Origin: a virus | Direction: 5' to 3' (one strand) | Virus record (IMG/VR): IMGVR_UViG_3300002026_000015 | Span: 1 to 64,000 of that record | DNA length: 64,000 bases | Shown: piece by piece, positions 1 to 64,000 of the stretch | How the letters are laid out: the number at the start of each line of letters is the position of its first letter | How positions within the stretch are numbered: position 1 is the first letter of the stretch | Made by a program: the position numbers and the translations under genes | Notes under the pieces: generated by a model | Seen by the model: only the letters and a program-made list of their open reading frames with translations | What the model was told of the DNA's origin: nothing | The model's database searches: none

Positions 1-203
1 TCTGAATCTTTATTTTCATCAGAAACAGTATCCCACACATATAAATCTAAGAAACCAAACGTACTTATTGTGTCTCCGATTATTTCAGAAACGTTTGTCG
101 TGAAGTAATAATTAGGCATTCTCACTTCAACGTACTTTCCCTGCTTTACAATAAAACGTTTATCAGCGGTTATTTCGAAGTATCTTTTAAGATTATCATC
201 CAT
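1..203 (-). CDS. N-terminal part of a gene running off the window; possibly a split phage RNA polymerase beta'-like subunit
   Basis: Hand translation: ATG at 203 overlaps the upstream gene's stop. MDDNLKRYFEITADKRFIVKQGKYVEVRMPNYYFTTNVSEIIGDTISTFGFLDLYVW is open to the edge. The E.RMP..YF....SEIIG..I.TFG pattern recalls phiKZ-like RNAP beta' fragments (from memory). Confidence 0.4.
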   Translation of the reverse strand, partial: MDDNLKRYFEITADKRFIVKQGKYVEVRMPNYYFTTNVSEIIGDTISTFGFLDLYVWDTVSDENKDS

Positions 204-846
204 TGATATCCTCCATATCCCCGTTAACCATCACGTTTTTAATAACTTCAAGGAATTTATCTTGTTCAATGTAGTAAACCATTTGAGCAAAATTGTCATC
301 AACTTTTCTCAACGATTCATCGACATTATCACCCTTAGCAGCATATCTCACAAAGTCATCAGCTGCACAGAATTCATCACTGAATACGTATTCTGTAATG
401 AAATTCTTAGGCATCTTATCGGAAATACCATTGAAGAAATAATAATTCTTAGAAGACTTAACAAGATTCTCTTTAATAAACAAAACAAATGTTAAGTAGA
501 TATCATACAGATCTGAGAAATATGTAATTTCTCTATCCAGATCTACTACAACACCTAAACATTCTTCAAAGATCTGTATCAAACCATTTGTGAAGGTGTC
601 ATACTGAGCTTCTTTATCAGATGCTTTACATGCATCTTCAAAGTTCTCAATAGTATTATCATCACCGTCCATCGTGGTTCTTACATACTCTAGAATATAG
701 TCGGTTTCATACTTGAACTCTCCAGTAAAGTTTCCAAATTTATTACTGATTTGATCTCTAATATTATTTAGAAATACAATTTCAACACTTTCAAGACAAG
801 AATCGTCGTCAGTTGACAAAAATAATTCATCTTCGTTGTTATTCAT
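196..846 (-). CDS. acidic hypothetical protein (late)
   Basis: 216-aa ORF, GGGGAG RBS, late-type promoter at 871-882. Confidence 0.8.
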   Translation of the reverse strand: MNNNEDELFLSTDDDSCLESVEIVFLNNIRDQISNKFGNFTGEFKYETDYILEYVRTTMDGDDNTIENFEDACKASDKEAQYDTFTNGLIQIFEECLGVVVDLDREITYFSDLYDIYLTFVLFIKENLVKSSKNYYFFNGISDKMPKNFITEYVFSDEFCAADDFVRYAAKGDNVDESLRKVDDNFAQMVYYIEQDKFLEVIKNVMVNGDMEDING

Positions 847-870
847 AAACTCCCCATCATTCGATATTTA

Positions 871-882
871 CATTAAAATGTT
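871..882 (-). promoter_or_regulatory. late-type promoter AACA-N6-TG
   Basis: AACA-TTTTAA-TG on the minus strand, 25 nt upstream of the ATG; the motif recurs about 18 times. Confidence 0.65.
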
Positions 883-941
883 TACTTTAATAAGTTTGTG
901 TTAACAATGAATTGATTATATTCTTCAACTTTACATTTAGG

Positions 942-960
942 ATATATATTAATTAATGGA
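942..960 (+). promoter_or_regulatory. early-type promoter TATATT(W)A..ATG
   Basis: ATATATATTAATTAATGG upstream of the 994 ORF; recurrent motif. Confidence 0.55.
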
Positions 961-993
961 TAAAGGTTATTTAAATAATAAGGAGAGGTTATT

Positions 994-1683
994 ATGATGC
1001 AACAAAATCCTTTTAACATGTTTGGCGGCATGTTTCCTGGAATGAATGTCGGTAACATGACATTCAATTTGAATCTTGGAGCAGCTGCTGGAAATCCTAT
1101 GGCTCAACAAGGATTCTTCGCTAATCCTCAGATTTCTCAAGGGTTGGATCCTAGCATGGCACTGTCATACAATGATCGTGCAAACGTTCTTGCACTAGAC
1201 TATGACACATCTATTGAAGATAATACTTCAAAAGTTGAAGTTATTGAATCTCATGGATCTGATAAGTTTCGTTTCGAGAATGTGTATATCGATAGCGAAT
1301 ATACAATTCGTGTAAAGTCTACTCGAAGTATTAACAAACCTTCTGGGAAATATGTTCCGCTTAACGAATTCTATAAAGTATTCGAAACGTTGGATGGAGC
1401 GACTAAGGGAAATGTAGATATTCATGGAAAGATCGTTAATAGAAATGGTGAACTCCCTACAGTATTGTACGTTGCAGACTTTGCAGATATTCCAGGAAAT
1501 TGTATTGATGATATGCTTATACACGCAATGTCATTGTCTATGAAAGCGGGGTTCAATTACTTCTTCTTCATTATTGAAGAAACTGGAAGTGTTGTATTCG
1601 GTGAGCCAGAAAGATCTTTGTGCTTCAATGATAAAGGTTTGTTTAGAAAAACTATCTATCAAATCTACATTCCAAAACATTAA
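994..1683 (+). CDS. hypothetical protein with M/Q/N/G/F/P-rich low-complexity N-terminus
   Basis: 229-aa ORF, AGGAGAGG RBS, followed by a terminator. Confidence 0.8.
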   Translation: MMQQNPFNMFGGMFPGMNVGNMTFNLNLGAAAGNPMAQQGFFANPQISQGLDPSMALSYNDRANVLALDYDTSIEDNTSKVEVIESHGSDKFRFENVYIDSEYTIRVKSTRSINKPSGKYVPLNEFYKVFETLDGATKGNVDIHGKIVNRNGELPTVLYVADFADIPGNCIDDMLIHAMSLSMKAGFNYFFFIIEETGSVVFGEPERSLCFNDKGLFRKTIYQIYIPKH

Positions 1684-1686
1684 TTA

Positions 1687-1720
1687 AATAAGGTAGGGAT
1701 TACTCCCTACCTTATTTTTT
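1687..1720 (+). terminator. intrinsic terminator
   Basis: AATAAGGTAGGGA-ttac-TCCCTACCTTATT plus T tract. Confidence 0.8.
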
Positions 1721-1740
1721 GTATTAATCATAAAATCATG

Positions 1741-1818
1741 TCTATATTAAGTTATGATAGATTAGGGAAATAAGATAAGGTGTCTTATAACTCTACAACT
1801 TAAAATAAAGGATTTATC
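1741..1818 (+). promoter_or_regulatory. early promoter plus hairpin leader (partial copy of the repeated leader)
   Basis: TCTATATTAAGTTATGA then ATAAGA-taaggtg-TCTTAT hairpin and AAGGATTTATCATG start. Confidence 0.65.
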
Positions 1819-2100
1819 ATGAATAAAGAAGAACTTATTGTAAAAATGAGCTCATTTACAGGAATGAGCGTTTACCTGAGAAAATTTTCAGGCAATAATA
1901 TCGTTGGAGTTATTTCATTTCAATGGGATAAATGCGAAGGCATTTACTGTATAGGGATGGGATCCCTTACAGTTGGGTATTCAATCCGGAATGATGTTAT
2001 ATCATTCCGGGAAATATCAGGAAGATTTTCCCAATTCGGGATTACTCCTGAAGATCTCGAACAAGTAGTTCGAGATGAAATTAAGAATACCGGGGAATAA
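1819..2100 (+). CDS. hypothetical protein (single-gene early cassette)
   Basis: 93-aa ORF between the leader and a terminator. Confidence 0.75.
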   Translation: MNKEELIVKMSSFTGMSVYLRKFSGNNIVGVISFQWDKCEGIYCIGMGSLTVGYSIRNDVISFREISGRFSQFGITPEDLEQVVRDEIKNTGE

Positions 2101-2118
2101 TCCCCGGTATTTTTTTTT
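2086..2118. terminator. bidirectional terminator between convergent genes
   Basis: AATACCGGGGA-ataa-TCCCCGGTATT plus T tract. Confidence 0.8.
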
Positions 2119-2119
2119 G

Positions 2120-4225
2120 TTATGCAACGTTTCCAAATATACGATCCCAATTATTAAACACCGATTTGAAATCGTTAGTTCGATTAACTCCACGATTTTC
2201 AACATACATAGGTTTAACAACACTATTTTCGTTATCTTTAACGTTTGCAATGTTTGATCTAATATTATCAAGATCATCACTATCTTCCAGTGAATCCCCA
2301 TCAAACTCTCCAGAAACTTTATGAATTTTAGTCTTCATACCATCTCTAAAGATTTTCTTAGATGTAAGTAAATTAGACAGATCTTCAATAGAATGAATCT
2401 CATTCTGATGACTCATGAGATCATTATACTGATCTCCAATGATTCTTCTAAGTTTACTATCAGTTTTCTTTTTAGCATTACCAGAGTTTCCAATAACTCC
2501 GACCATATTACCTTTATCGAAGTCAGACAATATTTTAGACTTATCTATATACATTCCTACATCTTCCACATAAAGTAAAAAGTATAGTCCTAATAGATAT
2601 GCCATAAGTGTATCATCATGGTTTCCTGGTCTATGGTCTATTCTACCATTTCTAAGACGGATAAGTCCTGATATTTCAGAAATAATAGTTTTATCCATAA
2701 TTCTATCACCATATTCATCAACTGCAATACGAAGTAATACATTGAAGAGTATAGGGCGAATTTTCTTACTGTTGAAGATACCTGGGCGATCTGGTCCTTC
2801 ATGGTATACTCTACGAGTTCCACCAGGGATGTAACTTACGATATTATCGATAATTGCACCATTGTAGTTACGCTCAGGGAATATTACCAAGTTAGGGAAT
2901 AGATCAGTCATGATACTTATGATACCCATCGAATAAAGAGTTGTACTTTGAGAGTTAGTTCTCATTACAGCAACAACTTTAAAATTGGTAGGATCTATAA
3001 CAACTAAAGTTGAGAAGTCTCCTTTTAAGTTACCACCTAAGTCCATACCACCGATCAACTGTTTACTACAATCAAATTTGCTTAGATCAACGTATATACG
3101 CATTGCATATGTATCATTAATAATAGCGTGGTCTAATGGAGATTTAATAAGAGTATTCAATCTCTCAATACGTTCTTGACCAAGAGGGTGTTCAGTGGAA
3201 ATATCTTTCCATTTATTAAGAACTTCTCGATCTAGCGTATCTTGCGGAGTAGGAGAGTTAGCAAGACGACGTTTTTGATCATCAAGATAATTCTCATCTT
3301 TACCAAGGTCATAATACATGAAGGAAAGATCAATGAATCCTGAAGTGGAAGTATTGTTAATAATTGTTTTAACAACTTCAATTTCCATATCATAATAAGA
3401 TTCAGAGAAGTCTGCACAACTCATAAGGAATTTATAAGACCATTTGCCTTCTTCGGTATTAAGGAATCCTGCAGTAGTTGTCATGATCTGATGATAAGGA
3501 GAACCATTTTCTCTTGCGAGTTCAGATGCTTTACTATATGCGAAAGAGATACTATCGTACATTTCACCGATATAGCTAATGAACGCGATCTCGTCAAACC
3601 ACTGAGAAGGAGTTGTAAGTCCTCGACCAGCTTTTCTAGCACCATCAGGATTTCGAGCAGGAGCACGACAAGATATACGATTATCATTAGATCGATTGTA
3701 CATCTCTCTTTCATTATCTCTATCCTTCTTGCTATCATACTGATTAAGCCAATCCGGAAGATTATCTCGTATATCTTTTACACCTTGAAGGTTTTTCTTT
3801 ACAATAGCATCTTCGTGTGCAATGAATACCATTTTATTGTGGACACTTCCCCAATAATAAAGGTAATTGTATATAGTACACATAGTTGTAGTTTTATAAG
3901 CCTGTCGCGGCCATACTACAAACGCACTTATATCATTGATAACTGCCCATACTAAGGCTAATGTTCCACGATGGAACTCAAATCTTGCTACACCACCACC
4001 TGCAGGAATTCTCACAATTTCTCTGAAGAAGTACCACGGATTATTAATAATCTCATGAGTAATCATTGCCTTTTCCAATTCAGTCAATGTTTCAGAGAAT
4101 GGATCTACATGCAATAGTGCAGGATTGTCTAACCTGAGCATAAATTTATTATTCTTTACACCCATCTCACCGAGTAGATACGCCATCTTGACGGCAGAAT
4201 CATTCGTTGTATTAAAATGGATCAT
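2120..4225 (-). CDS. terL: terminase large subunit (jumbo-phage type)
   Basis: NPWYFFRE, Walker A-like PRQAYKTT, Walker B QWFDE, nuclease motifs GMDLGG...D, PERN and HDDTLMA. Confidence 0.92.
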   Translation of the reverse strand: MIHFNTTNDSAVKMAYLLGEMGVKNNKFMLRLDNPALLHVDPFSETLTELEKAMITHEIINNPWYFFREIVRIPAGGGVARFEFHRGTLALVWAVINDISAFVVWPRQAYKTTTMCTIYNYLYYWGSVHNKMVFIAHEDAIVKKNLQGVKDIRDNLPDWLNQYDSKKDRDNEREMYNRSNDNRISCRAPARNPDGARKAGRGLTTPSQWFDEIAFISYIGEMYDSISFAYSKASELARENGSPYHQIMTTTAGFLNTEEGKWSYKFLMSCADFSESYYDMEIEVVKTIINNTSTSGFIDLSFMYYDLGKDENYLDDQKRRLANSPTPQDTLDREVLNKWKDISTEHPLGQERIERLNTLIKSPLDHAIINDTYAMRIYVDLSKFDCSKQLIGGMDLGGNLKGDFSTLVVIDPTNFKVVAVMRTNSQSTTLYSMGIISIMTDLFPNLVIFPERNYNGAIIDNIVSYIPGGTRRVYHEGPDRPGIFNSKKIRPILFNVLLRIAVDEYGDRIMDKTIISEISGLIRLRNGRIDHRPGNHDDTLMAYLLGLYFLLYVEDVGMYIDKSKILSDFDKGNMVGVIGNSGNAKKKTDSKLRRIIGDQYNDLMSHQNEIHSIEDLSNLLTSKKIFRDGMKTKIHKVSGEFDGDSLEDSDDLDNIRSNIANVKDNENSVVKPMYVENRGVNRTNDFKSVFNNWDRIFGNVA

Positions 4226-4256
4226 TTACATAACTCCCCAGTTTCTGTAATAACTA

Positions 4257-4268
4257 CATTAAGATGTC
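4257..4268 (-). promoter_or_regulatory. late-type promoter GACA-N6-TG
   Basis: GACA-TCTTAA-TG upstream of terL. Confidence 0.6.
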
Positions 4269-4365
4269 TATATTAAGTTATGACAAAGTCGGATATAAGA
4301 TAAGATTTCTTATACTTCGCAAAATTTTTCTATGGTTCAAAGTAACCAGGAACGGATTTATTATG
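4267..4365 (+). repeat. conserved ~100-bp early promoter/structured leader, copy A
   Basis: About 90% identical to 26481-26579 (8 substitutions and 2 indels by hand count); 32 nt identical to 49456-49487. Confidence 0.9.
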
Positions 4366-4701
4366 ACTACTCTTACAACAACTGAGCCTGTATCTAAATT
4401 TTCTCTCACTATCGCTGATTTTAAGGCAAATAATGTTGACATGATATGGCAGCAGGAATGTATATTTAACGGGGAACTTACCCCGGTTAAATATAAGGTT
4501 ATTGTGGATGATGAGTACAAATTGAAGTTAACATTATCGTTCCCCGATCTTGGGGAATCACTTACAATGAACCTAACAGATATTCATGAGGAGTATCCAG
4601 AAAATGATAATGGGGAAACCCATTATGAAGATCAGATGGGAAGCTTCATCGTGAATGTAAAGCTTACCGATGAAGTTATTTACTTTACAATCTATAAATA
4701 A
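4363..4701 (+). CDS. hypothetical acidic protein (single-gene early cassette)
   Basis: Start reassigned to ATG 4363 after the conserved leader and RBS; ends before a terminator. Confidence 0.75.
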   Translation: MTTLTTTEPVSKFSLTIADFKANNVDMIWQQECIFNGELTPVKYKVIVDDEYKLKLTLSFPDLGESLTMNLTDIHEEYPENDNGETHYEDQMGSFIVNVKLTDEVIYFTIYK

Positions 4702-4719
4702 GATTGTAAAGTAAATAGA

Positions 4720-4749
4720 AAGAGGAGGGAATTAACCCTCCTCTTTTTT
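4720..4749. terminator. bidirectional terminator
   Basis: AAGAGGAGGG-aattaa-CCCTCCTCTT plus T tract. Confidence 0.8.
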
Positions 4750-4750
4750 G

Positions 4751-5362
4751 TTATAATTCGGATAATAATCTTTTAAACATATTTAAATTATGTTTTTCAA
4801 GACTAGACATCGATTGTTTAAATTTTTCATAATCTTTTCCAAATGTTAAACATTTGAATTTATAAAAATTAGTTTTAACAAACAATCTCCCAATGAATTG
4901 AGCTTTCGCTGTTTCAGATATGATAATTGAAGTATTATGCAAACTATCTTTAATTCTAGAATTTTCAACTTCAACTACACTCTTATCTAAAGATTCATAT
5001 CTCCCAATTATCATTTTAATAATTTTCAATATTTTAGATTTATCATCAATTTTATCAAAATTATAATCCGTAAATGGAATTATACGATCTTTATCATCAG
5101 AATCATAACCTGTAATATCTGCGATAGTTTCGGAAAAGTCTTTAAAATTCTCACGATTTCCATCTCGCTTATAGTATTCAAAATCTTCACGATCAATACC
5201 ATTTACCGAATTTATAAAACTTCGAATATTATCACTGTAGGTCGATATTACATCTTCATAGATATCATAAATCTTGAAATCATCATATTTATTTAAGATT
5301 TTTTCAAGTTTATGATTATCTAGAAGTTTTTTAATGAAGTCGCCTGCAGCCGACTCTACTGA
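4751..5362 (-). CDS. -1 frame extension (203 aa) of the 714-aa protein, probably reached by programmed frameshift
   Basis: Frame is open from 5362 to 4751 with no ATG/GTG/TTG until 5029; slippery heptamer at 5368-5362. Confidence 0.7.
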   Translation of the reverse strand, partial: SVESAAGDFIKKLLDNHKLEKILNKYDDFKIYDIYEDVISTYSDNIRSFINSVNGIDREDFEYYKRDGNRENFKDFSETIADITGYDSDDKDRIIPFTDYNFDKIDDKSKILKIIKMIIGRYESLDKSVVEVENSRIKDSLHNTSIIISETAKAQFIGRLFVKTNFYKFKCLTFGKDYEKFKQSMSSLEKHNLNMFKRLLSEL

Positions 5363-5368
5363 AAATTT
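5337..5368 (-). promoter_or_regulatory. -1 ribosomal frameshift signal (slippery heptamer plus hairpin)
   Basis: A AAU UUU, 5-nt spacer CAGUA, then GAGUCG-gcugcagg-CGACUU stem-loop. Confidence 0.7.
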
Positions 5369-7500
5369 TCTTCACCAACACTAATTTTAAAATCGCCATT
5401 ATTCGAAGAGATTTCAGCACTCTCGATAATATCGGAAATTTTACTAATAGTAGTCTGAGCAACCTCAGCTTCATCTTCAGTCAGATTACCAGTATCTACA
5501 ACCATTGAAAGTTTAATAGATCCTTTATATGCTTCAGCAAGAGCTTCTTCATCTTCAGACTCAGCAGCAAATTTCGCATCAGAAATCAACTTATCACAAT
5601 ATGGTTTAATGTCTACTCCGAGTTTTGTATCACTCATAAACAGAGAAATCATATTCTGAGAGGTCTTAGAGAAAATGTTTCCAAATGCCCATCCACCTTG
5701 TTTGAGATCTTCAGTATCTTCGGATTCGTATGAAGTTTTAGGTCCACCACGAACGTTGAGTTTGTTTTCCATATCATTACGCATACTATACATCTTACTT
5801 GTAATAGAAGCAATGTAGCGAACAAGACGGTAAACTGTACCCATACCTGTGATACGTCCACGAATATTCATGAATTTATCAAAGAGGCCGCTTTTATTTA
5901 CGATATCTTTAATATCTCCCTGTCTATCATCTTCGCTTTCATTGTCCCACTCACGAGGACCATCGGTTGCAGGAGTACAACATTTACTATCAGAAGCTGA
6001 GATAAATGTGTCTTTCTGAACGCTATACAAATATCGTTCACCTTGTTCAACACCATTAACTCCGGATCTCATAATATCTTTGACAAATTCATAGTCTTTT
6101 ACAGAGATATTCTTAGATTTGTAAAGACGATCTTTGATGTCAAATACATATTTAAGAGTAAATGATCCGGAAATGATAGCTGCAACTGATTGGTAGAATT
6201 CATCGATAACTTTAGTGTAATCAGGTGCTACACTTTCGAGATATTCAAAAATTCTATTAATCTCATAACTATCATGAGTTCGATCGCCATCGAAACAACG
6301 ACTTGGAATTCCAACGAGGTTTTCAATTCCAGCGTTGAAATCTTTACTGCCGATAGACACTGATGCCAATGACACCATGAATACAATAGAATTCGACACA
6401 AGGAATTCCAACATCGCGTCATCTTGATCTTTAGGAGCAACAAAGATATTCTTTGTCATGATATCTGAAATCATAGAGTTGAATACGAAATCCATACTAC
6501 GTGATCCAGTCAATACTCCAGCATAAGTTCTTGATGCAGCATATTGAGAAGTTCTAGGATCTTCTGACCAACCAGCCTGATACAGAGGGCTATTCTTAGC
6601 GAAGAATCTCATCTTATCGGCAACGTATTGACGAGTTCCTTTGAAAGATACGTTCGAATAATATTTATTCAAACTTCCAATGGTACTTACAAAGATAGAT
6701 GTCGCAAACTTCGTACTGATAACGAAACTATCCATCATTTCAGTCAAGAAAGTTCTTGATGAAATATAACTGAGAACCTCACCTACAACAGATCTGAACA
6801 GAGTTCTAAACGTTGAAGTGTCAAGACTCTTAAGTGCTTCGCCTTGGAGTTTATTCCAAACATGGATAGTTATGATTCTATACATATCATCTTTATCGAT
6901 ATGGGTGTACACATTGATAATGTCAGATTTGTTGAGAGTCTCAACATCTTCAGGTTTATCAAGAGCTGTACGAGCCATCGGGATACAGTATGAAAGTGGT
7001 ATCAGTGTATCATCGATTTCACAATCAATTTCACGACGGATTGTAGAAAACTTATCAGATTCGCTATCACTGAACTCAACAGCTTTAAAACGTTTAAGAA
7101 GTGTAGTGAAAACGTTTTCACCCTTCTTAGGATGTCTAACATTGTCATCAAGACGATAAAAATGTTTAATCGCATCGAATCCAGGGATTACAGAATCCGC
7201 AGTAAGTTTTACATTGTTGGTAGATGCGTCAATTGGTTGAATAATTGATCCAGCTTTCAAACCATAAGATCTTCTAAGTGTATTATAACTTGAAGAGAAT
7301 GTTTTGAGAAGTTCATCATAATCCGCATCATTGACACTGTTACCACGTTCATCGCTGAGAACTTTGGTTAGCAACTCAGTGTATTCTTTAACATAATTCT
7401 GCAAAATCTGAGAGATGTTGAAGTCATAGGTATTGAAAAACCCTGTTAATGCAAACTCTCTCAGGTTGTTACTAGTCTTAGGATTTCTATCAAGATCCAT
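5356..7500 (-). CDS. large late protein, probable virion (head) protein
   Basis: 714-aa ORF, late promoter GACA-TCATAT-TG at 7531-7542, adjacent to another head-like protein. Confidence 0.7.
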   Translation of the reverse strand: MDLDRNPKTSNNLREFALTGFFNTYDFNISQILQNYVKEYTELLTKVLSDERGNSVNDADYDELLKTFSSSYNTLRRSYGLKAGSIIQPIDASTNNVKLTADSVIPGFDAIKHFYRLDDNVRHPKKGENVFTTLLKRFKAVEFSDSESDKFSTIRREIDCEIDDTLIPLSYCIPMARTALDKPEDVETLNKSDIINVYTHIDKDDMYRIITIHVWNKLQGEALKSLDTSTFRTLFRSVVGEVLSYISSRTFLTEMMDSFVISTKFATSIFVSTIGSLNKYYSNVSFKGTRQYVADKMRFFAKNSPLYQAGWSEDPRTSQYAASRTYAGVLTGSRSMDFVFNSMISDIMTKNIFVAPKDQDDAMLEFLVSNSIVFMVSLASVSIGSKDFNAGIENLVGIPSRCFDGDRTHDSYEINRIFEYLESVAPDYTKVIDEFYQSVAAIISGSFTLKYVFDIKDRLYKSKNISVKDYEFVKDIMRSGVNGVEQGERYLYSVQKDTFISASDSKCCTPATDGPREWDNESEDDRQGDIKDIVNKSGLFDKFMNIRGRITGMGTVYRLVRYIASITSKMYSMRNDMENKLNVRGGPKTSYESEDTEDLKQGGWAFGNIFSKTSQNMISLFMSDTKLGVDIKPYCDKLISDAKFAAESEDEEALAEAYKGSIKLSMVVDTGNLTEDEAEVAQTTISKISDIIESAEISSNNGDFKISVGEENFQ

Positions 7501-7593
7501 ATAACCGCCTTATTCAGATTAAAATTTCTACAATATGATGTCCATAAAGAAAAGAATTTAGTATGGGATTTCTCCCATACTAAACTATAAATA

Positions 7594-8577
7594 CTAATCT
7601 TCGGATTTATCAACATGATGGTTGATACCAAGACCTGCAAAGATAGAAGCACGACGTTTGTACTGAGAATCAACGTGTTGATAGATCTCTTTTACAAGGT
7701 CGGTAGTTCTTTCGATATCTTTCTGAACACGTTTGTACAGTGCAAGATAATCTTTTACAAGTTTGATAAGACCTTTTACAGCTTCATTCGCATTCTTATC
7801 GCCATCATATTTTGAATCAAGTTTGATAGCGTTTTCAAGACCTTTTTTGAAAATATTAGTTCTCATAAGTCCATTAATACTGTTGATCTGATACATATAT
7901 GTATCAGGCCATTTGAGAATCTCAACGATAGTATTCTTATGTTTATGCTTACCTTTTTCGGTATTCTTAACATCTTCATTATACTCTGAAGTAATTGTTT
8001 CCAATTCTTTAGAGCATTCTTTGATATCAGATATGATTTCCGAAATATTTCCGCTACTAACTCTAGATTTGAAAGATTTGAAAAGTGCTTCAACTTTCTT
8101 GTATGAAACCTTCATTCCTTCAATAGCTTCACCAACGTTTCCATTAAGATAAACACCAATGATATTATATCTATCAGTGTTAGCTTTATCTTTAAAGATT
8201 TCGTCAACGATCTTTTCAACAAGACTTGTATTTGCACGTCTGAAATAGATGTAAGGTCTATTTACATCTTTGATAGCCTCTTCAAAGTTCAAGATGAGAT
8301 CAGCAATTCGACGAACTGCAACCAAGTATGGAATCATATGTAAAATATTTACCAAGAATGCTTTAGCTGCATCAAGGAATCCCTCTTCTGAAACTTTATT
8401 TGGATCAAGATAATTCTCAAATCCAAAAAGGCTTTCCAAACCATAATACGATTTCCAAAATTCTTCTGACATTTGAATAATGTTAACGTTTTCATCAAGT
8501 TCTTCAGAATCGATAGATTTCTCTTCGAAAAGTTCTTCCATATCGTTTTCTAATGAAATTGTATCAGTCCATTCCAT
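7594..8577 (-). CDS. probable internal head protein with acidic propeptide
   Basis: 327 aa; first 65 aa acidic with SLE, SEE, SEE, GLE, GFE and SEE/GF motifs; late promoter AACA-TTGTAA-TG at 8600-8611. Confidence 0.65.
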   Translation of the reverse strand: MEWTDTISLENDMEELFEEKSIDSEELDENVNIIQMSEEFWKSYYGLESLFGFENYLDPNKVSEEGFLDAAKAFLVNILHMIPYLVAVRRIADLILNFEEAIKDVNRPYIYFRRANTSLVEKIVDEIFKDKANTDRYNIIGVYLNGNVGEAIEGMKVSYKKVEALFKSFKSRVSSGNISEIISDIKECSKELETITSEYNEDVKNTEKGKHKHKNTIVEILKWPDTYMYQINSINGLMRTNIFKKGLENAIKLDSKYDGDKNANEAVKGLIKLVKDYLALYKRVQKDIERTTDLVKEIYQHVDSQYKRRASIFAGLGINHHVDKSED

Positions 8578-8697
8578 ATAGTACTCCTTAGTAATTATAC
8601 ATTACAATGTTTCTTTAATAACAAATATGAGTATATATAACATTATGGTATGGAAAGTATATCTATACTAACAATTAAACTTTTAAGGGAGATGTTT

Positions 8698-9075
8698 ATG
8701 AAATTCGGAATCAAAAAACCAGAGATCGTTGTGAAGAAGGATTATCGAGTCGGTATCAAAATCGAGGAAGATGTGCAAGTATCGGCGATTGCAGTATTCG
8801 TGAAAAATGATAGTGGGAAAGTTGTCCCAACCGCAGATGTGTTGATATGGTTCGAAGAGCGTGATGATAAAATTGATTTCACTCTTTGGAACTTGCGGGC
8901 GGAAGCGGACTATGATATCGGAAATCTCAGACAGATTGTTTTATATGACAGATTTGTAAAATCATTGCATGGTAAAATTTTAAATAGGAGGGAATATCCC
9001 TCCTATTTTTTTTTATTTATGCGTCTCCACCTTCAACAATACTATTACATGGGGGAACTATACCACATGAAGTAA
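8698..9075 (+). CDS. hypothetical protein (early)
   Basis: GGGAG RBS before ATG 8698; the ORF runs through the terminator at 8982-9014, so the 3' end is doubtful. Confidence 0.6.
   Translation: MKFGIKKPEIVVKKDYRVGIKIEEDVQVSAIAVFVKNDSGKVVPTADVLIWFEERDDKIDFTLWNLRAEADYDIGNLRQIVLYDRFVKSLHGKILNRREYPSYFFLFMRLHLQQYYYMGELYHMK
8982..9014. terminator. terminator
   Basis: AAATAGGAGGGA-ata-TCCCTCCTATTT plus T tract. Confidence 0.7.
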
Positions 9076-9162
9076 TTATACTGTAAACGCTAACCCAAGT
9101 AACAAGGTTTACAGGTGGAATTTTACCAGTTTTATTGAAGTGTTCTCCGCACTCTACAGCAC

Positions 9163-9675
9163 TCATACCCATTTAGAAGATTCCTTATTTAAATCGTGTA
9201 TGAATGATCTAAAATAGAAGTGTTCATTAACACCTTCTCTATATAGACCATTTTTAACTTCTGTTAATTCAAATTTGTGTCGTCGTAGTAAAGGTTTGAA
9301 CGAATCGTGATTATCATCCGAAACATGAAGTTCTATCCCTTTTGGAATAGAACCTACGGTACTATACATTATATCTCGCATATAATTAACTACATACCCG
9401 AATAACATATGTCCAATACCTTTTTTAAGACAAACAAAAGTGTTTATCTTAAACTTTTTCATGTTAACCACTGCATAACACGATCCTGGGAAGAAGATTA
9501 TATCATGCGTTTTATCAACCAATATTTTATGCTCAACAACTTTGGATATGAATTCAGTGAAATCCGGATAGAACTCTTTAACGTGACCTTCCAAATGATC
9601 TTTAATATTCGAAGAATAATATTGATATTGTGGAGATCTAGAATAATCGCTTAAATGTAAGAATTTTGGAGACAT
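9163..9675 (-). CDS. putative GNAT-family acetyltransferase
   Basis: KINTF..KKGIGHML (acetyl-CoA motif A-like), LLRRHKF, GLYREGVNE C-terminus. Confidence 0.5.
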   Translation of the reverse strand: MSPKFLHLSDYSRSPQYQYYSSNIKDHLEGHVKEFYPDFTEFISKVVEHKILVDKTHDIIFFPGSCYAVVNMKKFKINTFVCLKKGIGHMLFGYVVNYMRDIMYSTVGSIPKGIELHVSDDNHDSFKPLLRRHKFELTEVKNGLYREGVNEHFYFRSFIHDLNKESSKWV

Positions 9676-9677
9676 AG

Positions 9678-10043
9678 TTACATCTCAGATTTAGATAAGT
9701 GTACCAATGACATTTCGATACGATTTTCATGACAATGATTGTAGCTACAATTTGTACAATCTTTAGCTCCATTCTCAAGAATTACGGCATCTCCAGCATC
9801 AATGCCAGGACATGTTGCTTTGTAATAATACGGGCATGTACAAAATAAACAATTGAATCCATGTTTTTCAATATCTACGCTATGACATGGGAAGAATATA
9901 CAATCACGATTTTCAAAGTAATTGTGTTCAAATGGAAATCTTCTTTCAGGATGATCAGTAAGTTGTGCAATCTTTTGCAAATTATTGAGACGACTCATTT
10001 CCGGATCACTATTAACATAATCTTTACCAAATGATGAACTCAT
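9678..10043 (-). CDS. cysteine-rich small domain (zf-like) protein
   Basis: C.FFPCH...FNCLFC.CP.Y...C...G.KDC.NC...H pattern. Confidence 0.8.
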   Translation of the reverse strand: MSSSFGKDYVNSDPEMSRLNNLQKIAQLTDHPERRFPFEHNYFENRDCIFFPCHSVDIEKHGFNCLFCTCPYYYKATCPGIDAGDAVILENGAKDCTNCSYNHCHENRIEMSLVHLSKSEM

Positions 10044-10189
10044 TATTTATTCCCCTGCTTACGTTTTGATATAACTTTTTTCATTCTTTCGACGATCTTT
10101 TCATACAGATTTACAACTACATTAGTCTTATGTAGTTGCTCGATTTCATAGTCTGGATCATTTTCAATAAGTTTGAACGGGTACGTCAT
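10043..10189 (-). CDS. small hypothetical protein (48 aa, not in ORF track)
   Basis: AGGAG RBS, TAATG overlap with next gene, late promoter AACA-TATTAA-TA at 10206-10217. Confidence 0.6.
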   Translation of the reverse strand: MTYPFKLIENDPDYEIEQLHKTNVVVNLYEKIVERMKKVISKRKQGNK

Positions 10190-10312
10190 AACACTCTCCT
10201 TGATGTATTAATATGTTTAATCATTAATGAAAATAGTATTAGAATATATATTTAATATTGGATAGATATATGAATATTTACTATCTTAATTATATTAACA
10301 AAGAGGTTTAAA

Positions 10313-10621
10313 ATGACTGCGACTGACATTTATTCAAAGTATAACCCAAAAGGTGGTTATAAACTTACTGTAGGTGAGGGATTATATCTTAGAGCCGATA
10401 CAGCGATGATGTTTATCAACTCCGAATCGCCGGAACCAAAAGTTGTTGAAGATGTTAAAATTCTTACACATCTTGAAGATATAGATAGATCTATTGTGGT
10501 AAGAGCCGCTTCAGTAGAAATTGAAGCCGGGTGCTTCATATCTATTGATCACATTCGGAACTTTATAAAGATTGGTAAAGAAAAATACTTCAAAGTTAAG
10601 GTTGTAAAATTTAAAAATTGA
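10313..10621 (+). CDS. hypothetical protein (early)
   Basis: 102 aa, GAGG RBS, early promoter near 10243, terminator 10621-10647. Confidence 0.75.
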   Translation: MTATDIYSKYNPKGGYKLTVGEGLYLRADTAMMFINSESPEPKVVEDVKILTHLEDIDRSIVVRAASVEIEAGCFISIDHIRNFIKIGKEKYFKVKVVKFKN

Positions 10622-10647
10622 AAAGTGGGATAACTCCCACTTTTTTT
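10621..10647 (+). terminator. intrinsic terminator
   Basis: AAAAGTGGGA-taac-TCCCACTTTT. Confidence 0.75.
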
Positions 10648-10683
10648 GGACATTTTATTGATAAACTATAATCGGAGGATATA

Positions 10684-11196
10684 ATGAGCAATGACAAATC
10701 GTTAGAGGATGCAATTGGCGAATTGTTCGGAGAGAGTAATGAAAATCAACTATATATGATAGTTGATATCGATGGAACTATTGCCGAACTAGGAAATAGA
10801 TTGAAATGTATTGAAGAAGAACCTAAAGATTATGATCAGTTCTTTAAGAGATGTGGAGAAGACACTCCGATTGCTGAAACAATCGCGCTTGTAGAAACTC
10901 TCGATAAAAACCTCAAAATCGTAACAGTATTTTGCACAGGTCGTCCAGAAAGTGTTAGAGATATCACTGTAGAATGGCTTGGAAATAATGTAAAAATTTC
11001 AGAGTATAAATTGTTAATGAGACCTGACGATACTCTTGGTGAAATACACGATACTGAAGTTAAAACCAAATTAATGGATGATAACGGTATCAATGTAAAT
11101 AATACATTGTTTATCCTCGAAGATAGAAATGTTATGGTTAAACATTTCCGCGATAAAGGTTATAAAGTCTTACAAGTTCGAGATGGTGATTTTTAA
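10684..11196 (+). CDS. HAD-family phosphatase (T4 PNK 3'-phosphatase-like)
   Basis: DIDGT, CTGRPE, LLMRP, K and EDR motifs. Confidence 0.88.
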   Translation: MSNDKSLEDAIGELFGESNENQLYMIVDIDGTIAELGNRLKCIEEEPKDYDQFFKRCGEDTPIAETIALVETLDKNLKIVTVFCTGRPESVRDITVEWLGNNVKISEYKLLMRPDDTLGEIHDTEVKTKLMDDNGINVNNTLFILEDRNVMVKHFRDKGYKVLQVRDGDF

Positions 11197-11202
11197 ATAA
11201 CT

Positions 11203-11228
11203 TTAAGTGGGGATATTTCCCCACTTAA
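11203..11228. terminator. bidirectional terminator
   Basis: TTAAGTGGGGA-tatt-TCCCCACTTAA. Confidence 0.7.
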
Positions 11229-11240
11229 TCATTATTTTAT

Positions 11241-11411
11241 TTATAAATTTAAGTCTAATTCACGATAAGATTTTTCTGTGATTCGTTTACGTTTTGGAAC
11301 TATAACTTTATCTTCAATGAGTTGTTTGTGTTCTTCACTTCCTTTAACAACTACTCTCACAACAACCCTGTTACATCCACATTTGCATCTAGTGTCTAAA
11401 GCTACCTTCAT
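11241..11411 (-). CDS. small basic protein with CxCGC motif (56 aa, not in ORF track)
   Basis: MKVALDTRCKCGCNRVVV...; AGGAG RBS; late promoter AACA-TTCTAA-TA at 11441-11452. Confidence 0.6.
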   Translation of the reverse strand: MKVALDTRCKCGCNRVVVRVVVKGSEEHKQLIEDKVIVPKRKRITEKSYRELDLNL

Positions 11412-11520
11412 CAATTTAACTCCTATTAAACCATGACATCTATTAGAATGTTTTGCAAATTCAATGTAAACACATGACTATATATTAAATAATGGTATAA
11501 CAATTGAAAATGGAGATTAT

Positions 11521-11886
11521 ATGAAAGATTATTCTCACGTTCCGGTCAATAGAAGAAGATTCTTAAACGATGATGTCGTCGAAAAAGTTATCTGTTCAGC
11601 TATTTGGTTAAAAGATTTTAGATCGGACGAAGAAGATATTACACTTCCTCAACAACCTTGGAACGTTAAAGAGGGAATAGTTGTAACAGGTTTAAGGCAT
11701 TGTAATTGTATAGTTACAATATGTTTACTAACTGGTAAACGTATGAGTGATTTCAACAATAAAATTCAAGGGTTTATTACAAATAAACACAATTTTGTTA
11801 CAAGAGAAGAAGCTGCAAAAATTGCTTGGGATTCAGGTCAACTTGTAGAAGAAACTGATCATTTATTTAGTGAAGATGTTTGGTAA
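11521..11886 (+). CDS. conserved-looking phage hypothetical protein
   Basis: ICSAIW...G.RH...QGFIT...FVTREEA..IA...LFSED pattern; first gene after an early promoter near 11478. Confidence 0.8.
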   Translation: MKDYSHVPVNRRRFLNDDVVEKVICSAIWLKDFRSDEEDITLPQQPWNVKEGIVVTGLRHCNCIVTICLLTGKRMSDFNNKIQGFITNKHNFVTREEAAKIAWDSGQLVEETDHLFSEDVW

Positions 11887-11897
11887 AGGAGTTATAG

Positions 11898-12368
11898 ATG
11901 AATCCAATGAATATGTATTTATCGCCAAGTTATAATGAATATTATGCGGCATATGATCCAGATACTGCAGCGAAGGTTACTCAAATGGGTCGTAAAACAG
12001 TATCGAATCTTGAGAAGGTTTTTGAAGATTTTCTTAGTAATCTCGAAGCTAATAATAAAATTATTCAATTTCCAAGGCAGTCGTATAAACCATTACACCA
12101 TAACGCTTTCCAAAAAGTGTATTATGAAAATATGCTCATGGAACTTGTACGAAAAATTAACAATAATCCTAATTATATCGCAAGAATTGTAATGGGGAAA
12201 GTTGGCGAAAGTAATTTCGGAGGTCGTGGTATCGTTATAAATGAACCTTCTATAATTCTAGATTCATGGCCTGTACAAGCGGGTAAGTCTGAAATTACTA
12301 GAAGTAGCGTTGAAAAACTTATCAATGAAGTTACTCAAAAAGCAATGAGTCGTAAAAACGGAATTTAA
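11898..12368 (+). CDS. hypothetical protein
   Basis: 156 aa, AGGAG RBS. Confidence 0.75.
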   Translation: MNPMNMYLSPSYNEYYAAYDPDTAAKVTQMGRKTVSNLEKVFEDFLSNLEANNKIIQFPRQSYKPLHHNAFQKVYYENMLMELVRKINNNPNYIARIVMGKVGESNFGGRGIVINEPSIILDSWPVQAGKSEITRSSVEKLINEVTQKAMSRKNGI

Positions 12369-12381
12369 TTAGGAGTTTACA

Positions 12382-13431
12382 ATGAATTTTCAAGTAAAAG
12401 TTGACTTTCAGCCACAAATTATGAATATTGAGGCTGAAGATGAGGAACAGGCAATCTTATACGCTCAGAAAAAGATGGATGATGTTCCAACACTATTTGG
12501 TGGTTCCGGATCCATGCCAATTTTCACTAATGATACAAAATATCGATATCGCATTGTAAAATACCCAGATAATCCAATTCCTGGAATGATTGATCTTGGC
12601 GATGTTAAAGATTGTACACTTGGCGTTGATATTAGCGGAGCCGGAGTATCCAGTTCGAGAGACAGTTCGATTGTAGAAATGTTGATGCAATTGGATCCGA
12701 AAGCTGATCCTGAATCACTACATGTCGTATCTGAAAAAGCTCCAGGTACAGTTGAATGTACAGAGGATGAAGTTGCAAATGGATTGAAAATTGACATATC
12801 ATTCTCAGATACCGAGAAATATGATGAGGATGTAGTTCTAGCATTCAAACAATTAGCAGCTCGTAAATCTTCAAAAGATCAAACTTTAATTGTCGGAATG
12901 GATTTCGGATCGACGGAAGATGGGTATGTGTTACATTCCATTGGTGATACTAAGTATGAGGGTAAACTTGAACTTAAAAACTATGCAACCCCAACTCCGG
13001 ATGTAGTTGTAGTTCCAGCGCCTGTAACTTCGAGTTATGCTCTATTGTATAACCCAAAGAATAAATACATTGGCGAAATTACAACCATCGAACAATTGTT
13101 ATCTGTAAGGAATTCAATTAAAGATCTTGGGGTTAATGGGTATTATCTTGCGCTGAATGATCATTCCACAATAGGAATTGATAAGTATGGTGAACTGGAA
13201 CGGTATCCTGAAGGGTTCTTCGATGAGTACCTTGATTTATTGTTGAAACTTACAGATCGTCCAGGTCCAGATAAAGTTTCAATTAATCCATTCGGCAAAG
13301 ATAATCTTGACAAAGTTTTTTCGGAGAAAAATCATGAAGAATATGATAGACTAAAATTTCCGAATGCGGAAGATTATAAGAAGTTGATGGAACTTAGAGG
13401 TGAAACGGACAATTTTCGCAATGAAATATAA
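12382..13431 (+). CDS. hypothetical protein
   Basis: 349 aa, AGGAG RBS. Confidence 0.8.
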   Translation: MNFQVKVDFQPQIMNIEAEDEEQAILYAQKKMDDVPTLFGGSGSMPIFTNDTKYRYRIVKYPDNPIPGMIDLGDVKDCTLGVDISGAGVSSSRDSSIVEMLMQLDPKADPESLHVVSEKAPGTVECTEDEVANGLKIDISFSDTEKYDEDVVLAFKQLAARKSSKDQTLIVGMDFGSTEDGYVLHSIGDTKYEGKLELKNYATPTPDVVVVPAPVTSSYALLYNPKNKYIGEITTIEQLLSVRNSIKDLGVNGYYLALNDHSTIGIDKYGELERYPEGFFDEYLDLLLKLTDRPGPDKVSINPFGKDNLDKVFSEKNHEEYDRLKFPNAEDYKKLMELRGETDNFRNEI

Positions 13432-13648
13432 TGCTGGAGATATAATCAATGTAAACTCTAGCGAGGGTGACGTAAAAACGTTATACGTCACAATTGTTAA
13501 TGAAGAAGACTCGACTATAACAGGCGGTATAATGAGTAAGAAGTATACTGAAGTGGTTCCTTTCGATAATATAATAAATGTTGTCGAAGAGAGTCCTTCA
13601 ACATCAATTAGAACTCTATTTTCGTTAGGAGAAATAAAATATGTGTAA
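13421..13648 (+). CDS. hypothetical protein
   Basis: overlapping operon gene. Confidence 0.6.
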   Translation: MKYNAGDIINVNSSEGDVKTLYVTIVNEEDSTITGGIMSKKYTEVVPFDNIINVVEESPSTSIRTLFSLGEIKYV

Positions 13649-14138
13649 TCCATTTAGTTATTTGACCATAGAACAAAAGAATCCTTTGGATGAATATTAT
13701 AGTTCTATACATGAAAAATTTCATCATCCGGATAGACCGGATATTGATACGTATGCGAAACGTGCAGGGATACTTGAAACTTTAACATTTGGTGCTAAAA
13801 ACTTAATTGCAAAAATTCCTCTTTATAAAAGAGAAGGACTTGGCGAGACTGATATTCATATCGTCAAAGGTGATGAGAAGTATGTATCGATAGTAATCCC
13901 AAAAATTGATAGATTCTACAACTTTATCAGAGATGAGCATTCCAAAATTGACATTTGTGCTAAAGTTGTAAACTATCTTAAAACACTTCGCGAGTATGGC
14001 GAATTAATTTTGGATGATACTGAACACTCACGTACAGGAGTTATCAATTTGTCTTTTGAAGAGATTGACATCTTATATATTAATGGTTCAGAGGGTGCTA
14101 AAAGATTTTGGTCTGAAGTTATCTTATTAACCTCTTAA
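13641..14138 (+). CDS. hypothetical protein
   Basis: 165 aa, AGGAG RBS. Confidence 0.75.
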   Translation: MCNPFSYLTIEQKNPLDEYYSSIHEKFHHPDRPDIDTYAKRAGILETLTFGAKNLIAKIPLYKREGLGETDIHIVKGDEKYVSIVIPKIDRFYNFIRDEHSKIDICAKVVNYLKTLREYGELILDDTEHSRTGVINLSFEEIDILYINGSEGAKRFWSEVILLTS

Positions 14139-14148
14139 GGAAAAAATT

Positions 14149-14382
14149 ATGAAGATTATTTTAGCAATTCTTAAAGGTTTTGGAGATTTAATAGGACAAT
14201 GTCTAGCATCTCTAGCATTGGCTGCCATATTTGGATTTATATTGTTTTGGTTAATGTCATTGGGAGGATTACTTTTCTTAGTAATGCCAGCTCCAATTTG
14301 GGTTAAAATTATAGTAATAGCTATAGACGTTTTTATCCTATACGTAATAGGATATAATAGCTCTACCGAAGAAAGAGGTTAA
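14149..14382 (+). CDS. small membrane protein (2 TM)
   Basis: two hydrophobic stretches. Confidence 0.7.
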   Translation: MKIILAILKGFGDLIGQCLASLALAAIFGFILFWLMSLGGLLFLVMPAPIWVKIIVIAIDVFILYVIGYNSSTEERG

Positions 14383-14384
14383 TT

Positions 14385-14951
14385 GTGCAATTTCTAGGAT
14401 ATCAAACTGTAGTAAATCTCGATAAATGTGAGTTCTTTAAGCTTAATTTTCGAGAACAAGATACCACATTTGTCGAAATCAAATTCGTATATGGGGAAGG
14501 TAAAAGTATCGACGCTGAAAGCAACGATTCTCCTATACGACGTATAATTAGATTTTTCCACTCATCTAAAATATACGATTTTATTAGACATGGCGGATTA
14601 CCAAGAGAGTTTGCAAATGATCTACAGCTTATACATAACAATTGCTCTCTAGATATCCCATTTTTCATGTGTGGCGATGGAGTTGTATCTATACGACAAG
14701 CTATATCAAACTCTTCAAAATACATAGCTCTTTCAAATTGTCGCAGAGACGACGAAAGAGTGTGTATGGCGCTACTGAAATATATCAACCGGAATGAAAC
14801 TTTCATAACTAATGAAAATCTTCTGAAATGGTTTTTCGATAAAGGTCAAGTGTTTGCAGCATTTCACCATGCGGTTATTGAAAATAAAAATGGTTACCCG
14901 ACGTTGATTACTCTCAAACGTCTTAAACTTGAGGAGGTTTCAAATGAGTAA
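14385..14951 (+). CDS. hypothetical protein
   Basis: 188 aa, GAGG RBS. Confidence 0.7.
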   Translation: MQFLGYQTVVNLDKCEFFKLNFREQDTTFVEIKFVYGEGKSIDAESNDSPIRRIIRFFHSSKIYDFIRHGGLPREFANDLQLIHNNCSLDIPFFMCGDGVVSIRQAISNSSKYIALSNCRRDDERVCMALLKYINRNETFITNENLLKWFFDKGQVFAAFHHAVIENKNGYPTLITLKRLKLEEVSNE

Positions 14952-15321
14952 CCCTGATCAGCATAAATTGATACGTGCACCATGGAAAACTCCTTATGGG
15001 ATGAGTAATATTGAATGTTTGGAAATGATTCTTCGTGGCGGAAATGTAAAACTTTCTATCAGACAAGTTGAATCATTCGTTAAGGATGAATATATCCTCA
15101 CGGTTGTAAAAAACTCCGATTTATTGATTGACAAATTCTGTTTCAGATCGTTTCCTGCTCAGAGAACGATTGATGAGTGTTATAAAGATACACCCGATGA
15201 AACAGATGAATGTACAGTAGTTATCGATGCGAAGAAGATTAGACAGGTTATAATACCTGATCCTAAATCTTTCATATTAGATGTTAGTCTTGGTATACAA
15301 TTTGTAATTGAATTTGTTTAA
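14944..15321 (+). CDS. hypothetical protein
   Basis: GAGGAGG RBS before ATG 14944. Confidence 0.7.
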   Translation: MSNPDQHKLIRAPWKTPYGMSNIECLEMILRGGNVKLSIRQVESFVKDEYILTVVKNSDLLIDKFCFRSFPAQRTIDECYKDTPDETDECTVVIDAKKIRQVIIPDPKSFILDVSLGIQFVIEFV

Positions 15322-15338
15322 ATAATTGGGAGGTCATT

Positions 15339-15644
15339 ATGGAGTTGATAGCAATAAATCTAACTCTATCAGATAGTGAAATCGGTAAGGAGCATACATT
15401 TTCGCACAATGTTATATCGATTCCAAACGTTGGGGATATTATAACTGTGAAGTATTCTCCCCTTAAGAATGGTAATTTTATTGATATTGATTTTAAGGTT
15501 ATAAAAGTAAATCATAGACTTGAAGGTATTGAATTATCTGACAGATACGATCATCTTGTAATTCCATATTATGTCGATGCAAACTCCCACACAAAATCAT
15601 CGATCAATGTTATCTGTAATAGGATTAGAGATAGGTGTAGGTAA
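15339..15644 (+). CDS. hypothetical protein
   Basis: 101 aa, GGAGG RBS. Confidence 0.7.
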   Translation: MELIAINLTLSDSEIGKEHTFSHNVISIPNVGDIITVKYSPLKNGNFIDIDFKVIKVNHRLEGIELSDRYDHLVIPYYVDANSHTKSSINVICNRIRDRCR

Positions 15645-15648
15645 AACT

Positions 15649-15912
15649 ATGTCTTGTAAAATAATAATAATTGGAGATCCGTCTCAAAAATTGTTACAAT
15701 TTGCATTGGCAAACCAATTTGAAATTGAAATTTGTCCACCTGAAAAAGTTGATAGTTTAGAATCTAATTTACTCTATAGTGAACGTCGAAGTATAAGTCG
15801 TTCACTTGATATCTTAGCTGAAGAGTGCAAGCTAAATGAAATTAAAATTGCTAATACTCGATATCCTACAAAGCAGGATAGAAGAAATTGGCGTAAATTT
15901 AACAAGAACTGA
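15649..15912 (+). CDS. hypothetical protein
   Basis: operon position, AGG RBS. Confidence 0.6.
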   Translation: MSCKIIIIGDPSQKLLQFALANQFEIEICPPEKVDSLESNLLYSERRSISRSLDILAEECKLNEIKIANTRYPTKQDRRNWRKFNKN

Positions 15913-15921
15913 GAATTTACT

Positions 15922-16290
15922 ATGGAAAAGAAAAAATACCCTGTGAAACTTGGAGATATAGTTGTTGGTGAATGTGAAGCTCCTGATGAAAATGGAGTTT
16001 CAGAAGTCACCATAACCAGTCCGGAATTACTTGAATTGGTAAATAAAGCCCCATCATTTGGAATGAGTGTGAGATACTCTGCGGAATTTGCTGACGATGA
16101 AACGTTTATCTTGACCGATAGTGGAACGATTGAAAATATCACCAAACCTGTAAAACAATCGGTTATTATCTTGGGAGATGATGGAACACTGCACCATGGT
16201 GTTGAAGAAGTTCAACCGCTCGGAGAACAGATTTTCCATATTTCAAGATCCCAAATACTGGAGGAGCAGTATGGACCCGATGAAAGATAA
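15922..16290 (+). CDS. hypothetical protein
   Basis: 122 aa acidic ORF. Confidence 0.7.
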   Translation: MEKKKYPVKLGDIVVGECEAPDENGVSEVTITSPELLELVNKAPSFGMSVRYSAEFADDETFILTDSGTIENITKPVKQSVIILGDDGTLHHGVEEVQPLGEQIFHISRSQILEEQYGPDER

Positions 16291-16765
16291 TCCTTATGTA
16301 AGGGAATTTGAAGGTGAATTCTATGCTCCATGTTGGCTTGAAAAGAATACTCTTGGCGGATTATTGGACATGTTTGTTTCATATACTGGCGGTGGTGGAT
16401 GGCATGCTCAATTCAGATTTGTCAATATTAAAGATATTGACAGAGAAGTAGTATATCTTCGAACTTTCAGCCGAGCATATGAAATTCCGTATGGCAATTG
16501 GTTAACTCCTCAATTTTTGGACATGTTGTGGGATCATTCGATTACAAAAAGTCGGAAAGATTACGTTCAAACTTCACAAAGGTATATCCAAATCGATCTG
16601 TTAAACCATTCATTGGAATTTGTAGCGGGTATGATAAGCGACGAAGCTGATCGTAAACGTGAACCAATTGATGTATTAGTCATCGATAATTGTGAAAGCT
16701 TCTTGGATCCGAAGAAGAGACGTCCTCCAAAAATGGTCAAGTGTGTTAATGGAAGTTTTATTTAA
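16271..16765 (+). CDS. hypothetical protein
   Basis: GGAGGAG RBS before ATG 16271. Confidence 0.7.
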   Translation: MDPMKDNPYVREFEGEFYAPCWLEKNTLGGLLDMFVSYTGGGGWHAQFRFVNIKDIDREVVYLRTFSRAYEIPYGNWLTPQFLDMLWDHSITKSRKDYVQTSQRYIQIDLLNHSLEFVAGMISDEADRKREPIDVLVIDNCESFLDPKKRRPPKMVKCVNGSFI

Positions 16766-16775
16766 CTAAAGGAAA

Positions 16776-17630
16776 ATGATCATGTTATATTTCCCAAAAT
16801 TTGATAATGGGATATCTAAAACTATGGCCGAAGTAATGCTGGAACCTAATGATCCTGTCCACGGGATTGATCATACAAGGGAAGTATTCAATACGTGTAT
16901 GAATATACTACATAGCCGTGTCGATGATGATGGTAGATTGTATGTAGATTTCAATACTTGGGAGAGTGAAAAACCAGCACCAACATTGATTGTGACCCAA
17001 AGAATTATTAATATCATGGTGATCGCAACAGCTTTCCACGATGTTTGTCGCGGAAAAGATAATCATGAAATTGAAGGCGCAAAATTGTTTGAATCTTATT
17101 TCAGCGATATTTCCGAAACAGTTCCGGGTAAAAAATCGGTATTTACTATTGTTGAGAAGGATCTAGTTTATGAGATCATGCTCGATAAAGATGATGTTGA
17201 AGTTGTAAAATGTATAATAAAGTCGCACAGATCATCGAATGGACAAACTTTACATCTTATAAATCAACCAGATATGATGTGTGCAATTCTTCGGGATGCT
17301 GATAAACTTGATGCTATTGGTGTCAACGGAATTAGAAGATGTATTATACATGGTGCGATGAATGGTCAACCATTTCATGATCCACAACTACTGCCTAAAA
17401 ATAAGTATGATGGAAATTCCACAACTGGTGTCAATCATATCTTTGAAAAGTTGTTGAAGATTAACCCTGAATCAATGTATACAAAAAGTGCATCTGCTAT
17501 GGCTGAACGTGGACATGTTTCTTTGGTAAAATTTATTGAAATCATTGACAAAGAAACTATTCCAACGTTATTTGGAATTGGTACACAGAATCCTTACAGT
17601 GTGCATATAACTGAACCTGGAAAAGATTGA
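16776..17630 (+). CDS. HD-domain phosphohydrolase
   Basis: HGIDH, FHD, SH and DADKLDAIG motifs; EKLLK in the C-terminal region. Confidence 0.9.
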   Translation: MIMLYFPKFDNGISKTMAEVMLEPNDPVHGIDHTREVFNTCMNILHSRVDDDGRLYVDFNTWESEKPAPTLIVTQRIINIMVIATAFHDVCRGKDNHEIEGAKLFESYFSDISETVPGKKSVFTIVEKDLVYEIMLDKDDVEVVKCIIKSHRSSNGQTLHLINQPDMMCAILRDADKLDAIGVNGIRRCIIHGAMNGQPFHDPQLLPKNKYDGNSTTGVNHIFEKLLKINPESMYTKSASAMAERGHVSLVKFIEIIDKETIPTLFGIGTQNPYSVHITEPGKD

Positions 17631-17643
17631 TTTAATCAAGTTC

Positions 17644-17768
17644 AACATGCGTTTGAACAACCCAATAGTCGAAAGACTAATCTAATGTAAACCGTATCAA
17701 CTAAAGGGGAAATGCCTATGGGAGGAAAACTTCTAATTAACTAGGGTTTGACTTAACAAGGAAATTTA
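17644..17768 (+). promoter_or_regulatory. late promoter plus structured 5' leader of lytic enzyme gene
   Basis: AACA-TGCGTT-TG at 17644-17655; TAGTC-GAAA-GACTA hairpin; AACCC/GGGTT enclosing stem. Confidence 0.45.
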
Positions 17769-18359
17769 ATGCGATCTATCAAAGTAGTTCTTCTACTAAC
17801 AACTTTAACAGTACTATCTGCTAATGAATATTTGCCGGTAAATAATATTGTCCAAACTATTGATACGTCTAAATCGATTGCGGTTATAGATACCACTACA
17901 ACTCCTGTTGTAAAGGTTGACCCTGGAATTGGTTTTGATTTCAAGAAATTTGCCAAGATTATAGAAAGTAAAGAGTCTGGTGGAGATCCACGTGCTGTTA
18001 GCTGCTCCAAGATGTATATAGGTTTGTATCAAATTGGGGATTTAGCTTTAAAAGAAATTGGTATGAAGAATGTATCTGTGGCGAAGTTTATCAGAAATCC
18101 TGATATATTTCCAGCGGATGCACAGTTGCTAGCTCTGGAAAAGCTAGCTTTGAAAAATCAACAATACCTTGAAAAAGAGATTAAAAGGTTTGTAGGTAAA
18201 GAAGTACACGGTTACACCATAACTAAAGCTGGGTTACTTGGCGCCGCTCACCATATCGGTGTTGGCAGAGTTAAACAGTTCTTGTATACCGGCAATGTTG
18301 CTCGGGATGGGTCAGGTGTTCCGTTAACAACATTTATCAAGGCTATGGTTGACATTTAA
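17769..18359 (+). CDS. lysozyme-like/lytic transglycosylase (candidate endolysin) with N-terminal signal peptide
   Basis: MRSIKVVLLLTTLTVLSA signal; catalytic-type ESGG, GLYQI, LLGAAH.G motifs. Confidence 0.8.
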   Translation: MRSIKVVLLLTTLTVLSANEYLPVNNIVQTIDTSKSIAVIDTTTTPVVKVDPGIGFDFKKFAKIIESKESGGDPRAVSCSKMYIGLYQIGDLALKEIGMKNVSVAKFIRNPDIFPADAQLLALEKLALKNQQYLEKEIKRFVGKEVHGYTITKAGLLGAAHHIGVGRVKQFLYTGNVARDGSGVPLTTFIKAMVDI

Positions 18360-18362
18360 GAG

Positions 18363-18393
18363 TATTTACTGCGGGATAGTCCCGCAGTAAATA
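18363..18393 (+). terminator. terminator hairpin
   Basis: TATTTACTGCGGGA-tag-TCCCGCAGTAAATA; near-identical stem at 57968. Confidence 0.7.
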
Positions 18394-18410
18394 TTTTATA
18401 TAAATTAAAA

Positions 18411-19196
18411 ATGGTAGAAAATAATATGGGACTTGATAAAAATGAAATAAAATTATTAGAAAATATTTATGATGATAACATAATTTGGAATTGTGAAAGT
18501 TTCAACAAGCGTGATGGTAGATATAAAACAAGATTGAGATTTAAGAAGAATAATATCATTATTAATAGAAATACCTCAACGTGGAGACTTGAATCATCAT
18601 TAGGTAGAAAATTAAAAAACAAGGAATCATGGAGGCACAGAAACTTGTGATCATATAGATAATGATAAAACTAATGATAAGTTATCAAACTTAAAATTGT
18701 TAAAAATGAGATTATCATAAACATGTTAAATGATTATTATACCGATGGAATTGGTATAAATGAGCTGTCTAGAAAATATAACTACGATAGAAAAAGTATT
18801 GCCGCAATAATAACTTTCAAAACATATAGACACGTAAGTGCAGATTTTAGAAACAATCTTAAAATTTTAAGAGTAAACTGCACTAATAAAGTAATAAATG
18901 AAAATATCGCATTCAGAATACTATGTGCTTACAAATTTGAAGGTATGATTGTACGTGATATAAGTAAGAAATTTGGAATATCAAGACAATCTGTTACGGA
19001 TATAATTTATAATAGAACTTGGAAAACTGTACCTCGACCATTTTATATCACAATCGATGGAGTCTCAAGATTTATCAAAACTGGAGATGTAATTATTGTA
19101 AATGGTAAAGGTTATAAATTCACTGGAGATCTGCCAGATTATAGTCAGAATTCTACATATATCGATGGAGACCTATTGATAAAAGTTTCAGTATGA
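18411..19196 (+). pseudogene. degenerate HNH homing endonuclease with C-terminal HTH repeats
   Basis: HNH motif ETCDHIDNDKTNDKLSNL lies in the +1 frame at about 18640-18693 between ORFs 18411 and 18723; two frame breaks. Confidence 0.75.
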
Positions 19197-19237
19197 CGGT
19201 TTTTATAAACAAAATGGCGAGTTTACATTAGATAAGA

Positions 19238-19269
19238 GGTAGTAGGGAGAAATCCCTACTACTTTTTTT
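19238..19269 (+). terminator. intrinsic terminator
   Basis: GTAGTAGGGA-gaaa-TCCCTACTAC plus T tract. Confidence 0.8.
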
Positions 19270-19329
19270 ATAGATTTTGTTAAACAATTCATTGTTGAGA
19301 ATATAAATTTTATCCAAAGGATTTCGAAA

Positions 19330-19812
19330 ATGGTAACTGTAGGATTGATTAGAGAGCCTGGAAAGTTCATAAACGTTATAAGATTCTTCAATATTATTGA
19401 TAATCCTATTATGGAACTTGTGCTTGATATTGAAAAACTTGACGATATCTCCGCAATCCAGCATGTCTCGGATACAGAGATTTACTGTGAATTTGCCGTA
19501 ACTTATGGCGATAAATCAACAGTTATCAAAGTTTCCTATGATTCGGAAGAGTCTCTCAAAGAAAACATTCTGACTTTGGAAAATTTCTTTGTTCAGAAAA
19601 CCACAAAAGAATTGTATGATAACAGACAAGAATTCAATTATTCGATTGAAAAAGAATCCACTAATTACCTAGATCGGATACCATTGGAGAAATTGTTTGA
19701 ATCTGCTGGTATTATTCATATGGAAGATTTCCTAGCCAATTATAGATTTGGTAAAGATATCGTAACATCAAGAAGTTTATCCGAAAACCTACCTACTTGG
19801 TCGAATTGTTAA
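19330..19812 (+). CDS. hypothetical protein (late-type promoter)
   Basis: 160 aa; AACA-ATTCAT-TG at 19283-19294; terminator 19825-19855. Confidence 0.75.
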   Translation: MVTVGLIREPGKFINVIRFFNIIDNPIMELVLDIEKLDDISAIQHVSDTEIYCEFAVTYGDKSTVIKVSYDSEESLKENILTLENFFVQKTTKELYDNRQEFNYSIEKESTNYLDRIPLEKLFESAGIIHMEDFLANYRFGKDIVTSRSLSENLPTWSNC

Positions 19813-19918
19813 GAATAAATTGTGAGTGGAGAGAAATCTCCACTTTCTTTTTTTTCAAATATAGTATTTACATATATATTAACTATCGGTAATGTAAATA
19901 TTTAAGTTGGAGGAAATT

Positions 19919-20290
19919 ATGACATTGTTCAGAATTGAGTTTACACAGACAGATAGTCTGGTTTATCAAACTGATAAGTTTAGCGTCATTGTTAAAGCTA
20001 ATACTATTAACGGAGCATTCAAGAGATTTGACAAACTTACAAAGTATAAGTTTGTCGATTCTAATGTCACTATACTTAAAGTTAGTAGACGTAATCGTAT
20101 GAAATTTCATAGACAGCGTATAAATAAGATTTTAAACGAGACCGCGATTCTCAATAAGGCTATGAACGGAATTGCTAAACTCTTTGAAGATTTTGAAGAC
20201 GATGGAAGTAATCCTGGACTTACAGGGTATATGGGTTTTATAAAAGCATTTGATTTTCCAATAAACCCAATGTTAAATCGTTTTATTTAA
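19919..20290 (+). CDS. hypothetical protein (early)
   Basis: GGAGG RBS; early promoter near 19872. Confidence 0.7.
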   Translation: MTLFRIEFTQTDSLVYQTDKFSVIVKANTINGAFKRFDKLTKYKFVDSNVTILKVSRRNRMKFHRQRINKILNETAILNKAMNGIAKLFEDFEDDGSNPGLTGYMGFIKAFDFPINPMLNRFI

Positions 20291-20300
20291 AGGAGAAATT

Positions 20301-20792
20301 ATGAGTAAATTTATACCAGATCACCCCATAGCTAGACAGGGTAGTGCAAGATATGGGAGTTCTCCCGAGGCGTTGGTAGGTTTATTTGCAAGGTTGCAAG
20401 AATGTTTCGTTGAGGAAGAATTCGATTATGAATGTCACAATACGTTTCCCAACGATTCCGTGAGAAAGAATCTGTTCACTGAATCTGATCGTGATATAAG
20501 AAGATGGGACATTGGAACTTACATTACTGCGAAAACTGTCACGTATGATTCTGATATTCATGCTACACCAATTGATGTTATTAAAACAGATACCAAAACT
20601 ATTCGTGGGACTACTAATTACTCCGATATGTTTACAACAATATCTCTTGAAACTAATGTAGGGATGCGTAAAATATTGGTAATTGTTGATTCAGATAGTG
20701 GGAACTTCAACGTGATATTTGATAATGATACTTTCAAAAGTGCAGTTATCACATTCATATTCTTTAGACCTAAAAATAAGGACGATAAATAA
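20301..20792 (+). CDS. hypothetical protein
   Basis: 163 aa, AGGAG RBS. Confidence 0.75.
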   Translation: MSKFIPDHPIARQGSARYGSSPEALVGLFARLQECFVEEEFDYECHNTFPNDSVRKNLFTESDRDIRRWDIGTYITAKTVTYDSDIHATPIDVIKTDTKTIRGTTNYSDMFTTISLETNVGMRKILVIVDSDSGNFNVIFDNDTFKSAVITFIFFRPKNKDDK

Positions 20793-20794
20793 TT

Positions 20795-21118
20795 ATGAGT
20801 GAAGATAAAACATTTGATATGCAATCTTGCAAACCTGGCGATTTGTTATTATGCGAATCTGGTTGTGTTGTAAAATATGTTGGATATGGTGAGCATCCAC
20901 GATATAGATCTACTCCGTACAAGATAGAATACTTCAACGGAGAAGAAGGCACTAGGTCGATAAAAGGATTGGTAGATACAGGATTGTTTGGTTCTATGAC
21001 AAAACCTTTCAATATTGTCGGTAAAGCTCTTGCAGAAATTTGTCATGTCAAAGATCGATCAATGTTACCTAAACCAAGTTTCTGCAAAAAGTGTTCATTA
21101 AAGAAGGAAATATCATGA
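20795..21118 (+). CDS. hypothetical protein
   Basis: 107 aa operon gene. Confidence 0.7.
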   Translation: MSEDKTFDMQSCKPGDLLLCESGCVVKYVGYGEHPRYRSTPYKIEYFNGEEGTRSIKGLVDTGLFGSMTKPFNIVGKALAEICHVKDRSMLPKPSFCKKCSLKKEIS

Positions 21119-21294
21119 AATACTTATCTGAAGAAGAATTCGTACGAAAACAGTATGGTAATACTGAAGAAGATTACAGACGTGGTCATGAAGATCTTAC
21201 AAGGAAAATTATAATTCATCGTGATGAAGAAGCTCGCCGTGCAATATTTAGAGAAAACCTTGGAAAATTAGCAGGGAAGGTTTTAAATGCTTAA
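21115..21294 (+). CDS. small hypothetical protein
   Basis: AGGA RBS, ATGA overlap. Confidence 0.6.
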   Translation: MKYLSEEEFVRKQYGNTEEDYRRGHEDLTRKIIIHRDEEARRAIFRENLGKLAGKVLNA

Positions 21295-21574
21295 ATCTAT
21301 CGTTAAAGAAAAAACAATGATTGCGCTCGATAGAGAGACTGGAAAAATCGTAAATCATCAGAGAATCGTTGCAATCAATCCAAATGGTACAGTATATGGG
21401 ATATATGATACATATCGGTATACATTGGAAGATATATTCAACAATGATAAATCAGAAATGGATATGTATGAAGCGATTATTGAAGGTTATTGTAATCGAA
21501 AAAGTGTGACTTTGGTCAAAGGTTACATTTGGAGATATGAGCGTGACTTGAGAATTAAGGAAAAGAATACATAA
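21287..21574 (+). CDS. NUMOD1-like small protein
   Basis: C-terminal CNRKSVTLVKGYIWRYE resembles NUMOD1 repeats. Confidence 0.5.
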   Translation: MLKSIVKEKTMIALDRETGKIVNHQRIVAINPNGTVYGIYDTYRYTLEDIFNNDKSEMDMYEAIIEGYCNRKSVTLVKGYIWRYERDLRIKEKNT

Positions 21575-21594
21575 AATTAATCAGTGAGAAAATT

Positions 21595-22008
21595 ATGCCC
21601 TACGGAGATATAGTTGAATTTGAAGGAATTAAATACGAAAAGGCCCCACAAGAAGTTCCAGATTCTTGCCAAGGATGTCATATCCCGCATAGAGGAAATT
21701 TCGAATGCGCTGCAGGAAAATGTCTAACTGCGCCATACTCCTCAATTCTTAAATTTAAGAATCCGTCTGATGAATCTCGTGTAAATTCTCCAAATAAATG
21801 TGAAATCCAATTCAGATGTTTGGGAGAATCAAACGGTAGAATTGAATGCAGATTCTTCCAACCTAAACCGATATCTAACAAACCTGGTTATTTCGATTAT
21901 GGAACTTGTGTTGACATGATTAAGGATTGTAAGGAATGCGATTCAATATGGTGTAACAATACATTTGCTAAAACTGCTACAATGAAAGCTGTCTTCGATG
22001 TTAGTTGA
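21595..22008 (+). CDS. cysteine-rich hypothetical protein
   Basis: 137 aa, multiple Cys, SCQGC motif. Confidence 0.7.
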   Translation: MPYGDIVEFEGIKYEKAPQEVPDSCQGCHIPHRGNFECAAGKCLTAPYSSILKFKNPSDESRVNSPNKCEIQFRCLGESNGRIECRFFQPKPISNKPGYFDYGTCVDMIKDCKECDSIWCNNTFAKTATMKAVFDVS

Positions 22009-22246
22009 CAAATATTTAAAAGGTAAGAAAAATCTCAGTGAAAAGGTTATATCCGACGCTGAGAAAATTCTAAAATGTTTGTTAGAAGATAAAGACTATA
22101 GATTATACCGTTGCGTAACTTCTAATGATCAATGGTATGGATTATATGTGGCATATCGAGGAGAAGTTGTTATACAGACCGATTGGTATGACTCATCCGA
22201 AAGTGATCTTTTGAAAGGCATTTTCGAAGATAAATTTACATATTAA
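21998..22246 (+). CDS. hypothetical protein
   Basis: 82 aa operon gene. Confidence 0.6.
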   Translation: MLVDKYLKGKKNLSEKVISDAEKILKCLLEDKDYRLYRCVTSNDQWYGLYVAYRGEVVIQTDWYDSSESDLLKGIFEDKFTY

Positions 22247-22307
22247 TAAAAAAAAGTAACAAGGAGATTATAATGATTGAAATTACAACGCCCGTAAAGG
22301 ATAATAA

Positions 22308-22928
22308 ATGCAACATTTAGCAATAAACGATAGAAGTATAACTGAAATTAAAGGTCAATTCTCTGCAGGACATCTTCCTCAATTTTCCGAAAGAATCACT
22401 GCTCAATTCTCGTGTATACATTGCGGAAACCATATAATGTATGGTACAGCAGCTGAGCATTTATATGATAATGGGGATTATAAAGATTATTATATAAGAG
22501 AGTTAAGAGAACGTTACAATTCTCTTATCAGACTCATATACACTGAGTATGAGCTTAGTCCGGAAAAACTTCGCGATTTGATAAATATTGAAGCTCGGAA
22601 AAAATCCGAGTTTCATAAATTTGTTGATTGGGAATTATATTTGGCATCTTTAGTGTTTGATGTTAAAGTTCCCTCAGTATTTGAACTCGAATGTCCCCAT
22701 TGCAATAAACGTGGAGAATATCCATTTGATACAAGTAAGTATCACATTGTTGGACAGGGTGATATTATTAGAGAAAAAGCTGACAAATGTTTAAAAGAAT
22801 TTAACAATTTTACGAACTTTATCATAACCAATATCATCCAATATCCTGATTTTAAGTCCAACGTTCAGCGGGTTACAGAACAATATTTATTACTTCGTGA
22901 AGAATTTAAACGATCAAGGAAACAATAA
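22308..22928 (+). CDS. hypothetical protein with split zinc ribbon
   Basis: CIHC ... CPHC pairs. Confidence 0.7.
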   Translation: MQHLAINDRSITEIKGQFSAGHLPQFSERITAQFSCIHCGNHIMYGTAAEHLYDNGDYKDYYIRELRERYNSLIRLIYTEYELSPEKLRDLINIEARKKSEFHKFVDWELYLASLVFDVKVPSVFELECPHCNKRGEYPFDTSKYHIVGQGDIIREKADKCLKEFNNFTNFIITNIIQYPDFKSNVQRVTEQYLLLREEFKRSRKQ

Positions 22929-23473
22929 TGGAAAAGGCTATATTGAGACTTGATGATGGTATTGATAGTAGTGTCAGTAAAGGAAAAAATGTCCTTAATG
23001 ATCTAGGATTTAACCCGTATGATTTTGGAATGTCTCCTGAAGGATTTGAAATAACAGGATTAATTATAACTGATAAGATCACAAACTTCTCCAGATGTGT
23101 TGATAGAAATATCAAATTAATCGATGATCCTGTATCCGATATGCTAGTATGGAAATCGATAAATGTCAATGAACCATTCAGGATTGGCAATGATCTTCAG
23201 TTCGCGAAATTTAAACTATGTATAAACGTTGAAACAGGAGATTATTATTTCCGTGATATCGGAGAGTTCAACACTGTTAATGCGGTTTCGATAGTATTTG
23301 ACATTGTCAAAGTTAAACCGAAGGAAGAAAATATCGATCCTGACAATTACATTGAAGTTGTTCAACAACCATTTCATTGGAAAGCTTTCGGAATTATAAT
23401 GCTAATTATAAATTTCATTATGATATTTACACTTTTAGTAAACGCATTTACAACTTTTGTATTGAAAATTTAG
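22928..23473 (+). CDS. hypothetical protein with C-terminal TM helix
   Basis: TAATG overlap; hydrophobic C-terminus. Confidence 0.7.
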   Translation: MEKAILRLDDGIDSSVSKGKNVLNDLGFNPYDFGMSPEGFEITGLIITDKITNFSRCVDRNIKLIDDPVSDMLVWKSINVNEPFRIGNDLQFAKFKLCINVETGDYYFRDIGEFNTVNAVSIVFDIVKVKPKEENIDPDNYIEVVQQPFHWKAFGIIMLIINFIMIFTLLVNAFTTFVLKI

Positions 23474-23486
23474 CATAGGATTTATT

Positions 23487-23843
23487 ATGTCAGTTGGTAT
23501 AAAAACTTCCAAAGTTACTATGAAACTTGGGTCGACTGGAAATCTTTTAACCGAGTCTGGTCATGATTTTAGATCGTGGAAATTCTCAAAAATAATCTTA
23601 CCATTGTGTGCGAAAACGACTGATGAAGTTACAGTTAAGGAAATATCCACTAATTCTCACGACAACCCAACAAATACCTCTGTAAATGTGAAGGTAAATT
23701 TGTTATCTGATGGTGAACTATTGGAAGATATTTTTGCAATATATATAGAGGGCGGTGGATCTTACAGAGTCTCAACAAGTATGACAGGACATGTTGAAAG
23801 TATAACAATTGATTTTGAATTGGAGACTATACCATGTCAATGA
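23487..23843 (+). CDS. hypothetical protein
   Basis: 118 aa, AGGA RBS. Confidence 0.7.
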   Translation: MSVGIKTSKVTMKLGSTGNLLTESGHDFRSWKFSKIILPLCAKTTDEVTVKEISTNSHDNPTNTSVNVKVNLLSDGELLEDIFAIYIEGGGSYRVSTSMTGHVESITIDFELETIPCQ

Positions 23844-24217
23844 ATATAAAAGCTGTACAAGTGATGTTTGACAAAGATTTGCACGTATTCAATCCAGTTA
23901 CAGGCGCACTTTGTGAAATAACTGCGGCCAGTGTTGCGAAAATGTACAAGCCGACACTTGAATCGTATACATCAGATTGTGTAAGAGAAACTATTCTTCA
24001 ATCTAAGGATGTAAATGATCCAAGAATTCCGGATGTTATCGCAAAATGTGCCGAGGATTATAATGAAGTTTGTAAATTTGAAATCCTTGATGAATCAGTA
24101 TTGTTTGCAAATGCTAGCGTTGGAATACAAGATGAAGAATTCAAGAAGAAAAACATTATCAAAGAAGTTATCGGTATTGAATTTGATTTTGGGGAAGATA
24201 CTAGAATAAGAAGGTAA
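23834..24217 (+). CDS. hypothetical protein
   Basis: 127 aa, GGAG RBS. Confidence 0.7.
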   Translation: MSMNIKAVQVMFDKDLHVFNPVTGALCEITAASVAKMYKPTLESYTSDCVRETILQSKDVNDPRIPDVIAKCAEDYNEVCKFEILDESVLFANASVGIQDEEFKKKNIIKEVIGIEFDFGEDTRIRR

Positions 24218-24219
24218 GC

Positions 24220-24447
24220 ATGGCAACGATATTATTAAGGGCTGGTTCCGAAATACATTTGCAAAATCCGCACTTATCAATTATCAACCCATCGGACACT
24301 GAAAGTATAGATATTGACGGTGGAAATGGAGCTGTGTATAACATTCCTGCAGGGTGTAAATTTATGAAAGTACATAAGGTTTCATATAGTGGATATTGTA
24401 GACGTAAAATGTACATTTACAGATGTTTAAAAATTGAAACAATATAG
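24220..24447 (+). CDS. hypothetical protein
   Basis: 75 aa operon gene. Confidence 0.6.
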   Translation: MATILLRAGSEIHLQNPHLSIINPSDTESIDIDGGNGAVYNIPAGCKFMKVHKVSYSGYCRRKMYIYRCLKIETI

Positions 24448-24458
24448 GAGCGACAACC

Positions 24459-24776
24459 ATGGATTGGAATAGTAAAGTTGAGATTACTGTATAAACTCAG
24501 GTTGAGAAATCTATTTTTGAAATAATAATAGAAAACTTAAAACAGGTTCCAGTTAACAAAAATTATACAATGATGTACGACTACACAATAACCAATGATG
24601 ATAAGTTATTGATAGAATTGACCCCTACAATCTCTACAGAGTTTTATTCTCTAAGGTATTGTACAATATTTAAGGAATTATTGAAAAAGAAAAGATTTCG
24701 TAAAATAGATCTTCCCCCATATCCTATGCGGGCGGAATTGTTTAAATGTGAACGACTTAAATTTGAAACGAAGTAA
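24459..24776 (+). pseudogene. hypothetical gene interrupted by an in-frame TAA at codon 12
   Basis: AGGAG RBS and ATG 24459 are in frame with ORF 24570; single TAA at 24492-24494. Confidence 0.55.
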
Positions 24777-24864
24777 TTGTGGAAAAGTTATCGAAGATTC
24801 AAATATTTGCGATCGTAATGCAGATTATAGTTGGAATAATGATTGTTCAAAAGAAGGTATCATA

Positions 24865-25086
24865 ATGGAAGCTAATCTTTTCGATATTGTAGTTCTTCCG
24901 AAAATCGTTGAAAAAGCGAGATCTGTAAATCTTTCGGGAGATCCGGCACAAGATCTTAACACTGTAATTGGGATGATGGCAACATCGTTAAAGTTTATTA
25001 GAGACTATGACCTTACAAAGGAACAATCTCAAACTTTGGCAAATGTATCCTTAGCCGCTATGAAAGATATTGGTCTTGAAGTATAA
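24865..25086 (+). CDS. hypothetical protein
   Basis: GAAGG RBS before ATG 24865; terminator 25084-25115. Confidence 0.6.
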   Translation: MEANLFDIVVLPKIVEKARSVNLSGDPAQDLNTVIGMMATSLKFIRDYDLTKEQSQTLANVSLAAMKDIGLEV

Positions 25087-25115
25087 AAAGAGTGGGTTGA
25101 TTCCCACTCTTTTTA
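25084..25115 (+). terminator. intrinsic terminator
   Basis: TAAAAAGAGTGGG-ttgatt-CCCACTCTTTTTA. Confidence 0.8.
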
Positions 25116-25139
25116 TTATGTAATAATGAGAATGTTACG

Positions 25140-25422
25140 TCTATATTAAGTGATGATCAGGATATATAAATAAGGTTTCTTCTACAGCAGCAGGTATAAA
25201 GCCTGTTGCTGGGTTGGAACTGGTTCAGGAACTAACAATTCCTGGAGAACAGTTGTATTAGAACTTAAAGGAACTCTCCAGTTCGTTAAGTTCTAATAGG
25301 ACGTCATGAGCATGACGGTTATAAAAGGCTCATCTTCTCTCCCTGACTCAAGGGATTATATGTCATAAGCATGGGCTAGACACCGCAACTATCGGATATA
25401 GTTAGAGAAGAAAGGTTTCAGG
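25140..25422 (+). ncRNA. early promoter followed by a highly structured ~260-nt leader or ncRNA (unknown family)
   Basis: TCTATATTAAGTGATGA promoter; stems 25185-25211, 25218-25254, 25256-25298 (13 perfect bp) and 25333-25411. Confidence 0.55.
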
Positions 25423-25731
25423 ATGACCTATATCAACCTGACACCGCATGCTATCGTGCTTAACGATGGTCGCTCATTTCCAGCTTCAGGAACACTTGCA
25501 CGTGTTTCGGCTAGTTATAGCACCATTGTTGACGATGTATGTACTCAAGTTTACGGCGATGTTCAGGATCTTCCTGCTCCCGTAGATGGCGTACGTTACA
25601 TTGTAAGCGCACTTGTGCTTGGAGCTCTCAATGGATCACGTTCGGATGTAGTAGCACCAGCTACTGGTCATCCTGACACTGTCAGAAATGACAAGGGTCA
25701 CATTGTATCAGTTCCATCATTTGTGAACTAG
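25423..25731 (+). CDS. NLTPH-family protein, candidate Crn4-like ring nuclease/anti-CRISPR
   Basis: INLTPH, LPAP..GVRYIVS..V, R.DVVAP and VRNDKGHI motifs; family match recalled from memory. Confidence 0.6.
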   Translation: MTYINLTPHAIVLNDGRSFPASGTLARVSASYSTIVDDVCTQVYGDVQDLPAPVDGVRYIVSALVLGALNGSRSDVVAPATGHPDTVRNDKGHIVSVPSFVN

Positions 25732-25847
25732 CAATGCATGCGGAGGCGGAAGTAACTAACGAATACTTCTAAATGGGTAGTTAACAGAATGTGTGGTCGG
25801 CAATATCCCCGCCGTAATTCCACACACCTTTCATAAAGGAAAAAGTT

Positions 25848-25879
25848 AAGAGTGAGGATTAAGCCCACTCTTTTTTTTT
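25848..25879. terminator. bidirectional terminator
   Basis: AAGAGTG(A)GG-attaa-(G)CCCACTCTT plus T tract. Confidence 0.65.
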
Positions 25880-26126
25880 ATTCTTCAGTATCGGATTTAT
25901 TAGTTTTATTCTTCTCAGAGAATACTCCACTAATATATCCAGCTCCTACAGCTGCAAGTAAACTTTGGAATGCCAATACCCAATTAGGAGTCATTCCCTC
26001 AACTATAAGGTTAGATGTCATCCATCCAATTGATGAAAAGATTACAGTAATGTATGCAATACGCTTACTTGAAACTTTCCCACCTTGAGAAAATAATTCT
26101 AAAAACCATTGTTTCATGATGTCCAA
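25878..26126 (-). CDS. small 2-TM membrane protein, holin-like
   Basis: SSKR then two hydrophobic helices and a charged C-terminus; late operon. Confidence 0.55.
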   Translation of the reverse strand: MDIMKQWFLELFSQGGKVSSKRIAYITVIFSSIGWMTSNLIVEGMTPNWVLAFQSLLAAVGAGYISGVFSEKNKTNKSDTEE

Positions 26127-26138
26127 CTTTCTTTTAAA

Positions 26139-26411
26139 TTAACCGAAAATCATTAGAAATACAATCGAAGCAGTTGTAACCATGATAGGTGTACCAATAC
26201 ATATTATGAGTATACGAACCCAATGTTTAATAATAAATTCATAGGTATCGGTTATAATTTTATTTAACTTCTCTTTATCTGTAGAAATTACAAAGTTTGC
26301 TGAAAATATTGTGACAAAGTATCGTACTACAAATAGTACAAGTTTCGATAAGACTTTGAGAAATTTATTTTGTTTTTCAGGACCGGTATTCATTTCATAC
26401 TCTACGGTCAT
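26139..26411 (-). CDS. membrane protein (late)
   Basis: two hydrophobic segments; AAGGA RBS; AACA-TTTTAA-TG at 26436-26447. Confidence 0.65.
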   Translation of the reverse strand: MTVEYEMNTGPEKQNKFLKVLSKLVLFVVRYFVTIFSANFVISTDKEKLNKIITDTYEFIIKHWVRILIICIGTPIMVTTASIVFLMIFG

Positions 26412-26480
26412 AATAAGTCCTTCATTAAGTTTACACATTAAAATGTTTTAAAAGAAGTGTAATAATCAAACTTTGGAGTA

Positions 26481-26579
26481 TATATTAAGTTATGATAAAG
26501 ACGAATATGAGATAAGGTTTCTCATACTTCGCAAGATTTTTCTATGGTTCGAAAGTAACCAGGAATAGGATTTATTATG
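26481..26579 (+). repeat. conserved early promoter/structured leader, copy B
   Basis: about 90% identical to 4269-4365 with a compensatory base-pair change in the hairpin. Confidence 0.9.
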
Positions 26580-26966
26580 GAAGAAGTAGTAGTATTTGGA
26601 TCGACATATGAAGCTGTAAGCTCGTACGAAGGATACCTTAACAAATATTATTGCGTTAAGGTATCAGATGGAACGGTTATTCAATTCTCTTCTCAATCCG
26701 TAGATTTCTACGGTGACGAAGAAGAATCGATTGTTATAAACGGACTCCCGTACTCACGGGAGTCAAAGATTGTTAACGGGACTCAGGTCCTGCTGAACAT
26801 GGATGAACTCGATTTTGGAGTTCACCCATTAAATGGTCCGGAGTTCTTAACAAAACTTTCGGGCGAGATTGATCTGAGAACACTCAGATCAAACCCAAAG
26901 TCGGCAAAGTATGCCGACTTTGTGGAGGCGTATAAGCGCCTGATCGCAGATTTCAACATTCATTGA
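26577..26966 (+). CDS. hypothetical protein (single-gene early cassette)
   Basis: 129 aa after leader copy B; terminator 26968-27009. Confidence 0.8.
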   Translation: MEEVVVFGSTYEAVSSYEGYLNKYYCVKVSDGTVIQFSSQSVDFYGDEEESIVINGLPYSRESKIVNGTQVLLNMDELDFGVHPLNGPEFLTKLSGEIDLRTLRSNPKSAKYADFVEAYKRLIADFNIH

Positions 26967-26967
26967 T

Positions 26968-27009
26968 AAAGAAAGAAGGCGGATTAATCCGCCTTCTTTC
27001 TTTTTTTTT
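26968..27009. terminator. bidirectional terminator
   Basis: AAAGAAAGAAGGCGGA-tta(a)-TCCGCCTTCTTTCTTT. Confidence 0.85.
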
Positions 27010-27011
27010 AT

Positions 27012-29025
27012 TTACAAACTAGTCGTATCACACGCATTTCCCGCGCAAGCTGACTCTGACTGCACCGATGTGTTATCTTCAGTTTCGATAATGGAATTAA
27101 GATCGAAGTCTACAGAGCGTTCCATCAATATAGATGAAAGACGTTCATATTCTTCTTCAGTAATATCTTCATATCGGAGCTGAGGATAAGTTCCTCCGTC
27201 ATAATCGAGAAGAGAAATACCGTTATAAATGTTACGGTTTTCCCACATCCAATCAGTAATCATACCCCATTCATCAGGACGAACAGATACCGTTACAGAT
27301 ACATTGTGACAGTTAGTTCCTTCACGATGCGTTCCACGAATCCATTCCTTTCATAGGAATTGAAACACATGATTTTGTTTTAGGAGTATAGTAACTATCC
27401 TCAACAAATTCAGAACCAAGCACTTCAACGACGTGTTTATGCATAGGATTATCTTTTTCAAGATCAAATCTACGAATGAAATAATCATTGTGCCACGCAT
27501 GGATACCGGAAGAAGTTCCAAGAACAAGACTACACGTACCAGATGGTTTAACTGTACCGATACGTTTTGCAGGATTGATACCGATAAGGTTAGCAACTCG
27601 TTCATTTTCTTCAAGCGAAACTTTAGCAGCGATAGAAATATCGTAATCGAGAACTTTACCAGAACCGATGCCTGTCATAGATACGCCGAGAAGTGCGTCA
27701 TCTTCAGAGTTAATTCTCCATTTATCACGAAGATAATGGAAATCGGTATAACCAGCCTGAAGAGTTCCAAGGAATGTTGCATCTTTAACACGTTTATTAA
27801 GATCTTCCTGAGAAGTAATGTTAGACACATTAACCTCAGTAAGATTACAGAACTGACAGTCTTTAAGAGAGATCTCTGCACAAGGGTTGAAGAAGAGTTC
27901 CAAATCGTCAGTCCAGAAGATTCCTGGTTCACCAGCTTTAGAATTCTCAACCATAACCATGATTTCACGGAAACGCTCTTCAGATGTCACAGATCTAAGA
28001 AGAATTGCAGAATTGTTTGCAAGCTGACGCTGTTTTTCAAGCTTGTACCATGGGAGTTTACCGCCACTTGAGTGAAGCATATCGATATCCCACTGAGACA
28101 TTTCGATAGTTTTAATATCACCTTTGTACTCATATTCCATCATATATTCTGATGATGGACCTTCGCCAACAACATGTTTAATTTCACGAACGTCAATATC
28201 GAAATTACTTTTACAAGTAAGCATCTCTTCATCATCATGACTGAAGATGGAGATGAGAGCTGATCGACGAATACCGCCTGCAAGAACTGCATCGGAGATG
28301 TAACAAATAATGTCATGAACTTCGATAGGTTTAAGTTTAGCACCTTCCCCACGAGATTCAATAACATAATCGAAAACTTTACGGATACTGTGAATACAAT
28401 CGATAAGAGGTTCAGGACCAGGAGCGCGACCACCGGCGGTTTTGAGAAGTGATCCTTTAGGACGTATTTCTGAGAAGTCGTAATCAAGGTACGGTCGATC
28501 TTCAAAATAAGATCGTACAAGAGCTTTTATAGAATCCGCCCAACCCATGATACTATCTTGTACAATGAATTTACGGTGACGAGAAATAGGAGTTGTGATA
28601 GGCGGAAGTTGATCAACGTGATGTTTCTGAATAGAATAACCTACTCCAGAACCGCCAAGTAGAAGATACATGATTTCAGAGAATGCAACTGATGTATATA
28701 CTGCAAGAGCTGAACAGTTAAACATTCGAGATGCATTCATAAGGATAGGTTTTCCGGCAAATTGGAAACTTCTCATCGAAGGTACAGATTGTTTATCCAA
28801 TACAGATCCGCCAAATACACCATAAATCTCATCTGCAAGTTTTGGATATTTCCCAACATGCATATCAGCATTACGGTAGCAAAGCATTGGCCAGTCTTCA
28901 CGGCGTTGCAGTTTAGGAATATACTTTGCATATTTTGTAAAGATAATCATATCGGAGAGCATTTCCGATGGATTATTGTATTTAGACATCTTCTTTGACT
29001 CCATGATTCCGCTTTCGTCACTCAT
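27012..29025 (-). pseudogene. nrdJ: class II adenosylcobalamin-dependent ribonucleotide reductase, split by a frameshift/apparent deletion at about 27348
   Basis: FNCS, GGIRRSA, NPCAEI, CNLTE and TVKPSGT in 29025-27349; EWIRGTH..HNVS..WMWENR..YNG and C-terminal ACAGNAC in the +1 frame 27347-27012. Confidence 0.85.
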
Positions 29026-29078
29026 TAAGACTCCCAGTTAAACATTAAAAGAAATAAAAAATCGATGTATTATAGTGT

Positions 29079-29231
29079 TCACTTAGTTGAACACCCAATT
29101 ATCGCTTTGACTATAAACACTATCAAACCCAATGGTAAAACGACCGTAACAATAGTGTAAAACAATTTTACAAGACTTAACGCGATGTATAACATCACAT
29201 CTTCTTTTTTAGGCAATTGAAACTTCTTCAA
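29079..29231 (-). CDS. small membrane protein (50 aa, TTG start, not in ORF track)
   Basis: MKKFQLPKKEDVMLYIALSLVKLFYTIVTVVLPLGLIVFIVKAIIGCSTK; AAGGGG RBS; GACA-TCTGAT-TG at 29260-29271. Confidence 0.55.
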   Translation of the reverse strand: MKKFQLPKKEDVMLYIALSLVKLFYTIVTVVLPLGLIVFIVKAIIGCSTK

Positions 29232-29376
29232 GAGAAATCCCCTTATTTTAATTATCGTACAATCAGATGTCTAGTGAATAATAATTTTTTAATCAGTAGT
29301 AAACGTATATATTTAATACTGAGTAAGATGTTTTAAAGTTAATTCATCTGTTTATAACTTTACCAAAGGATTTTGT

Positions 29377-29592
29377 ATGTCAGAATCAAAATTTGCAAAA
29401 GCAGTACTGAAAAATGACAATGGTTGCCGTGGTTTTGATCTCGTTATGGGAGATCGTAGTTACGGTTTCTACCCTCTCGACAACAACCATGAAGGTGCAT
29501 CTCAGATGCAGATGGCGATTCGTGATGCTGAAGATTATGGATTTTCGGGAGTTATTTTCGAAAATGCAACAAATATCAACGTTTCTTTGTAA
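29377..29592 (+). CDS. small hypothetical protein (early)
   Basis: AAGGA RBS; early promoter near 29305; hairpin 29609-29636 downstream. Confidence 0.7.
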   Translation: MSESKFAKAVLKNDNGCRGFDLVMGDRSYGFYPLDNNHEGASQMQMAIRDAEDYGFSGVIFENATNINVSL

Positions 29593-29661
29593 TCAATAAT
29601 AAACTTTGAGGATTGGGATAAGCGTATCCCAATCCTTTGCATTAAAAAAAAGGAGTCTTGT

Positions 29662-30891
29662 ATGACAACAGATTTGAGAGCTTTCAATTACGGCAACTAC
29701 AAAATGGGCAGAAACTATATTTTCTTCGGAATGTATTTCCAGGTTCGTGGAGAAGAGAATCCTCCAGTAAACAATAACGCGGATATGTACAATCCGAAGT
29801 TTGCAAAAATCATCAGTGTAAATCCCAAAGTTCTCGTATTTTCAAAGGATAAGTTCTTTGATCCTGCAAACCATGAGCTTTACGAAATTGTCAACCTTGA
29901 AGAACTTATGAAAGGTGTCGGCAATTACGAAAATGTTTTTGAGAAATATCTCATTATCAAAAACACAACCACTGGCGAAATTTGTATTGAGCATAAAGAA
30001 CTCCTTTACAGACTTGAATCTTGGAAAATTCCAAGAATTTCACGGGCTTCGTCATCTGAAGATGTAGTAGTTACAATGGATCTCATGTTTATTGCAAATG
30101 CAGTAGACAAATCTCTTGAAAACAAAAGACGTTATGTAAGTGATGCGTTTGTAAATCATGAAGTGTTCAATCTTATCTGCAGAGTCATTTCAAATCATTA
30201 TATCAATCAACCAAGATATTTCCAAACAAAGTTTGATTCGGAAGGAACTATCGAGTTCTTGGACAATCTTGTATACAGTATGATGAAAAAGTGTACAGAT
30301 AAAGATGATATCATCTTTCCGAGAACAATTCAAACTTTCATGAATGTAAAACGTTTTGCAAACAAACTATTTGGAGATTTTACAATTCTTCAGATGATCG
30401 ATACCCTTAATGGAGAAAACGTTAAATTTGATAAAGAATTTGTAAATGCAAGATATGGCGATGCATGTATGCATCCTGCAAATCGAATCATTGCAGATGA
30501 TGTTACGAAGAAAGTTTTATCTGAGGTTCGGAATAAATACGCTGAAGCTGGTAATGATCTCATAAGTAAAGCATTTGCAAATCATCCGACGCTCGTACAT
30601 AGATGCTATAGAGAGTCTACAACAATTGTGGAATTTCTTGAAAATCTTTGTGAGATTGAAGATTTCAAATACATATTTGAGAGATTCGATTTACCAACAC
30701 TCCTAACATTCCTTGAGAATGAGTTTGAAGAGTTCTTTACAAAACTCTATACAAATTTCTTCAAAACTGTTATGGAGGGTGCGTTCTCAACTTGGTCGAA
30801 CAATATTGTTATTGAAGTTGATACTTCAGTTGTAAATAAAGATTTCATGGTTGATGGTAAGAAACCATATAAAATGGAGTTTGGACAATGA
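29662..30891 (+). CDS. hypothetical protein
   Basis: 409 aa, AGGAG RBS. Confidence 0.8.
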   Translation: MTTDLRAFNYGNYKMGRNYIFFGMYFQVRGEENPPVNNNADMYNPKFAKIISVNPKVLVFSKDKFFDPANHELYEIVNLEELMKGVGNYENVFEKYLIIKNTTTGEICIEHKELLYRLESWKIPRISRASSSEDVVVTMDLMFIANAVDKSLENKRRYVSDAFVNHEVFNLICRVISNHYINQPRYFQTKFDSEGTIEFLDNLVYSMMKKCTDKDDIIFPRTIQTFMNVKRFANKLFGDFTILQMIDTLNGENVKFDKEFVNARYGDACMHPANRIIADDVTKKVLSEVRNKYAEAGNDLISKAFANHPTLVHRCYRESTTIVEFLENLCEIEDFKYIFERFDLPTLLTFLENEFEEFFTKLYTNFFKTVMEGAFSTWSNNIVIEVDTSVVNKDFMVDGKKPYKMEFGQ

Positions 30892-31280
30892 GTACAGATT
30901 TTAAAATGGGGAGCTTCAAAGATGAAAATGGTAACGAATTTACCATAAGTATTCATGAAGGTTCAAGTCGGTTATCGTTGTGTTTGGACGTTTCAAATCC
31001 TGATCCAGAGACTCTTGAAAAGGTTGAGATACTTGATTGTGACGATAAAACTGAGGTTAGTATTTATTCCAATCGAGGTGTAACCAAAGAGTTTCTCATG
31101 GAAATGCGTAAAAACATTGACGAGATGATCAACTGGATAGGTTATGGAGAGGTTGCGGTTGAGGAATGTATCTCTAGAAATGGTACAATGTATCCTAAAG
31201 GATCATTTGAGAAATCTGTTAAAGAGTTTCAGGATAAAATTACTAAAAATAGTGTGTACGGAACTCTCAACTTGCAGTAA
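30888..31280 (+). CDS. hypothetical protein
   Basis: ATGA overlap, GGAG RBS. Confidence 0.7.
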   Translation: MSTDFKMGSFKDENGNEFTISIHEGSSRLSLCLDVSNPDPETLEKVEILDCDDKTEVSIYSNRGVTKEFLMEMRKNIDEMINWIGYGEVAVEECISRNGTMYPKGSFEKSVKEFQDKITKNSVYGTLNLQ

Positions 31281-31353
31281 ATTAAGTTTAAAGATACTGG
31301 AGCCATCCCGTATCTTTTTATTACTCATTAAACAATTAAATACGAGCTATATT

Positions 31354-31695
31354 ATGGATGATGATAAAAATTCAGTCGTATTGGACTTATTAAGATCTGG
31401 AGATTTTAAAAGCAAAAGACAGCTTGACAAATTCATATGGGACTCTGCTCTACGATGTTTAGATATGGTAATTCTATCTAGGATTGAAAAAGGTCAGGAT
31501 ATATCTGACGAAAAACCATATTATCAAGTGTATTATAGTACATACAGAAAAATGAAATCGGATGCAGATGAAGCTTGGGAAATTTACACTACTGGAAAAT
31601 CTCCAAATACTTCAAAACCGGAAACTAAAAAATCTAATATTCTGAATGGAATTATAGATAAAATAATAAAACTTTTATCAAGGTTGAAAAAATGA
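31354..31695 (+). CDS. hypothetical protein
   Basis: start reassigned after AACA-ATTAAA-TA (31331-31342). Confidence 0.6.
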   Translation: MDDDKNSVVLDLLRSGDFKSKRQLDKFIWDSALRCLDMVILSRIEKGQDISDEKPYYQVYYSTYRKMKSDADEAWEIYTTGKSPNTSKPETKKSNILNGIIDKIIKLLSRLKK

Positions 31696-32030
31696 AGGCG
31701 AAAGAATACGCTTCAAAATTCGACAAGTGCAGAGATACCGAAGAAGAGATTATTAACGATCTCAGAGAACTCATGTCGGAGTTTTATAACGAATTTGCCG
31801 ATGGATTGTATATTCCAAAAGGTAAAGTATCGCCTGTGCAGAAACAACATGTGTACGCTAAAGTTAATTCTCGTATTATGGAATTCCATAAAAAATGGGT
31901 TTCTATGTGCGATCTTATACGTAGCGTTGAATTGAAGAAATCTGGATTCTTAGGGATGCTTAAAACTAGATCCGAAGCAATTTATAATGATTTCTTGAAA
32001 CTATATCCTGACATTATCGGAAAGGAATAA
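31692..32030 (+). CDS. hypothetical protein
   Basis: ATGA overlap. Confidence 0.7.
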   Translation: MKAKEYASKFDKCRDTEEEIINDLRELMSEFYNEFADGLYIPKGKVSPVQKQHVYAKVNSRIMEFHKKWVSMCDLIRSVELKKSGFLGMLKTRSEAIYNDFLKLYPDIIGKE

Positions 32031-32031
32031 C

Positions 32032-33207
32032 ATGAGTCGCTTTACAATATCCCTACACGGGTTTGGTAATGATGAAAAGAATCTGTTTGGTATGCTTGAT
32101 CGCGATAGATTTGTATTCGTAGAAGATGAATTTCATATCTGCGGAAATAAAGTTATCAGTTCGGCAGATGTAATTGTTTCAAGAAATTTCGATTCTCGTA
32201 TTTGGAATAATCTCAAGTTTATTGGTTCAGCTAGAGCTATCGGTCTACCATTCATGGGTAAACCTATACAGAATCTTACTCTTAAGAAACTGAAGATAAA
32301 TACTCCCAGAATGATAGCATCTCTTGTAACAACAAATAATCAATACGGGAATGCTGCAACATTGATGTACCTTGGAAATAAGATTGGAATTGATAATGAA
32401 AATCGCGAATTCATTTTCAAATCAAACTTTGCAGCAAGAGGTGTTAATCAGTTCAAGGTTAAACTCAAGGATATAGGTAGATTGAATGATGCTTATGCTC
32501 AGAGAATCATCGAAGATCCTTTCAGTGTAAAATTGTATAGTGAAGCTCTACCAAAAGGAAGTGTTCATCATCACGATTTCCTTTCTAAAGCAACTGAACC
32601 TGCTATAGATGTTGGATCAGAGAATAATGTACAACCAGAAGTTTCGGAAGAATCTGCTAAAATCGAGAGATATCGTAAAATATGGGATCAAACTTCTATT
32701 AACGATATAACTCAATGGCATTTGTCTGAAAATCTTGACGATGTATATCATAAAGATTATGATCCAATTGCAGAGATTTTTCGTAAAGAATACCGGATGG
32801 TATTGTTTTACGACGATAAAGATCCTGTAGTCATTAAGCGTGAGCGGAATGATGAAAAATGTGATTGGCAGTTCAATGAAGAAGATGAAGATGTAACATC
32901 AGCTTTCAAGTACAATTCATGTCCTTCTGAAGTTCAAAATATCATTGACAAGTTTACAAAATATATGAGAGAAGAGAGAATTCCTTTCTTATCGATAGAT
33001 TTGTATCTTATCTGTAAACGGTATAATGAACCCGGTTTCATGGATCTCGAAGGAGAATCTATCATTGAAGCTGGAGTATTTGAATTTCAAATGGAAATGG
33101 GATATTCAAGACATACCACTCTTAATGGATTGGTATCGAAAATGAATAAATCGATGTTTAGACTTATTGAAAACGTTTTATTAGAGGAGAGAAAAAATGG
33201 CTTTTAA
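32032..33207 (+). CDS. putative ATP-grasp fold protein
   Basis: INTP, FIFK...ARG..Q, EYRM, SIDL and VFEF motifs in ATP-grasp order. Confidence 0.55.
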   Translation: MSRFTISLHGFGNDEKNLFGMLDRDRFVFVEDEFHICGNKVISSADVIVSRNFDSRIWNNLKFIGSARAIGLPFMGKPIQNLTLKKLKINTPRMIASLVTTNNQYGNAATLMYLGNKIGIDNENREFIFKSNFAARGVNQFKVKLKDIGRLNDAYAQRIIEDPFSVKLYSEALPKGSVHHHDFLSKATEPAIDVGSENNVQPEVSEESAKIERYRKIWDQTSINDITQWHLSENLDDVYHKDYDPIAEIFRKEYRMVLFYDDKDPVVIKRERNDEKCDWQFNEEDEDVTSAFKYNSCPSEVQNIIDKFTKYMREERIPFLSIDLYLICKRYNEPGFMDLEGESIIEAGVFEFQMEMGYSRHTTLNGLVSKMNKSMFRLIENVLLEERKNGF

Positions 33208-33748
33208 AGTAACAGAATGGATAGACCATTGGCAGAAATCTATTGGAACTGGTGTCGATATTAAAGATGCAATCGTTGAAGTTACTGGCCAGCAGCAGGT
33301 TGCAGATGATCCTGTAAAGCTTGATATCATCGTTGCAATGAAAGGTTCTTCAATTGAAGAGTTTGCAAAATCTATGGGCGATGGTTGTGTTATAGCTATG
33401 AATCGTGCAGAGATAATCGGTTTGAAGCTTACACCATCAATATTGATGGCAATTGCATGTAATTGTGAAAATCCTGGTAAAGTTGTATTACTTGTAACGG
33501 CGATTCGATTGTTCTGGAATAGAATGAACCCATTCAGCCCAGATGAGCCAACTGAAGTTGACGCAAATTGGTTCTTTACAGTATTTAACATACTCCCAAA
33601 TGACAAAAGTCTTCAGGAGTTATGGGAAATGCAAAAGTGTACAAATGAGAAACGCAGTTCGTTCAGCTCAGACAACTGGTTCGACCGTCCAAGTCTGTTT
33701 ATTCTCCATGATGGAAAATCTGAGACTATCGAATTTATTGATGATTAA
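33197..33748 (+). CDS. hypothetical protein
   Basis: 183 aa, GAGGAG RBS; terminator 33757-33785. Confidence 0.75.
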   Translation: MAFKVTEWIDHWQKSIGTGVDIKDAIVEVTGQQQVADDPVKLDIIVAMKGSSIEEFAKSMGDGCVIAMNRAEIIGLKLTPSILMAIACNCENPGKVVLLVTAIRLFWNRMNPFSPDEPTEVDANWFFTVFNILPNDKSLQELWEMQKCTNEKRSSFSSDNWFDRPSLFILHDGKSETIEFIDD

Positions 33749-33803
33749 ATAGTAATGGGTAGGGAATATCTCCCTACCCTTCTTTAAATGTAAGGATTAT
33801 CAA

Positions 33804-34370
33804 TTGTTAAGAAATATAATTGACAGATTAATATCATGGTATACTGTCAGAAAATGTAGAGTCGGCGATGTTATCGTCATCGAAAGTAAACTTCTCAAAA
33901 CTTTCAGCTATGTGTTTATAACAAATATACATGGAGATGGAATTTCAGGTTATGAAGTAAATGTTGGATGTAATACATTGAATGCTGTCACGCGAAGTGT
34001 TGGCGATTACACAGAACCAGAATATGCTCCACGTATAACTAATGGTTCAAATGTCATACGTATTTTGGATATACAAGTTCCTTTGAGAAAAGAACTTGTT
34101 GAAGAAATACTATTGTTTGACGCTAAAAATAGCGTTAAACGTATGATATACCGTGTACAACTCCTTAAAGAATGTATAACCGCTAACGGTAAAGTACTCA
34201 ATGATCATCATTCTATAACCGAGTTTAAGAATGTTTTCCAATTCCTTAAACCTATAGAACATTTTGGAAATCTCGACAAAGCTATGATTTCTTTAAACAT
34301 CGCGATAACTGTGACGAAACTTGATATCCTTGAAAAAGCGGTTAGATCATTTACAACGGATGATATATGA
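33804..34370 (+). CDS. hypothetical protein
   Basis: 188 aa, TTG start with AAGGA RBS. Confidence 0.65.
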   Translation: MLRNIIDRLISWYTVRKCRVGDVIVIESKLLKTFSYVFITNIHGDGISGYEVNVGCNTLNAVTRSVGDYTEPEYAPRITNGSNVIRILDIQVPLRKELVEEILLFDAKNSVKRMIYRVQLLKECITANGKVLNDHHSITEFKNVFQFLKPIEHFGNLDKAMISLNIAITVTKLDILEKAVRSFTTDDI

Positions 34371-34858
34371 AATATAAAGTAAATAAGCGCAATGGGCGAC
34401 CAATGTCCAGACATGAACGGTTGGAAAAACATATGCGTAAGCAGAGAGAGTATTTCCAACCAATCTACGAGCGTCAGAACTTTAAGAAGTATGCAGATCT
34501 TCTTGGAATTAAATTGTTAACTGTAAACTTCAAGTCGAAAGAATGGAGTAATAATACATTTTCCAAGAATATAACCTTGGTAAATCAAATTATTACAAAA
34601 GGAGTTACTTACGATAGTGATATGATACTTGTAAGAACTCTTGACAAATTCTACTACGTTCATAAATGTAGATGGTTTATCCCAGATGGGATTCCATACA
34701 CAAACAGTGAAATAACTGAAATTATGAAAATGATGTATGATAAGGCTACATCTACCGAAGTTCCAAAGAGTTGGTTATTTCAACCATATTCTGAAGAGTT
34801 TAGTGAAAGCTCAAGACACAATACTGAAGAGTTGCGTGCGTTTATAAACGCTGAATAA
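34367..34858 (+). CDS. hypothetical protein
   Basis: ATGA overlap. Confidence 0.7.
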   Translation: MKYKVNKRNGRPMSRHERLEKHMRKQREYFQPIYERQNFKKYADLLGIKLLTVNFKSKEWSNNTFSKNITLVNQIITKGVTYDSDMILVRTLDKFYYVHKCRWFIPDGIPYTNSEITEIMKMMYDKATSTEVPKSWLFQPYSEEFSESSRHNTEELRAFINAE

Positions 34859-34868
34859 AGAGGATATT

Positions 34869-35120
34869 ATGGGAATGTCAGATTGTCCTAAGTGTTGGGA
34901 AACTCCTTGCGTATGCGGTTATGGGTATAGAGATTGGGATAGGACTCGTATCCAGAACCAAATAAAAATGTTACAAGGTATATTGGATAGTAGAGAAGTT
35001 AAAGATCCTACTCCTCCAAAACCTGTAATATCGCATATTCCTAAAGAGCTTAAAGCTAAAATGTCTACACCATATGGTTCATTTGAGGATAATTTAAACA
35101 AAGTGTTTTATAACAAATAA
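34869..35120 (+). CDS. small protein with N-terminal CxxC..PCxC motif
   Basis: MSDCPKCWETPCVCG. Confidence 0.7.
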   Translation: MGMSDCPKCWETPCVCGYGYRDWDRTRIQNQIKMLQGILDSREVKDPTPPKPVISHIPKELKAKMSTPYGSFEDNLNKVFYNK

Positions 35121-35168
35121 GAAGGAGGGCGATTAAGCCCTCCAACTTATTTTTTTTGTAGATCTATA

Positions 35169-36995
35169 TTAGATCATCGCGTCCTGTTTGGCAACGATTT
35201 CACTGTAAAGATTAACAGGGTTGGTAAGATTGATCTTAACCGCAACAAGAGACAGGATATCCCAAGTATCATGGAACCAATACTGAATAGCATCGATACC
35301 AAGGTTACGAGGATCGCGGCTCTTAACGATACGGAAATCGAATCCGTGATATACACCAGTAGGCTGAACCTTAGGAGTATTAGAACGGAGGAAACCATAT
35401 ACTGGACGGTTAGCCCAACGTTTGTCCGAAGACCCGATGAACTTAACGCGCTGACCGAAGTTGTCAGAATATGCGAAAGTAGTCATCTTTTTGAATCCGA
35501 AACGAGATTCACCAGAAGCTTCACCAGATTCAGTATTATATTTAGTGTCAACGAAACGTTTAACGTCACGCTGATAACCAACGAATACCCATTCACGGTC
35601 TGCTTCTTGAGAGATCAATGTATCGGTTTCAGCAAGGATAAGCATGTTAGACAGCGTGTCCTTGATTCCTTCTTCGATCCAGCTAAGTGGACGTTCGCCA
35701 CCGATACCACGGAGTGTAAGGTCGATGTTCTGTTCCATTACGAAACCACCGAGTTTACGTGTCGCGATATAACGGTTAAGGAGGGCAGGGTTAGAAATAC
35801 ACTGATTAATATTGTTAATCATATGTTTTTCCATATCGTTATCATTTGTACCGGCAAGAATTGTTGAGAATTCATTTGATACATATTTAACGATGTCAGC
35901 ATTACCTGTACCAACCGCTGTGAACTCATCCATAACAGTATCCATTGCGAGAGGCAAAGACATTGTTTTACGAGGATTCGCAACGATACGAGCAGTAATC
36001 ACATCACGACCGTGACGGACAGTAGCTGCCTGGTTTGTTGGGTTAAGGAATGCGATATCAAAAGTGAAACCTTTGATACGGCCGGTTGAACACGCTGTAG
36101 CACGATATTCGCCCGAGTCACGGTTTACATAGACGGTGAAGAAATCTTCAACTACTGAGTTATCAGCAAGTGTAAGATGAACTTCAACACCAACGTGACG
36201 TACAGAAACAACGTCTCCACCGAAGCCTTTTACTTCAGCACGAGCAGCAACGATCATTTCTTTATAAGCGAGAGGATCTGTGCCGTTACCCGCAACTGTA
36301 TCGTCATAAACGATAGAGTCAACACGGATGTCTTCAGCAAGTGCCCAGTCACGAAGATCTTTACCAGATTCAGTGATTGCATTACCCTTTGAACCGAGTT
36401 TTGCAAAACCTTTTGAACTGATTTTCATAACGTGAGTTGCGCCAGCGTTACCAGCGGTGTCCAGAAGAGTTACATGCTGCGCATTAAGCATACCAGAGAT
36501 GGAACCATCACGGATAGCCTGTGGAAGCATCTTACGGTCTGCAGGATTGGTAGAGTTACTATCAATTGCGTACGCAAGTTCAAACTGGATAGGGAATTCG
36601 CGTTTGTCATGATCCAAAGGTTTATAAACGTCAAGCATAAGTGCTTTAGCGTTATATCCAAGGATTGTTGCAGGCGCGAAACAGTCAAGTGCACCAACGT
36701 TGGTACCTGGCTGAGTTGTATGGTCGAAACCTTCTTCAGAACGAAGCAATGAAGCTGCAGATCCTGTAGAGTGGGTTTTCATTGAATTTTTAATCTGTCC
36801 GCTAATCAAACTACGAACGCTCTCTTCAGACACATCTGCAAGGAGCACATCGAGGTATGACTCTGTTGCTACAGCATCGCCGAAAATTCGACTAAGGTTT
36901 TCGTTTTTGAACGGGTCAAAACGATACTCAGATTCGAAAGTCTGACGGAGCTGATCGATGCGACCATTAATCGGCTGATCAACAATCTTTGCCAT
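35169..36995 (-). CDS. probable major capsid protein precursor
   Basis: 608 aa, strong high-expression codon bias, AGGAGG RBS, near the prohead protease, candidate processing site SEE/GF at aa 86-90. Confidence 0.65.
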   Translation of the reverse strand: MAKIVDQPINGRIDQLRQTFESEYRFDPFKNENLSRIFGDAVATESYLDVLLADVSEESVRSLISGQIKNSMKTHSTGSAASLLRSEEGFDHTTQPGTNVGALDCFAPATILGYNAKALMLDVYKPLDHDKREFPIQFELAYAIDSNSTNPADRKMLPQAIRDGSISGMLNAQHVTLLDTAGNAGATHVMKISSKGFAKLGSKGNAITESGKDLRDWALAEDIRVDSIVYDDTVAGNGTDPLAYKEMIVAARAEVKGFGGDVVSVRHVGVEVHLTLADNSVVEDFFTVYVNRDSGEYRATACSTGRIKGFTFDIAFLNPTNQAATVRHGRDVITARIVANPRKTMSLPLAMDTVMDEFTAVGTGNADIVKYVSNEFSTILAGTNDNDMEKHMINNINQCISNPALLNRYIATRKLGGFVMEQNIDLTLRGIGGERPLSWIEEGIKDTLSNMLILAETDTLISQEADREWVFVGYQRDVKRFVDTKYNTESGEASGESRFGFKKMTTFAYSDNFGQRVKFIGSSDKRWANRPVYGFLRSNTPKVQPTGVYHGFDFRIVKSRDPRNLGIDAIQYWFHDTWDILSLVAVKINLTNPVNLYSEIVAKQDAMI

Positions 36996-37019
36996 CGTAT
37001 TCCTCCTAAAAATTTTTAC

Positions 37020-37760
37020 TTATTTACCAATGATTCCAGCAAAAGCTTTTACGCATATAGCATATCTGAGAAGAATTACATCCACATCTTTCACTTTATT
37101 GACGGATTCATTGATAAGACGAACGCTATCTAGCAACTTTCCCAACGCTTCCAACTTGACGGGTTTTCTAACGAAGTTCGGTCCATTTGCTATTTTGTCC
37201 ATACTATCTTTGATAGCATCATATAATTGCAAGAGTTTCTCTGATATCAATACGCGACGGTTATAACTAAGGTGAGGATCCACTGCTGGATCATCAACAC
37301 TCTGATCCGACGTATCATCAGAAGAAGTATCATCTGTAGCACCCTCTGAACCATCGTTAGATGAGTCATCAGAAGTTCCGTCAGAGTTATCTCCCTCAGC
37401 TATACCGTCGGCGTTATCAGTTTCGCCAGTTTCATCACTACTGTTATTTGGATTGGGTTGGTCTACACCACTTTGACTTTGATCATTCGGAGCGTTGTCT
37501 TCCTGATCACCGTCCATAGGTGTACCAGTATCTCCACTCGTAGCAATGTCACCAAGCGCCTCTAATCCACTAATTTGTTCTTTTTTATTGATATTGCTCT
37601 GAATATCAAGATTACCTTGTCCAAGAATCAAAAGCCAATCTATGTTGCCAGTTTTAGTGACATCTCTCATTTCACCATTTGAATGAGAGACGCCATCTAA
37701 ACCAACTTCACCGACTCTTGTACTGGCAGGTTTTCTGTAAAACATTCCAACGTTTTCCAT
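37020..37760 (-). CDS. acidic low-complexity head/scaffold-like protein
   Basis: D/S/G-rich middle, helical C-terminus, directly upstream of the capsid gene. Confidence 0.55.
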   Translation of the reverse strand: MENVGMFYRKPASTRVGEVGLDGVSHSNGEMRDVTKTGNIDWLLILGQGNLDIQSNINKKEQISGLEALGDIATSGDTGTPMDGDQEDNAPNDQSQSGVDQPNPNNSSDETGETDNADGIAEGDNSDGTSDDSSNDGSEGATDDTSSDDTSDQSVDDPAVDPHLSYNRRVLISEKLLQLYDAIKDSMDKIANGPNFVRKPVKLEALGKLLDSVRLINESVNKVKDVDVILLRYAICVKAFAGIIGK

Positions 37761-37778
37761 TTAACCTATCCTCCAAAC

Positions 37779-39590
37779 TTATCTAATGATATAGATAAGT
37801 TCCGCATTTGTAAGGTCTTTAAGAACTGCAGCAACTTTTGTTGCAGTTTCACCAGAAAGAACGTTATCTGAAAAATCTTTATTTGAAATTACATCAAATA
37901 TCGACCGAGGATCTACTTCAGTTTTATCCGAGATAGTCCCATCAATAAGATTGAGTTTACGAAGTTTTTCAAAATCGATATCAGTCTTATTGTTTTCAAG
38001 ATACATTACCATTTCACGATCTTTGATAGCCCCAATCGTTACAAGATATGGAAGTTTACCAACAGTATACGCATTGACAGCATCTTCGATAGATTCAAAA
38101 TGGAAACCATCAGTTCCAAGTCTTTCAGTTTTACGATAGAAGTTTGACAAACTTTCATCTTCACCTTTGACGAACGAGAACTCATACGCTTCACAATATC
38201 TTGCATTGAACTGGGTAAGGATTTCTCTCACTTTTTCGTAAGCCATAGACCATTTCAAAGAGTTGATATTACGCACTTCTTTACGAGTAGTTCCTCTTGA
38301 AATCTCAACTTCTACACACAAATCATCAACTCCGACAATTTTAAGAGGAGTTGCGAGATTTGACCAGAACTTATACGCATTTGAAATAAGTCTTTCAATG
38401 TATTTGAGCATGTAGAAATCTTTAACAAACTTCTCACTGTTAGATTCTTTAAGGTTTCTACCAATAAGAATCGCTTTCTTGATAGCTCTTTCATACGCAT
38501 GACAGTCCACAACCGAACGATATTCCTTAAGATTTGCCCAATCAAGATTGATTTCTTCTTCAGGATTTGAAACGTCAAGTCTTGTATTCAGGTAAGATTT
38601 ATACGGTTTACTACCATAAATAAATTTTACATACATTTTACGGAGGTCATATGGATGATCTCCTACGTACAAAGGACTTGCAGGTCTATGAAGTTCACGA
38701 ACCATAAGCATTGCGGCACTATTCATATCATATTTTTCATCAATGATATCGTCATAAATTGACTCAGGAGTCTCTTTATACTCAGTGTTGAATAGATCCT
38801 GGACAGCTTTACCGATTGAATAGAATACATTATGGAAACGGTTGTCGAATGTTTTACCAATTGAAACTTCAAGATGAGAGATAATTGAGTAATACATGTC
38901 GGCAAATTTACCAAATGCAGAGAATTTATTTGCATCCGGGATGATTTTTTCAATTTCAGACAGAAGTTTCTTTCCATCTTTATTTGAACTATCTTCACCG
39001 TATTCAAAGAACTCTTTAAAAGCGGTATCTTCCATATTATTCATCGCAAAACCGAGCATTACATAATACAATGCTGTCGCCATAATAGGGAAAAGCTCCG
39101 CATGATTACACGAACGGATATCATTCTCGAAGTATGGTGTAACGAAAAGTACTGGAGATACCGTATCATCGATTTGATCTTTAGCAAAGTCTTTAGATAC
39201 TTTTGCGTTAAGGCTATATGCGATATCGTTGAGATATGACATAATCCCTTTGATTTCACCGATAGTTACAGCATCATATTTGTCAACTTCAACTCCAATA
39301 AACCCTGCAACAAGGTTTGTAAGAATCAAACGACCAGTATTGTAGAAGATTATAGAGTGATCTTCTTTGTAGTTTGTGATCTTATCATCAGATTTAGTAT
39401 GAATGATTTCACTGATTTTACGGACACGATCCACATTCCAGAATTCATAGATTTTAAAATCTTTGTGCATAGGTCTCTCAGGATCATAGCCGAATTCTTC
39501 ATGAAACCTTGTATACATGAATGCCGTAGCTATATCAAGAGGCTTATCGAATCCAAGTTTAGATCCATCCATTGAATCAAATCTTGACAT
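37779..39590 (-). CDS. late hypothetical protein, probable virion component
   Basis: 603 aa; AACA-TAGTAA-TG at 39625-39636; first gene of the capsid operon. Confidence 0.7.
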   Translation of the reverse strand: MSRFDSMDGSKLGFDKPLDIATAFMYTRFHEEFGYDPERPMHKDFKIYEFWNVDRVRKISEIIHTKSDDKITNYKEDHSIIFYNTGRLILTNLVAGFIGVEVDKYDAVTIGEIKGIMSYLNDIAYSLNAKVSKDFAKDQIDDTVSPVLFVTPYFENDIRSCNHAELFPIMATALYYVMLGFAMNNMEDTAFKEFFEYGEDSSNKDGKKLLSEIEKIIPDANKFSAFGKFADMYYSIISHLEVSIGKTFDNRFHNVFYSIGKAVQDLFNTEYKETPESIYDDIIDEKYDMNSAAMLMVRELHRPASPLYVGDHPYDLRKMYVKFIYGSKPYKSYLNTRLDVSNPEEEINLDWANLKEYRSVVDCHAYERAIKKAILIGRNLKESNSEKFVKDFYMLKYIERLISNAYKFWSNLATPLKIVGVDDLCVEVEISRGTTRKEVRNINSLKWSMAYEKVREILTQFNARYCEAYEFSFVKGEDESLSNFYRKTERLGTDGFHFESIEDAVNAYTVGKLPYLVTIGAIKDREMVMYLENNKTDIDFEKLRKLNLIDGTISDKTEVDPRSIFDVISNKDFSDNVLSGETATKVAAVLKDLTNAELIYIIR

Positions 39591-39624
39591 AACACTCTCC
39601 CATATAAAAGTAAGTTTATTAACA

Positions 39625-39670
39625 CATTACTATGTTTTAGTCGATTAGACTATTGTTGAACATTCTATTG
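39625..39670. promoter_or_regulatory. back-to-back late promoters
   Basis: AACA-TAGTAA-TG (minus, 39625-39636) and AACA-TTCTAT-TG (plus, 39659-39670). Confidence 0.65.
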
Positions 39671-39720
39671 TAAATAATCATACCGTATTGGTATAAAAAT
39701 TCAAAAAAATGGAGAGTAAA

Positions 39721-40590
39721 ATGGCAACTGCGACACCGCTTCTAGACCTTAGAAAGCCAGTTCTCCTTACAATGGAAAGTTTCGCTCACCTTAAAATGGC
39801 CGACCTTGTAAGTGATGATGGTTCAGTGTTCGATATGTGTCTTATCAATTGCGATATTATCTCACGAAATCGCACAATGTATCCTCTTGAAGATATCGTA
39901 AATTCTATGAATGACCGTCGTGTTCAGGAAAGAATTGAAAATAAATGCTTCTATGGAGAAGCTGAACACCCATGCTCTGATACAGAAGAACCTCTTCCAC
40001 TCAAACGTATGATGCGCGTTGAACCATCTCGTTGGGTATGGAGAATTGACAACTGGAGAGTTCAAGGTTCTGACATTATGGGAACTGTTACATGGGCTGG
40101 TAAATACGGTGAAATGTATCAGAAAGAACTTCTCAGAGGTACGAACTTTGCAGCATCTATCCGTGCATATACTCCAAACTATGTGGAAAAAGATGATGCG
40201 AACGGTAAATATGTTATCAAAAAACATCTTATGTTTATTGCTTCATATGACTGTGTAACGGTTCCTGGTCTCGAAGGTGCTCGTATCATGAATCCTGGAA
40301 AATACGCTTCTCTTACAAGAAATGACAAACTTACCGTTAGACAGTATGGTGACAAACTTGTAAAATCGAATGAAGCATTCTCTGAAATCGCATATAGCAA
40401 TGTAATTGCCGAACTTCGCGATATGATGACTTCTCAGGAATCTGCTAAAATGGTTTCAGATATGTTTGGAATTGATGCAGCTAATGCAGACATGTTCCTT
40501 CGTTCAGATAACGTTCTTTCCGTAAGATCTTCTGAAGGTCAGTTGCTTGATCTTCCACTCTCGAGAACACTCCTTAGTACAATCCTCTAG
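39721..40590 (+). CDS. prohead (head maturation) protease, T4 gp21/phiKZ gp175-like
   Basis: NRTMY, YGEAEHP (His), ASIRA (Ser) and YDCV.VPG..GA (Asp) motifs. Confidence 0.85.
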   Translation: MATATPLLDLRKPVLLTMESFAHLKMADLVSDDGSVFDMCLINCDIISRNRTMYPLEDIVNSMNDRRVQERIENKCFYGEAEHPCSDTEEPLPLKRMMRVEPSRWVWRIDNWRVQGSDIMGTVTWAGKYGEMYQKELLRGTNFAASIRAYTPNYVEKDDANGKYVIKKHLMFIASYDCVTVPGLEGARIMNPGKYASLTRNDKLTVRQYGDKLVKSNEAFSEIAYSNVIAELRDMMTSQESAKMVSDMFGIDAANADMFLRSDNVLSVRSSEGQLLDLPLSRTLLSTIL

Positions 40591-40599
40591 GAGGCATAG

Positions 40600-41331
40600 A
40601 TGCTATCAATGCAAATTCTCGTTGCAAGAATGAGAAGAAGATTGCCAAAACCGGTATTTAATGCGGTTGATTTAGATTTCTTTATGGATATCTTATTTGG
40701 AGAAACTCTTGCGGCGATGTCAGCATATTATCCTAGAGTTGTTAAGGGTATACGAGTTACTAGTAATATGGCACTACCGGTAACAGATAGTGATAATTTA
40801 CTGAATTTATCATCTAAATACATCATTCCGATGGTAGATGATTTATATCCGTATACCGCTATCTCTGAGTTCCTCTATCCAAGAAACTTCTTGGGTGGAG
40901 GAACCTTTAGTAATCCTGGAGTAATTGATGCTGTAATATCTACTGTAACAAGTTCTATGAATAGAGCTGAAGTTCGTTTCACTGGAAACTTTGAAGGTCC
41001 AAATATAATTGAAGTTGTTCCGGCACCTAGAGTTCACCAAGATTTCAATGTTTCTCTTTACAGAGTCCCCAGACTCTCCGAGATAAGAACCGGTTATCAT
41101 GAAAACTTTATAAAGTTATTTGAAGCTGATTGTAAGATTGCCCTTTATTATAAATTTTATCAACTTGAAGGTGGCGGCACTTTTGGCGGTATAGAACTCA
41201 AAGATTTTGTCTCAGATTTCAAAGATTATGAAAGTAAACGCGACGATCTTCTCGAAATGTTCGAGAAGGATTATTTCAAAGATCCTGATCGATATGAGGA
41301 AATCTGGAATTATTCAAATTTGAAAGCTTAG
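40600..41331 (+). CDS. probable head-completion/neck protein
   Basis: follows the protease; size and L.EADCK..LY...G.IELK pattern resemble jumbo-phage neck proteins (from memory). Confidence 0.5.
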   Translation: MLSMQILVARMRRRLPKPVFNAVDLDFFMDILFGETLAAMSAYYPRVVKGIRVTSNMALPVTDSDNLLNLSSKYIIPMVDDLYPYTAISEFLYPRNFLGGGTFSNPGVIDAVISTVTSSMNRAEVRFTGNFEGPNIIEVVPAPRVHQDFNVSLYRVPRLSEIRTGYHENFIKLFEADCKIALYYKFYQLEGGGTFGGIELKDFVSDFKDYESKRDDLLEMFEKDYFKDPDRYEEIWNYSNLKA

Positions 41332-41344
41332 AACCATAGAAAAA

Positions 41345-41374
41345 AATAGTAAGGGGATTTCTCCCCTTACTATT
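41345..41374. terminator. bidirectional terminator
   Basis: AATAGTAAGGGGA-tttc-TCCCCTTACTATT. Confidence 0.8.
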
Positions 41375-41391
41375 TAATTCATTATAAGTAT

Positions 41392-42246
41392 TCATTTATC
41401 TGCGAATTCCCATTTAAACCCACCTGCAGTATTAAAATGTCTAACATTATTACAGCATTTTGAAATAGATGTATTATCTATACCTGTAGCATTAAATGCG
41501 TCATATGATGATTTAAATGTATTAACAACTTCTCCAGTATCTTTGCAGAGTTGATTAACTCTGTAACTCCTACGCTCTATAGCTGTACCATGGTTTACAT
41601 TATGGGTTTGAGTACACCATTCTAAATTCCAGTAATTATTATCATCCTTTATTTCATTTATATGATTAATAATATTATTTATTTCATTATATCCATTGAC
41701 AAAATATTTTCCGACTAGACGATGAACCTTCAGTGTAGTAGTTAAAATATCAATATTTTGGTAACCCTTATTGTTACAATAAGGTTTCAATAATTTCCAG
41801 GAATTAAAATATTTACGTTTAATTCTCCCAAAGTTGGATATATAATAATCTCCATCATGATCGTCGATATGATGCCATATTTCATTTTCAAATAACCCGG
41901 TATAAGGATTTACCTTAATCAAATCAATAACTTGTAGAACTTCAACCTCAGTATCTAAGCACCAGACTTTAACTCCGACAGTTGCTAACTGTATAGGTCC
42001 GTATAGAGATCCTTTCATAAATTGATTTCCAAAAATATCAGTAATAAGCACGTTCTCCAAGTATCGGTAATAGAATCCTTTAACTAAAGATGTTCCATTA
42101 CAAGAAATCCTGATATTTCCGGGAGATCCTCCAGAATCTTCAGACGCTCTTACAGATGAATCGAATATCCCTACTACAAATCCGTCATTAGGATCAATCT
42201 TAACAACGGGTCTCACAAGTTTCATAATATCCTCACATTCATACAT
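41392..42246 (-). mobile_element. free-standing HNH homing endonuclease (NUMOD1-NUMOD4-HNH-NUMOD1)
   Basis: EIW..I....Y.ISNFGRIK, VHRLV, INHINEIKDDN...NLEWCT...N..H, TAGGFKWEF. Confidence 0.92.
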
Positions 42247-42296
42247 GTTTATAACTCCCTAAATATTATATATAAACAAAGGATTATATTGAAAAA

Positions 42297-42328
42297 AAAT
42301 GTTAGAGGGATTTCTCCCTCTAACATTT
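42297..42328 (-). terminator. intrinsic terminator
   Basis: AAATGTTAGAGGGA-tttc-TCCCTCTAACATTT, with an A tract on + (U tract on -). Confidence 0.8.
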
Positions 42329-42334
42329 ACGATA

Positions 42335-42703
42335 CTAAGCAGCTTTTTTGGAAGCTTTGATTTCAGAAGCCGAAGGTACTTCAGAGAAATCAACGAGATA
42401 GTTGATAGCATCAGACAGGAATACAGGCCATGCAAATGCCCCGATGTAGTGGCTTGGAGCATTGTATTCAACGCCATCAGAACCGTTTACGCGTTTTTCT
42501 TCTTCAACCCATTCAAAACCAAATGTACCGAAGAGAGTTTGGAATTCGACAGATTTCGCAGAAGCATCAGCCTGTTCATGGCACATTTCAACAAGTGTTT
42601 CTTTGTATTTACTGAATACGTTTGCTGCATCACTTGATGGCACGCCGAATTTTTCTTCGAGTTTTGCAAGTTGTTCTTCGAAAGAGATTGTAACTTTAGA
42701 CAT
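42335..42703 (-). CDS. acidic HU/IHF-fold protein
   Basis: Two N-terminal helices, then V....FGTF......R.N...G.E...P......F.....L.DAIN, collinear with HU; GGAGG RBS; early promoter near 42770-42787. Confidence 0.65.
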   Translation of the reverse strand: MSKVTISFEEQLAKLEEKFGVPSSDAANVFSKYKETLVEMCHEQADASAKSVEFQTLFGTFGFEWVEEEKRVNGSDGVEYNAPSHYIGAFAWPVFLSDAINYLVDFSEVPSASEIKASKKAA

Positions 42704-42874
42704 AGAATGTCCCTCCAAATAGATTTTGTTAAAAATACCAGACTGATAAATGATATACTTTACCATGTATCATCTTTAAATATATAATCAAACTGCAGGT
42801 TTGAATTATTTATTTCGAGCACTATAATATCCCTAGCAATATAAAAAAAGAGCGAGTAATCGCTCTTCTTCTCC

Positions 42875-43111
42875 CTACGCCTTATTAGAGGGATGTTTGA
42901 GTTCAAAATACATCACGATAGGCCATATAAGAATGTTTACCAATGACAGAAACAGTGATACTGCAACGGTTGCTCCAAACATATATCCAGCACGTGACGC
43001 ACCAGAATATAGTTTACGAGTCTGATCCGACATCTTCGGGAGAAGTTTCCAAAGACCTACGACAGTAGTGGCAAATGCGGCGATGATCCAAAAGTCTCCA
43101 AAATTTTCCAT
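42875..43111 (-). CDS. small 2-TM membrane protein
   Basis: two hydrophobic helices. Confidence 0.7.
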   Translation of the reverse strand: MENFGDFWIIAAFATTVVGLWKLLPKMSDQTRKLYSGASRAGYMFGATVAVSLFLSLVNILIWPIVMYFELKHPSNKA

Positions 43112-43294
43112 TTAGTCCTTCTTTCGTTCAACAACTTCATATTTTTTAGTTACAACGATATCTTTATCTTTACCCTTTATAAATGGTTCGATCCAAATAA
43201 CTTTACGTTCTTTGTGACCAATTCCATGGATGGTTTTCAACTTTTTGATAGAACCGGAAAGTTTTCCAATGTCAATGGTGTCTATATAAGGCAT
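43112..43294 (-). CDS. small basic hypothetical protein
   Basis: GAGG RBS; early promoter near 43342-43360. Confidence 0.6.
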   Translation of the reverse strand: MPYIDTIDIGKLSGSIKKLKTIHGIGHKERKVIWIEPFIKGKDKDIVVTKKYEVVERKKD

Positions 43295-43384
43295 AAATCC
43301 CTCATTGTCTAATAATAGATTTAGTGTTCACTTAACACTATACTCATTACTAAATATATACTTGAATTAAATTTTAAAAAATTA

Positions 43385-43411
43385 ATAGTAGGGGATTTCT
43401 CCCCTACTATA
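43385..43411 (-). terminator. terminator hairpin
   Basis: ATAGTAGGGGA-tttc-TCCCCTACTAT. Confidence 0.7.
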
Positions 43412-43414
43412 TAA

Positions 43415-44668
43415 TTATCTCCAAAATCGTTCGAAACTATAAACGTTGATTTCATTCCCAGTTGCAAACTGTATAAATTCATTGTCATCAAGTATATCTA
43501 ATTCCTCAGATAACTTAAAATCTTTTTCAATGTCATTTTTAAACGGAATGTATTTAGACTCATACAATTGAGCAGCAATCACATGACCTACAGCATATGC
43601 AGGGAAATAACCTATATGTGCATGTGTCCAATGTACATCTTGGAACAATGATGTATCATGTCCAAGAATAGTCATAGATATATCTGTAAGGAGTTTCTGA
43701 GGATCTTGTTCAGGATTATCCATCATACTCTTTTCAAATTCATATCTTACAGAAACGTGTTCATTGTAGAAATGAGGAGAATTAAATATTCTACGTTCAT
43801 GTTTTATAGGATTATTATAATCGCTATACTTACACTGACCACTATTTGGGTAGATATAAAACTGATTAAGGAATGCATGAGCTTCATCCATTGCAACAGA
43901 AACGATATCCATACAATGAATCTTATTATCAGTTATATGATTTCTAAGAGTCTCCCTCAACATGAGGTGTCCAAATTCATGCTGAATAGATTGAATGGTT
44001 TTAATCCCATCAGTCTCATTGAATTTTGTACACATTGCGGGATGATACTGAGCATTTACATTACCTTTATATTTATCCATAAGATATCCGCAGAAGTTAC
44101 CTTCTCCAGAAGCAGAATATCGTTTTACCCCATTGGACCAAAAAGTATTCTTCTCAAGAACCATTTTACGATATTCATCGATTGATATGATTGTAGATCG
44201 TTCTAATGGTTTTGCGGAACTCTTAAAAGTCTTAAAGAATTCCATAACTTCATGAACTTTAGACATGTCATCGCCAGAGATAACCCCTTGACGTCTCATC
44301 ATGTCATCATAAGTAAATCCTTCAGATTTATAGTGTCTAAAGAGTTTCTTTATCTGATCCTCATAGATTTCGAGGTTCTTGGAATCAAAAGCTTGTTGAA
44401 GTTCTACTTCATAAGGGTAACTTGAAACATATCCTTCAAGTTCTTTCTTAAGCATTCTAGAATTCTTATCGTCTGAAAAACTCAAATCCTCCAACAATAT
44501 TTTAGAAATATATTTGAGTAAATCGAGAAATTTCTCAGTATTATGATCAATTTCCCCATGAACCTTAGATAAAAAATCTGAATTTAGATAATTAGCTCTA
44601 GTTTTGTTAAACAATTCGATATTTGTTTCAATAGTTTCAAGTCTGTCAACAAATGGTAAATTTTCCAT
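43415..44668 (-). CDS. M32 (carboxypeptidase Taq-like) metallocarboxypeptidase
   Basis: HP, HEFGH (HEXXH), MDEAH (third ligand), H..VRYEFEK, QDVHW and GYFP.YA.G motifs. Confidence 0.85.
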   Translation of the reverse strand: MENLPFVDRLETIETNIELFNKTRANYLNSDFLSKVHGEIDHNTEKFLDLLKYISKILLEDLSFSDDKNSRMLKKELEGYVSSYPYEVELQQAFDSKNLEIYEDQIKKLFRHYKSEGFTYDDMMRRQGVISGDDMSKVHEVMEFFKTFKSSAKPLERSTIISIDEYRKMVLEKNTFWSNGVKRYSASGEGNFCGYLMDKYKGNVNAQYHPAMCTKFNETDGIKTIQSIQHEFGHLMLRETLRNHITDNKIHCMDIVSVAMDEAHAFLNQFYIYPNSGQCKYSDYNNPIKHERRIFNSPHFYNEHVSVRYEFEKSMMDNPEQDPQKLLTDISMTILGHDTSLFQDVHWTHAHIGYFPAYAVGHVIAAQLYESKYIPFKNDIEKDFKLSEELDILDDNEFIQFATGNEINVYSFERFWR

Positions 44669-44807
44669 TGTATTCTCCAATTATTAATATTACGATATAT
44701 TGTACAATGATTTATCAAAATAGATTATAGATATATATTTAATTATGACAGAGGTATTACAATGGTCGTAATACATCAATAATTTATTAAAAGAAAGAGG
44801 CTCAATT

Positions 44808-45287
44808 ATGAGTACTTTGATCACCTATATTACTGCTGCAATCGCCGCTCTTCAGGAATCAAACGAAGGAATTACACCAGGAGTACAGATCAGTTCTACT
44901 GGTAAACGGATTACAATCGAAATCGATTTTACAACCCCAGAAGACACAATTAACTCTGAAAAGACGAATGCCGAAATCGCCGCTGCACAGGCGAAAGCAG
45001 TGATTGCAAGTATGCCTTTTCCTCCTAACCCAATGTCGATGATGATGGGTGGAATGGGAGGATTCGGTGGAGGTTTTGGAAATGGATTTGGAGGAAATCC
45101 TTTCACAAACCCAAACCCTTCTTACCCTTCTTATGGAGAATTTCTAAAATCAATTGAAGCTTCAGATGCAGCTCGTAAAGCCGCTGAAAAGGCTCGTCAG
45201 GAATATGATGCAGAACAAGCTCGTAAAGCTAAAGCTGCAGATGAGACTATTGCTCCTGAAGATGAAGCTTCTGCTCCAATGATGTAA
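44808..45287 (+). CDS. early protein with M/G/F-rich low-complexity segment
   Basis: 159 aa; MMMGGMGGFGGGFGNGFGGNPF; early promoter near 44731; terminator 45294-45324. Confidence 0.75.
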   Translation: MSTLITYITAAIAALQESNEGITPGVQISSTGKRITIEIDFTTPEDTINSEKTNAEIAAAQAKAVIASMPFPPNPMSMMMGGMGGFGGGFGNGFGGNPFTNPNPSYPSYGEFLKSIEASDAARKAAEKARQEYDAEQARKAKAADETIAPEDEASAPMM

Positions 45288-45389
45288 TTCGGAAGAGGTG
45301 TGATTATTCACGCCTCTTTTTTTTCTAAAATGAATCATAGATATATATTAAACCATGGACACACTATTAGAGTAAACAATGGAGAATAT

Positions 45390-48158
45390 ATGTCTTATTC
45401 ATTTGAAATAGTAAGATTACGATTAGTGAACTTTGCTCACTTCTCGGATCTCGGACTAGATGATTTTGAGATAGATAGGTATGGTAGTAAAAATAATATC
45501 ATAACTATTATCGGAGCGAACGGTAGTGGTAAATCACTTCTTATAACTTCTTGGAGTCCAAGACCAAACGAGAGTACAAACAATCGCAAGAAGACCCTTA
45601 TAGTTCCAGGTAAAGAAGGTTTGAAAGAAGTTGATCTGCTAACCACGGATGAAGATGGAGATCACGGCCCTTACCTTTATAAGTGTAGAATAATCTATGG
45701 AGAAAAATCTACAAACTGTAGTATGATTCGTGTTGATAGGGAATCAGGAGAAGAAGTTGAATTGAATCCTAGCGGTTTAGTATCGGCATATGAGGAGATT
45801 CTTGAAAGTACATTCGGTATAAGTAAAAATTATAAGAATGTAGGATACTTATCTCCTGAAATAACTTCTCTTATCTCTATGACTCCAAGCGTTCGGTATG
45901 AATATATATCGACATGGTTACCGGATATCAGCCAATACATGGATGCATATAAAGCAGTGTTCAAGCGTATCAACAGCGTCAACAGACAAGTTAGAATGCT
46001 TGAAAATGATATTGGAGGAATTTCAATTGAGAAAGTTACTTCCGATAAGAAAATGCTTGAAGTTCGTCTTAAAACTGTAAATGATCGTATTGAAGAGTTT
46101 AAAGAAGTTCGTATGAGAACTTCGATAATTCTAGACGGTCTAGCGAATGTGACAGATGATTTCATTAGAAAGAATATTCAAACAATTTCTAAGAATCGTA
46201 AAACTCTCAATTCCCATTATGAAAGATTAGTTGAGCTATCTTCCGCAAGTATGAAATATCTTACAGCAGATGGTCCACAGAAGTTAATAGATGATGTTAA
46301 AGATTGTGAAAATCGTATAACGATCGTTAATTCTGAATTAGGAAATGTTTCAAGAATGATAGAAGATCAACGTATGAGACTTAAAGAAGTCGAGTATACT
46401 CTTGGAATGCTGGATGATACTGGAGATTCTCTTCCTGAAATCGGGATCATGATGGAAAGAATTGAGAAATCGATTCTTGAAGCTAATAAAGTTATTGAGA
46501 ATTATATCAATTCTTACAACTTCTTAGAAGAACTATCTGACAATTTTACGATAAACGAATTCAATATCGTTTACAATACAATCGAAACTATCATTGATAA
46601 ATGTAAACGTATTACAGATTTAGTTCCAATGGAGAAGATGGACAATCTTTCAGACTATTCAAATATCTCAGATAAAGAAACTAGTGTTGTAAATTCTAGA
46701 TTGAGAGATATTGAAGATAGAGTTAGTAAGACTCTTGAAAGAATATCTCTGTTGAAGAATAGTCCTCTAGATCCTTCAATCCTAAATAAGATTCCTGAAT
46801 GGTGCGAGAATCTTAAGTGTGGAGTTGTACTTGAAATAAAAAGATTGTTATCGCCTGATACAGAAGTTGAAAAACTTTCAGATGTACTTGATGATTTGTA
46901 TAGAAGTAAGAGCGATATCGCTGCTGAACTGGATCGTATGAGTGATGAGCATAACAATATTGCAATTGCTGTAAGTCATTCTAGTGATGTAGATCATGCG
47001 ATTATGAGAGATAAAAATTTCATAGTAATGCTTCCAAATCATATGAGAAATGTATTAAGTGAAGGGATTGTAACTATAATCTCGCATGTAAATACTTTAA
47101 CTAGAGATATGGAATCAATTAGAGAATTCATATCTTTAAGAGATCAGGTGAAGATCTATGTATCCGAACTGAAATCTCTTAAAGAAAAAGAATCTTCTCT
47201 TCGAGTTATACGAAATATGAATGGAGACATTCTTAATCTAAATAACTCAATCGACTCATTACAGATTGAAAGAAGTAAGCTTTACACTGAAGGTGAGCAA
47301 CTTCTTAAAGATCATTCTACTCTTAAGGAATTATCCGAATCAATTGGATCTATCCGAGATAGCGTAAATGAATACAATCTACAAGTTTCTAGTTTCAAAG
47401 AGACAAATGAGAAGATGAAGCTTATCTGTAAGGATTGGTATTATCGTGAAAAGATCTCAAAGTATATAAATCAGGTGGATATAAATCTTCGAAATCTGAT
47501 TATAGAAAGAGACGATTGCTCTAGAGAAATTGAATCTTTAAATAATTCTATAGTTACAAAACAATCTCTTATAGATATCCGAGATAGATTGTTGAGTACA
47601 ATAAAAGAATTGGATCTATTCCAAGATGCATGGAATCCTAAAACAGGAATCCCATCATTGTTTATAAACAATTTCCTTACACGAGTTCATGTCAAATCTA
47701 ATGAATATATGGAATCTCTAAACGGTAAAGATCTTAAAATTGAAAAATTTGAGATAGGTAAGACTGCAAGAGAGTTTCCTATAATCATTAGAAAGGATGA
47801 TTCTATAATTCCTGATGCGAATCAGTGTAGTGCTGGAGAGAAAGCTTTGTTATCATTAGCAATCTCTATGGCAGTTATAAGTGTAGCTTCCGAAAATAAA
47901 CCGTATAGAGTTTTACGTTTAGATGAGATGGATGCAACTCTTGATCATAGACGTAGAAAGTTATACATTGAAATGATTCAAGATCGTTTAAAAGAAATTG
48001 AATCTAGACAATGTTTAATCATCACTCATAGTGATGAGTTTGACGAAGTTGCAAGTGATATGATTATAATGCCAGGTGCATTTAAAAATCCTGAGTCGTT
48101 AGCTAATAAGAATGTTTTAGTTGACTTGTCTGAAATAAGTATTGACAGTTTATCTTAA
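45390..48158 (+). CDS. sbcC: SbcC/Rad50-like recombination ATPase
   Basis: GANGSGKS Walker A, long coiled coil, C....C hook-like pair, SAGE signature, LRLDEMD Walker B, ITH. Confidence 0.92.
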   Translation: MSYSFEIVRLRLVNFAHFSDLGLDDFEIDRYGSKNNIITIIGANGSGKSLLITSWSPRPNESTNNRKKTLIVPGKEGLKEVDLLTTDEDGDHGPYLYKCRIIYGEKSTNCSMIRVDRESGEEVELNPSGLVSAYEEILESTFGISKNYKNVGYLSPEITSLISMTPSVRYEYISTWLPDISQYMDAYKAVFKRINSVNRQVRMLENDIGGISIEKVTSDKKMLEVRLKTVNDRIEEFKEVRMRTSIILDGLANVTDDFIRKNIQTISKNRKTLNSHYERLVELSSASMKYLTADGPQKLIDDVKDCENRITIVNSELGNVSRMIEDQRMRLKEVEYTLGMLDDTGDSLPEIGIMMERIEKSILEANKVIENYINSYNFLEELSDNFTINEFNIVYNTIETIIDKCKRITDLVPMEKMDNLSDYSNISDKETSVVNSRLRDIEDRVSKTLERISLLKNSPLDPSILNKIPEWCENLKCGVVLEIKRLLSPDTEVEKLSDVLDDLYRSKSDIAAELDRMSDEHNNIAIAVSHSSDVDHAIMRDKNFIVMLPNHMRNVLSEGIVTIISHVNTLTRDMESIREFISLRDQVKIYVSELKSLKEKESSLRVIRNMNGDILNLNNSIDSLQIERSKLYTEGEQLLKDHSTLKELSESIGSIRDSVNEYNLQVSSFKETNEKMKLICKDWYYREKISKYINQVDINLRNLIIERDDCSREIESLNNSIVTKQSLIDIRDRLLSTIKELDLFQDAWNPKTGIPSLFINNFLTRVHVKSNEYMESLNGKDLKIEKFEIGKTAREFPIIIRKDDSIIPDANQCSAGEKALLSLAISMAVISVASENKPYRVLRLDEMDATLDHRRRKLYIEMIQDRLKEIESRQCLIITHSDEFDEVASDMIIMPGAFKNPESLANKNVLVDLSEISIDSLS

Positions 48159-48173
48159 TATCGGAGGTTTAAG

Positions 48174-48512
48174 ATGATTAGAAAAATGGGAAACTTTGTG
48201 GAAATAATTCCACAGAATAACATGGGGATTCTTAATGAATCCCTTTCAATTTGTTTGGAAAGTCGTAAGATTACATCTTTCCATTGTCGTGACCCAAGAA
48301 GTTTGAGTCATGATAAAATCATTAAAAGTTTAAAACGGGCTTATGGAAATATCCCGCAGTGTGTTGTACTTGAGATTACTCATGAACCAAGTGATACAAA
48401 CAATAAGACAATGAAGACTATCACTCAGGAAGTTATATACTTCAATCTGTTTGATGCTAATGCTGACGTTGAAAGACTTAAACGCCATTTATACCAAGGA
48501 GAAGAGTTCTAA
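48174..48512 (+). CDS. hypothetical protein
   Basis: GGAGG RBS. Confidence 0.7.
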   Translation: MIRKMGNFVEIIPQNNMGILNESLSICLESRKITSFHCRDPRSLSHDKIIKSLKRAYGNIPQCVVLEITHEPSDTNNKTMKTITQEVIYFNLFDANADVERLKRHLYQGEEF

Positions 48513-48763
48513 TGCTGAAGATGAAGTATATAATGTATGAAAAATCTGAATATTATATATTCCCAGAACTTATAAACCACTCTGATGCAGCTAAAGGCAA
48601 ATGTAGTGGTAAACCAATCTCTGCAGGATTTATTGATTTCAGAACTGAAGGTCGTCAAGTTATTGCGAATTGCTATGGCAACTCTACAACTCTTGACTTG
48701 AAGTCCAGAGGCATGCAAGATTCTATAATAATTACTCAAAATTTAAATGGGAAAATCGGATGA
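48512..48763 (+). CDS. conserved-looking phage hypothetical protein
   Basis: KYI...FP....H...PISAGF...CYG.S.TL...SR..D pattern. Confidence 0.7.
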   Translation: MLKMKYIMYEKSEYYIFPELINHSDAAKGKCSGKPISAGFIDFRTEGRQVIANCYGNSTTLDLKSRGMQDSIIITQNLNGKIG

Positions 48764-49338
48764 ATACTCAACACGTAATAGACTCATTTGGTAAAACACA
48801 TCACGAACAGATTCCAATTTCGTTTAATGTTGACAAGGGTGTTTATCATATAATCAAGTATATGAAGAAAGAATACCCTTTATTCTTAATTCCAATGGCA
48901 TCGTGTGAAGGTGATCCAATAAGTGAAGATGGTTCTTGCGGATCTCTACCATATATCATGATGATTGTGAGAGATCTGAATAAGTTTGATGAATTTGTTA
49001 AAGAAATCTTTGGAAATGATTTCTTCCAAAAACATGTGACTATTGAGTACGATTGCAGCGATATTACCCGAATATTTACAATTCGGTGGAAGACTCCTGA
49101 AACTGAAGGGTTTAATAGAAGAGCTGCAGAATTACTTGACGATGTTGATTTGGAAACTGGGAACCTTATAACCCCTCGTGTTCCAGTTCAAACTAATCCA
49201 TTAGTCGTATTGTCGATGGGATTTGATGATCAAGAAATAAAAGTTCCAAATAAAGACGATTTCACTGTTCAGGAAATTGTTTCGGGATTAAGTAGTGAAC
49301 AGATTCGGGAAAAGTATAGTTCTATACGCATGAGTTAA
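48760..49338 (+). CDS. hypothetical protein
   Basis: 192 aa, VDKG...SCEG motif; terminator 49347-49372. Confidence 0.7.
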   Translation: MNTQHVIDSFGKTHHEQIPISFNVDKGVYHIIKYMKKEYPLFLIPMASCEGDPISEDGSCGSLPYIMMIVRDLNKFDEFVKEIFGNDFFQKHVTIEYDCSDITRIFTIRWKTPETEGFNRRAAELLDDVDLETGNLITPRVPVQTNPLVVLSMGFDDQEIKVPNKDDFTVQEIVSGLSSEQIREKYSSIRMS

Positions 49339-49401
49339 ATAATAGTGTAAGTAGGGAGAAATCCCTACTTATATATTTTCTGTAATAACTCGCTTTTTAT
49401 A

Positions 49402-49500
49402 TCTATATTAAGTGACGATAAAGGATATAGATAAGAGTATTTATAATCCTAATTTAAATTTTTCTATGGTTCAAAGTAACCAGGAACAGGATCTACTATG
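49402..49500 (+). repeat. conserved early promoter/structured leader, copy C
   Basis: TCTATATTAAGTGACGA; hairpin with TAAGAG loop; 49456-49487 identical to 4322-4353. Confidence 0.85.
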
Positions 49501-49884
49501 AGTATCAAGAACAAAATCGCGAACGGAATCATGAACTCAATCCTCGCTTCATTCAAGTTGGATATCGATGCCGATAGTGTTGAAGGACTTGAAATGGAGT
49601 CGATGACCATAACCGGGATTAAAGTTTCCCGTACTTCGGATTTTAATATGCGATCCGGAGCCGAAACCAATGCAGATTACTCAAAGGGACGCAAGTCCAC
49701 AGAGGATGTGAGCGGAAACGGTAAACTTAACGGAGGTGTGAAAATCACCTTCGGGGAATTGAATGTGAAGGGTCTATCGTTCGAAACCGCAGTTACAGGG
49801 AACTGCAATGCTTCTTTCAATGAAAAGACGGATCGTGAAGATCCGAAGCCAGAAGTTACCGACAATGAAGAAGATCTTAAATAG
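49498..49884 (+). CDS. hypothetical protein (single-gene early cassette)
   Basis: 128 aa after leader copy C; terminator 49908-49936. Confidence 0.8.
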   Translation: MSIKNKIANGIMNSILASFKLDIDADSVEGLEMESMTITGIKVSRTSDFNMRSGAETNADYSKGRKSTEDVSGNGKLNGGVKITFGELNVKGLSFETAVTGNCNASFNEKTDREDPKPEVTDNEEDLK

Positions 49885-49935
49885 ATTTTCATCAGCGAAA
49901 AAAGAAAGAGGGTATTAACCCTCTCTCTTTTTTTT

Positions 49936-50607
49936 TCAAACTTTGTACTCTACGTTCTCATAGCATTTCTCATACACATCAAAATCTACAGGATCATGAT
50001 GCATATTTCTACAAAACGAAGTATGCATTCTAACAAACGGTTGCGCATATTGCGATCCCGAATTTCCATACATATTAGATTTTATAGAATTCTCCTGAGC
50101 CTTTTGATTTGACATGTATCGCTCTATAGCATCATCGAATTCAGAATTTGAATAACTTTTCTCAGATTCTTGTTCATCGACAATACCAAGTAACACGTTG
50201 TCAATAAAAGGATTTTCAATATCAAAATCTTTATCAACTCTACCAACCATAGATCTGTATTTTGATTCTACACGATCATAAGCTGTAAACGCTGGTTTAC
50301 AACTCGTAGTATTTTCCTTACTAGGACAGAAGTATTCATTGAAGAAGACAATACTATTCCTTAACCTTACCAAATCAGAATCGGAAACAATTACGTTAAT
50401 ATCTCTATTAAGAATATTTATAACCGCTCTAACAGATGCAATACCTCTAAATGGAGCATGAGCATCTATTTCGTAGATATATCCTCGATGATCAATGTCC
50501 ACGTTTAACACGGTATTGATATCATAAAATCTATCATCTAATTCGTCGATGTCGGGAAGTCTTGTAGATAGAAAATCCTTATAAGGATTAGGATTCATAG
50601 AAGCCAT
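49936..50607 (-). CDS. hypothetical protein
   Basis: 223 aa, last gene of a late operon. Confidence 0.75.
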   Translation of the reverse strand: MASMNPNPYKDFLSTRLPDIDELDDRFYDINTVLNVDIDHRGYIYEIDAHAPFRGIASVRAVINILNRDINVIVSDSDLVRLRNSIVFFNEYFCPSKENTTSCKPAFTAYDRVESKYRSMVGRVDKDFDIENPFIDNVLLGIVDEQESEKSYSNSEFDDAIERYMSNQKAQENSIKSNMYGNSGSQYAQPFVRMHTSFCRNMHHDPVDFDVYEKCYENVEYKV

Positions 50608-50615
50608 AACAAACC

Positions 50616-51224
50616 TTATTTAGAAGTTACAACAAGTTTCTTTGTTTCAGAAGAAATTCCTGCAAGCTTTACGATACGTTCTTTGATGAACGCCTGTTCA
50701 ACTGCAACGTATTTGTAAGGAAGATCGTTTTCTGTAACGATTTTGATAATGTCTGAAACAAGTTTCAAGCCAAAGTATTCGCGAAGATTACCGTTCCATA
50801 CGCTTACAAAGATTGAAGAGTTAAGGAAGGTTTTGTCATCTTCAGAAAGTTCTTCAGATTCTTCTTCAGCATCTTCGCCAGTTTCTTCACCGGTTTCATC
50901 CGAATCAGTTTCTTCAGTAATTGCGGGAGCCGCATCAGTAGATGTAGTTTCAGCAGTAGTTTCACCTTCAGTAGAACCAGTTTCTTCAGTGATTGTAGGA
51001 GCCGCATCAGTAGCTGTGGTTTCAACTGTTGCTGAAACGCCTTCACCGCCGAGAATTGGAGTTGGAGCAGCATCTTCGCCAGTTGTAGAAGTTTCCGCTT
51101 CAAGAGCCTGACCTTCGGTTCCTTCGATTGTTGCAGTTTCAACTACAGGAGCATCAGTACCTTCAACGGTAACAGTTGCAGGGATTGCAGTTCCAGTGTT
51201 TCCAGGTCTTCTTTTTGTAGACAT
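50616..51224 (-). CDS. protein with T/E/A-rich acidic disordered region and internal repeat
   Basis: TDAAP(T/A)ITEET twice; very acidic. Confidence 0.8.
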   Translation of the reverse strand: MSTKRRPGNTGTAIPATVTVEGTDAPVVETATIEGTEGQALEAETSTTGEDAAPTPILGGEGVSATVETTATDAAPTITEETGSTEGETTAETTSTDAAPAITEETDSDETGEETGEDAEEESEELSEDDKTFLNSSIFVSVWNGNLREYFGLKLVSDIIKIVTENDLPYKYVAVEQAFIKERIVKLAGISSETKKLVVTSK

Positions 51225-51250
51225 AATAGCCTCTTTCTGTTTTATCGGGG

Positions 51251-51607
51251 TTAACCAATAAGGTTTTTAATTAATTGAGCAAAATCAGAACTTTCTTCAG
51301 TATTTTCAAACTCAGAAAGAACTTTATCCAAATCTTTAAGACTTTCTTCAGATAGCTTAATGACAGACTTATCTTCGATAGAATGAGTTTCATCATCCTC
51401 AGATGGTCCAAACATTTCAGCTATAGTATTGTCCAAGCTATTATCAGATGTAATTGTTGAAACATTATTATCGCTTGAACTTCCAACGGTAGTTATACCT
51501 CCACCGAAAGGTCCTCCTGCCATAGCAGCCGGAGATGTCGATATATCCAATCCTTCCATAACTTGATCAAAGTTACTAGGATCAAGATCTTCAATACTAA
51601 CTCGCAT
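51251..51607 (-). CDS. acidic hypothetical protein
   Basis: 118 aa operon gene. Confidence 0.7.
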   Translation of the reverse strand: MRVSIEDLDPSNFDQVMEGLDISTSPAAMAGGPFGGGITTVGSSSDNNVSTITSDNSLDNTIAEMFGPSEDDETHSIEDKSVIKLSEESLKDLDKVLSEFENTEESSDFAQLIKNLIG

Positions 51608-51610
51608 ATC

Positions 51611-53014
51611 TTACCCCTTATCGTACTTAATTAAAGATAACTCTCTCGTCGCATACTTAAGAGCAAAAATAACCAGAGGATATGTATAGAATGTCAAATA
51701 TGAATAATCATAATCGTCTGTAAACATGAAATTATCAAGTCTACTTTCAATAACGATTCTCATAATTTTAACAATTATATTCAATCTTCTAGTTTGATCG
51801 GGTTCGTTTAGATACGTAGATATTATATCTATAAACGCATCATTCACATTTGTATAAGTAGGATTTGCCGCATACATGACATCACTACTATAAGTTGTGA
51901 GTTTTTGAACAAAGTTTTCAGGGAATAAACTGAACGTACTACAGTTATTCTGACATTCAATATCATGCTCTATAACAAATCTTCCATGAAGGAGATTTGA
52001 AGTATCTCGACGATTTGAAGTCATATAAGCCATTCTCTGAAATCTGAACAAGAATCTTCTAATATCTCTACGTTCCATTGCTGAAAATATAGATTTATTA
52101 TAATGAACCTTATTTGATTTAAGATGCTCAGTCAGAACGTGGAGGTATTCACTAGCAGAAAATAATTCATTTCTAACTATGAAACTGACAAGATCAATAT
52201 CGTAGATTGACCGACCTTCAGTATAAACACTTCCGATCATGTTTGTATAACTCTCTGAAACACACGCCATTAATTTAGAATGAACGTCTTCTTTCAAAGC
52301 TTTAACATCGCACATGATAGTGTTTAGAGTTCTATGATAGAACTCTAAAGTATACGTTTTGATCAAATCATACATTACAGTTCTAGAACTCTGAATGAAA
52401 CGATATTCATCATCTCTAAGAATAGTTCTAAACTCTGTGCCTACATGATTGTATACAAACGAATAGTCTTCCTTAACATATTGATTAAGCTCACAATTCT
52501 CAGGAATTATGTCTTGTCTCCACATGTTAAACCGGATCTCATAACCTGAATCTTTTTCAATAAGAGTTGGATTAGATTCAGTAATCTGAAATACATGGAA
52601 AACTTTAAATACTTCCATGATAAAATAATCCCCAATATTCGGGATTAAAGTATTAGGAAGAAGTTTAGCAGTTCCCTCGTAAGTAAGATCAGTGAACGCA
52701 TCTTTATCGACACTTGAATCAAGCGGCTCCGTTAACAGAACTAAATCTTTAATTCTTCTAAATCTAGTAGAATTTTGATCAAATTGATTCAATGGAGATG
52801 TGTTTACAAGGTTGCCTTGTCGATTACTAATCATCTGCTCATAGTATACAACCTCAGTTCGTATACCATGAAGCTTCGATAGATTGGTAATCTTAACATC
52901 TCTTTTTTCAATAAGCGCTTCATCGAGCAATCTTTGCTCAACATCCATATTTCTCTTAGGCAGATCTACAGGATTTTGAAAATCCTTTTTAGTTAAAATA
53001 GCCATTTCAACCAC
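51611..53014 (-). CDS. probable virion structural protein
   Basis: LPNTLIPNIGDYF motif recalled from jumbo-phage virion proteins; AACA-TACTAA-TG at 53029-53040. Confidence 0.55.
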   Translation of the reverse strand: MVEMAILTKKDFQNPVDLPKRNMDVEQRLLDEALIEKRDVKITNLSKLHGIRTEVVYYEQMISNRQGNLVNTSPLNQFDQNSTRFRRIKDLVLLTEPLDSSVDKDAFTDLTYEGTAKLLPNTLIPNIGDYFIMEVFKVFHVFQITESNPTLIEKDSGYEIRFNMWRQDIIPENCELNQYVKEDYSFVYNHVGTEFRTILRDDEYRFIQSSRTVMYDLIKTYTLEFYHRTLNTIMCDVKALKEDVHSKLMACVSESYTNMIGSVYTEGRSIYDIDLVSFIVRNELFSASEYLHVLTEHLKSNKVHYNKSIFSAMERRDIRRFLFRFQRMAYMTSNRRDTSNLLHGRFVIEHDIECQNNCSTFSLFPENFVQKLTTYSSDVMYAANPTYTNVNDAFIDIISTYLNEPDQTRRLNIIVKIMRIVIESRLDNFMFTDDYDYSYLTFYTYPLVIFALKYATRELSLIKYDKG

Positions 53015-53133
53015 CTAATTTAGTTTTACATTAGTATGTTTTAGCCGAACATATGTTTTAGTATTTTAAAAACAACTTCTAAATGTATATACTATAGTGG
53101 GAACTAGGACCGAGTTTAATATTGGAGGTTTAT

Positions 53134-55047
53134 ATGATACAAAATCAGGAAGAGTTGTATACAATGCTCATGGAGGCTAAGGATGCCTACTATGAAGGAA
53201 AACCGTTTATGTCGGATATAGATTTTGATGCAATGGAAAATACTCTTAGAAGTATGAATCCTACACATATTTACTTCACTAAAGTTGGAAGTGAGGCAAG
53301 TACCGTAAGTGATACCGTTGTGCACGGAATTCCAATGTTATCTATGAGTAAGTTGAAATTTGGAGATGATATTGAATCATGGTTTATATCAAACAATATC
53401 CCTTCCGATGCAGATATATTATCTGAACCTAAAATCGATGGTATCGCAGGATCTATAGTATACTCTGGGAGTGGTAAACTTATTTACGGCTCAACTCGTG
53501 GCGACGGGAAAAATGGAAAACTTATAAATTTCATAGGCAAAAAAGAAATTGTTAATGTGCCAATGCAATTAGATTTCCGAGGAGATGGCGAATGGTGCAA
53601 GAAATTTGAAGTCAGAGGCGAATTCTATATACCAGTTAAATACGGTGAAACCATTTTCAAAGATATGCCTTTGAGAAACGTTGCCGCAGGGATAATAAAA
53701 TCCGGCGAAAACACTGAGTATCTAAAATTCATGCCATATCAAGCTATAGTTGATGACAAACCATTTATGGATGGTGAAAATTATGGCGAAGAGATATTTG
53801 ATTTTGATATGTTGGAAAGACTGTTGGAATTTGAAGTCGTGGATCATCTACTCATTGGTAAAGATGATATCGAAGATGTGATGCGAAATTATATCGAAAA
53901 AGGTAGAGATTTATTCGAGTATGAAACCGATGGGATGGTTTTTATTGTAAATGATAAGAAACTTCAAGAAAAGATTGATTCTAGAAAGAAAGTTTCAGCT
54001 TATCACCATTACAATATCGCAATTAAACCGCCAGCGAGAACTGCGGAAACGAAATTGAATACTATTGAAATCAGTATTGGAAAGTCTGGAAGAATTATTC
54101 CTACAGGAATTGTATATCCTGTCGTAATTGCAAATATCGAAATCTCAAGAGCAACGTTGAACAATGTCGCTCATATGGAAGAATTTGGCGATGTATTTTA
54201 CAAAAATGCATCAGTTGTAATTAAACGTGCAAATGATGTAATTCCAAAAATTGTAGAAATTTCAGATGATGGGGATAGGACTCAGCCTATACTAATTCCA
54301 ACGGAGTGTCCATCTTGTGGAACTAAACTTATAAGAGAAGGTAGAAATTTATTCTGCACAAATAAATTAAGTTGTCCTGGAATTGCAATAGCTAGAATTT
54401 GCCATTGGATTGAAACTATGGATATCAAAGATGTTGGTTTCAAAGCAATTGAAGCGGCGTACAATCTTGGAATTATCCGAAGCATCGTAGATCTCTATAG
54501 ACCAGGACTTGAAGAAAAATTGTATCTTATCGATGGATTTGCTGATGGTAAAGTCGGAATCTTTATGAATGCAATTAATCTGTCAAAGGTTAATGTTTCA
54601 GATGTCGATATCATAAAAGGTATTGGTCTTACTGGGATCGGACGTCGTGTTCTTGAGAATTACAATCTAACTTCAATTGATACTCTCAAAGATGATCTTC
54701 AGCATCAGCAGAAGTATTCAGTTTGTAGAGTTCTATTGGAATGGTTGAATGAGGGTGATAACTATAATCTACTTAAAGAACTTAAAGTGATTATGGGATC
54801 TAAATCATCTAGCGTAAATAAGAATGGTAAGATTGTTGTAATGACTGGTACATTTGATATAGGTCGCAAAGATCTAATTAAAGAACTAGAATCTCGCGGA
54901 TACACCGTTTCAGACAGTGTAACCAAAAGTACAACAATATTACTTGCAGGTGTTGACGGTGAATCAAATACGAAGTTTAAGAAAGCTTTGGAATTTGGTA
55001 TAAGAATTGAAACAAATTTAGAAAACTTCTTAAAAGGAGATCATTAA
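53134..55047 (+). CDS. ligA: NAD+-dependent DNA ligase
   Basis: YY...SD.DFD, PMLS, KIDG, TRGDG, EVRGE, DGMV, ATLNN, CPSC..C..C zinc finger, BRCT. Confidence 0.96.
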   Translation: MIQNQEELYTMLMEAKDAYYEGKPFMSDIDFDAMENTLRSMNPTHIYFTKVGSEASTVSDTVVHGIPMLSMSKLKFGDDIESWFISNNIPSDADILSEPKIDGIAGSIVYSGSGKLIYGSTRGDGKNGKLINFIGKKEIVNVPMQLDFRGDGEWCKKFEVRGEFYIPVKYGETIFKDMPLRNVAAGIIKSGENTEYLKFMPYQAIVDDKPFMDGENYGEEIFDFDMLERLLEFEVVDHLLIGKDDIEDVMRNYIEKGRDLFEYETDGMVFIVNDKKLQEKIDSRKKVSAYHHYNIAIKPPARTAETKLNTIEISIGKSGRIIPTGIVYPVVIANIEISRATLNNVAHMEEFGDVFYKNASVVIKRANDVIPKIVEISDDGDRTQPILIPTECPSCGTKLIREGRNLFCTNKLSCPGIAIARICHWIETMDIKDVGFKAIEAAYNLGIIRSIVDLYRPGLEEKLYLIDGFADGKVGIFMNAINLSKVNVSDVDIIKGIGLTGIGRRVLENYNLTSIDTLKDDLQHQQKYSVCRVLLEWLNEGDNYNLLKELKVIMGSKSSSVNKNGKIVVMTGTFDIGRKDLIKELESRGYTVSDSVTKSTTILLAGVDGESNTKFKKALEFGIRIETNLENFLKGDH

Positions 55048-55048
55048 A

Positions 55049-55483
55049 ATGGTTAGTGAAAGATTTCAAAAAGGCTTTAATAAACGTCCAAATCCAACAA
55101 GAGAGGATATCTCACACAGATATCCTAATAAAGACGATGCGTGGAAATTTGAAAAACGCCCTCGGAAACATAGTTCACATCATGATCTTGAAAAAGACAT
55201 GTCGTATATAAAACTTCCGAGAGATCAACGTCTTCAAATTCTTGAAACTGAAGGATTTGATAAGCGTGCTAAGTATGATCCCTGTTCGAGAATTCGAGCA
55301 ATTTATTATCGTAACAATAAGTTTGACATTGGTTTCTTAAAAGATCATTGTCCTATTGTACGATTGGCTGGACATACTCTACATGAGGCAGTTCATAATG
55401 AAGGGTTTTATGACAATGATCCTGAAGTTAAAAACTTGTTCAAGAAAATGAGAAAACGTAATGAATCCAGAAATCAAAATTAA
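55049..55483 (+). CDS. basic hypothetical protein with short D...VR repeats
   Basis: DPCSRIR, DHCPIVR, DNDPEVK; AGGAG RBS. Confidence 0.7.
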   Translation: MVSERFQKGFNKRPNPTREDISHRYPNKDDAWKFEKRPRKHSSHHDLEKDMSYIKLPRDQRLQILETEGFDKRAKYDPCSRIRAIYYRNNKFDIGFLKDHCPIVRLAGHTLHEAVHNEGFYDNDPEVKNLFKKMRKRNESRNQN

Positions 55484-55910
55484 AACTCCGGATCTTGCGA
55501 AACTTGATTGTACAATTTTCGAACTATTTGACAAACTTGTTGAGCATCGTATAGATTTCACGGTAAATGAATTAAACGAAGATCTCTCTATAAAACGTGT
55601 GGTTATGAATGCACTTGAACAATTTGCATTAATAACTCCAGGTCCAGAGAAAGAACCGATGTTTTTCAGTATCGTGTTTTATGATAACGATGATATCAAT
55701 AAACCGATAGTACTGAAGTTTAAGTACTTTGAAGATGTAGTGGTCAATTTCTGTAAATATGGGTATCCTTCGAAAAGACGACATAATTTCTCAACGATAA
55801 TTGATATTCCTTCCAAAGAGTTTATCAAAAATCGTATCGACAATTCTTTCATTGTTGATAAATTTTATGTATGGTTTATTTGGATGAGACGTCATATTAC
55901 GTATAGATGA
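55461..55910 (+). CDS. hypothetical protein
   Basis: 149 aa operon gene. Confidence 0.7.
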   Translation: MNPEIKIKTPDLAKLDCTIFELFDKLVEHRIDFTVNELNEDLSIKRVVMNALEQFALITPGPEKEPMFFSIVFYDNDDINKPIVLKFKYFEDVVVNFCKYGYPSKRRHNFSTIIDIPSKEFIKNRIDNSFIVDKFYVWFIWMRRHITYR

Positions 55911-55980
55911 TAAATTCTTACTTTATTATTACACGTAAAACAATCTATTGTATTAATTTAAACCTTATTTAGGAGAGAAT

Positions 55981-57411
55981 ATGAGCAACGAAACTAAAGA
56001 AGAAGTTATCGTTCAGGAAACTGCTGAAATCGAAACTGCAACTTCTTCTGATGAAGCTGTTGAAGAAACTGTCGTGGTTGAAGGTGAAGATGCTGAAGAT
56101 CTCGATAAAATCGAATATGATGAAAACGGCGACGTTGTCGATGACGGTAAAGTTGTTGAAGCCATAGAGTATAATAATCTTTCTCTCGAAGATGATGGGA
56201 TTCTCGGAGTTCCAACGTTTACAGCTAAAGAACTCCATGTCATCAAAAACAATTTGAATTTGGATCCAAGTTTCCTTACGATGCATGCAAATATCATGGG
56301 AGACATTCGCCAGAATCTCAAAGATGTTGAAAGTGATGCGGAAGATCGCGATGAACAGCTTCGTAAACTGATGAACGTATACAATTCTTCACGAAACATT
56401 CTCGTTGAAATGAAGAAAAGTTACGATGAATATATCGAATACGTTAAAGAGAATCAGGAAGAGATTCTCAAATACGTAAACGATGATATCTCAAAGGTTA
56501 TCAAAGAGTACGTTGACACTCTTGCTGAAGAAGTTGGAATTGAATATGTAGAGGGAACTCTCATGTCATTCCTTATCGCAGCAAATATCAAACGTCGTGT
56601 TGCATCTAATTGCGAAGATGATAATATTGCAAATATTCTCGCTACAGGTAAGAAAACTTACGAAGATGAAGTTCTTAAACTTGTAAACACGATGACATTC
56701 TTTGTGTCAAATAACCGTGATTCTCGTGATGTTAACGAACCTTCATTCGAAGAACGTGAAGTTACAAGAGTTGCAACCCGTGTAATTCGTACAATGAAAG
56801 CTATTGAGATCAAACGACTTAAGAGTGAATACGATGATCTTCGTGGAGATCTTCTTCTCACAAATCATGTTGTTAATCTTAATGAACTCGTTGGTCGTAA
56901 AGCTGTACACAAATTCCTTGGAATTCGTGCAGAGCAGAAGAAAAAGAATAAACGTGCAAAACAGGATTTGCATCTTGATCACAAATATCTGAAAGATCGT
57001 TTCAATGCAACGGTTGTAGAACTTATCATGAAAGATTGGTTCTCTCTCACTATGTATAACGATACTGCGGTTATGCGCGATCGTGATGAGTTCCTTAAAC
57101 GTTTCTCGGATAAGAACTCTTATGATGCTCGTGAAGTACTTATCGCGACAATCAACAGTTATTCTTACCTGTTCCTGTTTGATGAGCTTACCAGACTTGT
57201 ATCTAAAACTTCCGAAGTTATCGGCAGACATATCAACGTTGGCGAAAAGCATATGCTTAGAAGTTACCTTCTTTTCGTAGCTCTTCCAAAATGGTCTGAT
57301 AAAGATGCTGAAAATCTTTACGATATCGACGTTCGTTATAACGAATATGTTGAAATTGTCGGAACGAAAGTTCATGATAAGTTGCTCAAAAAGCAAATGA
57401 TTATCGAATAA
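55981..57411 (+). CDS. hypothetical protein with acidic N-terminus, likely highly expressed
   Basis: 476 aa, AGGAG RBS, AACA-ATCTAT-TG at 55939-55950; terminator 57424-57454. Confidence 0.8.
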   Translation: MSNETKEEVIVQETAEIETATSSDEAVEETVVVEGEDAEDLDKIEYDENGDVVDDGKVVEAIEYNNLSLEDDGILGVPTFTAKELHVIKNNLNLDPSFLTMHANIMGDIRQNLKDVESDAEDRDEQLRKLMNVYNSSRNILVEMKKSYDEYIEYVKENQEEILKYVNDDISKVIKEYVDTLAEEVGIEYVEGTLMSFLIAANIKRRVASNCEDDNIANILATGKKTYEDEVLKLVNTMTFFVSNNRDSRDVNEPSFEEREVTRVATRVIRTMKAIEIKRLKSEYDDLRGDLLLTNHVVNLNELVGRKAVHKFLGIRAEQKKKNKRAKQDLHLDHKYLKDRFNATVVELIMKDWFSLTMYNDTAVMRDRDEFLKRFSDKNSYDAREVLIATINSYSYLFLFDELTRLVSKTSEVIGRHINVGEKHMLRSYLLFVALPKWSDKDAENLYDIDVRYNEYVEIVGTKVHDKLLKKQMIIE

Positions 57412-57473
57412 GATCAGAATATTAGAGTAGGGGTAATCCCTACTCTATTTTTTTGATAAATAAGGAGATTTAT

Positions 57474-57962
57474 ATGATAACTGTAACGCCTACGCAAAAA
57501 GAATTATTCAAAGGATTTTGTAACAAGAAGTTTGACGGTAAGGTTGAATTCATAATCGTGACGATGTTGAACAAAAAACCTGACCTATTGGAAACTCTTA
57601 TCACAAATAATATGTCATTCAACTATCTTGGAGACAATGACAGTATAGTTGAAGTAGTTCCATTTGGATGGCAAACTAATGGAAACTACCGTAATAAAGA
57701 AAACATGTACAGTAATACGTACATCAAATGTATCAACATCGGACTTGTCCTTGAAGATGATATTACTGACGTTAATGGGGTTATGCGTAATCTGAAAAAC
57801 AAACTTGGCGAATTATACTATAAAGAGAAGATTCGTCTTGTAATTGGTGATACAGTTCATGTAAACGAAACTGAAATCGAGAATCATCCTATCTTCAAAA
57901 AACTTCCTGAAGGTTATATCGTCGATATTACTTTCAAATACTTCAGAGAATTATTCAGATAA
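57474..57962 (+). CDS. hypothetical protein
   Basis: AAGGAG RBS before ATG 57474. Confidence 0.7.
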   Translation: MITVTPTQKELFKGFCNKKFDGKVEFIIVTMLNKKPDLLETLITNNMSFNYLGDNDSIVEVVPFGWQTNGNYRNKENMYSNTYIKCINIGLVLEDDITDVNGVMRNLKNKLGELYYKEKIRLVIGDTVHVNETEIENHPIFKKLPEGYIVDITFKYFRELFR

Positions 57963-57967
57963 TAGAT

Positions 57968-57993
57968 ATACTGCGGGAATTCCCGCAGTATAT
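57968..57993. terminator. bidirectional terminator
   Basis: ATACTGCGGGA-at-TCCCGCAGTAT between convergent genes. Confidence 0.7.
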
Positions 57994-58787
57994 TATTTTA
58001 AGTATGTGGATTCGACAAAGACATCATTTATCAATGTTTGTTCGGTAGATATAAAATTCAAAGATGTACCATTTATAAATGTTTTAAGATATCTATAAAT
58101 TATCAACTTCTTCATTTTTATAGGAAAGTGTTCGAATCCTAATCGTATAGGAGATTTAAAATCCTCAGATCCTATAAATACATCAGCATAACCATTTTCG
58201 TCAAACATGTCATGTATAGATTTTATAGTTTCAGGATCATCAATCACAGACCTATCAAACTCATCGCAGTATAATGTAGACAATGAATTGTTTACAGTAT
58301 TTGGATCATCAGGATAATTTTTAGAAAAATTTGTACCATATACGACATCGATTCCTAAATCAATTCTATATGTATCTCGAGGCTTTTCAGGAGCATGTAT
58401 TTCAAATTTACAAATTTTATCAATTTGTTTTCTAAATTCCTTCAAATCTTCAACAACTATTGCGGACATTAGTAGATATTTAACAATTTTAAATGAATCG
58501 CTCTTATAATGATATTGTCGACAACAATATGTATCGAGTATATATGGTTTATCAGACTTAGTTATCATATTTCTAGAGTAATTCTTATCGTTATCTCCAA
58601 ACTCATCTAAATCGATATTATTTGGAATGTACATTGCAAAATGTATTTCTTTAGTTTTCTTTTCTATGAAGTGGATTAAATTTACAATTTGTCCAGATCT
58701 TTGATATTTAGATGCAGTGTCAGCAAACTTTTTTAAATCAATCTTATATTGAACAAGCTGATCTTTATCCATTTCGTGGTAAATCAT
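57993..58787 (-). CDS. hypothetical protein (late operon)
   Basis: 264 aa, ATGA overlap. Confidence 0.7.
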   Translation of the reverse strand: MIYHEMDKDQLVQYKIDLKKFADTASKYQRSGQIVNLIHFIEKKTKEIHFAMYIPNNIDLDEFGDNDKNYSRNMITKSDKPYILDTYCCRQYHYKSDSFKIVKYLLMSAIVVEDLKEFRKQIDKICKFEIHAPEKPRDTYRIDLGIDVVYGTNFSKNYPDDPNTVNNSLSTLYCDEFDRSVIDDPETIKSIHDMFDENGYADVFIGSEDFKSPIRLGFEHFPIKMKKLIIYRYLKTFINGTSLNFISTEQTLINDVFVESTYLK

Positions 58788-59206
58788 TTCTTGTCCCGGT
58801 TTCTTTCAATTTTTGTAATCAGAGTTGATACAAAATCTGAATCGGGAACCAATATTGATCCTGTGAAATCTTTGAAATCAAACCTTGACGTATACCCATT
58901 CATTGCAAGTATAAGATACCAATAATCTGTAGTGGAGTAATATGCTTTGGATAAATGCTGAGGATTTTGATAATATTTCTCAGCTTCTCCTTTAGAATTG
59001 AAAGTCATAGTATGCGCAGACTCAATTATACTTGGAAGATATGTAGTCAATAACTCAATATCCCACAATTTCAAATTGTATCTAGATCCTTCACCTTCAG
59101 AAAGCGTTGAAGTTGTTTCGCAAATATTTTCAAATTGTAGGGAATTTCCGGCAATTTGTTTATACGTACTTGTGAAATTTCCCTCTATTATACCTTTGTG
59201 TTTCAT
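58784..59206 (-). CDS. baseplate wedge-like protein (T4 gp53/LysM-like)
   Basis: Y..NP..LS..YY.T..YWYLIL..N motif. Confidence 0.65.
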   Translation of the reverse strand: MKHKGIIEGNFTSTYKQIAGNSLQFENICETTSTLSEGEGSRYNLKLWDIELLTTYLPSIIESAHTMTFNSKGEAEKYYQNPQHLSKAYYSTTDYWYLILAMNGYTSRFDFKDFTGSILVPDSDFVSTLITKIERNRDKK

Positions 59207-59207
59207 A

Positions 59208-60413
59208 TTATCCTTTAACCTTTGTTGTGATAAGTTTAGAACTCATAGAAGACAGTGTTGTAGTTGCCATAGGTGGAACAGGAAGTATAGGCACTGCCGC
59301 AACCGCATCCAATTGTGCACACATGACTGTGAGTAGTTGGATTAATTCGGGACCTTTAACTAAAGGTTTTCCTCCAGCCCCTTTGAAATTGGCTGTACCA
59401 TTTTTATCAATTTGAGGTTTTGGAGGTAGAGGTTTCTTACCACTAGGTGCTCCAAATCCCATTCCTCCAGGAACAACCATACCCGTTACAGTTAAAACTT
59501 TAGCGTCAGCTATTATTGTCGGAGATGTAACAGTTCTCATTTTATTGGTTATGTCAGCTTTCTGATAATCTTCGGTAATTTTTGTACCTTTAAGTGAAAG
59601 GTTTGTAATCTTACCGTCAAATTTCTTACTCTCCCACTCAACATTATCTATTTTGATAACACCTTTTTTACTTTCAATTTCAATATTATCGTCAGCACTT
59701 ATATACATCTTCTTCGCACTAATGTGAATCGCATCACCACTTAAAAGTATTGTACTCTCTGCTTCATTTATCATTGAAACTTCATCAGTCGATGTGGTTA
59801 TAGATATAGTTCGTTTACCATCTGTCAATGACATTTGTCCTGTAGAACCATCTATGATGATATCATACTCTGAAACTTCACCATTTTTCTTAGACATGTG
59901 AATTCTGATAACTTGGTTAACAGAGTCGTATCTATGATAATATGTGTTATCGTCAGACATATCTTCACCAGCATATTTTCCACTAGCAGGAATTGCAAAG
60001 TGTGCTATATCGGATGGTTTAAATTTAGACTGATCTCTACAGAATGGTTTTATATATAAACTATTGATATCCTGATCTAAAACACCAATTGTAACTTGTT
60101 CACCTTCAATAAGTCTTGGCATTGACATTCCATAAACTTTAGACATTGTAAGTTTTACAAAGTTTGATGTCGAGCATTTATCTGCTCCAAATTTCGTATT
60201 AACTTTATTCAAACACTTAGATATATCGAGTTTAACTTCTTCTTCAAATACTCCATCTTTTATAGGAATGCCCATCATAAGACGAGGAATATATATCCCA
60301 TATCTATTTTCACCAACATCATCGGCAGTTTTAAGAACTATACCGAGACTATTATCTCTATAAAGATCATAAGATCTTTTCAACAAAGCTTCTTTATAAT
60401 CTGCTAATTTCAT
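59208..60413 (-). CDS. baseplate central spike/hub-like protein
   Basis: N-terminal IYIPRLM..P...GE.V OB-like region, long beta-repeat region, PLVKG..L C-terminus; late promoter 60434-60445. Confidence 0.6.
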   Translation of the reverse strand: MKLADYKEALLKRSYDLYRDNSLGIVLKTADDVGENRYGIYIPRLMMGIPIKDGVFEEEVKLDISKCLNKVNTKFGADKCSTSNFVKLTMSKVYGMSMPRLIEGEQVTIGVLDQDINSLYIKPFCRDQSKFKPSDIAHFAIPASGKYAGEDMSDDNTYYHRYDSVNQVIRIHMSKKNGEVSEYDIIIDGSTGQMSLTDGKRTISITTSTDEVSMINEAESTILLSGDAIHISAKKMYISADDNIEIESKKGVIKIDNVEWESKKFDGKITNLSLKGTKITEDYQKADITNKMRTVTSPTIIADAKVLTVTGMVVPGGMGFGAPSGKKPLPPKPQIDKNGTANFKGAGGKPLVKGPELIQLLTVMCAQLDAVAAVPILPVPPMATTTLSSMSSKLITTKVKG

Positions 60414-60527
60414 ATTTACCTCTTTAGTTGTCACATTAGGATGTTTCAAGAGTACTTAATATAGATTTATTAACCTCAAGACATACCTATATATTAACAT
60501 ACGAGAACTATTATGAAGGGTAAGTAA

Positions 60528-61598
60528 ATGAATCACGAAGAATTTACGAAATTATTGATAGATGAATGTAAGCTACTTCCAGGATTCTATGAGAATAATT
60601 CACATATTAGAGTTCGTTGTCCAAACTGTGAAACTCATCGTACTGATGATAAAGAAGGTCACTTCTACATTAATAAACAAAAAGAAGGAAATCCTTCTTC
60701 ATGTAGAAAATGTGATTTAGCATTGATGACAATTACTCCTGAATTACTCCTTAAATTGAATATTGAAAACTCTGAGATATTAGAGTATGTAAAGAAGAAT
60801 TATAAGGAAATTCATACACATATCGTTAATCTTGATGAAAGAAATAAAAAACTTGACTACAGAATTCATACGGACATTAAAAATCATGAAATTAATAAAC
60901 TTAGATATCTTAATGATAGACTAGGACATGATTTTACTAAACCTGAAGAATTAGAAAAGTTTAGAATTGTTTCATCGTTTAAAAAGTTTCTAAAGCTTAA
61001 CAAAATCGATATCGAAACTCTTGAAGAAGTTGATAGACGTAAAATCGATATGATAGAGTCTTATTATGTAGGGTTTTTATCATACTTTGGAAACATAATA
61101 AATTTCAGAAGAATATTTGATTACGAGGATGGGACCGATCAGAAACTGAAACGATATGAAACAGTAGTCATCAATAGATCAATTAAGAGATCGTTCCTAT
61201 ATATACCGTCGACGAGCATTGATCCTCTAACAATGGATCCAAAAATAAATGTTTCAGAAGGACCTATAGATATCATTTCAATCTATTTAAATAATAGTCA
61301 ATTTGATAACAATAATGCGATATACGTTGCATCGAATTCTATAGGAGCTTTTAGAAGATCTATTATGAATGCTCTGTCTATATCTGGGTTCTTTGGTGCA
61401 TCCATCAATCTTTATCTCGATAATGATGATGGTGTCAAGAAAATCGGAGAATATGATTTTTCTAAGATCACTCATGCAATGATGGGTTTTGGAAGAAGTT
61501 TTAAAGTTACAGCGTTTGTTAACTTGGCAAGTAAAGATTTCGGAGATGTTAGTGAACCCATAGTTATTGGTAAGATGAATCTAACAAATTCACTATGA
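60528..61598 (+). CDS. DNA primase
   Basis: RCP.C...HFYI...C.KC zinc-binding domain; TOPRIM EGPID, YLDND, KDFG. Confidence 0.85.
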   Translation: MNHEEFTKLLIDECKLLPGFYENNSHIRVRCPNCETHRTDDKEGHFYINKQKEGNPSSCRKCDLALMTITPELLLKLNIENSEILEYVKKNYKEIHTHIVNLDERNKKLDYRIHTDIKNHEINKLRYLNDRLGHDFTKPEELEKFRIVSSFKKFLKLNKIDIETLEEVDRRKIDMIESYYVGFLSYFGNIINFRRIFDYEDGTDQKLKRYETVVINRSIKRSFLYIPSTSIDPLTMDPKINVSEGPIDIISIYLNNSQFDNNNAIYVASNSIGAFRRSIMNALSISGFFGASINLYLDNDDGVKKIGEYDFSKITHAMMGFGRSFKVTAFVNLASKDFGDVSEPIVIGKMNLTNSL

Positions 61599-61654
61599 AA
61601 AGTGTTTCAATTGTGAACTAATTAAAGTCCTTTAATTAAACTTTGGAGGTTTAT

Positions 61655-63094
61655 ATGATAAAGGAAATCGAAGCGAAGCAGAAGAAGCTTAAGGAGATCG
61701 GAATAATCCTTAAGAAACAGTATCGTGGAATTGATAAACAAATCGATTCGGTCATGGAAAAGATCGAAACGTGGTATATCTTTGACGACGTACTGTACAA
61801 ACCGACAGTTATCTGTTTGTGGGGATTAACAGGTATTGGTAAGACTGGACTTATCCGTGACCTTGTCAAACTCCTTGAAATGTATAACGTTTTCTGCGAG
61901 ATCGATGTATCCCGTACAACTGCTGCTGTAGATGGTCGTCGCAATAACTATCGTAGATTCTATGGAGAATCTCATAGTATTGCATCTCAACTGTTTGATG
62001 TGGTTGATGATACTCGTGAGAAGTGTATCCTTCTTGTTGATGAAGTTACGAAAATTGACTTCAAAAATAACAATGGTCGTTTCTCAGATCTTTGGAACCT
62101 TCTTAGTGACGGCCGTCTTGGTAATGGAGTTTCAACTCTTTCCAAGTATGATCAGTACATTGAAGATCTTGAAGATGAACTGAACAAATATGATTTGAAC
62201 AGTAGTCAATCCGCATTTGACAAAATGATGGAAGAAGCTAAACAGGCTGCAATGGCTGGTAATACCGCCCCGATGATGCCGTTCATGAATAATCAATGGA
62301 ACCCTTATACTCAACCTATTCCCGGAAATAAACGGTATTATATTTTGAGAGAGTTCCTTGACGTTAATAAGTTCGAAGATCTTAACCCTCTGTTCGATTT
62401 CATCGAATTTTCAGGTAATCCGCAGACGTCACTGTTCCCATTCGGGATCCGTGAAATGTATCGTACTGCTTGGGAAAATGGTAACTTCGAAAATCTTACA
62501 GATATTATCAAACAGCCGGGAATCGCTTATGTTCAACCCCTTCTTGCGATGGTGAAGAATATTCGCGAAAGAACTATCAAAGAAATGAGTGAAGTTGGAG
62601 GAGGACGCGATCCGCTTGTATTCTCCAAAATGCTTATCTTCATTGCCGGTAATGTTGATGGTCTTTACGAAGACCATAAGAATATCGAAATTGATGCTGA
62701 TGAACTTCATGCAAAGACGGATGATATTTCGCTTGATCTTCTCCGTGATGAACTTCTCAAAGTATTCAAACCTGAGGAAGTCGCTCGTCTTGGCGGAAAC
62801 CATATCGTTTATCCATCTCTTTCAAGAAATGCATTTGAGCAAATCATTAATGATAATCTCAAGCTGATTGAGGAAGATACTAAACGTACAACGGATATTA
62901 CAGTTTCTCTTCGTTCTAAGAAATTCGTAGATCACCTCTATAAAGTAGGAGTAATTCCTTCTCAAGGCGCTCGTCCACTTATTTCTCGAATTCAAACTGA
63001 AGTTTCCAAATTTCTTCCGAAACTTATTAAGATTGCAATCACTGGTGGCACTGATAAAATCAGTATTACACAGTTGAATGGGAATTTTCAATAA
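61655..63094 (+). CDS. Clp-type AAA+ ATPase (single, D2-like domain)
   Basis: GIDKQI, WGLTGIGKT, LLVDE, LLSDGR, IFIAGN, FKPEEVARLG and GARPL motifs. Confidence 0.85.
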   Translation: MIKEIEAKQKKLKEIGIILKKQYRGIDKQIDSVMEKIETWYIFDDVLYKPTVICLWGLTGIGKTGLIRDLVKLLEMYNVFCEIDVSRTTAAVDGRRNNYRRFYGESHSIASQLFDVVDDTREKCILLVDEVTKIDFKNNNGRFSDLWNLLSDGRLGNGVSTLSKYDQYIEDLEDELNKYDLNSSQSAFDKMMEEAKQAAMAGNTAPMMPFMNNQWNPYTQPIPGNKRYYILREFLDVNKFEDLNPLFDFIEFSGNPQTSLFPFGIREMYRTAWENGNFENLTDIIKQPGIAYVQPLLAMVKNIRERTIKEMSEVGGGRDPLVFSKMLIFIAGNVDGLYEDHKNIEIDADELHAKTDDISLDLLRDELLKVFKPEEVARLGGNHIVYPSLSRNAFEQIINDNLKLIEEDTKRTTDITVSLRSKKFVDHLYKVGVIPSQGARPLISRIQTEVSKFLPKLIKIAITGGTDKISITQLNGNFQ

Positions 63095-63102
63095 ATTGAT
63101 TG

Positions 63103-63134
63103 AAATAGGGGAGAAATCCCCTATTTCTTTTTTT
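63103..63134 (+). terminator. intrinsic terminator
   Basis: AAATAGGGGA-gaaa-TCCCCTATTT plus T tract. Confidence 0.8.
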
Positions 63135-63185
63135 TAACCTATTAACATTCATGTGAGAGTTATTTTATAAAAAGAAGGAAATAAC

Positions 63186-64000
63186 ATGAGTTTCAAGTTA
63201 AACGATCAACAAGAAGCTGCTGTATATAAAGCTTTGAATTGGTACTATCTTGAATCTCACAAACGACAACTGTTTGTCGTGGGAGGTTTGGCAGGTACTG
63301 GTAAAAGTACATGTTTGAGATCTATAATTGAAGCAATAGGTTTATCTACAAATAGTGTTTTATACTGCGCATTAACAGGTAAGGCTGTATCGGTTCTTCG
63401 AATGAAGGGTCATATGGCAAATACTATACATCGAAGTTTTTACAATGCTAAGCCTTATAAAAACTCAGTATTCTTTTCCAAGAAACAACTAATTCCAAAA
63501 AACATAAAACTTATAGTTATAGATGAATTTGGAATGGTCGGAGATTCACTAACGAATGATATACTATCATTCGGAGTTCCGGTTATTGCATTAGGGGATC
63601 CAGGGCAACTCCCTCCAGTCTTCGAGAAGAATACATTTATTGAAAATGAAGAAAATTTGGATGTGTTTCTAGATAAAGTTATGAGAACCGATGATACTTC
63701 AGGAATATTAACTTTAGCAATGATAGCTAGAAATAAAAAACCAATTCTTCCTGGAAATTATGGGTTCTCTAGAGCGTTAGAACTTGGAACTCAGATAAAA
63801 CCAATGTTAGATTACAATAAGGTTTTATGTTGGACAAATAAAACTAGAAAACATCTAAACTCTCATATCCGTGAACAACTTGGTATAACTTCAAAGTATC
63901 CTGTTAAAGGTGAGAAGGTTATGTTTCTAGGAAATAGGTATGACAAATCTATCGAATATCTTGGAATAGAACTTTGTATAGTAAATGGAATGGAATGTGA
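63186..64000 (+). CDS. Dda/RecD-like SF1B helicase (partial, runs off window)
   Basis: Hand translation: LNDQQ, GLAGTGKST, ALTGKA, TIH, IDE..MV, GDPGQLPPV. Confidence 0.9.
   Translation, partial: MSFKLNDQQEAAVYKALNWYYLESHKRQLFVVGGLAGTGKSTCLRSIIEAIGLSTNSVLYCALTGKAVSVLRMKGHMANTIHRSFYNAKPYKNSVFFSKKQLIPKNIKLIVIDEFGMVGDSLTNDILSFGVPVIALGDPGQLPPVFEKNTFIENEENLDVFLDKVMRTDDTSGILTLAMIARNKKPILPGNYGFSRALELGTQIKPMLDYNKVLCWTNKTRKHLNSHIREQLGITSKYPVKGEKVMFLGNRYDKSIEYLGIELCIVNGMEC

Follow-up and report, generated by a model that had tools for sequence, protein, structure and literature searches.

A repeated promoter-leader module heads unrelated small genes in a probable AR9/PBS1-like jumbo phage

Why would a phage place nearly the same promoter and leader in front of small genes that are unrelated to one another? 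The locus raising this question lies in a stretch of 64,000 nucleotides (the window), part of a 108.6-kb phage record in which the promoter-leader module, about 125 bp long, is the sole substantial dispersed repeat family and heads six unrelated small genes. Five copies are located within the window: three are long (4267-4365, 26481-26579 and 49402-49500), one is short (1741-1821) and one, at 25140 to about 25190, is truncated. A self-BLAST of the whole record recovered the module copies with E values from 1e-5 to 1e-33 and a sixth one lies 17.6 kb past the window end, at genome position 81584 (L107:17584), with 96.6% identity to the 1741 copy; the one further dispersed repeat pair that the self-BLAST detected is unrelated to the module. 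Identity among the copies ranges from 77 to 97%. A previous sequence-only reading of the window had the coordinates and sequences of the copies right in every case, and the copies are real, but their true 5' edge lies about 23 nt further upstream, at a TGTAATAA box. It also had the similarity ending at the ATG, as is seen in five copies, whereas in the copy at 25142 it ends inside hairpin 1.

Each copy opens with a -30 box (TGTAATAA), separated by 15 nt from an early-type promoter core (TATATTAAGTKAYG). A hairpin near the 5' end (hairpin 1) and the ATG follow, and three copies of this genome present a second hairpin adjoining the ribosome-binding site (RBS). Box plus core (TGTAWTAA-N15-TATATTAAGT) occurs five times in the window versus 0 in 100 shuffles. 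There is one small gene, here called cargo, per copy, and most units are flanked by intrinsic terminators. By analogy with AR9 (PMC5312081), transcription is predicted to start at about 1757, 4283, 25156, 26495 and 49418.

All module elements in the window are on the plus strand. Copy 1 lies directly 3' of the intrinsic terminator of an upstream plus-strand gene (1686..1717; terminator scan, 14-bp stem and T-run) and comprises a -30 box of the TGTATTAA variant (1720..1727), the core TATATTAAGTTATG (1743..1756) and hairpin 1 (1763..1795; folding z-score of -3.4 over the first 42 nt). It represents a short-leader subtype without hairpin 2. Cargo 1 (1819..2100; 93 aa, RBS GGA at 1810) is without recognisable relatives, has no Pfam or PHROG match and converges on the minus-strand terminase gene (2120-4225), both ending at a bidirectional terminator (2083..2114) that the scan listed on both strands. 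In copy 2, the box TGTAATAA (4246..4253) and the core (4269..4282) are followed by hairpin 1 (4290..4319), which has a lower stem CGGA/UUCG, a bulged C, an upper stem UAUAAGA/UCUUAUA and the loop UAAGAUU, and by hairpin 2 (4328..4352), in which UGGUU/AACCA is extended by UUCU/GGAA, directly 5' of the RBS GGAUUUAUUAUG at 4354-4365. Cargo 2 (4363..4701; 112 aa) found only itself among 5.8 billion proteins, and a bidirectional terminator (4717..4748; scan) follows it. The spacer between box and core of this copy contains, in antisense, the near-consensus late promoter GACATCTTAATG (4257..4268, minus strand), which by its likeness to the late consensus AAAACATnnTAATGT is a putative late promoter 32 nt before the terminase ATG (4225).

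Copy 3 lies downstream of a terminator-like stem-loop with a T-run (25084..25113, plus strand; repeat family D9), which was identified by eye and is missing from the terminator scan listing. Its box, 15-nt spacer and core lie at 25119..25155, and its hairpin 1 (25160..25186) is decayed and does not fold (z +2.1), the similarity to the other copies ending there. A long and strongly structured leader exclusive to this copy (25187..25422; z -3.9 for 25156-25260) leads to cargo 3 (25423..25731), a likely Crn4b-like ring nuclease of 102 aa with a GC content of 46.6%, after which there is no clear terminator. Copy 4 contains box, spacer and core (26458..26494), a hairpin 1 (26502..26531) with a compensatory change from A-U to G-C, hairpin 2 (26545..26561) and cargo 4 (26577..26966; 129 aa, GC 42.3%), for which a protein atlas search gave no usable relatives, and an all-representatives search nothing beyond an N-terminal, repeat-like match to two large proteins. 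The terminator after it (26968..27003, plus strand; A-run, 16-bp stem and T-run) faces a convergent minus-strand gene (27012-27263), and its symmetric flanks suggest that it is bidirectional, the scan having listed the plus strand only. Copy 5, downstream of a terminator (49345..49374; scan), has its box, spacer and core at 49381..49417, a diverged hairpin 1 (49422..49450) with one G-U pair and a different register (z -3.4), hairpin 2 (49467..49482), cargo 5 (49498..49884; 128 aa, GC 43.9%) and a terminator (49907..49926, plus strand; scan) facing a convergent minus-strand gene (49936-50607). The scan placed terminators downstream of the cargo genes at 1819, 4363, 26577, 49498 and 81661. A terminator is found directly 5' of the box in four of the six copies (1743, 49404 and 81584 by scan; 25142 by eye), and the remaining two adjoin a divergent gene.

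To what class do these promoters belong? The module core is a subclass of a genome-wide motif, TATATTWA-6N-R, present at roughly 20 early-type promoters in the genome, and TATATTWANNNWNGR occurs 14 times in the window versus 1.3 expected, at sites upstream of gene starts. We rejected a sigma-70 promoter reading, since a sigma-70 consensus scan listed none of the module promoters, whose core fits the AR9-type motif. We likewise discarded TGTAATAA(T) as an extended -10 element, given that most copies lack the final T. The early consensus of AR9 is AAATATATATTAT-6N-G(+1), with the start 6 nt downstream of an AT-rich core (PMC5312081). The promoters analysed here, (W)TATATATTWA-6N-R, similarly have an extended AT-rich core with the predicted start 6 nt downstream, as in AR9 and PBS1, and share a conserved element around -30 with AR9, PBS1 and phiKZ-like early promoters (PMC5312081, PMC8244752, PMC11512511). 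In the PBS1 genome we found 30 sites of the same early motif class versus 4 for a control pattern, and nine of these 30 have a CCGTAT(T/C)AAA box at the position equivalent to TGTAATAA. This -30 box in common with PBS1 (TGTAATAA / CCGTATTAAA) points to an unreported sub-class of virion-polymerase promoters. Unlike the module, PBS1 leaders are short, are not repeated and lack a comparable structure, and the dispersed repeats of that genome are of other kinds; three papers on AR9, PBS1 and phiKZ-like phages (PMC5312081, PMC8244752, PMC11512511) do not describe a single leader reused in front of unrelated cargo. By their resemblance to AR9/PBS1 early promoters, the module promoters are predicted to be early and would be read by the virion polymerase.

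The late promoters and the polymerase genes point to the same lineage. Late promoters of the AR9 type, AACA-N6-TR, are also present and are threefold enriched in intergenic DNA, and a 1511-aa RNAP beta-like gene, standing behind a late-type promoter, is closest to those of PBS1/Goe21, phiR1-37 and Staphylococcus S6-type phages. A related 200-kb contig (G001) encodes two beta'-like proteins, with DFDGD/DYDGD; this partial record holds the virion-type beta-like gene only, and a second polymerase is seen in the relative alone. We consider it rather probable that this is an AR9/PBS1-like jumbo phage with its own multisubunit RNA polymerases and, jointly, that the repeat is a portable early-expression module of such a phage.

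Is the module restricted to this genome? The terminase of G001 is 67% identical, and the contig has at least seven modules built alike, each running from a terminator through TGTAATAA, N15, the core, hairpin 1 and in some cases hairpin 2 to GGAUYUAUUAUG, with a small ORF and a further terminator behind it. Its stem sequences differ from those of this genome, none of its modules has the TAAGR loop, and 10 or more of its promoters are of the module class. A more distant contig (G004) contains four copies of a terminator, (CCTATGAWTC)CGTAATAA, N18 and a core. In both contigs most copies have the terminator directly 5' of the box. The site 3' of the terminase is syntenic in this genome and in G001 and its cargo differs, and the cassette at 4269 with cargo 2 is absent from the syntenic G001 site. 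These differences in cargo, presence and absence are seen against a relative only 67% identical in terminase. The modular-cassette reading put forward earlier is thus borne out by the same layout with different cargo in related contigs, a cassette absent at a syntenic site, GC-rich cargo and one Crn4b-like cargo gene. Its picture of lone cassettes converging on a late gene fits this genome, but the relative also has a co-directional tandem array. The terminase alignment search yielded 8 viral and 9 metagenome loci, and the search for the terminase locus found none with a single protein and none in prokaryote genomes. The closest terminase relatives are 68-72% identical, and an identical terminase is found on a 181-kb contig. 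A BLAST of the region and of the portal-like protein against GenBank phages gave nothing close, and looking in IMG/VR for exact matches to the promoter core, to the hairpin 2 string and to box-N15-core was uninformative, with zero or single chance matches per contig.

The cargo proteins of this genome are unrelated to one another, as previously claimed, and the 13 cargo ORFs compared in this genome and the relative are all mutually unrelated. Cargo genes have a higher GC content than other genes (p 4e-4 and 1e-3), and the six of this genome are apparently imported. Pfam and PHROGs gave no family for any cargo except the Crn4-like gene. The profile of cargo 3 matches PDB 9r7b_A (Crn4b) with an E value of 2e-6, and its AF2 model (pLDDT 97.5) has Crn4 structures as all of its top seven Foldseek matches (TM 0.72, E 1.4e-8). 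T7, H9 and R88 are invariant in 30 homologues, and conserved Thr, His and Arg residues of Crn4 have been named (PMC12830947). Based on profile and model, cargo 3 is likely an anti-CRISPR/CBASS ring nuclease, Crn4b-like; Crn4-type ring nucleases are a known class of counter-defence enzyme. The Crn4b-like gene occurs without the module in 80 or more unrelated viral contigs, and at 80 other viral loci with a member of this gene family the upstream DNA did not resemble the structured leader of copy 3.

Do the hairpins of the leader matter? The earlier description of covarying stems is reduced to one clean compensatory pair per hairpin, neither significant versus shuffles: A-U to G-C in hairpin 1 (reached by 159 of 500 shuffles) and U-A to A-U between genomes in hairpin 2 (32 of 500). 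Whole leaders fold with z-scores of -0.6 to -1.9, and the first 42 nt of the hairpin-bearing copies with -2.7 to -3.6. A second hairpin-2 family is found at the same place (GGGCG/CGCCC versus GGGCA/UGCCC). The 5' flank of hairpin 2, TTTTTCTATGGTTC, is also found right after true terminators, which counts against the reading favoured below. It could be argued that the leader similarity is a neutral by-product of a recent duplication of promoter fragments, in which only promoter and RBS matter and the hairpins are functionless, as the few copies with 77-97% identity, the insignificant covariation and copy 25142, which lacks the hairpin and still heads a conserved gene, would allow. We regard this as very improbable: the relative has the same two-hairpin layout with unrelated stem sequences, six of seven independent leader subfamilies, also with unrelated stems, fold far better than shuffles (z <= -2.7 over the first 42 nt), and stem changes retain pairing in 91-93% of cells (93% in hairpin 2) versus 30-59% with slid partners. 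The early leaders of this genome as a set fold no better than background (p 0.22), and we rejected an initial hairpin as a rule for all of them: it applies to the long leaders only. Where an early promoter has a short leader the hairpin is lacking, and the 5' hairpin is therefore no general requirement.

The inverted repeat might also act in DNA, as an operator at which a dimeric repressor would block early transcription just past the start site, or as a cruciform with a part in promoter recognition. Phage N4 provides a precedent, its virion polymerase reading hairpin promoters, and a 7-bp inverted repeat with a 7-nt spacer at +12 to +32 occupies a typical roadblock position. This is the least probable of the readings, for copy 49404 retains its pairing only through G-T, a pair that functions in RNA, and about a dozen promoters sharing this core operate at positions that lack an inverted repeat. 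The half-sites also vary from one subfamily to another and bear no relation to those of the relative, leaving no common recognition sequence.

At the RNA level, an undescribed cis-regulatory motif had been proposed. If it is a specific one, a phage or host protein or an sRNA would recognise hairpin 1 (loop UAAGR), hairpin 2 or both and co-regulate translation or decay in a small accessory regulon, for example by a shut-off past the early phase like that of early mRNAs by RegA/RegB in T4. The UAAGR loop atop hairpin 1 is kept in five copies with one compensatory stem pair, the leader is conserved up to the ATG, including GGAUYUAYYAUG, in both phages, and the RBS can pair upstream in some copies (AUCCUAU with AUAGGAU in the G001 copy at 43263). 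The loop motif, however, is confined to copies of this genome, the loops of the relative being AAAGA, GACU/GAAU and GAGU/GAAU, and sequestration of the RBS is inconsistent between copies. A covariance model of hairpin 1 (R2) found nothing in relatives and only four near-identical copies, missing copy 49404, and a model of hairpin 2 plus RBS (R1) found no copies beyond this genome and G001. Hairpin 2 is also missing from four otherwise intact modules (1743, 81584, G001 16300 and G001 29379). No match of the whole record to Rfam reached the gathering threshold, and the sub-threshold matches in 1600-4800 fell on terminators and none on leaders. With covariation insignificant, and recent duplication or gene conversion able to explain the conservation within the genome, a specific riboregulator is not supported and we judge it unlikely. 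A lambda nut/boxB-like reading was rejected (no boxA, loops not conserved, no Rfam match), as was, by eye, an integron attC reading, hairpin 2 being without a core-site motif.

Hairpin 1 and the U-tract could instead form a transcriptional attenuator, terminating part of early transcription and yielding a short 5' UTR-derived RNA, or an antitermination target that times cargo expression. In the giant phage 201phi2-1, eight of 11 sRNAs arise from premature termination in 5' UTRs (PMC11512511); long leaders here have a U5 tract downstream of hairpin 1, and the TTTTTCTATGGTTC string is seen behind true terminators too (41332-41342 on the minus strand; genome position 81549). The U-tract, however, lies 5-20 nt past the stem and does not adjoin it, the AU-rich stems form only weak hairpins (-8 to -11 kcal/mol), none of these was flagged in the terminator scan, and short-type leaders have no U-tract, all of which makes an attenuator quite improbable.

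Thus a portable early-expression module is the reading that we favour. The unit usually begins with the intrinsic terminator of the preceding unit, followed by box, 15 nt and core. The transcribed leader carries a hairpin 3-8 nt from its predicted 5' end, the long subtype adding a U-rich tract and the second hairpin adjoining the RBS, with GGAUYUAYYAUG as RBS plus start. Together with a downstream, mostly bidirectional terminator, the module would make one accessory gene an insulated monocistronic early unit that can occupy the opposite strand inside late-gene blocks. The first hairpin would shield the 5' end of the short mRNA, but the offset of 3-8 nt is the limit of protection against 5'-end-dependent RNases in model bacteria and counts against a protective role; both hairpins would hold the ribosome-binding context constant regardless of the cargo. 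Most likely they act generically, and probably not as a specific ligand or protein switch. Recombination between modules and between similar terminators may spread and homogenise copies within the genome, whereby cargo would be gained, lost and swapped; since the relatives compared are distant (terminase <=67%), such recombination is deduced from the presence, absence and replacement of cassettes and not from breakpoints. The cargo consists of foreign-looking accessory genes, at least one of them probably for counter-defence.

The arrangement of box, N15, core and leader offers a simple sequence marker for early accessory genes in uncultured jumbo-phage contigs, and because one marked gene is Crn4b-like, the unannotated cargo genes are reasonable counter-defence candidates. 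The two-hairpin leader, working before unrelated genes, would be a natural example of an insulated expression part. A bolder proposal, which we offer only tentatively as an unlikely one, is that the module marks and helps to assemble a set of horizontally captured counter-defence genes in AR9-like jumbo phages, its arms forming an integrase-free analogue of an integron and its hairpins being read by a phage factor for an immediate-early burst and then shut-off. One portable homology arm would be the promoter-leader that the cassettes have in common, the other the similar-looking terminators, and between them genes would be captured and swapped. If true, the five cargo genes without relatives here and seven in the relative would be new anti-defence or host-takeover genes, and such genes could be found by the cis-marker of the module alone.

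The closest known system is the promoter-early stem-loop (PeSL) cassette of T4-type phages (Arbiol et al. 2010, PMC2839356; Comeau et al. 2014, PMC4122927). The analogy, already drawn from the sequence of the window, is upheld by the terminator-box-promoter-leader-RBS layout recurring in related contigs with entirely different cargo, and we classify the cassettes as PeSL-like modular early-expression units in an AR9-like jumbo-phage lineage. Both are short repeated composites in which a terminator stem-loop and a strong early promoter, predicted as such here, are joined to a Shine-Dalgarno sequence, the start codon forming the 3' edge, and both head genes without known relatives, the similarity ending at the gene. 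PeSLs insulate early accessory genes from late neighbours, as the modules here would. PeSLs also mediate the gain, loss and exchange of small accessory genes between closely related genomes and form mini-circles; the modules here may have a comparable part, as the different cargo at one syntenic site and the cassette absent from another suggest. PeSL promoters are sigma-70-like, whereas those here resemble AR9/PBS1 virion-polymerase promoters, and the repeat here includes, unlike PeSLs, a leader that is conserved and transcribed and has one or two hairpins. There are about 50 PeSLs per genome in phi1 and RB49 and six modules per roughly 109 kb here; PeSLs are found in hyperplastic regions, and the modules as isolated units in late-gene blocks, with a tandem array in the relative. 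PeSL genomes are T4-like myoviruses, and the RNAP beta-like gene here is nearest to those of the PBS1/AR9 group, phiR1-37 and S6-like jumbo phages. A moron of a lambdoid phage is a lone accessory gene that brings its own promoter and terminator and is as a rule expressed from the prophage; it is foreign-looking and of deviating base composition, lies between core genes and has no shared repeated promoter-leader. The cassettes are likewise self-contained single-gene units between core genes, but they share a module and are predicted to be expressed early in the lytic cycle. The E. coli ompA and T7 gene 10 leaders combine a 5'-end stabiliser stem-loop, an AU-rich stretch and a strong RBS, which resembles the role proposed for hairpin 1, with no relation in sequence. 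These comparisons extend the PeSL idea from T4-like phages to a lineage with virion-polymerase early transcription, and suggest that large phages have arrived at modular early cassettes by convergence.

Site alignment, a repeat finder and a scan of the whole record identified three long copies of the promoter-leader repeat, with the promoter T at positions 4269, 26481 and 49404, together with a short copy at 1743 and a truncated one at 25142. Outside the window, a sixth copy at genome position 81584 (17584 of L107, a stretch of the same record) matches the 1743 copy at 96.6% identity over 87 nt. When the 108,627-bp record was compared with itself by BLAST, the module copies were recovered with E-values of 1e-5 to 1e-33, and besides them a single other dispersed repeat pair, which is unrelated. 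The combination of box and core occurs five times in the window and in none of 100 shuffles. The repeat noticed in the sequence-only reading is real, and all of its hairpin coordinates were correct. Its 5' edge is a TGTAATAA box located 15 nt upstream of the core, earlier than that reading had placed it. The proposal that similarity stops exactly at the ATG holds for five copies and fails for the 25142 copy, in which it stops inside hairpin 1.

All module copies are on the plus strand and display the same order of parts. A terminator-like stem of the preceding plus-strand gene stands directly 5' of the box in four of the six copies; three of these stems were detected by the terminator scan (1686-1717, 49345-49374 and L107:17517-17547), and that of the 25142 copy (25084-25113), absent from the scan list, was recognised from the repeat output and by eye only. 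Copies 4269 and 26481 adjoin on their 5' side the start of a divergent minus-strand gene. The stem is followed by the box (TGTATTAA in copy 1743), the 15-nt spacer, the promoter core TATATTAAGTKAYG, the leader, the RBS and start GGAUYUAYYAUG, a single ORF of 93-129 aa and a terminator often flanked by A and T runs. The scan found downstream terminators after the cargo genes starting at 1819, 4363, 26577, 49498 and 81661 (genome position), and no clear one after 25423. In the long leader (copies 4269, 26481 and 49404), hairpin 1 is followed by a U-rich tract and then by hairpin 2 (UGGUU/AACCA, with the extension UUCU/GGAA) immediately beside the RBS; the short leader (copies 1743 and 81584) contains hairpin 1 alone. 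The leader of the 25142 copy, about 267 nt long (25156-25422), has highly stable stems (z -3.9 over its first 105 nt) ahead of a Crn4b-like gene, and none of 80 other viral loci of this gene family showed a counterpart of it 5' of the gene.

No close phage was found in GenBank; in metagenomic data, relatives of the terminase are numerous, among them proteins of 68-72% identity. Four contigs carry the identical terminase and cargo proteins, the longest of them 181,190 bp, and since the identical terminase lies on this larger contig the 108.6-kb record is probably an incomplete genome, in which case further module copies may exist. Four related IMG/VR contigs were retrieved with the terminase alignment. 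The first (G001, IMGVR_UViG_3300028549_000507, 200 kb, terminase 67%) has at least ten TATATTTAATAGTG-R promoters, all on one strand, and at least seven modules with the full layout: terminator, TGTAATAA, N15, core, hairpin 1, in some cases a UUUUUCUAUGG hairpin 2, GGAUYUAUUAUG, small ORF and terminator. Four single-gene units stand there in tandem (promoters at 29955, 29379, 28016 and 27466), and hairpin 2 and the RBS of copy 26481 match this contig at 85% over 48 nt by BLASTN. In a more distant contig (G004, IMGVR_UViG_3300001598_001658, 145 kb, terminase 43%), the series terminator, (CCTATGAWTC)CGTAATAA, N18 and TATTATATTGTG appears four times. Because the layout recurs in both contigs, the composite element is a feature of the lineage rather than a peculiarity of one genome.

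The core represents one sub-class of a motif found genome-wide, TATATTWA-NNNWNG-R, with 14 occurrences in the window (1.3 expected) and about 18-20 sites in the record, every one of them upstream of a gene start. The sigma-70 scan listed none of the module promoters. The motif is similar to AAATATATATTAT-6N-G(+1), the consensus that the injected virion RNA polymerase of Bacillus phage AR9 reads in early promoters (PMC5312081). The phage belongs with the AR9 type on account of three features: the affinity of its RNAP beta-like protein, its AACA-N6-TR late promoters, and two proteins with a DFDGD/DYDGD catalytic motif encoded by G001. The RNAP beta-like protein (1511 aa, phrog_3148) is nearest to those of PBS1/Goe21, Listeria LPJP1, Yersinia phiR1-37 and Staphylococcus S6-type jumbo phages, at about 30% identity. 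The late promoters, with the local consensus AAAACATnnTAATGT, are found ahead of structural genes and of the RNAP gene. Examples of this promoter type lie at window positions 871(-), 8600(-), 39625(-), 53029(-) and 55950(+). The sites are threefold enriched in intergenic DNA, which makes up 7% of the record and holds 35 of the 166 sites; 27 are no more than 120 nt 5' of a gene start.

PBS1 (NC_043027.1) contains 30 instances of TATATATTAT-6N-R, compared with 4 for the control, and 9 of these 30 early-promoter cores have, about 16 nt upstream, a CCGTAT(T/C)AAA box that occupies the position of TGTAATAA and is similar to it in sequence. Given this equivalent placement, the box is most simply read as the -30 element of a promoter sub-class, which fits the conservation around -10, -20 and -30 reported for phiKZ-type early promoters (PMC11512511; PMC8244752). 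The consensus of the AR9 paper (PMC5312081) does not contain the CCGTAT(T/C)AAA sub-class. By analogy with these systems, the modules would be expressed early, with transcription starting at G4282 or A4283 and at the equivalent positions (about 1757, 25156, 26495, 49418 and genome position 81598). A putative, near-consensus late promoter (GACATCTTAATG versus AAACATnnTAATG; 4257-4268, minus strand) lies antisense between box and core of the 4269 module, inside the 15-nt spacer, and the terminase start (4225) follows 32 nt further on, so that early plus-strand and late minus-strand promoters overlap back to back. No further late-type promoter was seen for the terminase, and the bidirectional terminator of the 4269 cassette separates it from the upstream operon.

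The stems had been described as covarying, and each hairpin indeed shows one compensatory pair, but shuffled alignments reach the same level, and the evidence for hairpin selection inside this genome is thin. Hairpin 1 in this genome has 91% of cells paired, a result matched by 159 of 500 shuffles. Hairpin 2 over both genomes is 93% paired, with a U-A to A-U replacement and three G-U-compatible changes, and is matched by 32 of 500 shuffles; slid partners are only 29-59% paired. Folding z-scores of whole leaders are only -0.6 to -1.9. The comparison across sub-families is more telling. Hairpin 1 of G001 is represented by three unrelated sequences (GGAUAG-AAAGA-CUAUACC, AUAGAUU-GACU-GAUCUAU and a 13-bp GAAGGAAGUAAC stem) at the same position, 3-8 nt from the predicted 5' end, and the same contig has a second, unrelated hairpin 2 beside the RBS (GGGCG/CGCCC versus GGGCA/UGCCC) with a compensatory pair of its own. 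Folding of the first 42 nt gave z of -2.7 or lower in six of seven independent leader sub-families. We conclude from these comparisons that the structure of the leader, and not its sequence, has been kept. We therefore infer a generic role, in 5'-end protection and a constant RBS context.

The suggested undescribed cis-regulatory RNA motif is not supported beyond a structurally conserved, sequence-variable leader. Against such a motif, the TAAGR loop was not found outside this genome, the covariance model of hairpin 1 retrieved four copies only, missing even copy 49404, and Rfam gave no match. Hairpin 2 is missing in four intact modules, sequestration of the RBS is inconsistent from copy to copy, and early promoters followed by a short leader lack a hairpin. 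A T-run plus CTATGGTTC, corresponding to the 5' flank and 5' arm of leader hairpin 2, recurs directly after true terminators (window 41332-41342, minus strand; L107:17549-17562; about 19068-19085 and 7272-7290 in L147 and L153, stretches of G004). In this record (81549) and in G004 it directly precedes a (T/C)GTAATAA box, and the long leader looks like a promoter with hairpin 1 fused to a remnant of terminator tail plus box.

The six cargo proteins share no similarity, as the sequence-only reading had stated for those in the window, and the seven of G001 are likewise mutually unrelated; no cargo protein has a homologue among the related contigs compared. Apart from the 25423 gene, Pfam and PHROGs gave no match for the cargo. 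The 4363 product matched solely itself among 5.8 billion proteins, and the 26577 product gave only a repeat-like partial match: residues 7-52 (gene 26577-26966) resemble a unit of about 40 aa of which a 4480-aa protein has 13 copies and a 578-aa protein 7. Several G001 cargo proteins and the 81661 product are small membrane proteins. In both phages the cargo genes have a higher GC content than the rest (Mann-Whitney p 4e-4 and 1e-3), and four of the six cargo genes here are at or over the 95th percentile, which suggests a foreign origin.

The proposed anti-defence cargo has one concrete case: the 25423 product is a predicted Crn4b-like ring nuclease. Its family profile matches Crn4b (PDB 9r7b_A) with E 2e-6, and in Foldseek the best seven matches of its AF2 model (pLDDT 97.5) are all Crn4 (top E 1.4e-8, TM 0.72). 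T7, H9 and R88 are invariant in the family, and the Crn4 family has conserved Thr, His and Arg for cOA binding and catalysis; phage Crn4b has been proposed as an anti-CRISPR, possibly also anti-CBASS, enzyme (PMC12830947). The family exceeds 500 proteins at 60-84% identity, and its presence in at least 80 unrelated viral contigs without the module or its leader indicates that the gene moves independently of the module.

This phage and G001 agree in gene order near the terminase. Each carries a module at the 3' end of the terminase gene, but the cargo differs (a 93-aa soluble protein here, a 51-aa membrane protein in G001), and the interval from the terminase start to the 714-aa gene upstream of it holds the 4269 cassette here and only a terminator in G001. 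Further copies thus exist and the cargo is not fixed, which is the outcome that the check set by the sequence-only reading called for, in a comparison with distant relatives (terminase 67% and lower) that is too coarse for breakpoints. Leader sub-families form near-identical pairs or triplets inside one genome, and almost no leader sequence is common to the two phages, a pattern that fits spread or homogenisation of the module by recombination. Relative to its neighbours, the RNAP beta-like gene (positions 2051-6586 of L110, another stretch of this record; genome 82050-86585, minus strand) is inverted compared with G001, and the 81584 cassette is at one junction of this inversion. The terminator stems have a common top, GGGATTTCTCC or the complement of this sequence (the 11-mer occurs 12 times in the record), as well as A-run and T-run flanks, and can thus be read as a dispersed look-alike family that could supply 3' homology for cassette exchange.

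In the literature, incompletely covered, we found no account of modules of this kind in jumbo phages that encode an RNAP. The nearest phage that has been studied, PBS1, has the same promoter type but lacks the repeated leader. The T4-type PeSL is a repeated composite of terminator stem-loop, early promoter, Shine-Dalgarno and start codon that precedes genes without relatives and has been linked to modular shuffling (PMC2839356; PMC4122927). The module described here works in the same manner, and the analogy and the modular cassettes proposed earlier are supported by a layout conserved in the lineage with different cargo at a syntenic site. It is not a member of the T4-type PeSL family, however, since its promoter is not sigma-70-like, the phage is not T4-like and the repeat includes a transcribed structured leader. 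As judged from the partial record, the system is a real set of lineage-conserved, PeSL-like expression cassettes, which by sequence analogy would act early.

What the first reader, a model, noticed from the sequence alone, without database searches (positions are those of the whole stretch)
4751..5373. Canonical -1 programmed ribosomal frameshift extending a 714-aa late protein to ~916 aa
Seen on the minus strand: the ORF ends GAA GA[A AAT TTT] CAG TAG, an in-frame X XXY YYZ heptamer (5368-5362). Five nt later comes a GC-rich stem-loop, GAGTCG-gctgcagg-CGACTT (5356-5337), which stands out in this AT-rich DNA. The -1 frame has a TGA two codons before the heptamer and then stays open for 203 codons to 4751, with no start codon in its first ~110 codons. 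The shift is therefore confined to the slippery site. TAG readthrough does not help, because the zero frame stops again shortly after. Known: -1 frameshifts give two forms of phage structural proteins (T7 gp10A/B, tail chaperones G/GT). Inference: a jumbo-phage virion protein made in short and long forms, outside the usual tail-chaperone context.
Basis: partly seen in the sequence, partly recalled or inferred. Interest (0 to 1): 0.85.

Follow-up and report, generated by a model that had tools for sequence, protein, structure and literature searches.

The report
Candidate -1 frameshift in jumbo phage
A 714-residue protein gene of an uncultivated phiKZ-like jumbo phage ends in a textbook slippery site followed by RNA structure, and ribosomes that slip back one base there would add about 200 residues; the signals are real, but conservation and expression could not be tested.

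Summary
On the minus strand a 714-aa ORF (7500-5356) ends GAA GAA AAT TTT CAG TAG. The -1 frame has a TGA at 5374-5372, then stays open for 205 codons to TAA 4753-4751, just before a bidirectional terminator.

The first ATG/GTG/TTG in that frame is codon 114. Codon usage switches from frame 0 to frame -1 exactly at the junction. No candidate start has a ribosome-binding site.

The heptamer A_AAU_UUU is followed after 5 nt by a GC-rich hairpin (-8.3 kcal/mol). That hairpin is part of a larger structured domain (about -35 kcal/mol) that 0 of 600 synonymous re-encodings match.

Contigs from two sequencing runs carry the identical junction. The only homologues (five proteins, about 30% identity) end at the same place, so an assembly error or a recent break of a fused gene is unlikely.

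The extension has no detectable homologue. Function is unknown, and "late virion protein" is not shown.

Best reading: a programmed -1 frameshift giving a major 714-aa and a minor 916-aa product (confidence about 0.6). It would be a new member of a known kind.

The parts
5356..7500 (-). Zero-frame ORF of 714 aa (P0001), with stop TAG at 5358-5356. An SD (AAGGCGG) lies upstream of the ATG at 7500. Protein of unknown function.
   Evidence: Its only homologues are five Logan metagenome proteins of 667-687 aa at about 30% identity. They end 17-20 residues before P0001's stop.
5362..5368 (-). Slippery heptamer A_AAT_TTT (X_XXY_YYZ). tRNA-Asn in the P site moves from AAU to AAA; tRNA-Phe in the A site moves from UUU to UUU.
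   Evidence: Sharma et al. 2014 (PMC4066793), Table S3, measured this heptamer in E. coli: 0.07% -1 frameshifting without a stimulator, 0.36% with the IS911 stimulators and 11.4% with the IS3 pseudoknot. Its class H_HH.U_UU.Y is listed among the most efficient in E. coli.
5372..5374 (-). TGA in the -1 frame, two codons upstream of the -1-frame AAA of the heptamer. Together with the TAG at 5358-5356 it limits a productive shift to a 13-nt window.
5337..5356 (-). GC-rich hairpin (6 bp plus 1 bp) starting 5 nt after the heptamer, -7.6 to -8.3 kcal/mol. It is built partly from minor codons: GAG, TCG, GGC and GAC.
   Evidence: Pair probabilities are 0.64-0.85 in a 144-nt context. With 13 of 20 bases G or C, it lies in the top 0.35% of coding windows.
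5259..5322 (-). Long AU-rich imperfect hairpin: about 21 bp with two 1-nt bulges, plus 3 apical pairs. Pair probabilities are about 1.0. In an alternative fold a long-range helix (5354-5340 with 5245-5231) encloses it, giving a 124-nt domain that starts 7 nt after the heptamer.
   Evidence: The 129-nt fold has -34.7 kcal/mol and z = -6.1 against dinucleotide shuffles. None of 600 synonymous resamplings and none of 600 synonymous-codon permutations is as stable. GC-adjusted, it ranks in the top 0.7% of 2749 coding windows.
4751..5361 (-). The -1-frame extension: 203 codons from TCA 5362-5360 to TAA 4753-4751 (the first base of that codon, 5362, is the last base of the heptamer part). There is no ATG/GTG/TTG before TTG 5029. 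Gene callers report only an 87-aa fragment (P0004).
   Evidence: The codon-usage score of its first 114 codons is 0.436. Real genes score 0.314 +/- 0.098, and open off-frames score -0.02 +/- 0.09 with a maximum of 0.24. The frame switch is seen in 30-codon windows. There is no SD better than -3.4 kcal/mol at any candidate start, against a gene median of -6.3.
4717..4748 (.). Bidirectional intrinsic terminator directly after the extension's stop. It ends the transcription unit that carries both ORFs.

Best explanation
This is a programmed -1 ribosomal frameshift.

Most ribosomes translating the 714-aa ORF read AAU UUU CAG and terminate at TAG 5358-5356. A minority pause with tRNA-Asn on AAU in the P site and tRNA-Phe on UUU in the A site. 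The cause would be downstream RNA structure: either the GC hairpin 5 nt away, or the long-range helix 7 nt away backed by a roughly 21-bp hairpin.

Both tRNAs then slip one base back onto AAA UUU. Decoding continues in the -1 frame for 203 codons to TAA 4753-4751. The result is a 916-aa protein that shares its first 713 residues with the short form.

Shown here: the sequence arrangement, the coding potential of the extension from the junction onward, the absence of an independent start, the reproducibility of the junction, and the ancestral position of the zero-frame stop.

Inferred: that slippage actually occurs, its rate, and that both products are used. The rate is probably low, a few percent or less, because this heptamer depends strongly on its stimulator.

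The function of both parts is unknown.
For: 1. The heptamer sits in the correct register inside the only 13-nt window where a -1 shift is productive. The chance of that is about 1%.
2. In E. coli A_AAU_UUU shifts at 11.4% with a strong stimulator and at 0.07% without one (PMC4066793 Table S3; class statement).
3. Structure lies at canonical spacing. The hairpin is at 5 nt, -8.3 kcal/mol, z = -2.3. The larger domain has -34.7 kcal/mol and z = -6.1, is matched by 0 of 600 synonymous re-encodings, and ranks in the top 0.7% after GC adjustment.
4. The extension is coding from its first codons. It has no ATG/GTG/TTG for 114 codons and no SD. It is the only such case among the 30 long downstream-frame continuations in this genome.
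5. No terminator lies between the two ORFs, and a strong one follows directly after the extension.
6. Logan contigs of two runs, from different samples of one study, span the junction with 0 differences and 0 gaps. The exact 714-aa and 87-aa products are each on record on 4 contigs.
7. All five homologues end within 2-4 residues of the last conserved column, 17-20 residues before P0001's stop. The zero-frame stop is therefore ancestral and not a fresh lesion.
8. TAG is an ordinary stop in this genome, used by 13 of 104 ORFs, so no alternative genetic code is needed.
Against: - Conservation could not be tested. The extension has no homologue among 1.84 billion representatives or in the word-indexed searches.
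- If the relatives simply lack an extension, the arrangement could be a lineage-specific accident.
- The hairpin nearest the slip site is weak (-8 kcal/mol), and the heptamer is near background without a strong stimulator (0.07%).
- The most robust part of the larger structure starts 40 nt downstream of the heptamer. The long-range helix competes with the local hairpin.
- A one-base loss in an A5 or T5 run would also leave an A4T4 junction that looks like a slippery site.
- The two runs may both be sources of this assembly, and their depth is only about 8x.
Confidence: 0.6

Rival explanations
1. A fixed natural frameshift or start loss with no programmed role. In one version a once-fused gene lost a base in an A5 or T5 run. 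In the other a normal, tightly packed downstream gene lost its start codon. In both, the 203-codon frame is a young, untranslated (or background-level) remnant.
For: - Homopolymer indels naturally leave A4T4-type junctions.
- In this genome downstream genes typically open within a few codons of the upstream stop, so the layout resembles an ordinary gene pair minus a start.
- The extension is an ORFan.
Against: - The homologues end where P0001 ends, which argues against a fused ancestor.
- The remnant would have to be very young: 205 codons without a stop, with a codon-usage score above the gene average.
- It would not explain the GC-rich hairpin built from minor codons, nor an RNA structure that 0 of 600 synonymous re-encodings reach exactly downstream of the heptamer.
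- The same sequence is present in samples released in 2014 and 2023.
Confidence: 0.2
2. The downstream frame is an independent gene started at a non-canonical codon (for example ATT 5335, ATC 5299) or by termination-reinitiation after TAG. The RNA structure would serve another purpose, such as mRNA stability, processing or translational control.
For: - ATT at 5335 lies 21 nt after the stop, with a weak AGG 7 nt upstream (-3.4 kcal/mol).
- Tight coupling of neighbouring genes is the rule in this genome.
Against: - Non-ATG/GTG/TTG starts are very rare in bacteria and phages (established knowledge).
- The SD score is far below the gene median of -6.3, and the putative SD and start lie inside the hairpin.
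- This reading does not explain why the -1 frame is open up to and across the heptamer, nor why a heptamer sits in register in a 13-nt window.
Confidence: 0.12
3. Only the short ORF from TTG 5029 or ATG 5014 (92 or 87 aa, as gene callers report) is real. The 114 open codons upstream of it would be non-coding by chance.
For: Gene callers in four records called the 87-aa product.
Against: - The upstream 114 codons score 0.436, above the maximum of 0.243 among 128 open off-frame windows.
- Neither TTG 5029 nor the sequence just upstream of ATG 5014 shows an SD (+0.6 kcal/mol at TTG 5029; sequence read).
- A non-coding gap of about 340 nt would be unusual in this densely packed genome (about 87% in ORFs of 100 aa or more).
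Confidence: 0.05
4. A sequencing or assembly indel in the A4 or T4 run; the true gene would be one continuous ORF of about 916 aa.
For: The junction lies in two 4-base homopolymers, and depth is only about 8x.
Against: - Independent per-run contigs from two runs agree exactly.
- Four contigs carry the exact 714-aa product.
- The homologues are 667-687 aa and stop at the same place.
Confidence: 0.03

Closest known systems
Phage T7/T3 gene 10A/10B and Lactobacillus phage A2 major head protein (-1 PRF near the end of a structural gene; Atkins et al. 2016, PMC5009743)
   Same: The -1 shift occurs a few codons before the zero-frame stop of a long ORF. It yields a major short form and a minor C-terminally extended form from one mRNA, and downstream RNA elements are involved.
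   Different: The gene here is not a recognisable capsid protein: there is no family, fold or PHROG hit. The extension is much longer at 203 aa. The heptamer is A_AAU_UUU rather than the G_GUU_UUC-type site of T7.
Lambda G/GT tail assembly chaperone frameshift (Xu et al. 2004; Levin et al. 1993, as cited in PMC5009743)
   Same: A -1 shift on a heptamer near the end of the upstream ORF. Both products share the N-terminal part, and a low shift rate sets a fixed ratio between them.
   Different: The ORF has 714 aa instead of about 140 aa. It lies next to the large terminase rather than before a tape-measure gene, and it has no homology to tail chaperones.
Bacterial dnaX and IS3/IS911 -1 PRF signals (Sharma et al. 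2014, PMC4066793)
   Same: The arrangement is a heptamer, a 5-9 nt spacer and a downstream stem-loop or more elaborate structure. A_AAU_UUU belongs to the H_HH.U_UU.Y class that shifts well with a stimulator in E. coli.
   Different: There is no upstream SD-like stimulator at the 10-14 nt spacing. GGTG lies only 4 nt upstream. The nearest hairpin is weaker than the IS3 pseudoknot used in those assays. The host translation apparatus is unknown.

Membership tests
Canonical -1 programmed ribosomal frameshift site | X_XXY_YYZ heptamer in the zero-frame register that allows both tRNAs to re-pair | tested here: met
   A_AAT_TTT lies at 5368-5362 in register. The heptamer is experimentally shift-prone in E. 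coli when a stimulator is present.
Canonical -1 programmed ribosomal frameshift site | Stimulatory RNA structure 5-9 nt downstream | tested here: met
   The hairpin starts 5 nt downstream, at -8.3 kcal/mol. An alternative long-range helix starts 7 nt downstream within a -34.7 kcal/mol domain, with z = -6.1 and 0 of 600 synonymous re-encodings as stable. This is a prediction only; the structure was not probed.
Canonical -1 programmed ribosomal frameshift site | A -1 ORF that overlaps the end of the zero-frame ORF, is coding, and lacks its own initiation signal | tested here: met
Canonical -1 programmed ribosomal frameshift site | Conservation of the slip site, the stimulator and the two-ORF arrangement in homologues | not testable with these tools
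   The homologous proteins end at the same place. No relatives were found in IMG/VR, JGI, GTDB genomes or GenBank phages.
Canonical -1 programmed ribosomal frameshift site | Trans-frame protein product observed | not testable with these tools
   No RNA run or proteome is available; this needs an experiment.
Phage tail assembly chaperone G/GT pair | Small chaperone ORF (about 100-150 aa) directly upstream of the tape-measure gene, with chaperone family homology | tested here: not met
   The ORF has 714 aa and no PHROG or Pfam hit. Its neighbour on the same strand is the large terminase.
Frameshift-extended major capsid protein (T7 10B, T3, A2 type) | The zero-frame product is the major capsid protein (HK97 fold) | tested here: inconclusive
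   There is no sequence match to any family or solved structure. The AlphaFold model is unusable at pLDDT 36, so no fold test was possible. The predicted all-helical content does not suggest an HK97 fold.

The most novel reading that the evidence does not exclude
The frameshift is real and couples a protein conserved in a small clade of phiKZ-like mat and freshwater phages to a lineage-specific, start-less 203-aa ORFan module. It would be driven by an unusually large composite stimulator: a GC hairpin plus a roughly 21-bp AU hairpin, or alternatively a 124-nt closed domain. On this reading recoding serves as a route by which a phage captures a new C-terminal domain without gene fusion, in a protein class outside capsid and tail chaperones.
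Probability: 0.25. Interest if true: 0.6.

Novelty: new member of a known kind. Interest (0 to 1): 0.45.

Why it matters
Frameshift-made long and short protein pairs in tailed phages are well documented for tail chaperones and for some capsid and tail proteins. Cases in other genes are mostly unannotated. Here the records list a 714-aa and an 87-aa protein separately, so about 115 coding codons are missed.

If the frameshift is real, there are three consequences:
- The annotation needs correcting.
- There is a fixed-ratio two-isoform protein next to the packaging genes of a distant phiKZ-like jumbo phage.
- It adds an A_AAU_UUU site with a large structured stimulator to the short list of natural bacterial-type -1 signals.

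Its weight is limited because the protein's function is unknown and the family is tiny.

Tried and rejected
**Homologue DNA**
- Scans of IMG/VR found no relative. The queries were the 714-aa protein, the extension, the alignments A1 and A2, and the terminase.
- Scans of JGI metagenomes and GTDB genomes found no relative either.
- GenBank phages gave nothing by blastn or tblastn.

**Extension homologues**
- phmmer over 1.84 billion representatives returned only the window's own 87-aa fragment.
- Word-indexed searches of near and shorter lengths at E <= 10 found nothing else.
- There is no paralogue in the genome.

**Function**
- Pfam, PHROGs, PDB sequence profiles and the ESM Atlas gave nothing usable.
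- The AlphaFold2 models of the 714-aa protein (6-sequence alignment) and of the extension had pLDDT 36 and 37. No fold search was run.
- hhalign against the genes upstream of the terminase in phages Goslar and BpSp found no homology.

**Expression**
- No RNA holder was listed among the sequencing runs.
- Run X3 leaves the junction uncovered, and run X4 covers only 5400-5550 and parts beyond 5625.

**Other readings considered**
- TAG reassignment was rejected. TAG ends 13 of 104 ORFs, and read-through meets another TAG after 12 codons.
- Transcriptional slippage was rejected, because the runs have only 4 bases.
- An upstream SD-like stimulator was rejected. GGTG lies 4 nt from the heptamer, not 10-14 nt.
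- A loop-to-downstream pairing first noticed by eye (CUGCAGG with CCUACAG) is by itself no more than chance. It appears as part of the alternative long-range helix.
- Rfam gave nothing at the junction.
- The earlier notes of this scan held nothing relevant.
Full report
**What the window is**

The window is the first 64 kb of a 108,627-bp IMG/VR virus record that CheckV estimates to be 41% complete. DNA identical to the region occurs in microbial-mat metagenomes. A fragment about 98% identical occurs in a freshwater metagenome.

The neighbouring 701-aa ORF (2120-4225, minus strand) is a large terminase. It is 28-33% identical to the terminases of phiKZ-like jumbo phages such as Goslar, BpSp, Goe21, RP12 and PA7. 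GC content is about 33-36%. TAA, TGA and TAG are all used as stops, in 69, 22 and 13 ORFs, so the standard code applies.

**The observation**

- The minus-strand ORF 7500-5356 encodes 714 aa and ends GAA GAA AAT TTT CAG TAG.
- A_AAT_TTT (5368-5362) is in X_XXY_YYZ register.
- The -1 frame has TGA at 5374-5372 and then runs open for 205 codons to TAA 4753-4751.
- A bidirectional intrinsic terminator at 4717-4748 follows immediately. No terminator lies between the two frames.
- The first ATG/GTG/TTG of the -1 frame is TTG 5029, codon 114-115.
- A shift at the heptamer would give 713 + 203 = 916 aa.

**Is the extension coding, and from where?**

I scored codon usage with a log-likelihood trained on the other ORFs of the genome. 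The first 114 codons of the -1 frame score 0.436 per codon. Real in-frame windows of that size score 0.314 +/- 0.098. Off-frame windows that happen to be open score -0.02 +/- 0.09, with a maximum of 0.243.

In 30-codon windows the signal passes from frame 0 to frame -1 between 5385 and 5340. Translation of the -1 frame therefore has to begin at or very near the junction.

**Can it start by itself?**

Genes in this genome have clear Shine-Dalgarno sequences. The median duplex energy is -6.3 kcal/mol, and 51% of genes reach -6 or better against 6% of random positions. No candidate start in the first 115 codons, including ATT, ATC and ATA, is better than -3.4.

I also looked at all 208 shifted-frame continuations past the stops of 104 ORFs. 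Thirty run for 100 codons or more. These are ordinary, tightly packed downstream genes. All but this one have a start codon within 14 codons of the point where the frame opens.

**Is the junction real?**

Logan contigs assembled separately from two runs span 4700-5700 with no difference and no gap. The runs come from different samples of one study, released in 2014 and 2023, with word depth of about 8. The exact 714-aa and 87-aa products are on record on four contigs each. The two runs may be sources of the record, so this counts as reproducibility rather than full independence.

More telling, the only homologues of the 714-aa protein are five metagenomic proteins of 667-687 aa at about 30% identity. 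They align along its whole length and end 2-4 residues after the last invariant column, 17-20 residues before P0001's own stop. The zero-frame stop is thus a family feature and not a recent lesion of a longer gene.

In the freshwater relative, the three differences within 5400-5550 are all synonymous third positions of frame 0 (read).

**The signals**

- *Chance of the heptamer.* In-frame X_XXY_YYZ heptamers occur 110 times in about 31,500 codons. Three registers fit the 13-nt window, giving a chance of about 1%.
- *Measured slipperiness.* Sharma et al. 2014 measured A_AAU_UUU in E. coli at 0.070% without a stimulator, 0.355% with the IS911 stimulators and 11.4% with the IS3 pseudoknot. They list H_HH.U_UU.Y among the most efficient bacterial motifs (PMC4066793). 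The site is therefore competent but dependent on a stimulator.
- *The nearby hairpin.* Five nucleotides downstream lies the hairpin 5356-5337, at -8.3 kcal/mol. It is as GC-rich as only 0.35% of coding 20-mers and uses the minor codons GAG, TCG, GGC and GAC. Only 8% of the genome's in-frame heptamers have as good a hairpin at 3-9 nt.
  - None of 600 synonymous resamplings and none of 600 synonymous-codon permutations of the encoded peptide is as stable (z = -4.7 and -5.2).
  - After GC adjustment the window is in the top 0.7% of 2749 coding windows. None of the 426 windows with GC <= 0.31 equals it.
- *What is robust and what is not.* The robust core is an imperfect hairpin of about 21 bp, 5322-5302 with 5279-5259, with pair probabilities near 1. 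The part next to the slip site has two competing forms: the local GC hairpin (spacer 5 nt), or a 13-bp long-range helix, 5354-5340 with 5245-5231 (spacer 7 nt). Which one forms depends on the context folded.

**What it most likely is**

The best reading is a programmed -1 frameshift. It would give a major 714-aa product and a minor 916-aa product. Confidence is about 0.6.

The main reservation is that conservation could not be examined. The extension has no detectable homologue anywhere.

The rivals, in order of weight:
- A young, unprogrammed frameshift or start loss (0.2). The junction in A4T4 would be expected from a homopolymer indel. This reading does not explain the structure or the ancestral stop.
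- A non-canonical start or reinitiation (0.12).
- Only the 87-92-aa ORF being real (0.05). The coding scores contradict this.
- Assembly error (0.03).

**Function**

Function is unknown. Pfam, PHROGs, PDB profiles, the ESM Atlas and two AlphaFold runs gave nothing usable.

In Goslar and BpSp the genes just upstream of the terminase are annotated as virion structural proteins. Profile comparison shows no relation to this family. 'Late virion protein' therefore remains a guess from position.

**Comparison with known systems and novelty**

The arrangement works like the -1 shifts near the ends of T7/T3 gene 10, the phage A2 head gene and lambda G/GT (PMC5009743). Its signal architecture resembles that of dnaX and IS3/IS911. 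It is neither a tail-chaperone pair nor a recognisable capsid gene.

It is best filed as a new, still unverified member of a known kind of recoding. The points of interest are the long extension, the ORFan nature of the added module and the large overlapping RNA structure.

Noticed in passing
window 2120-4225 (-): The 701-aa large terminase is 28-33% identical to those of phiKZ-like jumbo phages (Goslar, BpSp, Goe21, RP12, PA7). This places the uncultivated mat phage as a distant relative of that group. PHROG profiles match mainly its first 200 residues.
   Followed up: partly
window 4264-4701 (+): A 145-aa ORF on the opposite strand lies between the terminase and the frameshift unit. It has no SD (+0.8 kcal/mol) and only a modest coding score (0.195). 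It converges on the same bidirectional terminator (4717-4748). Whether it is a real gene or the terminase promoter region is open.
   Followed up: partly
window 26667-26945, 40780-41000 (+); genome 81751-81940 (+): These are the most stable 129-nt RNA folds among the coding-strand windows of the genome (-43 to -54 kcal/mol, GC-adjusted z from -3.3 to -5.0). Rfam finds no family in the window at gathering threshold, and ARAGORN finds no tRNA there.
   Followed up: no
window 7555-7586 (-): A terminator-like hairpin lies between the 327-aa ORF (8577-7594) and the 714-aa ORF. The 714-aa gene may therefore have its own promoter in the roughly 55 nt before its SD.
   Followed up: no
genome-wide (G000): The codon pair AAT_TTT occurs 21 times against about 41 expected from codon frequencies. 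Of the six in-frame A_AAT_TTT sites, only the one at 5368 is followed by a long open -1 frame (205 codons; the others run 2-16 codons).
   Followed up: yes
window 5400-5550: A freshwater metagenome from another study holds a fragment about 98% identical. Its three differences are all synonymous, so close relatives of this phage are not confined to the mat.
   Followed up: partly

Follow-up and report, generated by a model that had tools for sequence, protein, structure and literature searches.

A hairpin-rich leader upstream of a Crn4b-like ring nuclease gene in a putative early cassette of a large phage

The crn4 gene of a large phage from a microbial mat, which is predicted to encode a Crn4b-type ring nuclease, was found to be preceded by a leader that folds well beyond shuffled controls. 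We read this leader, with about even confidence, as a 5' UTR of composite origin and rich in hairpins, belonging to a mobile crn4 cassette that is expressed early, in which the hairpins probably stabilise the mRNA and mask the ribosome-binding site (RBS). The structure is real, yet the leader is not a conserved RNA element and matters less than was first thought. The broader lead is that small early and accessory genes are far more hairpin-rich than their larger neighbours, in this phage and in related phages.

Layout of the crn4 unit

The DNA analysed was a stretch of 64,000 nt, referred to here as the window (IMG/VR record IMGVR_UViG_3300002026_000015, positions 1 to 64,000), which also codes for a terminase, an SbcC-like nuclease, an NAD-dependent ligase and a ribonucleotide reductase. 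The complete record is 108,627 nt long (~108.6 kb) and represents a phage genome that is ~41% complete. A tRNA/tmRNA scan found none.

The gene located 5' of the crn4 unit ends at 25086, and the terminator found there is a near-repeat of the one that closes the unit (Table 1). The promoter between this terminator and the leader belongs to a family with copies at 1741, 4267, 25140 (the crn4 unit), 26479, 49402 and 81582 in the 108.6-kb record. Its TATATTA core and spacing are similar to the AR9 early consensus, AAATATATATTAT-N6-G(+1), which is read by the virion RNA polymerase (Lavysh et al. 2017, PMC5312081). On this likeness, transcription is predicted to start near 25156 and crn4 to be expressed early, with a 5' untranslated leader of ~267 nt. 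The phage that carries the unit is apparently AR9/phiKZ-like. Beyond the window, at 82050-82841 on the minus strand, the RNA polymerase beta domain PF00562 was also matched below threshold (20.9 bits, cut-off 23.4). The match lies in a long open frame with one in-frame TGA and is compatible with a divergent phage multisubunit RNAP.

When ORFs of at least 40 aa are counted, no ORF-free region of the window is longer than 25087-25422 (336 nt), and the leader has stops in all six frames. An earlier note on this DNA, made from the sequence alone, had described the region as the largest non-coding stretch and had placed the unit between one early promoter and one terminator; both descriptions agree with what was found (promoter core at 25119-25151, hairpin with nine T at 25848-25880). 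The crn4 stop codon is followed in order by a small hairpin, the hairpin at 25790-25823 and the terminator. As a T run lies behind the second of these hairpins in one relative, it is probably crn4's own terminator.

Table 1. Features of the crn4 unit, with positions in the window
Feature	Position	Strand	Basis or remarks
Intrinsic terminator of the upstream gene	25083-25117	+	14-bp perfect stem, then T run
Early-type promoter, TGTAATAA-N13-TCTATATTAAGT-nATGA	25119-25156	+	Repeated motif; TGTAATAA-N13-TCTATATTAAGT core at 25119-25151
Diverged copy of the phage's standard ~95-nt leader	25156-25233	+	Alignment with sister units
Hairpin A	25185-25211	+	10-11 bp with one G-U pair; within the copy of the standard leader
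Hairpin B	25218-25254	+	8-bp stem TTCAGGAA/TTCCTGGA with extension AACTG/CAGTT; pairs the residual Shine-Dalgarno
Hairpin C	25253-25301	+	13-bp perfect stem and inner 5-bp stem, ~20 bp in total
Hairpin D, CGTCAT-GAGC-ATGACG	25302-25317	+	Holds the AUG of a possible upstream ORF
Three-way junction closed by TCTTCTCT/AGAGAAGA	25333-25411	+	Weak statistical support (z -2.2)
crn4b-like ring nuclease gene	25423-25731	+	102 aa; T7, H9 and R88 conserved
3' hairpin TGTGTGG...CCACACA, enclosing CGGC/GCCG	25790-25823	+	Fold; similarity to relatives' contigs ends at 25825
Terminator hairpin, then nine T	25848-25880	+	Common to the convergent minus-strand gene 25878-26126

Identity of the crn4 product

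A phmmer search of the PDB with the single sequence identified one solved relative, Crn4b (9r7b_A, E 4.6e-5), and a profile built from 29 homologues found the same entry (9r7b, E 2.8e-6) and no other match. The AlphaFold2 model of the 102-aa protein has a pLDDT of 97.5, and all of the Foldseek ranks 1-7 obtained with it were Crn4 entries (best E 9.6e-9, TM 0.71), the next match having an E value above 1. The motifs LTPH (residues 6-9) and VRND (residues 87-90) are in register with the Thr, His and Arg of Crn4b, and T7, H9 and R88 are invariant among the 29 homologues. These three residues have been implicated in binding and catalysis in Crn4, the His and Arg being H17 and R103 in Crn4b (PMC12830947). 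The assignment of ORF 25423-25731 to the Crn4b family of ring nucleases, which bears out the ring-nuclease-like gene of the earlier note, is supported by sequence, predicted fold and catalytic residues.

Crn4b copies carried by phages and plasmids are possible anti-CRISPRs (Chi et al. 2025, PMC12830947), and the crn4 product is likely to be an anti-CRISPR enzyme. The family of crn4 homologues comprises 515 proteins at E <=1e-3. The closest relatives of the crn4 product share 84% and 79% identity with it, and deposited phages carry distant copies only.

Folding of the leader

Segments of the leader were compared with dinucleotide shuffles. The plus strand of 25140-25430 folds at -97.5 kcal/mol against -68.3 +/- 4.8 kcal/mol for the shuffled sequences (z -6.05), and 0 of 200 shuffles was as good. 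This excess is due to the 5' half and its three strong local hairpins, as the segment that contains hairpins A, B and C (25158-25305, plus strand) reaches z -7.75. The values are marginal for the multibranch domain (25300-25430; z -2.22, 2 of 200 shuffles as good) and for the 3' flank with the terminator (25725-25885; z -2.02, 4 of 200 as good), and the whole unit, 25156-25885, gave z -8.2 with 20 shuffles. All of the stems named in the earlier note are present where it had placed them and the leader does fold beyond dinucleotide-shuffled controls, but the dense structure that it had described holds for the 5' half and hardly for the multibranch domain or the 3' flank. The leader RNA is predicted to consist of hairpins A to D, each forming locally and independently of the others, and a weak three-way junction, with no single integrated fold.

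The long-range pairings of 7-8 nt that the note had listed (25826 with 25410, and 25176 with 25406) exist. On our own rough estimate (roughly 700^2/2/4^7), chance alone would give ~15 7-mer pairs of this kind in a 700-nt sequence. A possible upstream ORF of 20 codons (25307-25369), read from the sequence, has its AUG inside hairpin D and spans the 5' arm of the helix that would mask the crn4 RBS, and translational coupling between the two is conceivable.

The stem of hairpin C is a 13-bp perfect inverted repeat (25256-25268/25286-25298) with a spacer of 17 nt. Most of the stems are, like this one, perfect Watson-Crick palindromes, and for this reason the leader scores well on its minus strand too (z -4.47 for 25140-25430 and -5.08 for 25158-25305). 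The stems may therefore have arisen at the level of the DNA or by mutation. The two strands of the 5' half differ, with -57.2 kcal/mol and 7 G-U pairs on the plus strand and -41.0 kcal/mol and 1 G-U pair on the minus strand. The sense orientation is 16 kcal/mol more stable at a balanced G+T content (0.52), and this strand bias mildly favours a reading at the RNA level.

Composite origin of the leader

The sequence from 25140 to 25233 was aligned with the sister units and found to be a diverged copy of a promoter-leader of ~95 nt. A Shine-Dalgarno (SD)-like AGGAAC is left over at 25228-25233 with no start codon behind it. Between ~25200 and ~25800, the GC content climbs from ~0.33 to 0.43-0.48. 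Judged by its sequence, the leader is a composite, in which the first ~80 nt are a copy of the cassette and the remaining ~190 nt lie directly upstream of crn4. Given one short contig (151 nt, see below) and the shift in GC content, it is probable that crn4 arrived together with this ~190 nt of its own upstream DNA and with its own terminator-like hairpin. The incoming block would have landed behind a resident promoter-leader cassette and ahead of a resident terminator.

Distribution of the leader among crn4 loci

Loci carrying crn4 homologues were fetched, 126 in all (46 viral and 80 metagenomic), with full-length identities of at most 73%. Neither the leader nor the 3' flank found a counterpart at any of the 126 when used as a query for blastn, nhmmer and tblastx. 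Decay of a coding region, or loss of an N-terminal extension, was rejected as the source of the leader, because stop codons interrupt every frame and tblastx found nothing at these loci. The ORF-free gap 5' of the homologues has a median length of 71.5 nt and is 250 nt or longer in 19 of 110 cases. A set of 24 gaps of at least 200 nt was scored, and the three of these that were folded and inspected proved heterogeneous, containing terminators, tandem 14-mers and small ORFs, with no element common to the three. The tandem repeats, about five copies of a 14-nt unit (ACTTATGCATATCA-like) 5' of one crn4 homologue (L011:2770-2890), resemble iterons or operator repeats.

Rfam 15 at gathering thresholds gave 0 matches in the whole window, with riboswitches, GOLLD and ROOL included in the search. 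When an E-value threshold was used for 24900-26100, matches were obtained on both terminators, near the promoter and on individual hairpins of the leader, including RF02254 on hairpin A and RF04340 on the minus strand of hairpin C, and all of these were far under the gathering scores. No DNA similarity to deposited phages was found, and no exact 22- or 23-mer of the leader is present in IMG/VR. The 16-mer of the promoter has 48 scattered single matches in IMG/VR, and no contig there carries several of them, indicating that this collection holds no close relative.

Parts of the unit were found in three contigs. One of 151 nt from another study covers 25362-25512 with 2 differences, and two freshwater metagenome contigs from two further studies match 25446-25825 at ~97%. 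The alignment ends at 25825, past which both freshwater contigs continue into a downstream gene that is missing from this phage, and the genes flanking crn4 in them match at ~82-91% only. These matches suggest either a recent exchange of the crn4 block or an unusually strong conservation of the block. The relatives' contigs cover none of 25112-25361, apart from one 18-nt chance match (25218-25235). The leader is carried, in part, by near-identical relatives only (~98-99%), which are too close to inform covariation.

The leader therefore seems to be of local character and not to represent a new RNA family. The proposal of the earlier note, an undescribed ncRNA or switch, found no backing in the two places to which it had pointed, as there is no matching Rfam family and no counterpart of the leader in the flanks of homologous genes at the 126 loci, nor do the homologues share a recurrent long leader.

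Hairpins in other early cassettes and small genes

A sliding grid of 150 nt was applied to the whole window, and the most extreme values were obtained at 26.6-27.1 kb and 4.6-4.8 kb and not in the crn4 unit. The sister early units gave z -11.1 (26600-27100), -7.0 (4280-4830) and -7.5 (1755-2200). In the neighbouring cassette (26479-27010), where structure is denser than anywhere else in the window, a chain of perfect hairpins of 9-11 bp lies inside a 129-codon ORF (26577-26966) that has no homologue but itself among 5.8 billion proteins; this stretch could be either a hairpin array that does not code for protein or a recently arisen ORFan. The units at 1755-2200 and 4280-4830 carry perfect stems within small ORFs, and a double hairpin lies at the 3' end of each. 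Across the 108,627 nt of the genome, 71 perfect hairpins of at least 9 bp were counted, against 8-15 in block shuffles. Terminators account for most of the 71; their usual apex is GGGA-N4-TCCC, in many cases with GAAA or TTTC as the loop. The hairpins that are not terminators are clustered in early cassettes.

The coding sequence of crn4 is itself structured, with a z of -4.4 when the controls are dinucleotide shuffles and of -5.95 when they are synonymous-codon shuffles. The means for the coding sequences of 82 crn4 homologues are -3.7 and -3.25, compared with -1.8 and -1.6 for larger flanking ORFs, which the crn4 family exceeds at the level of 70%-identity clusters (p ~1e-4). Small complete flanking ORFs (85-125 aa) have a mean synonymous-codon z of -3.04 with a long tail. 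An excess of mRNA structure specific to crn4 was thus rejected, as the difference that is significant against the larger ORFs is gone against the small ones (p 0.06), and the excess appears to be general to small accessory genes in these phages. The density of hairpins is likewise not tied to crn4, being common to unrelated early cassettes and to small genes in other phages.

Two further signs of selection in the coding sequence were considered and discarded. For a conserved RNA fold, the only recurrent element is a 5-bp hairpin whose five pairs occur in 37-41% of sequences; it is dictated by the peptide VAPAT, and every other pair is present in <=27%. A greater stability of the sense than of the antisense strand was not accepted as evidence, since control ORFs are biased likewise. 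What remains is that small early and accessory genes are rich in structure, synonymous sites included, for which RNA stability, defence evasion or a mutational process could be responsible, and this is testable.

Interpretation of the leader

Under the preferred reading, the unit would give rise to an early mRNA that encodes the Crn4b-type ring nuclease and no other protein, with the ~267-nt leader at its 5' end and a short 3' trailer in which the resident terminator comes after the terminator-like hairpin of crn4 itself. The leader hairpins would shield the early transcript from ribonucleases, a generic effect, and it is from this that we infer a stabilised mRNA. The 3' domain of the leader would hide both the SD and the AUG, leaving translation damped or dependent on unfolding. 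The 3' arm of the three-way junction overlaps the purine tract of the crn4 RBS, and the SD and AUG of crn4 have predicted probabilities of being unpaired of 0.24 and 0.04, compared with 0.33-0.78 and 0.31-0.87, respectively, in three sister cassettes. The masking is thus a prediction of the fold and, as the domain responsible has a z score of only -2.2, it may be a chance fold.

An explanation that we consider unlikely, though far from negligible, is that the leader has no function and is the recombination scar left by insertion of crn4 behind the resident promoter-leader, the palindromes being mutational in origin, for example through template switching that perfects quasi-palindromes. The absence of the leader from the 126 homologous loci would be expected of a scar, as would the leftover SD that lacks a start codon (25228-25233). 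Stems that are mostly perfect Watson-Crick helices point the same way, as do the surplus of perfect hairpins over shuffled sequence (71 versus 8-15) and the presence of the non-terminator ones in early cassettes, one of which contains the homologue-less ORFan. The ORFan unit (26.6-27.1 kb) also folds about equally in sense and antisense. However, the 5' half of the leader does not, as with its 7 G-U pairs the sense strand folds 16 kcal/mol better, and a scar is not readily reconciled with the fact that, in a window where genes are tightly packed, no other ORF-free stretch is as long. The stretch has also been kept in a relative from another study, though this relative is too close to be informative.

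It is improbable that the palindromes, foremost the 13-bp repeat, act in the DNA, either as operators for an Aca-like repressor or as recombination or replication signals of a mobile cassette. Anti-CRISPR operons are often repressed via inverted repeats, the inverted repeats here are perfect, both strands score well, and near-identical terminator repeats flank the cassette. However, no gene for a DNA-binding protein was recognised adjoining the leader, and the repeats lie ~100 nt 3' of the inferred start, away from the promoter. The palindromes also all differ, which does not suggest a single binding protein.

We give little credence to a separate functional RNA, whether a decoy (a mimic of a CRISPR repeat, or RNA anti-CRISPR) or a structure that hides early transcripts from RNA-guided or collateral RNases. 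Nucleus-forming jumbo phages do stay vulnerable to type III CRISPR and Cas13 via their transcripts (reviews; PMC13282480), and hairpin B with its extension, at ~37 nt, has the size of a repeat. The stem pattern of hairpin B was compared with 185,579 genomes, and among the matches listed there were single chance-level matches per contig and no arrays; this search with one hairpin lends nothing to the RNA decoy suggested in the earlier note. Structure in the coding sequences beyond synonymous shuffles (z -5.95 for crn4, mean -3.25 for the 82 homologues) would fit a shield, but small ORFs in the flanks reach nearly the same level (mean -3.04, p 0.06), which leaves no signal specific to crn4, and no pair other than those of the VAPAT-dictated 5-bp hairpin is conserved in position.

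A wider form of the shielding idea takes in the dense structure of the whole early transcript, of the sister cassettes and of small accessory genes in related large phages as an adaptation against type III CRISPR, Cas13 and collateral RNases. We regard this as a long shot. If it were true, the ring nuclease would still be made once defence signalling is underway, and as a sub-case the leader may be a switch that responds to the defence signal.

We know of no natural cOA riboswitch. A translational switch responsive to a ligand or protein, for instance a sensor of cyclic oligoadenylate that opens a masked RBS only under active defence signalling, is very improbable, for although the RBS is predicted to be paired in the closing helix of the three-way junction, pyrimidine tracts at 25176-25183 and 25333-25340 are alternative partners for the same purine tract and the substrate of Crn4 is a signalling nucleotide (PMC12830947), the RBS-adjoining domain that a switch needs is barely beyond chance (z -2.22), there is no Rfam match, other homologues have no such leader in gaps with a median of ~71 nt, and both alternative pairings sequester the SD, so that no ON state is evident. 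A role of the leader as riboswitch, decoy or shield is thus unsupported, and the hairpin-rich 5' UTR of a mobile cassette is retained as the preferred reading.

As large phages that shelter their DNA are exposed via their RNA, it is plausible that they would counter type III CRISPR signalling with an early ring nuclease, though this does not mark the present phage as nucleus-forming. The crn4 locus provides a clean, self-contained Crn4b cassette in which this idea of early ring-nuclease defence can be tested.

Comparison with known systems

The predicted fold of the leader resembles SD-sequestering leaders, RNA thermometers and riboswitch platforms in that the purine tract of the SD is paired with upstream pyrimidine tracts and the AUG is also paired. 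Unlike riboswitch platforms, the crn4 leader has no conserved aptamer, Rfam match or evident ON conformation, and its domain is weakly supported.

Mobile regulatory cassettes of T4-type phages, known as promoter-early stem-loops (PeSL), were reportedly described by Arbiol et al. in 2010. The PeSL units appear to mediate gene shuffling. In these cassettes as in the crn4 unit, repeated units of a terminator stem-loop and an early promoter bracket small, unrelated and often ORFan genes, and the phage studied here has a repeated promoter-leader, near-identical flanking terminators and an ORFan in the neighbouring cassette. The likeness is one of repeat architecture only. The PeSL of T4-type phages have sigma-70 early promoters and are excised as minicircles, whereas the promoter here is AR9/phiKZ-like, and, unlike PeSL, the repeated unit includes a leader of ~60 nt with its own hairpins and SD.

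The early units transcribed by the virion RNAP of AR9 and phiKZ (PMC5312081) resemble the crn4 unit in having an extended, AT-rich promoter built around a TATATTA core, and are likewise short, single-gene and early. The start of the crn4 unit is placed ~6-7 nt downstream of the promoter core, as it is in these units. However, the promoter is not identical to the AR9 consensus, RNAP genes are hinted at by the sub-threshold beta match only, and the timing of expression is deduced by analogy.

Crn4b (9r7b) can be aligned over residues 3-94 of the 102-aa phage protein, and both proteins are small and stand-alone with similar folds (TM 0.71), but the identity in the structural alignment is only ~33%. 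Members of the Crn4 family are homodimers with an exchanged beta-hairpin arm that cut cA3, cA4 and cA6, and the phage protein is placed among them by its sequence, predicted fold and catalytic residues. The report on Crn4b (PMC12830947) describes no RNA leader, whereas crn4 has a long one. The Crn4 fold has been reported to be unrelated to other known folds, and it is the Crn4 entries that the model of the phage protein matches.

Follow-up and report, generated by a model that had tools for sequence, protein, structure and literature searches.

The window, the whole stretch of DNA analysed here, covers the first 64 kb of an IMG/VR virus record that is 108.6 kb long and has a CheckV completeness of 41%, which would place the full genome at roughly 260 kb. 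At 25423..25731 on the + strand lies a crn4-like gene that begins with ATG and encodes a protein of 102 amino acids, in which H9 and R88 are the candidate catalytic residues and T7 is conserved. The initial annotation had listed a series of motif elements in this open reading frame, and these were recovered exactly and in the order given (INLTPH at residues 4-9, LPAP at 50-53, GVRYIVS at 56-62, V65, R73-S-D75, P79, V87-R88 and G92-H-I94). The order of the layout thus stands, but two of the spacings, V65 to R73 and P79 to V87, each of 7 residues, are longer than had been implied. An SD-like GAAAGG is located at 25410-25415, 7 nt 5′ of the ATG. The start codon appears sound since the frame is open for only 7 codons further 5′ and homologues begin at the same point.

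Layout and composition of the gene and its flanks

The gene had been described as forming a unit of its own, and this is supported by flanking terminators, a promoter-like motif and the SD-like site. An intrinsic-terminator-like hairpin (AAGAGTGGG / CCCACTCTT) followed by a T-run, read from the sequence at 25088..25114 (+), closes the upstream gene at 24748..25086. It is followed by the promoter-like motif CTATATTAAGTGATGA at 25141..25156 (+) and by a non-coding leader of about 265 nt (25157..25422, +), which is made up of four or five strong hairpins in succession. Downstream of the gene, a 3′ untranslated region of 116 nt (25732..25847, +) is weakly structured (z −1.92) with a GC content of 0.43, and leads into a hairpin followed by T9 at 25848..25879, which is also flagged as a − strand terminator and is common to the convergent gene at 25878..26126 (−). 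The two flanking terminators have near-identical stems, AAGAGTGGG/CCCACTCTT and AAGAGTG/CACTCTT, which gives the impression of a cassette enclosed by a repeated terminator.

The window holds five copies of the promoter-like motif, each on the + strand, where 0.06 would be expected. They share the invariant positions TxTATATTAAGTxAxGA, and each copy of this putative promoter precedes a single small gene. The promoter-like motif CTATATTAAGTNANGA heads several single-gene cassettes, at 1742, 4268, 26480 and 49403 (+), and is also found at 60454-60463 (−). At 4267, 26481 and 49402 the copies also have in common a leader of ~100 nt that includes a hairpin and an RBS region, whereas before the crn4-like gene only the motif is shared and the leader is a longer one of its own. 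The TATATTA core of the motif is similar to the early promoter consensus mapped by experiment for the AR9 virion RNAP, AAATATATATTAT-N6-G (PMC5312081). Early expression of the crn4-like gene, as initially proposed, is suggested by a single feature of the DNA, namely the likeness of this core to the AR9 consensus.

The leader is predicted to fold with a minimum free energy of −87.1 kcal/mol (z −4.77), and none of 200 dinucleotide shuffles folded as well. Neither the leader nor the tail matched an Rfam family above noise, and the leader occurs only once in the 108-kb record. In 46 viral loci carrying homologues, nothing matched at the nucleotide level beyond the open reading frame, and the first hairpin of the leader had no match in IMG/VR. 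The idea that phage crn4 genes generally have structured RNA at their flanks was not supported by a control within the same loci: gaps of at least 150 nt were not enriched next to crn4 (9 of 82, versus 153 of 940 elsewhere; p 0.27), and those by crn4 were not more structured than the others (median z −2.2 versus −1.5, p 0.36).

The higher GC content of the gene relative to its neighbours, pointed out in the initial annotation, was confirmed, with 0.467 in the open reading frame, 0.346 in the window and 0.29-0.35 in the adjacent small genes. Compared to 21 long phage genes, the excess resides in the first and second codon positions (GC1 0.64 versus 0.46; GC2 0.46 versus 0.32), and GC3 is close to the phage background (0.30 versus 0.27 ± 0.04). 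An excess over the flanks is also found in 46 of 47 homologue loci, with a mean of +0.09. The high GC content can therefore be attributed to the amino acid composition of the protein, and foreign origin or recent import as its cause was rejected. The adjoining gene for a 129-aa orphan at 26577-26966 (+), which has a copy of the promoter cassette at its head, has a GC3 of 0.43 against the same background of 0.27 ± 0.04 and, unlike the crn4-like gene, looks compositionally foreign at synonymous sites.

The GC-rich stretch extends beyond the open reading frame (25150-25900), and together with the strongly folding leader this could indicate that the frame is open by chance inside a GC-rich structured non-coding RNA. 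This explanation is refuted in practice. The protein has hundreds of homologues with amino acid identities of 45-84%, whereas the corresponding DNA is 65-70% identical or has diverged past detection. The GC3 matches the codon usage of the phage with the excess in GC1 and GC2, and the fold prediction described below is very confident.

Kinship with Crn4 in sequence and fold

Pfam and NCBIfam gave nothing significant for the 102-aa protein, and two PHROGs of unknown function matched at 1e-12, both via the C-terminal part of longer profiles. Many homologues are extended N-terminally by 100-250 residues, or C-terminally, and PHROGs 21731 and 30542 represent such long forms. Searching PDB sequences with the single protein (phmmer) returned Crn4b (9r7b) with an E-value of 4.6e-5. 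At E≤1e-3, 515 homologues were found in one database, and an exhaustive search of another yielded 2,060 representative clusters (50% identity), from which 72 diverse stand-alone homologues were drawn for an alignment and profile. This profile matched Crn4b (9r7b, 3.8e-12), Crn4a (9sma, 2.7e-7) and Crn4 H15A (9qs9, 6.7e-6), and no other PDB entry at E≤1. It spans Crn4b end to end, and Crn4a was matched only in two pieces.

An AlphaFold2 model of the monomer, built on the 72-homologue alignment and without templates, reached a mean pLDDT of 98.2 and a pTM of 0.87. Foldseek against the PDB placed 9r7b at an E-value of 1.9e-8 (TM 0.78, 33% identity). The best 7 matches were all Crn4 chains, and the eighth, the first that is not Crn4, had an E-value of 1.3. 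Alignment of the model to 9r7b by VIA-align gave a Z-score of 13.2 with an rmsd of 1.6 Å over 96 of the 102 residues, and Z-scores of 12.4 and 11.4 were obtained for 9sma and 9qs9, respectively. Seven chains reached Z≥2 and all are Crn4; no chain outside the family did so. The resemblance to Crn4, which the initial annotation had pointed to, is hence borne out by sequence, fold and residues, and the comparisons at profile and structure level lead to Crn4 only. By fold and sequence this small gene is a clear relative of Crn4. No DUF1874 (AcrIII-1) match was found in the protein by Pfam, and no AcrIII-1 structure was among the fold matches. Seven uncharacterised viral proteins in BFVD share the fold, several of them with N-terminal extensions.

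The Crn4 structure was described as a new fold unrelated to any other known, in the form of an arm-swapped homodimer (PMC12830947). T13, H15 and R112 are conserved in Crn4a, with H17 and R103 as the corresponding His and Arg in Crn4b, and the H15A and R112A substitutions each abolish cleavage by Crn4a. The His was proposed to act as general acid and the Arg to be supplied by the other subunit (PMC12830947). T7, H9 and R88 of the present protein align with T13, H15/H17 and R112/R103 of Crn4a/Crn4b (H16 and R102 by chain index in 9r7b are H17 and R103 in the published numbering). His9 had been put forward as the candidate catalytic residue, and the alignment agrees with this choice. Among the 72 homologues, H9 is kept in 68, T7 in 67 and R88 in 67 with Lys in another 4, while S62, which aligns with the ligand contact S91 of Crn4a, is kept in 69. 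Further near-invariant positions are N5, R27, R73, D75, P79, T81, G92 and V97.

The conservation of these residues also bears on the idea that the protein is mainly a sponge, which would bind cyclic oligoadenylate (cOA) and turn over little or none of it. Phages do encode small dimeric proteins of this signal-sequestering kind, for instance Acb2 and Tad1/2. A pure sponge needs neither the catalytic His nor the Arg, both of which are retained in nearly all homologues, and we consider this explanation very improbable.

Crn4b from a Hyphomicrobiales bacterium (9r7b; Chi et al. 2025, PMC12830947) is the closer relative, with the same fold and 33% identity. Both proteins have NLTPH with the catalytic His, the VR(N/D)xxG loop with the catalytic Arg and the conserved Thr, as well as the Ser of 'VS', the R-x-D motif and the Arg of 'ARV'. 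Like Crn4b, the 102-aa protein is small, stands alone and is without the segment of ~10 residues that lengthens the arm of Crn4a. It is shorter than Crn4b, lacking ~9 residues in the region of the hairpin arm, which in the model is an extended hairpin of strands 27-32 and 42-48 within a span of 23 residues from R27 to L50. Crn4a from Actinomyces procaprae (9sma, 9qs9) also has the same fold and the conserved catalytic His and Arg, at 21-25% identity. It differs in having a longer, two-sheet hairpin arm, cleaves cA6 and is associated with Csm6-2/CorA in type III-D loci.

Two further differences set the present clade apart from the solved enzymes. Position 63, occupied in Crn4a by the adenine-stacking R92, is Ala in the 102-aa protein, and among the 72 homologues it is Ala in 34, Gly in 22 and Arg in 3, so that the Arg of 'VSR' in Crn4a and Crn4b is replaced by Ala or Gly in 56 of 72. 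This Arg is common to both solved enzymes and is not stated as family-defining in PMC12830947. The second difference is the P-A-T-G-H-P motif, a four-residue insert (TGHP) just before the catalytic Arg loop, with T81 kept in 67 and H83 in 50 of the 72 homologues; it is absent from Crn4a and Crn4b. The loss of the stacking Arg, the shorter arm and the TGHP insert suggest that the substrate range may differ from those of both Crn4a and Crn4b.

Viral distribution and the source phage

Relatives were located by a pattern-based scan on 46 IMG/VR contigs, 14 of which are at least 100 kb long and one 354 kb. The same patterns in 185,579 species-representative genomes gave at least 6 loci, those listed all being on contigs of MAGs. 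No Cas proteins were found among 10 large neighbours scanned at four of the listed cellular-genome loci, and the neighbours were nearly all orphans. Relatives in cultured phages, found by tblastn, are carried by Pararheinheimera phage KLER1-1 and Bacillus phages Shbh1 and Mgbh1, where they are annotated as hypothetical. The clade is mainly viral. Cellular Crn4 is encoded inside type III CRISPR loci or as a fusion with their components; the present gene lies in a phage among orphan genes, a setting that fits the phage-borne group named in PMC12830947 and not the cellular group.

Ten neighbours in the window had no PHROG match except for one fragment of ribonucleotide reductase (RNR), and nine recurrent neighbours in related loci had no Pfam domain, nor was any found in the fusion parts of ten longer homologues (224-350 aa). 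No known anti-defence gene adjoins the crn4-like gene, here or in related loci. Since the neighbours and fusion partners are without known domains, they provide no guilt-by-association evidence in either direction.

One may speculate that the protein has a role internal to the phage, such as trimming of adenylate-rich RNA ends or control of a signalling system encoded by the phage itself, and the unusually long structured leader of the gene could be read in this way. The RNA activity of Crn4 was, however, judged too slow to be physiological (PMC12830947), and neither SMODS nor SAVED was matched in the 41%-complete record, where the SAVED control also matched nowhere. In addition, the patchy spread across unrelated phages fits an accessory gene. 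An internal role is accordingly regarded as very unlikely.

The record encodes a large terminase, an RNR, an SbcC-like protein and an NAD-dependent ligase. The terminase is ~30% identical to those of Goslar, the Bacillus phages BpSp and Goe21, Ralstonia phage RP12 and phiKZ-like Pseudomonas phages. No relative of the record at the nucleotide level was found in a search of a phage collection, and two orphans of ~600 aa had no phage match. The source is a divergent jumbo-scale phage. Neither phiKZ chimallin nor an RNAP beta subunit query was matched in the 41%-complete record, and with chimallin not found in an incomplete record, an argument from nucleus-forming jumbo phages is not established for this phage.

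Two observations on other genes of the record deserve mention. Outside the window, a sub-threshold match to Rpb2 domain 6 of RNA polymerase (E 4.8e-6, 20.9 bits) at record position 82050-82841 (−) sits in an open frame of 1,512 codons with one in-frame TGA, which may be a multisubunit RNAP gene of the phage that is split or read through. Within the window, the RNR at 27012-29025 (−) looks split. A 567-aa open reading frame at 27322..29025 matches positions 23-579 of the 701 in phrog_367, and a second piece of 83 aa at 27012..27263 matches positions 631-696, with a gap of 58 nt between the two. This could reflect a frameshift, a split gene or a small intervening element.

Proposed role in counter-defence

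The most plausible explanation of these observations, to which we assign a probability of about 0.78, is that the gene product is a minimal Crn4b-type ring nuclease that stands alone, expressed by the phage to blunt cOA-dependent immunity. A counter-defence function is most likely. By homology, the protein would form a homodimer in which the beta-hairpin arm of each subunit (approximately residues 27-48) wraps around the partner. The dimer is expected to close over the cyclic oligoadenylate and to cleave it independently of metal, with His9 of one subunit as the general acid and Arg88 of the other holding the scissile phosphate. The products would be linear oligoadenylates with 2′,3′-cyclic phosphate ends. 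Expression from the phage's own promoter would lower cA3/cA4 in the infected cell, and cOA-dependent type III CRISPR effectors, as well as cA3-dependent CBASS effectors such as NucC, would stay switched off.

Published work on the family and on type III immunity is compatible with such a role. Crn4b homologues occur in phages and plasmids, 11 of them in phages, and the phage homologues were proposed as Acrs, possibly also as anti-CBASS enzymes; Crn4a relieves type III immunity in vivo in a plasmid challenge (PMC12830947). It had further been argued for this locus that type III CRISPR is effective against jumbo phages, and this is in agreement with a report that signalling through cA3/cA4 protects against them (bioRxiv 10.1101/2022.06.20.496707).

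The broad specificity initially ascribed to Crn4 holds for Crn4a, but not for the closer relative Crn4b, which does not cut cA6 (PMC12830947). Since Crn4a with its long arm cuts cA6 and Crn4b does not, a preference of the present protein for the small rings cA3/cA4 may reasonably be expected.

The system countered could be another one. The protein may act mainly against CBASS that signals through cA3 (NucC-type), or against another cyclic-adenylate system of the host, rather than against type III CRISPR, a reading that overlaps with the one favoured above and differs from it only in the system countered. CBASS is commoner than type III CRISPR in bacteria, and the shorter arm and the lost stacking Arg could favour small rings. 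Both Crn4a and Crn4b cleave cA3, and anti-CBASS use was noted as possible; Crn4a does not, however, cut the CBASS signal cAAG (PMC12830947), and cellular Crn4 occurs in type III loci. We therefore regard a main target outside type III CRISPR as possible, yet the less probable choice.

As a phage-borne ring nuclease of the Crn4b type, the protein would join other viral enzymes that degrade cyclic nucleotides. AcrIII-1/Crn2 (DUF1874) has the same proposed job, being a small dimeric viral enzyme that degrades cOA, uses a His as general acid and disarms type III CRISPR, but its fold and sequence are unrelated to those of the present protein and it is specific to cA4. The anti-CBASS phosphodiesterase Acb1 is likewise encoded by phages and breaks down cyclic nucleotide signals, cA3 among them. 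It has a different fold and a wider substrate range, and no similarity to the 102-aa protein was detected. No ring nuclease other than Crn4 is known to cut both cA3 and cA4 and, in the case of Crn4a, also cA6.

The Crn4 family (Unk01), together with its fold, its catalytic residues and its occurrence in phages, has already been published (PMC12830947). What is added here is the set of differences that separates the present clade from Crn4a and Crn4b, the size of the clade and its viral bias, and the compositional explanation of the high GC content, along with the finding that a suspected link between crn4 and structured flanking RNA fails a control within the same loci.

A more speculative proposal, which we consider doubtful at this stage, is that the viral clade with the PATGHP motif constitutes a third subfamily of Crn4 and by far the main reservoir of its fold (2,060 representative clusters at 50% identity), with a remodelled pocket and possibly a different substrate range. 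The remodelling would consist of the lost stacking Arg, the insert with the conserved Thr81/His83 beside the catalytic Arg and the shortened arm. If this were true, the clade could possibly be specialised for small rings (cA3) and disarm type III-NucC as well as CBASS. The cellular, CRISPR-associated Crn4 would then have branched off from a viral family, as in the case of AcrIII-1/Crn2, and not be its source.

Carrying such a gene may also come at a cost to the phage, since Crn4a triggers the type II Panoptes guard system through depletion of cA3 (PMC13577387). The protein described here is a compact and confidently modelled representative of a clade with abundant members in large uncultured phages. 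It is thereby a good candidate for establishing whether viral Crn4 acts as an anti-CRISPR or anti-CBASS enzyme, or trips guards such as type II Panoptes.
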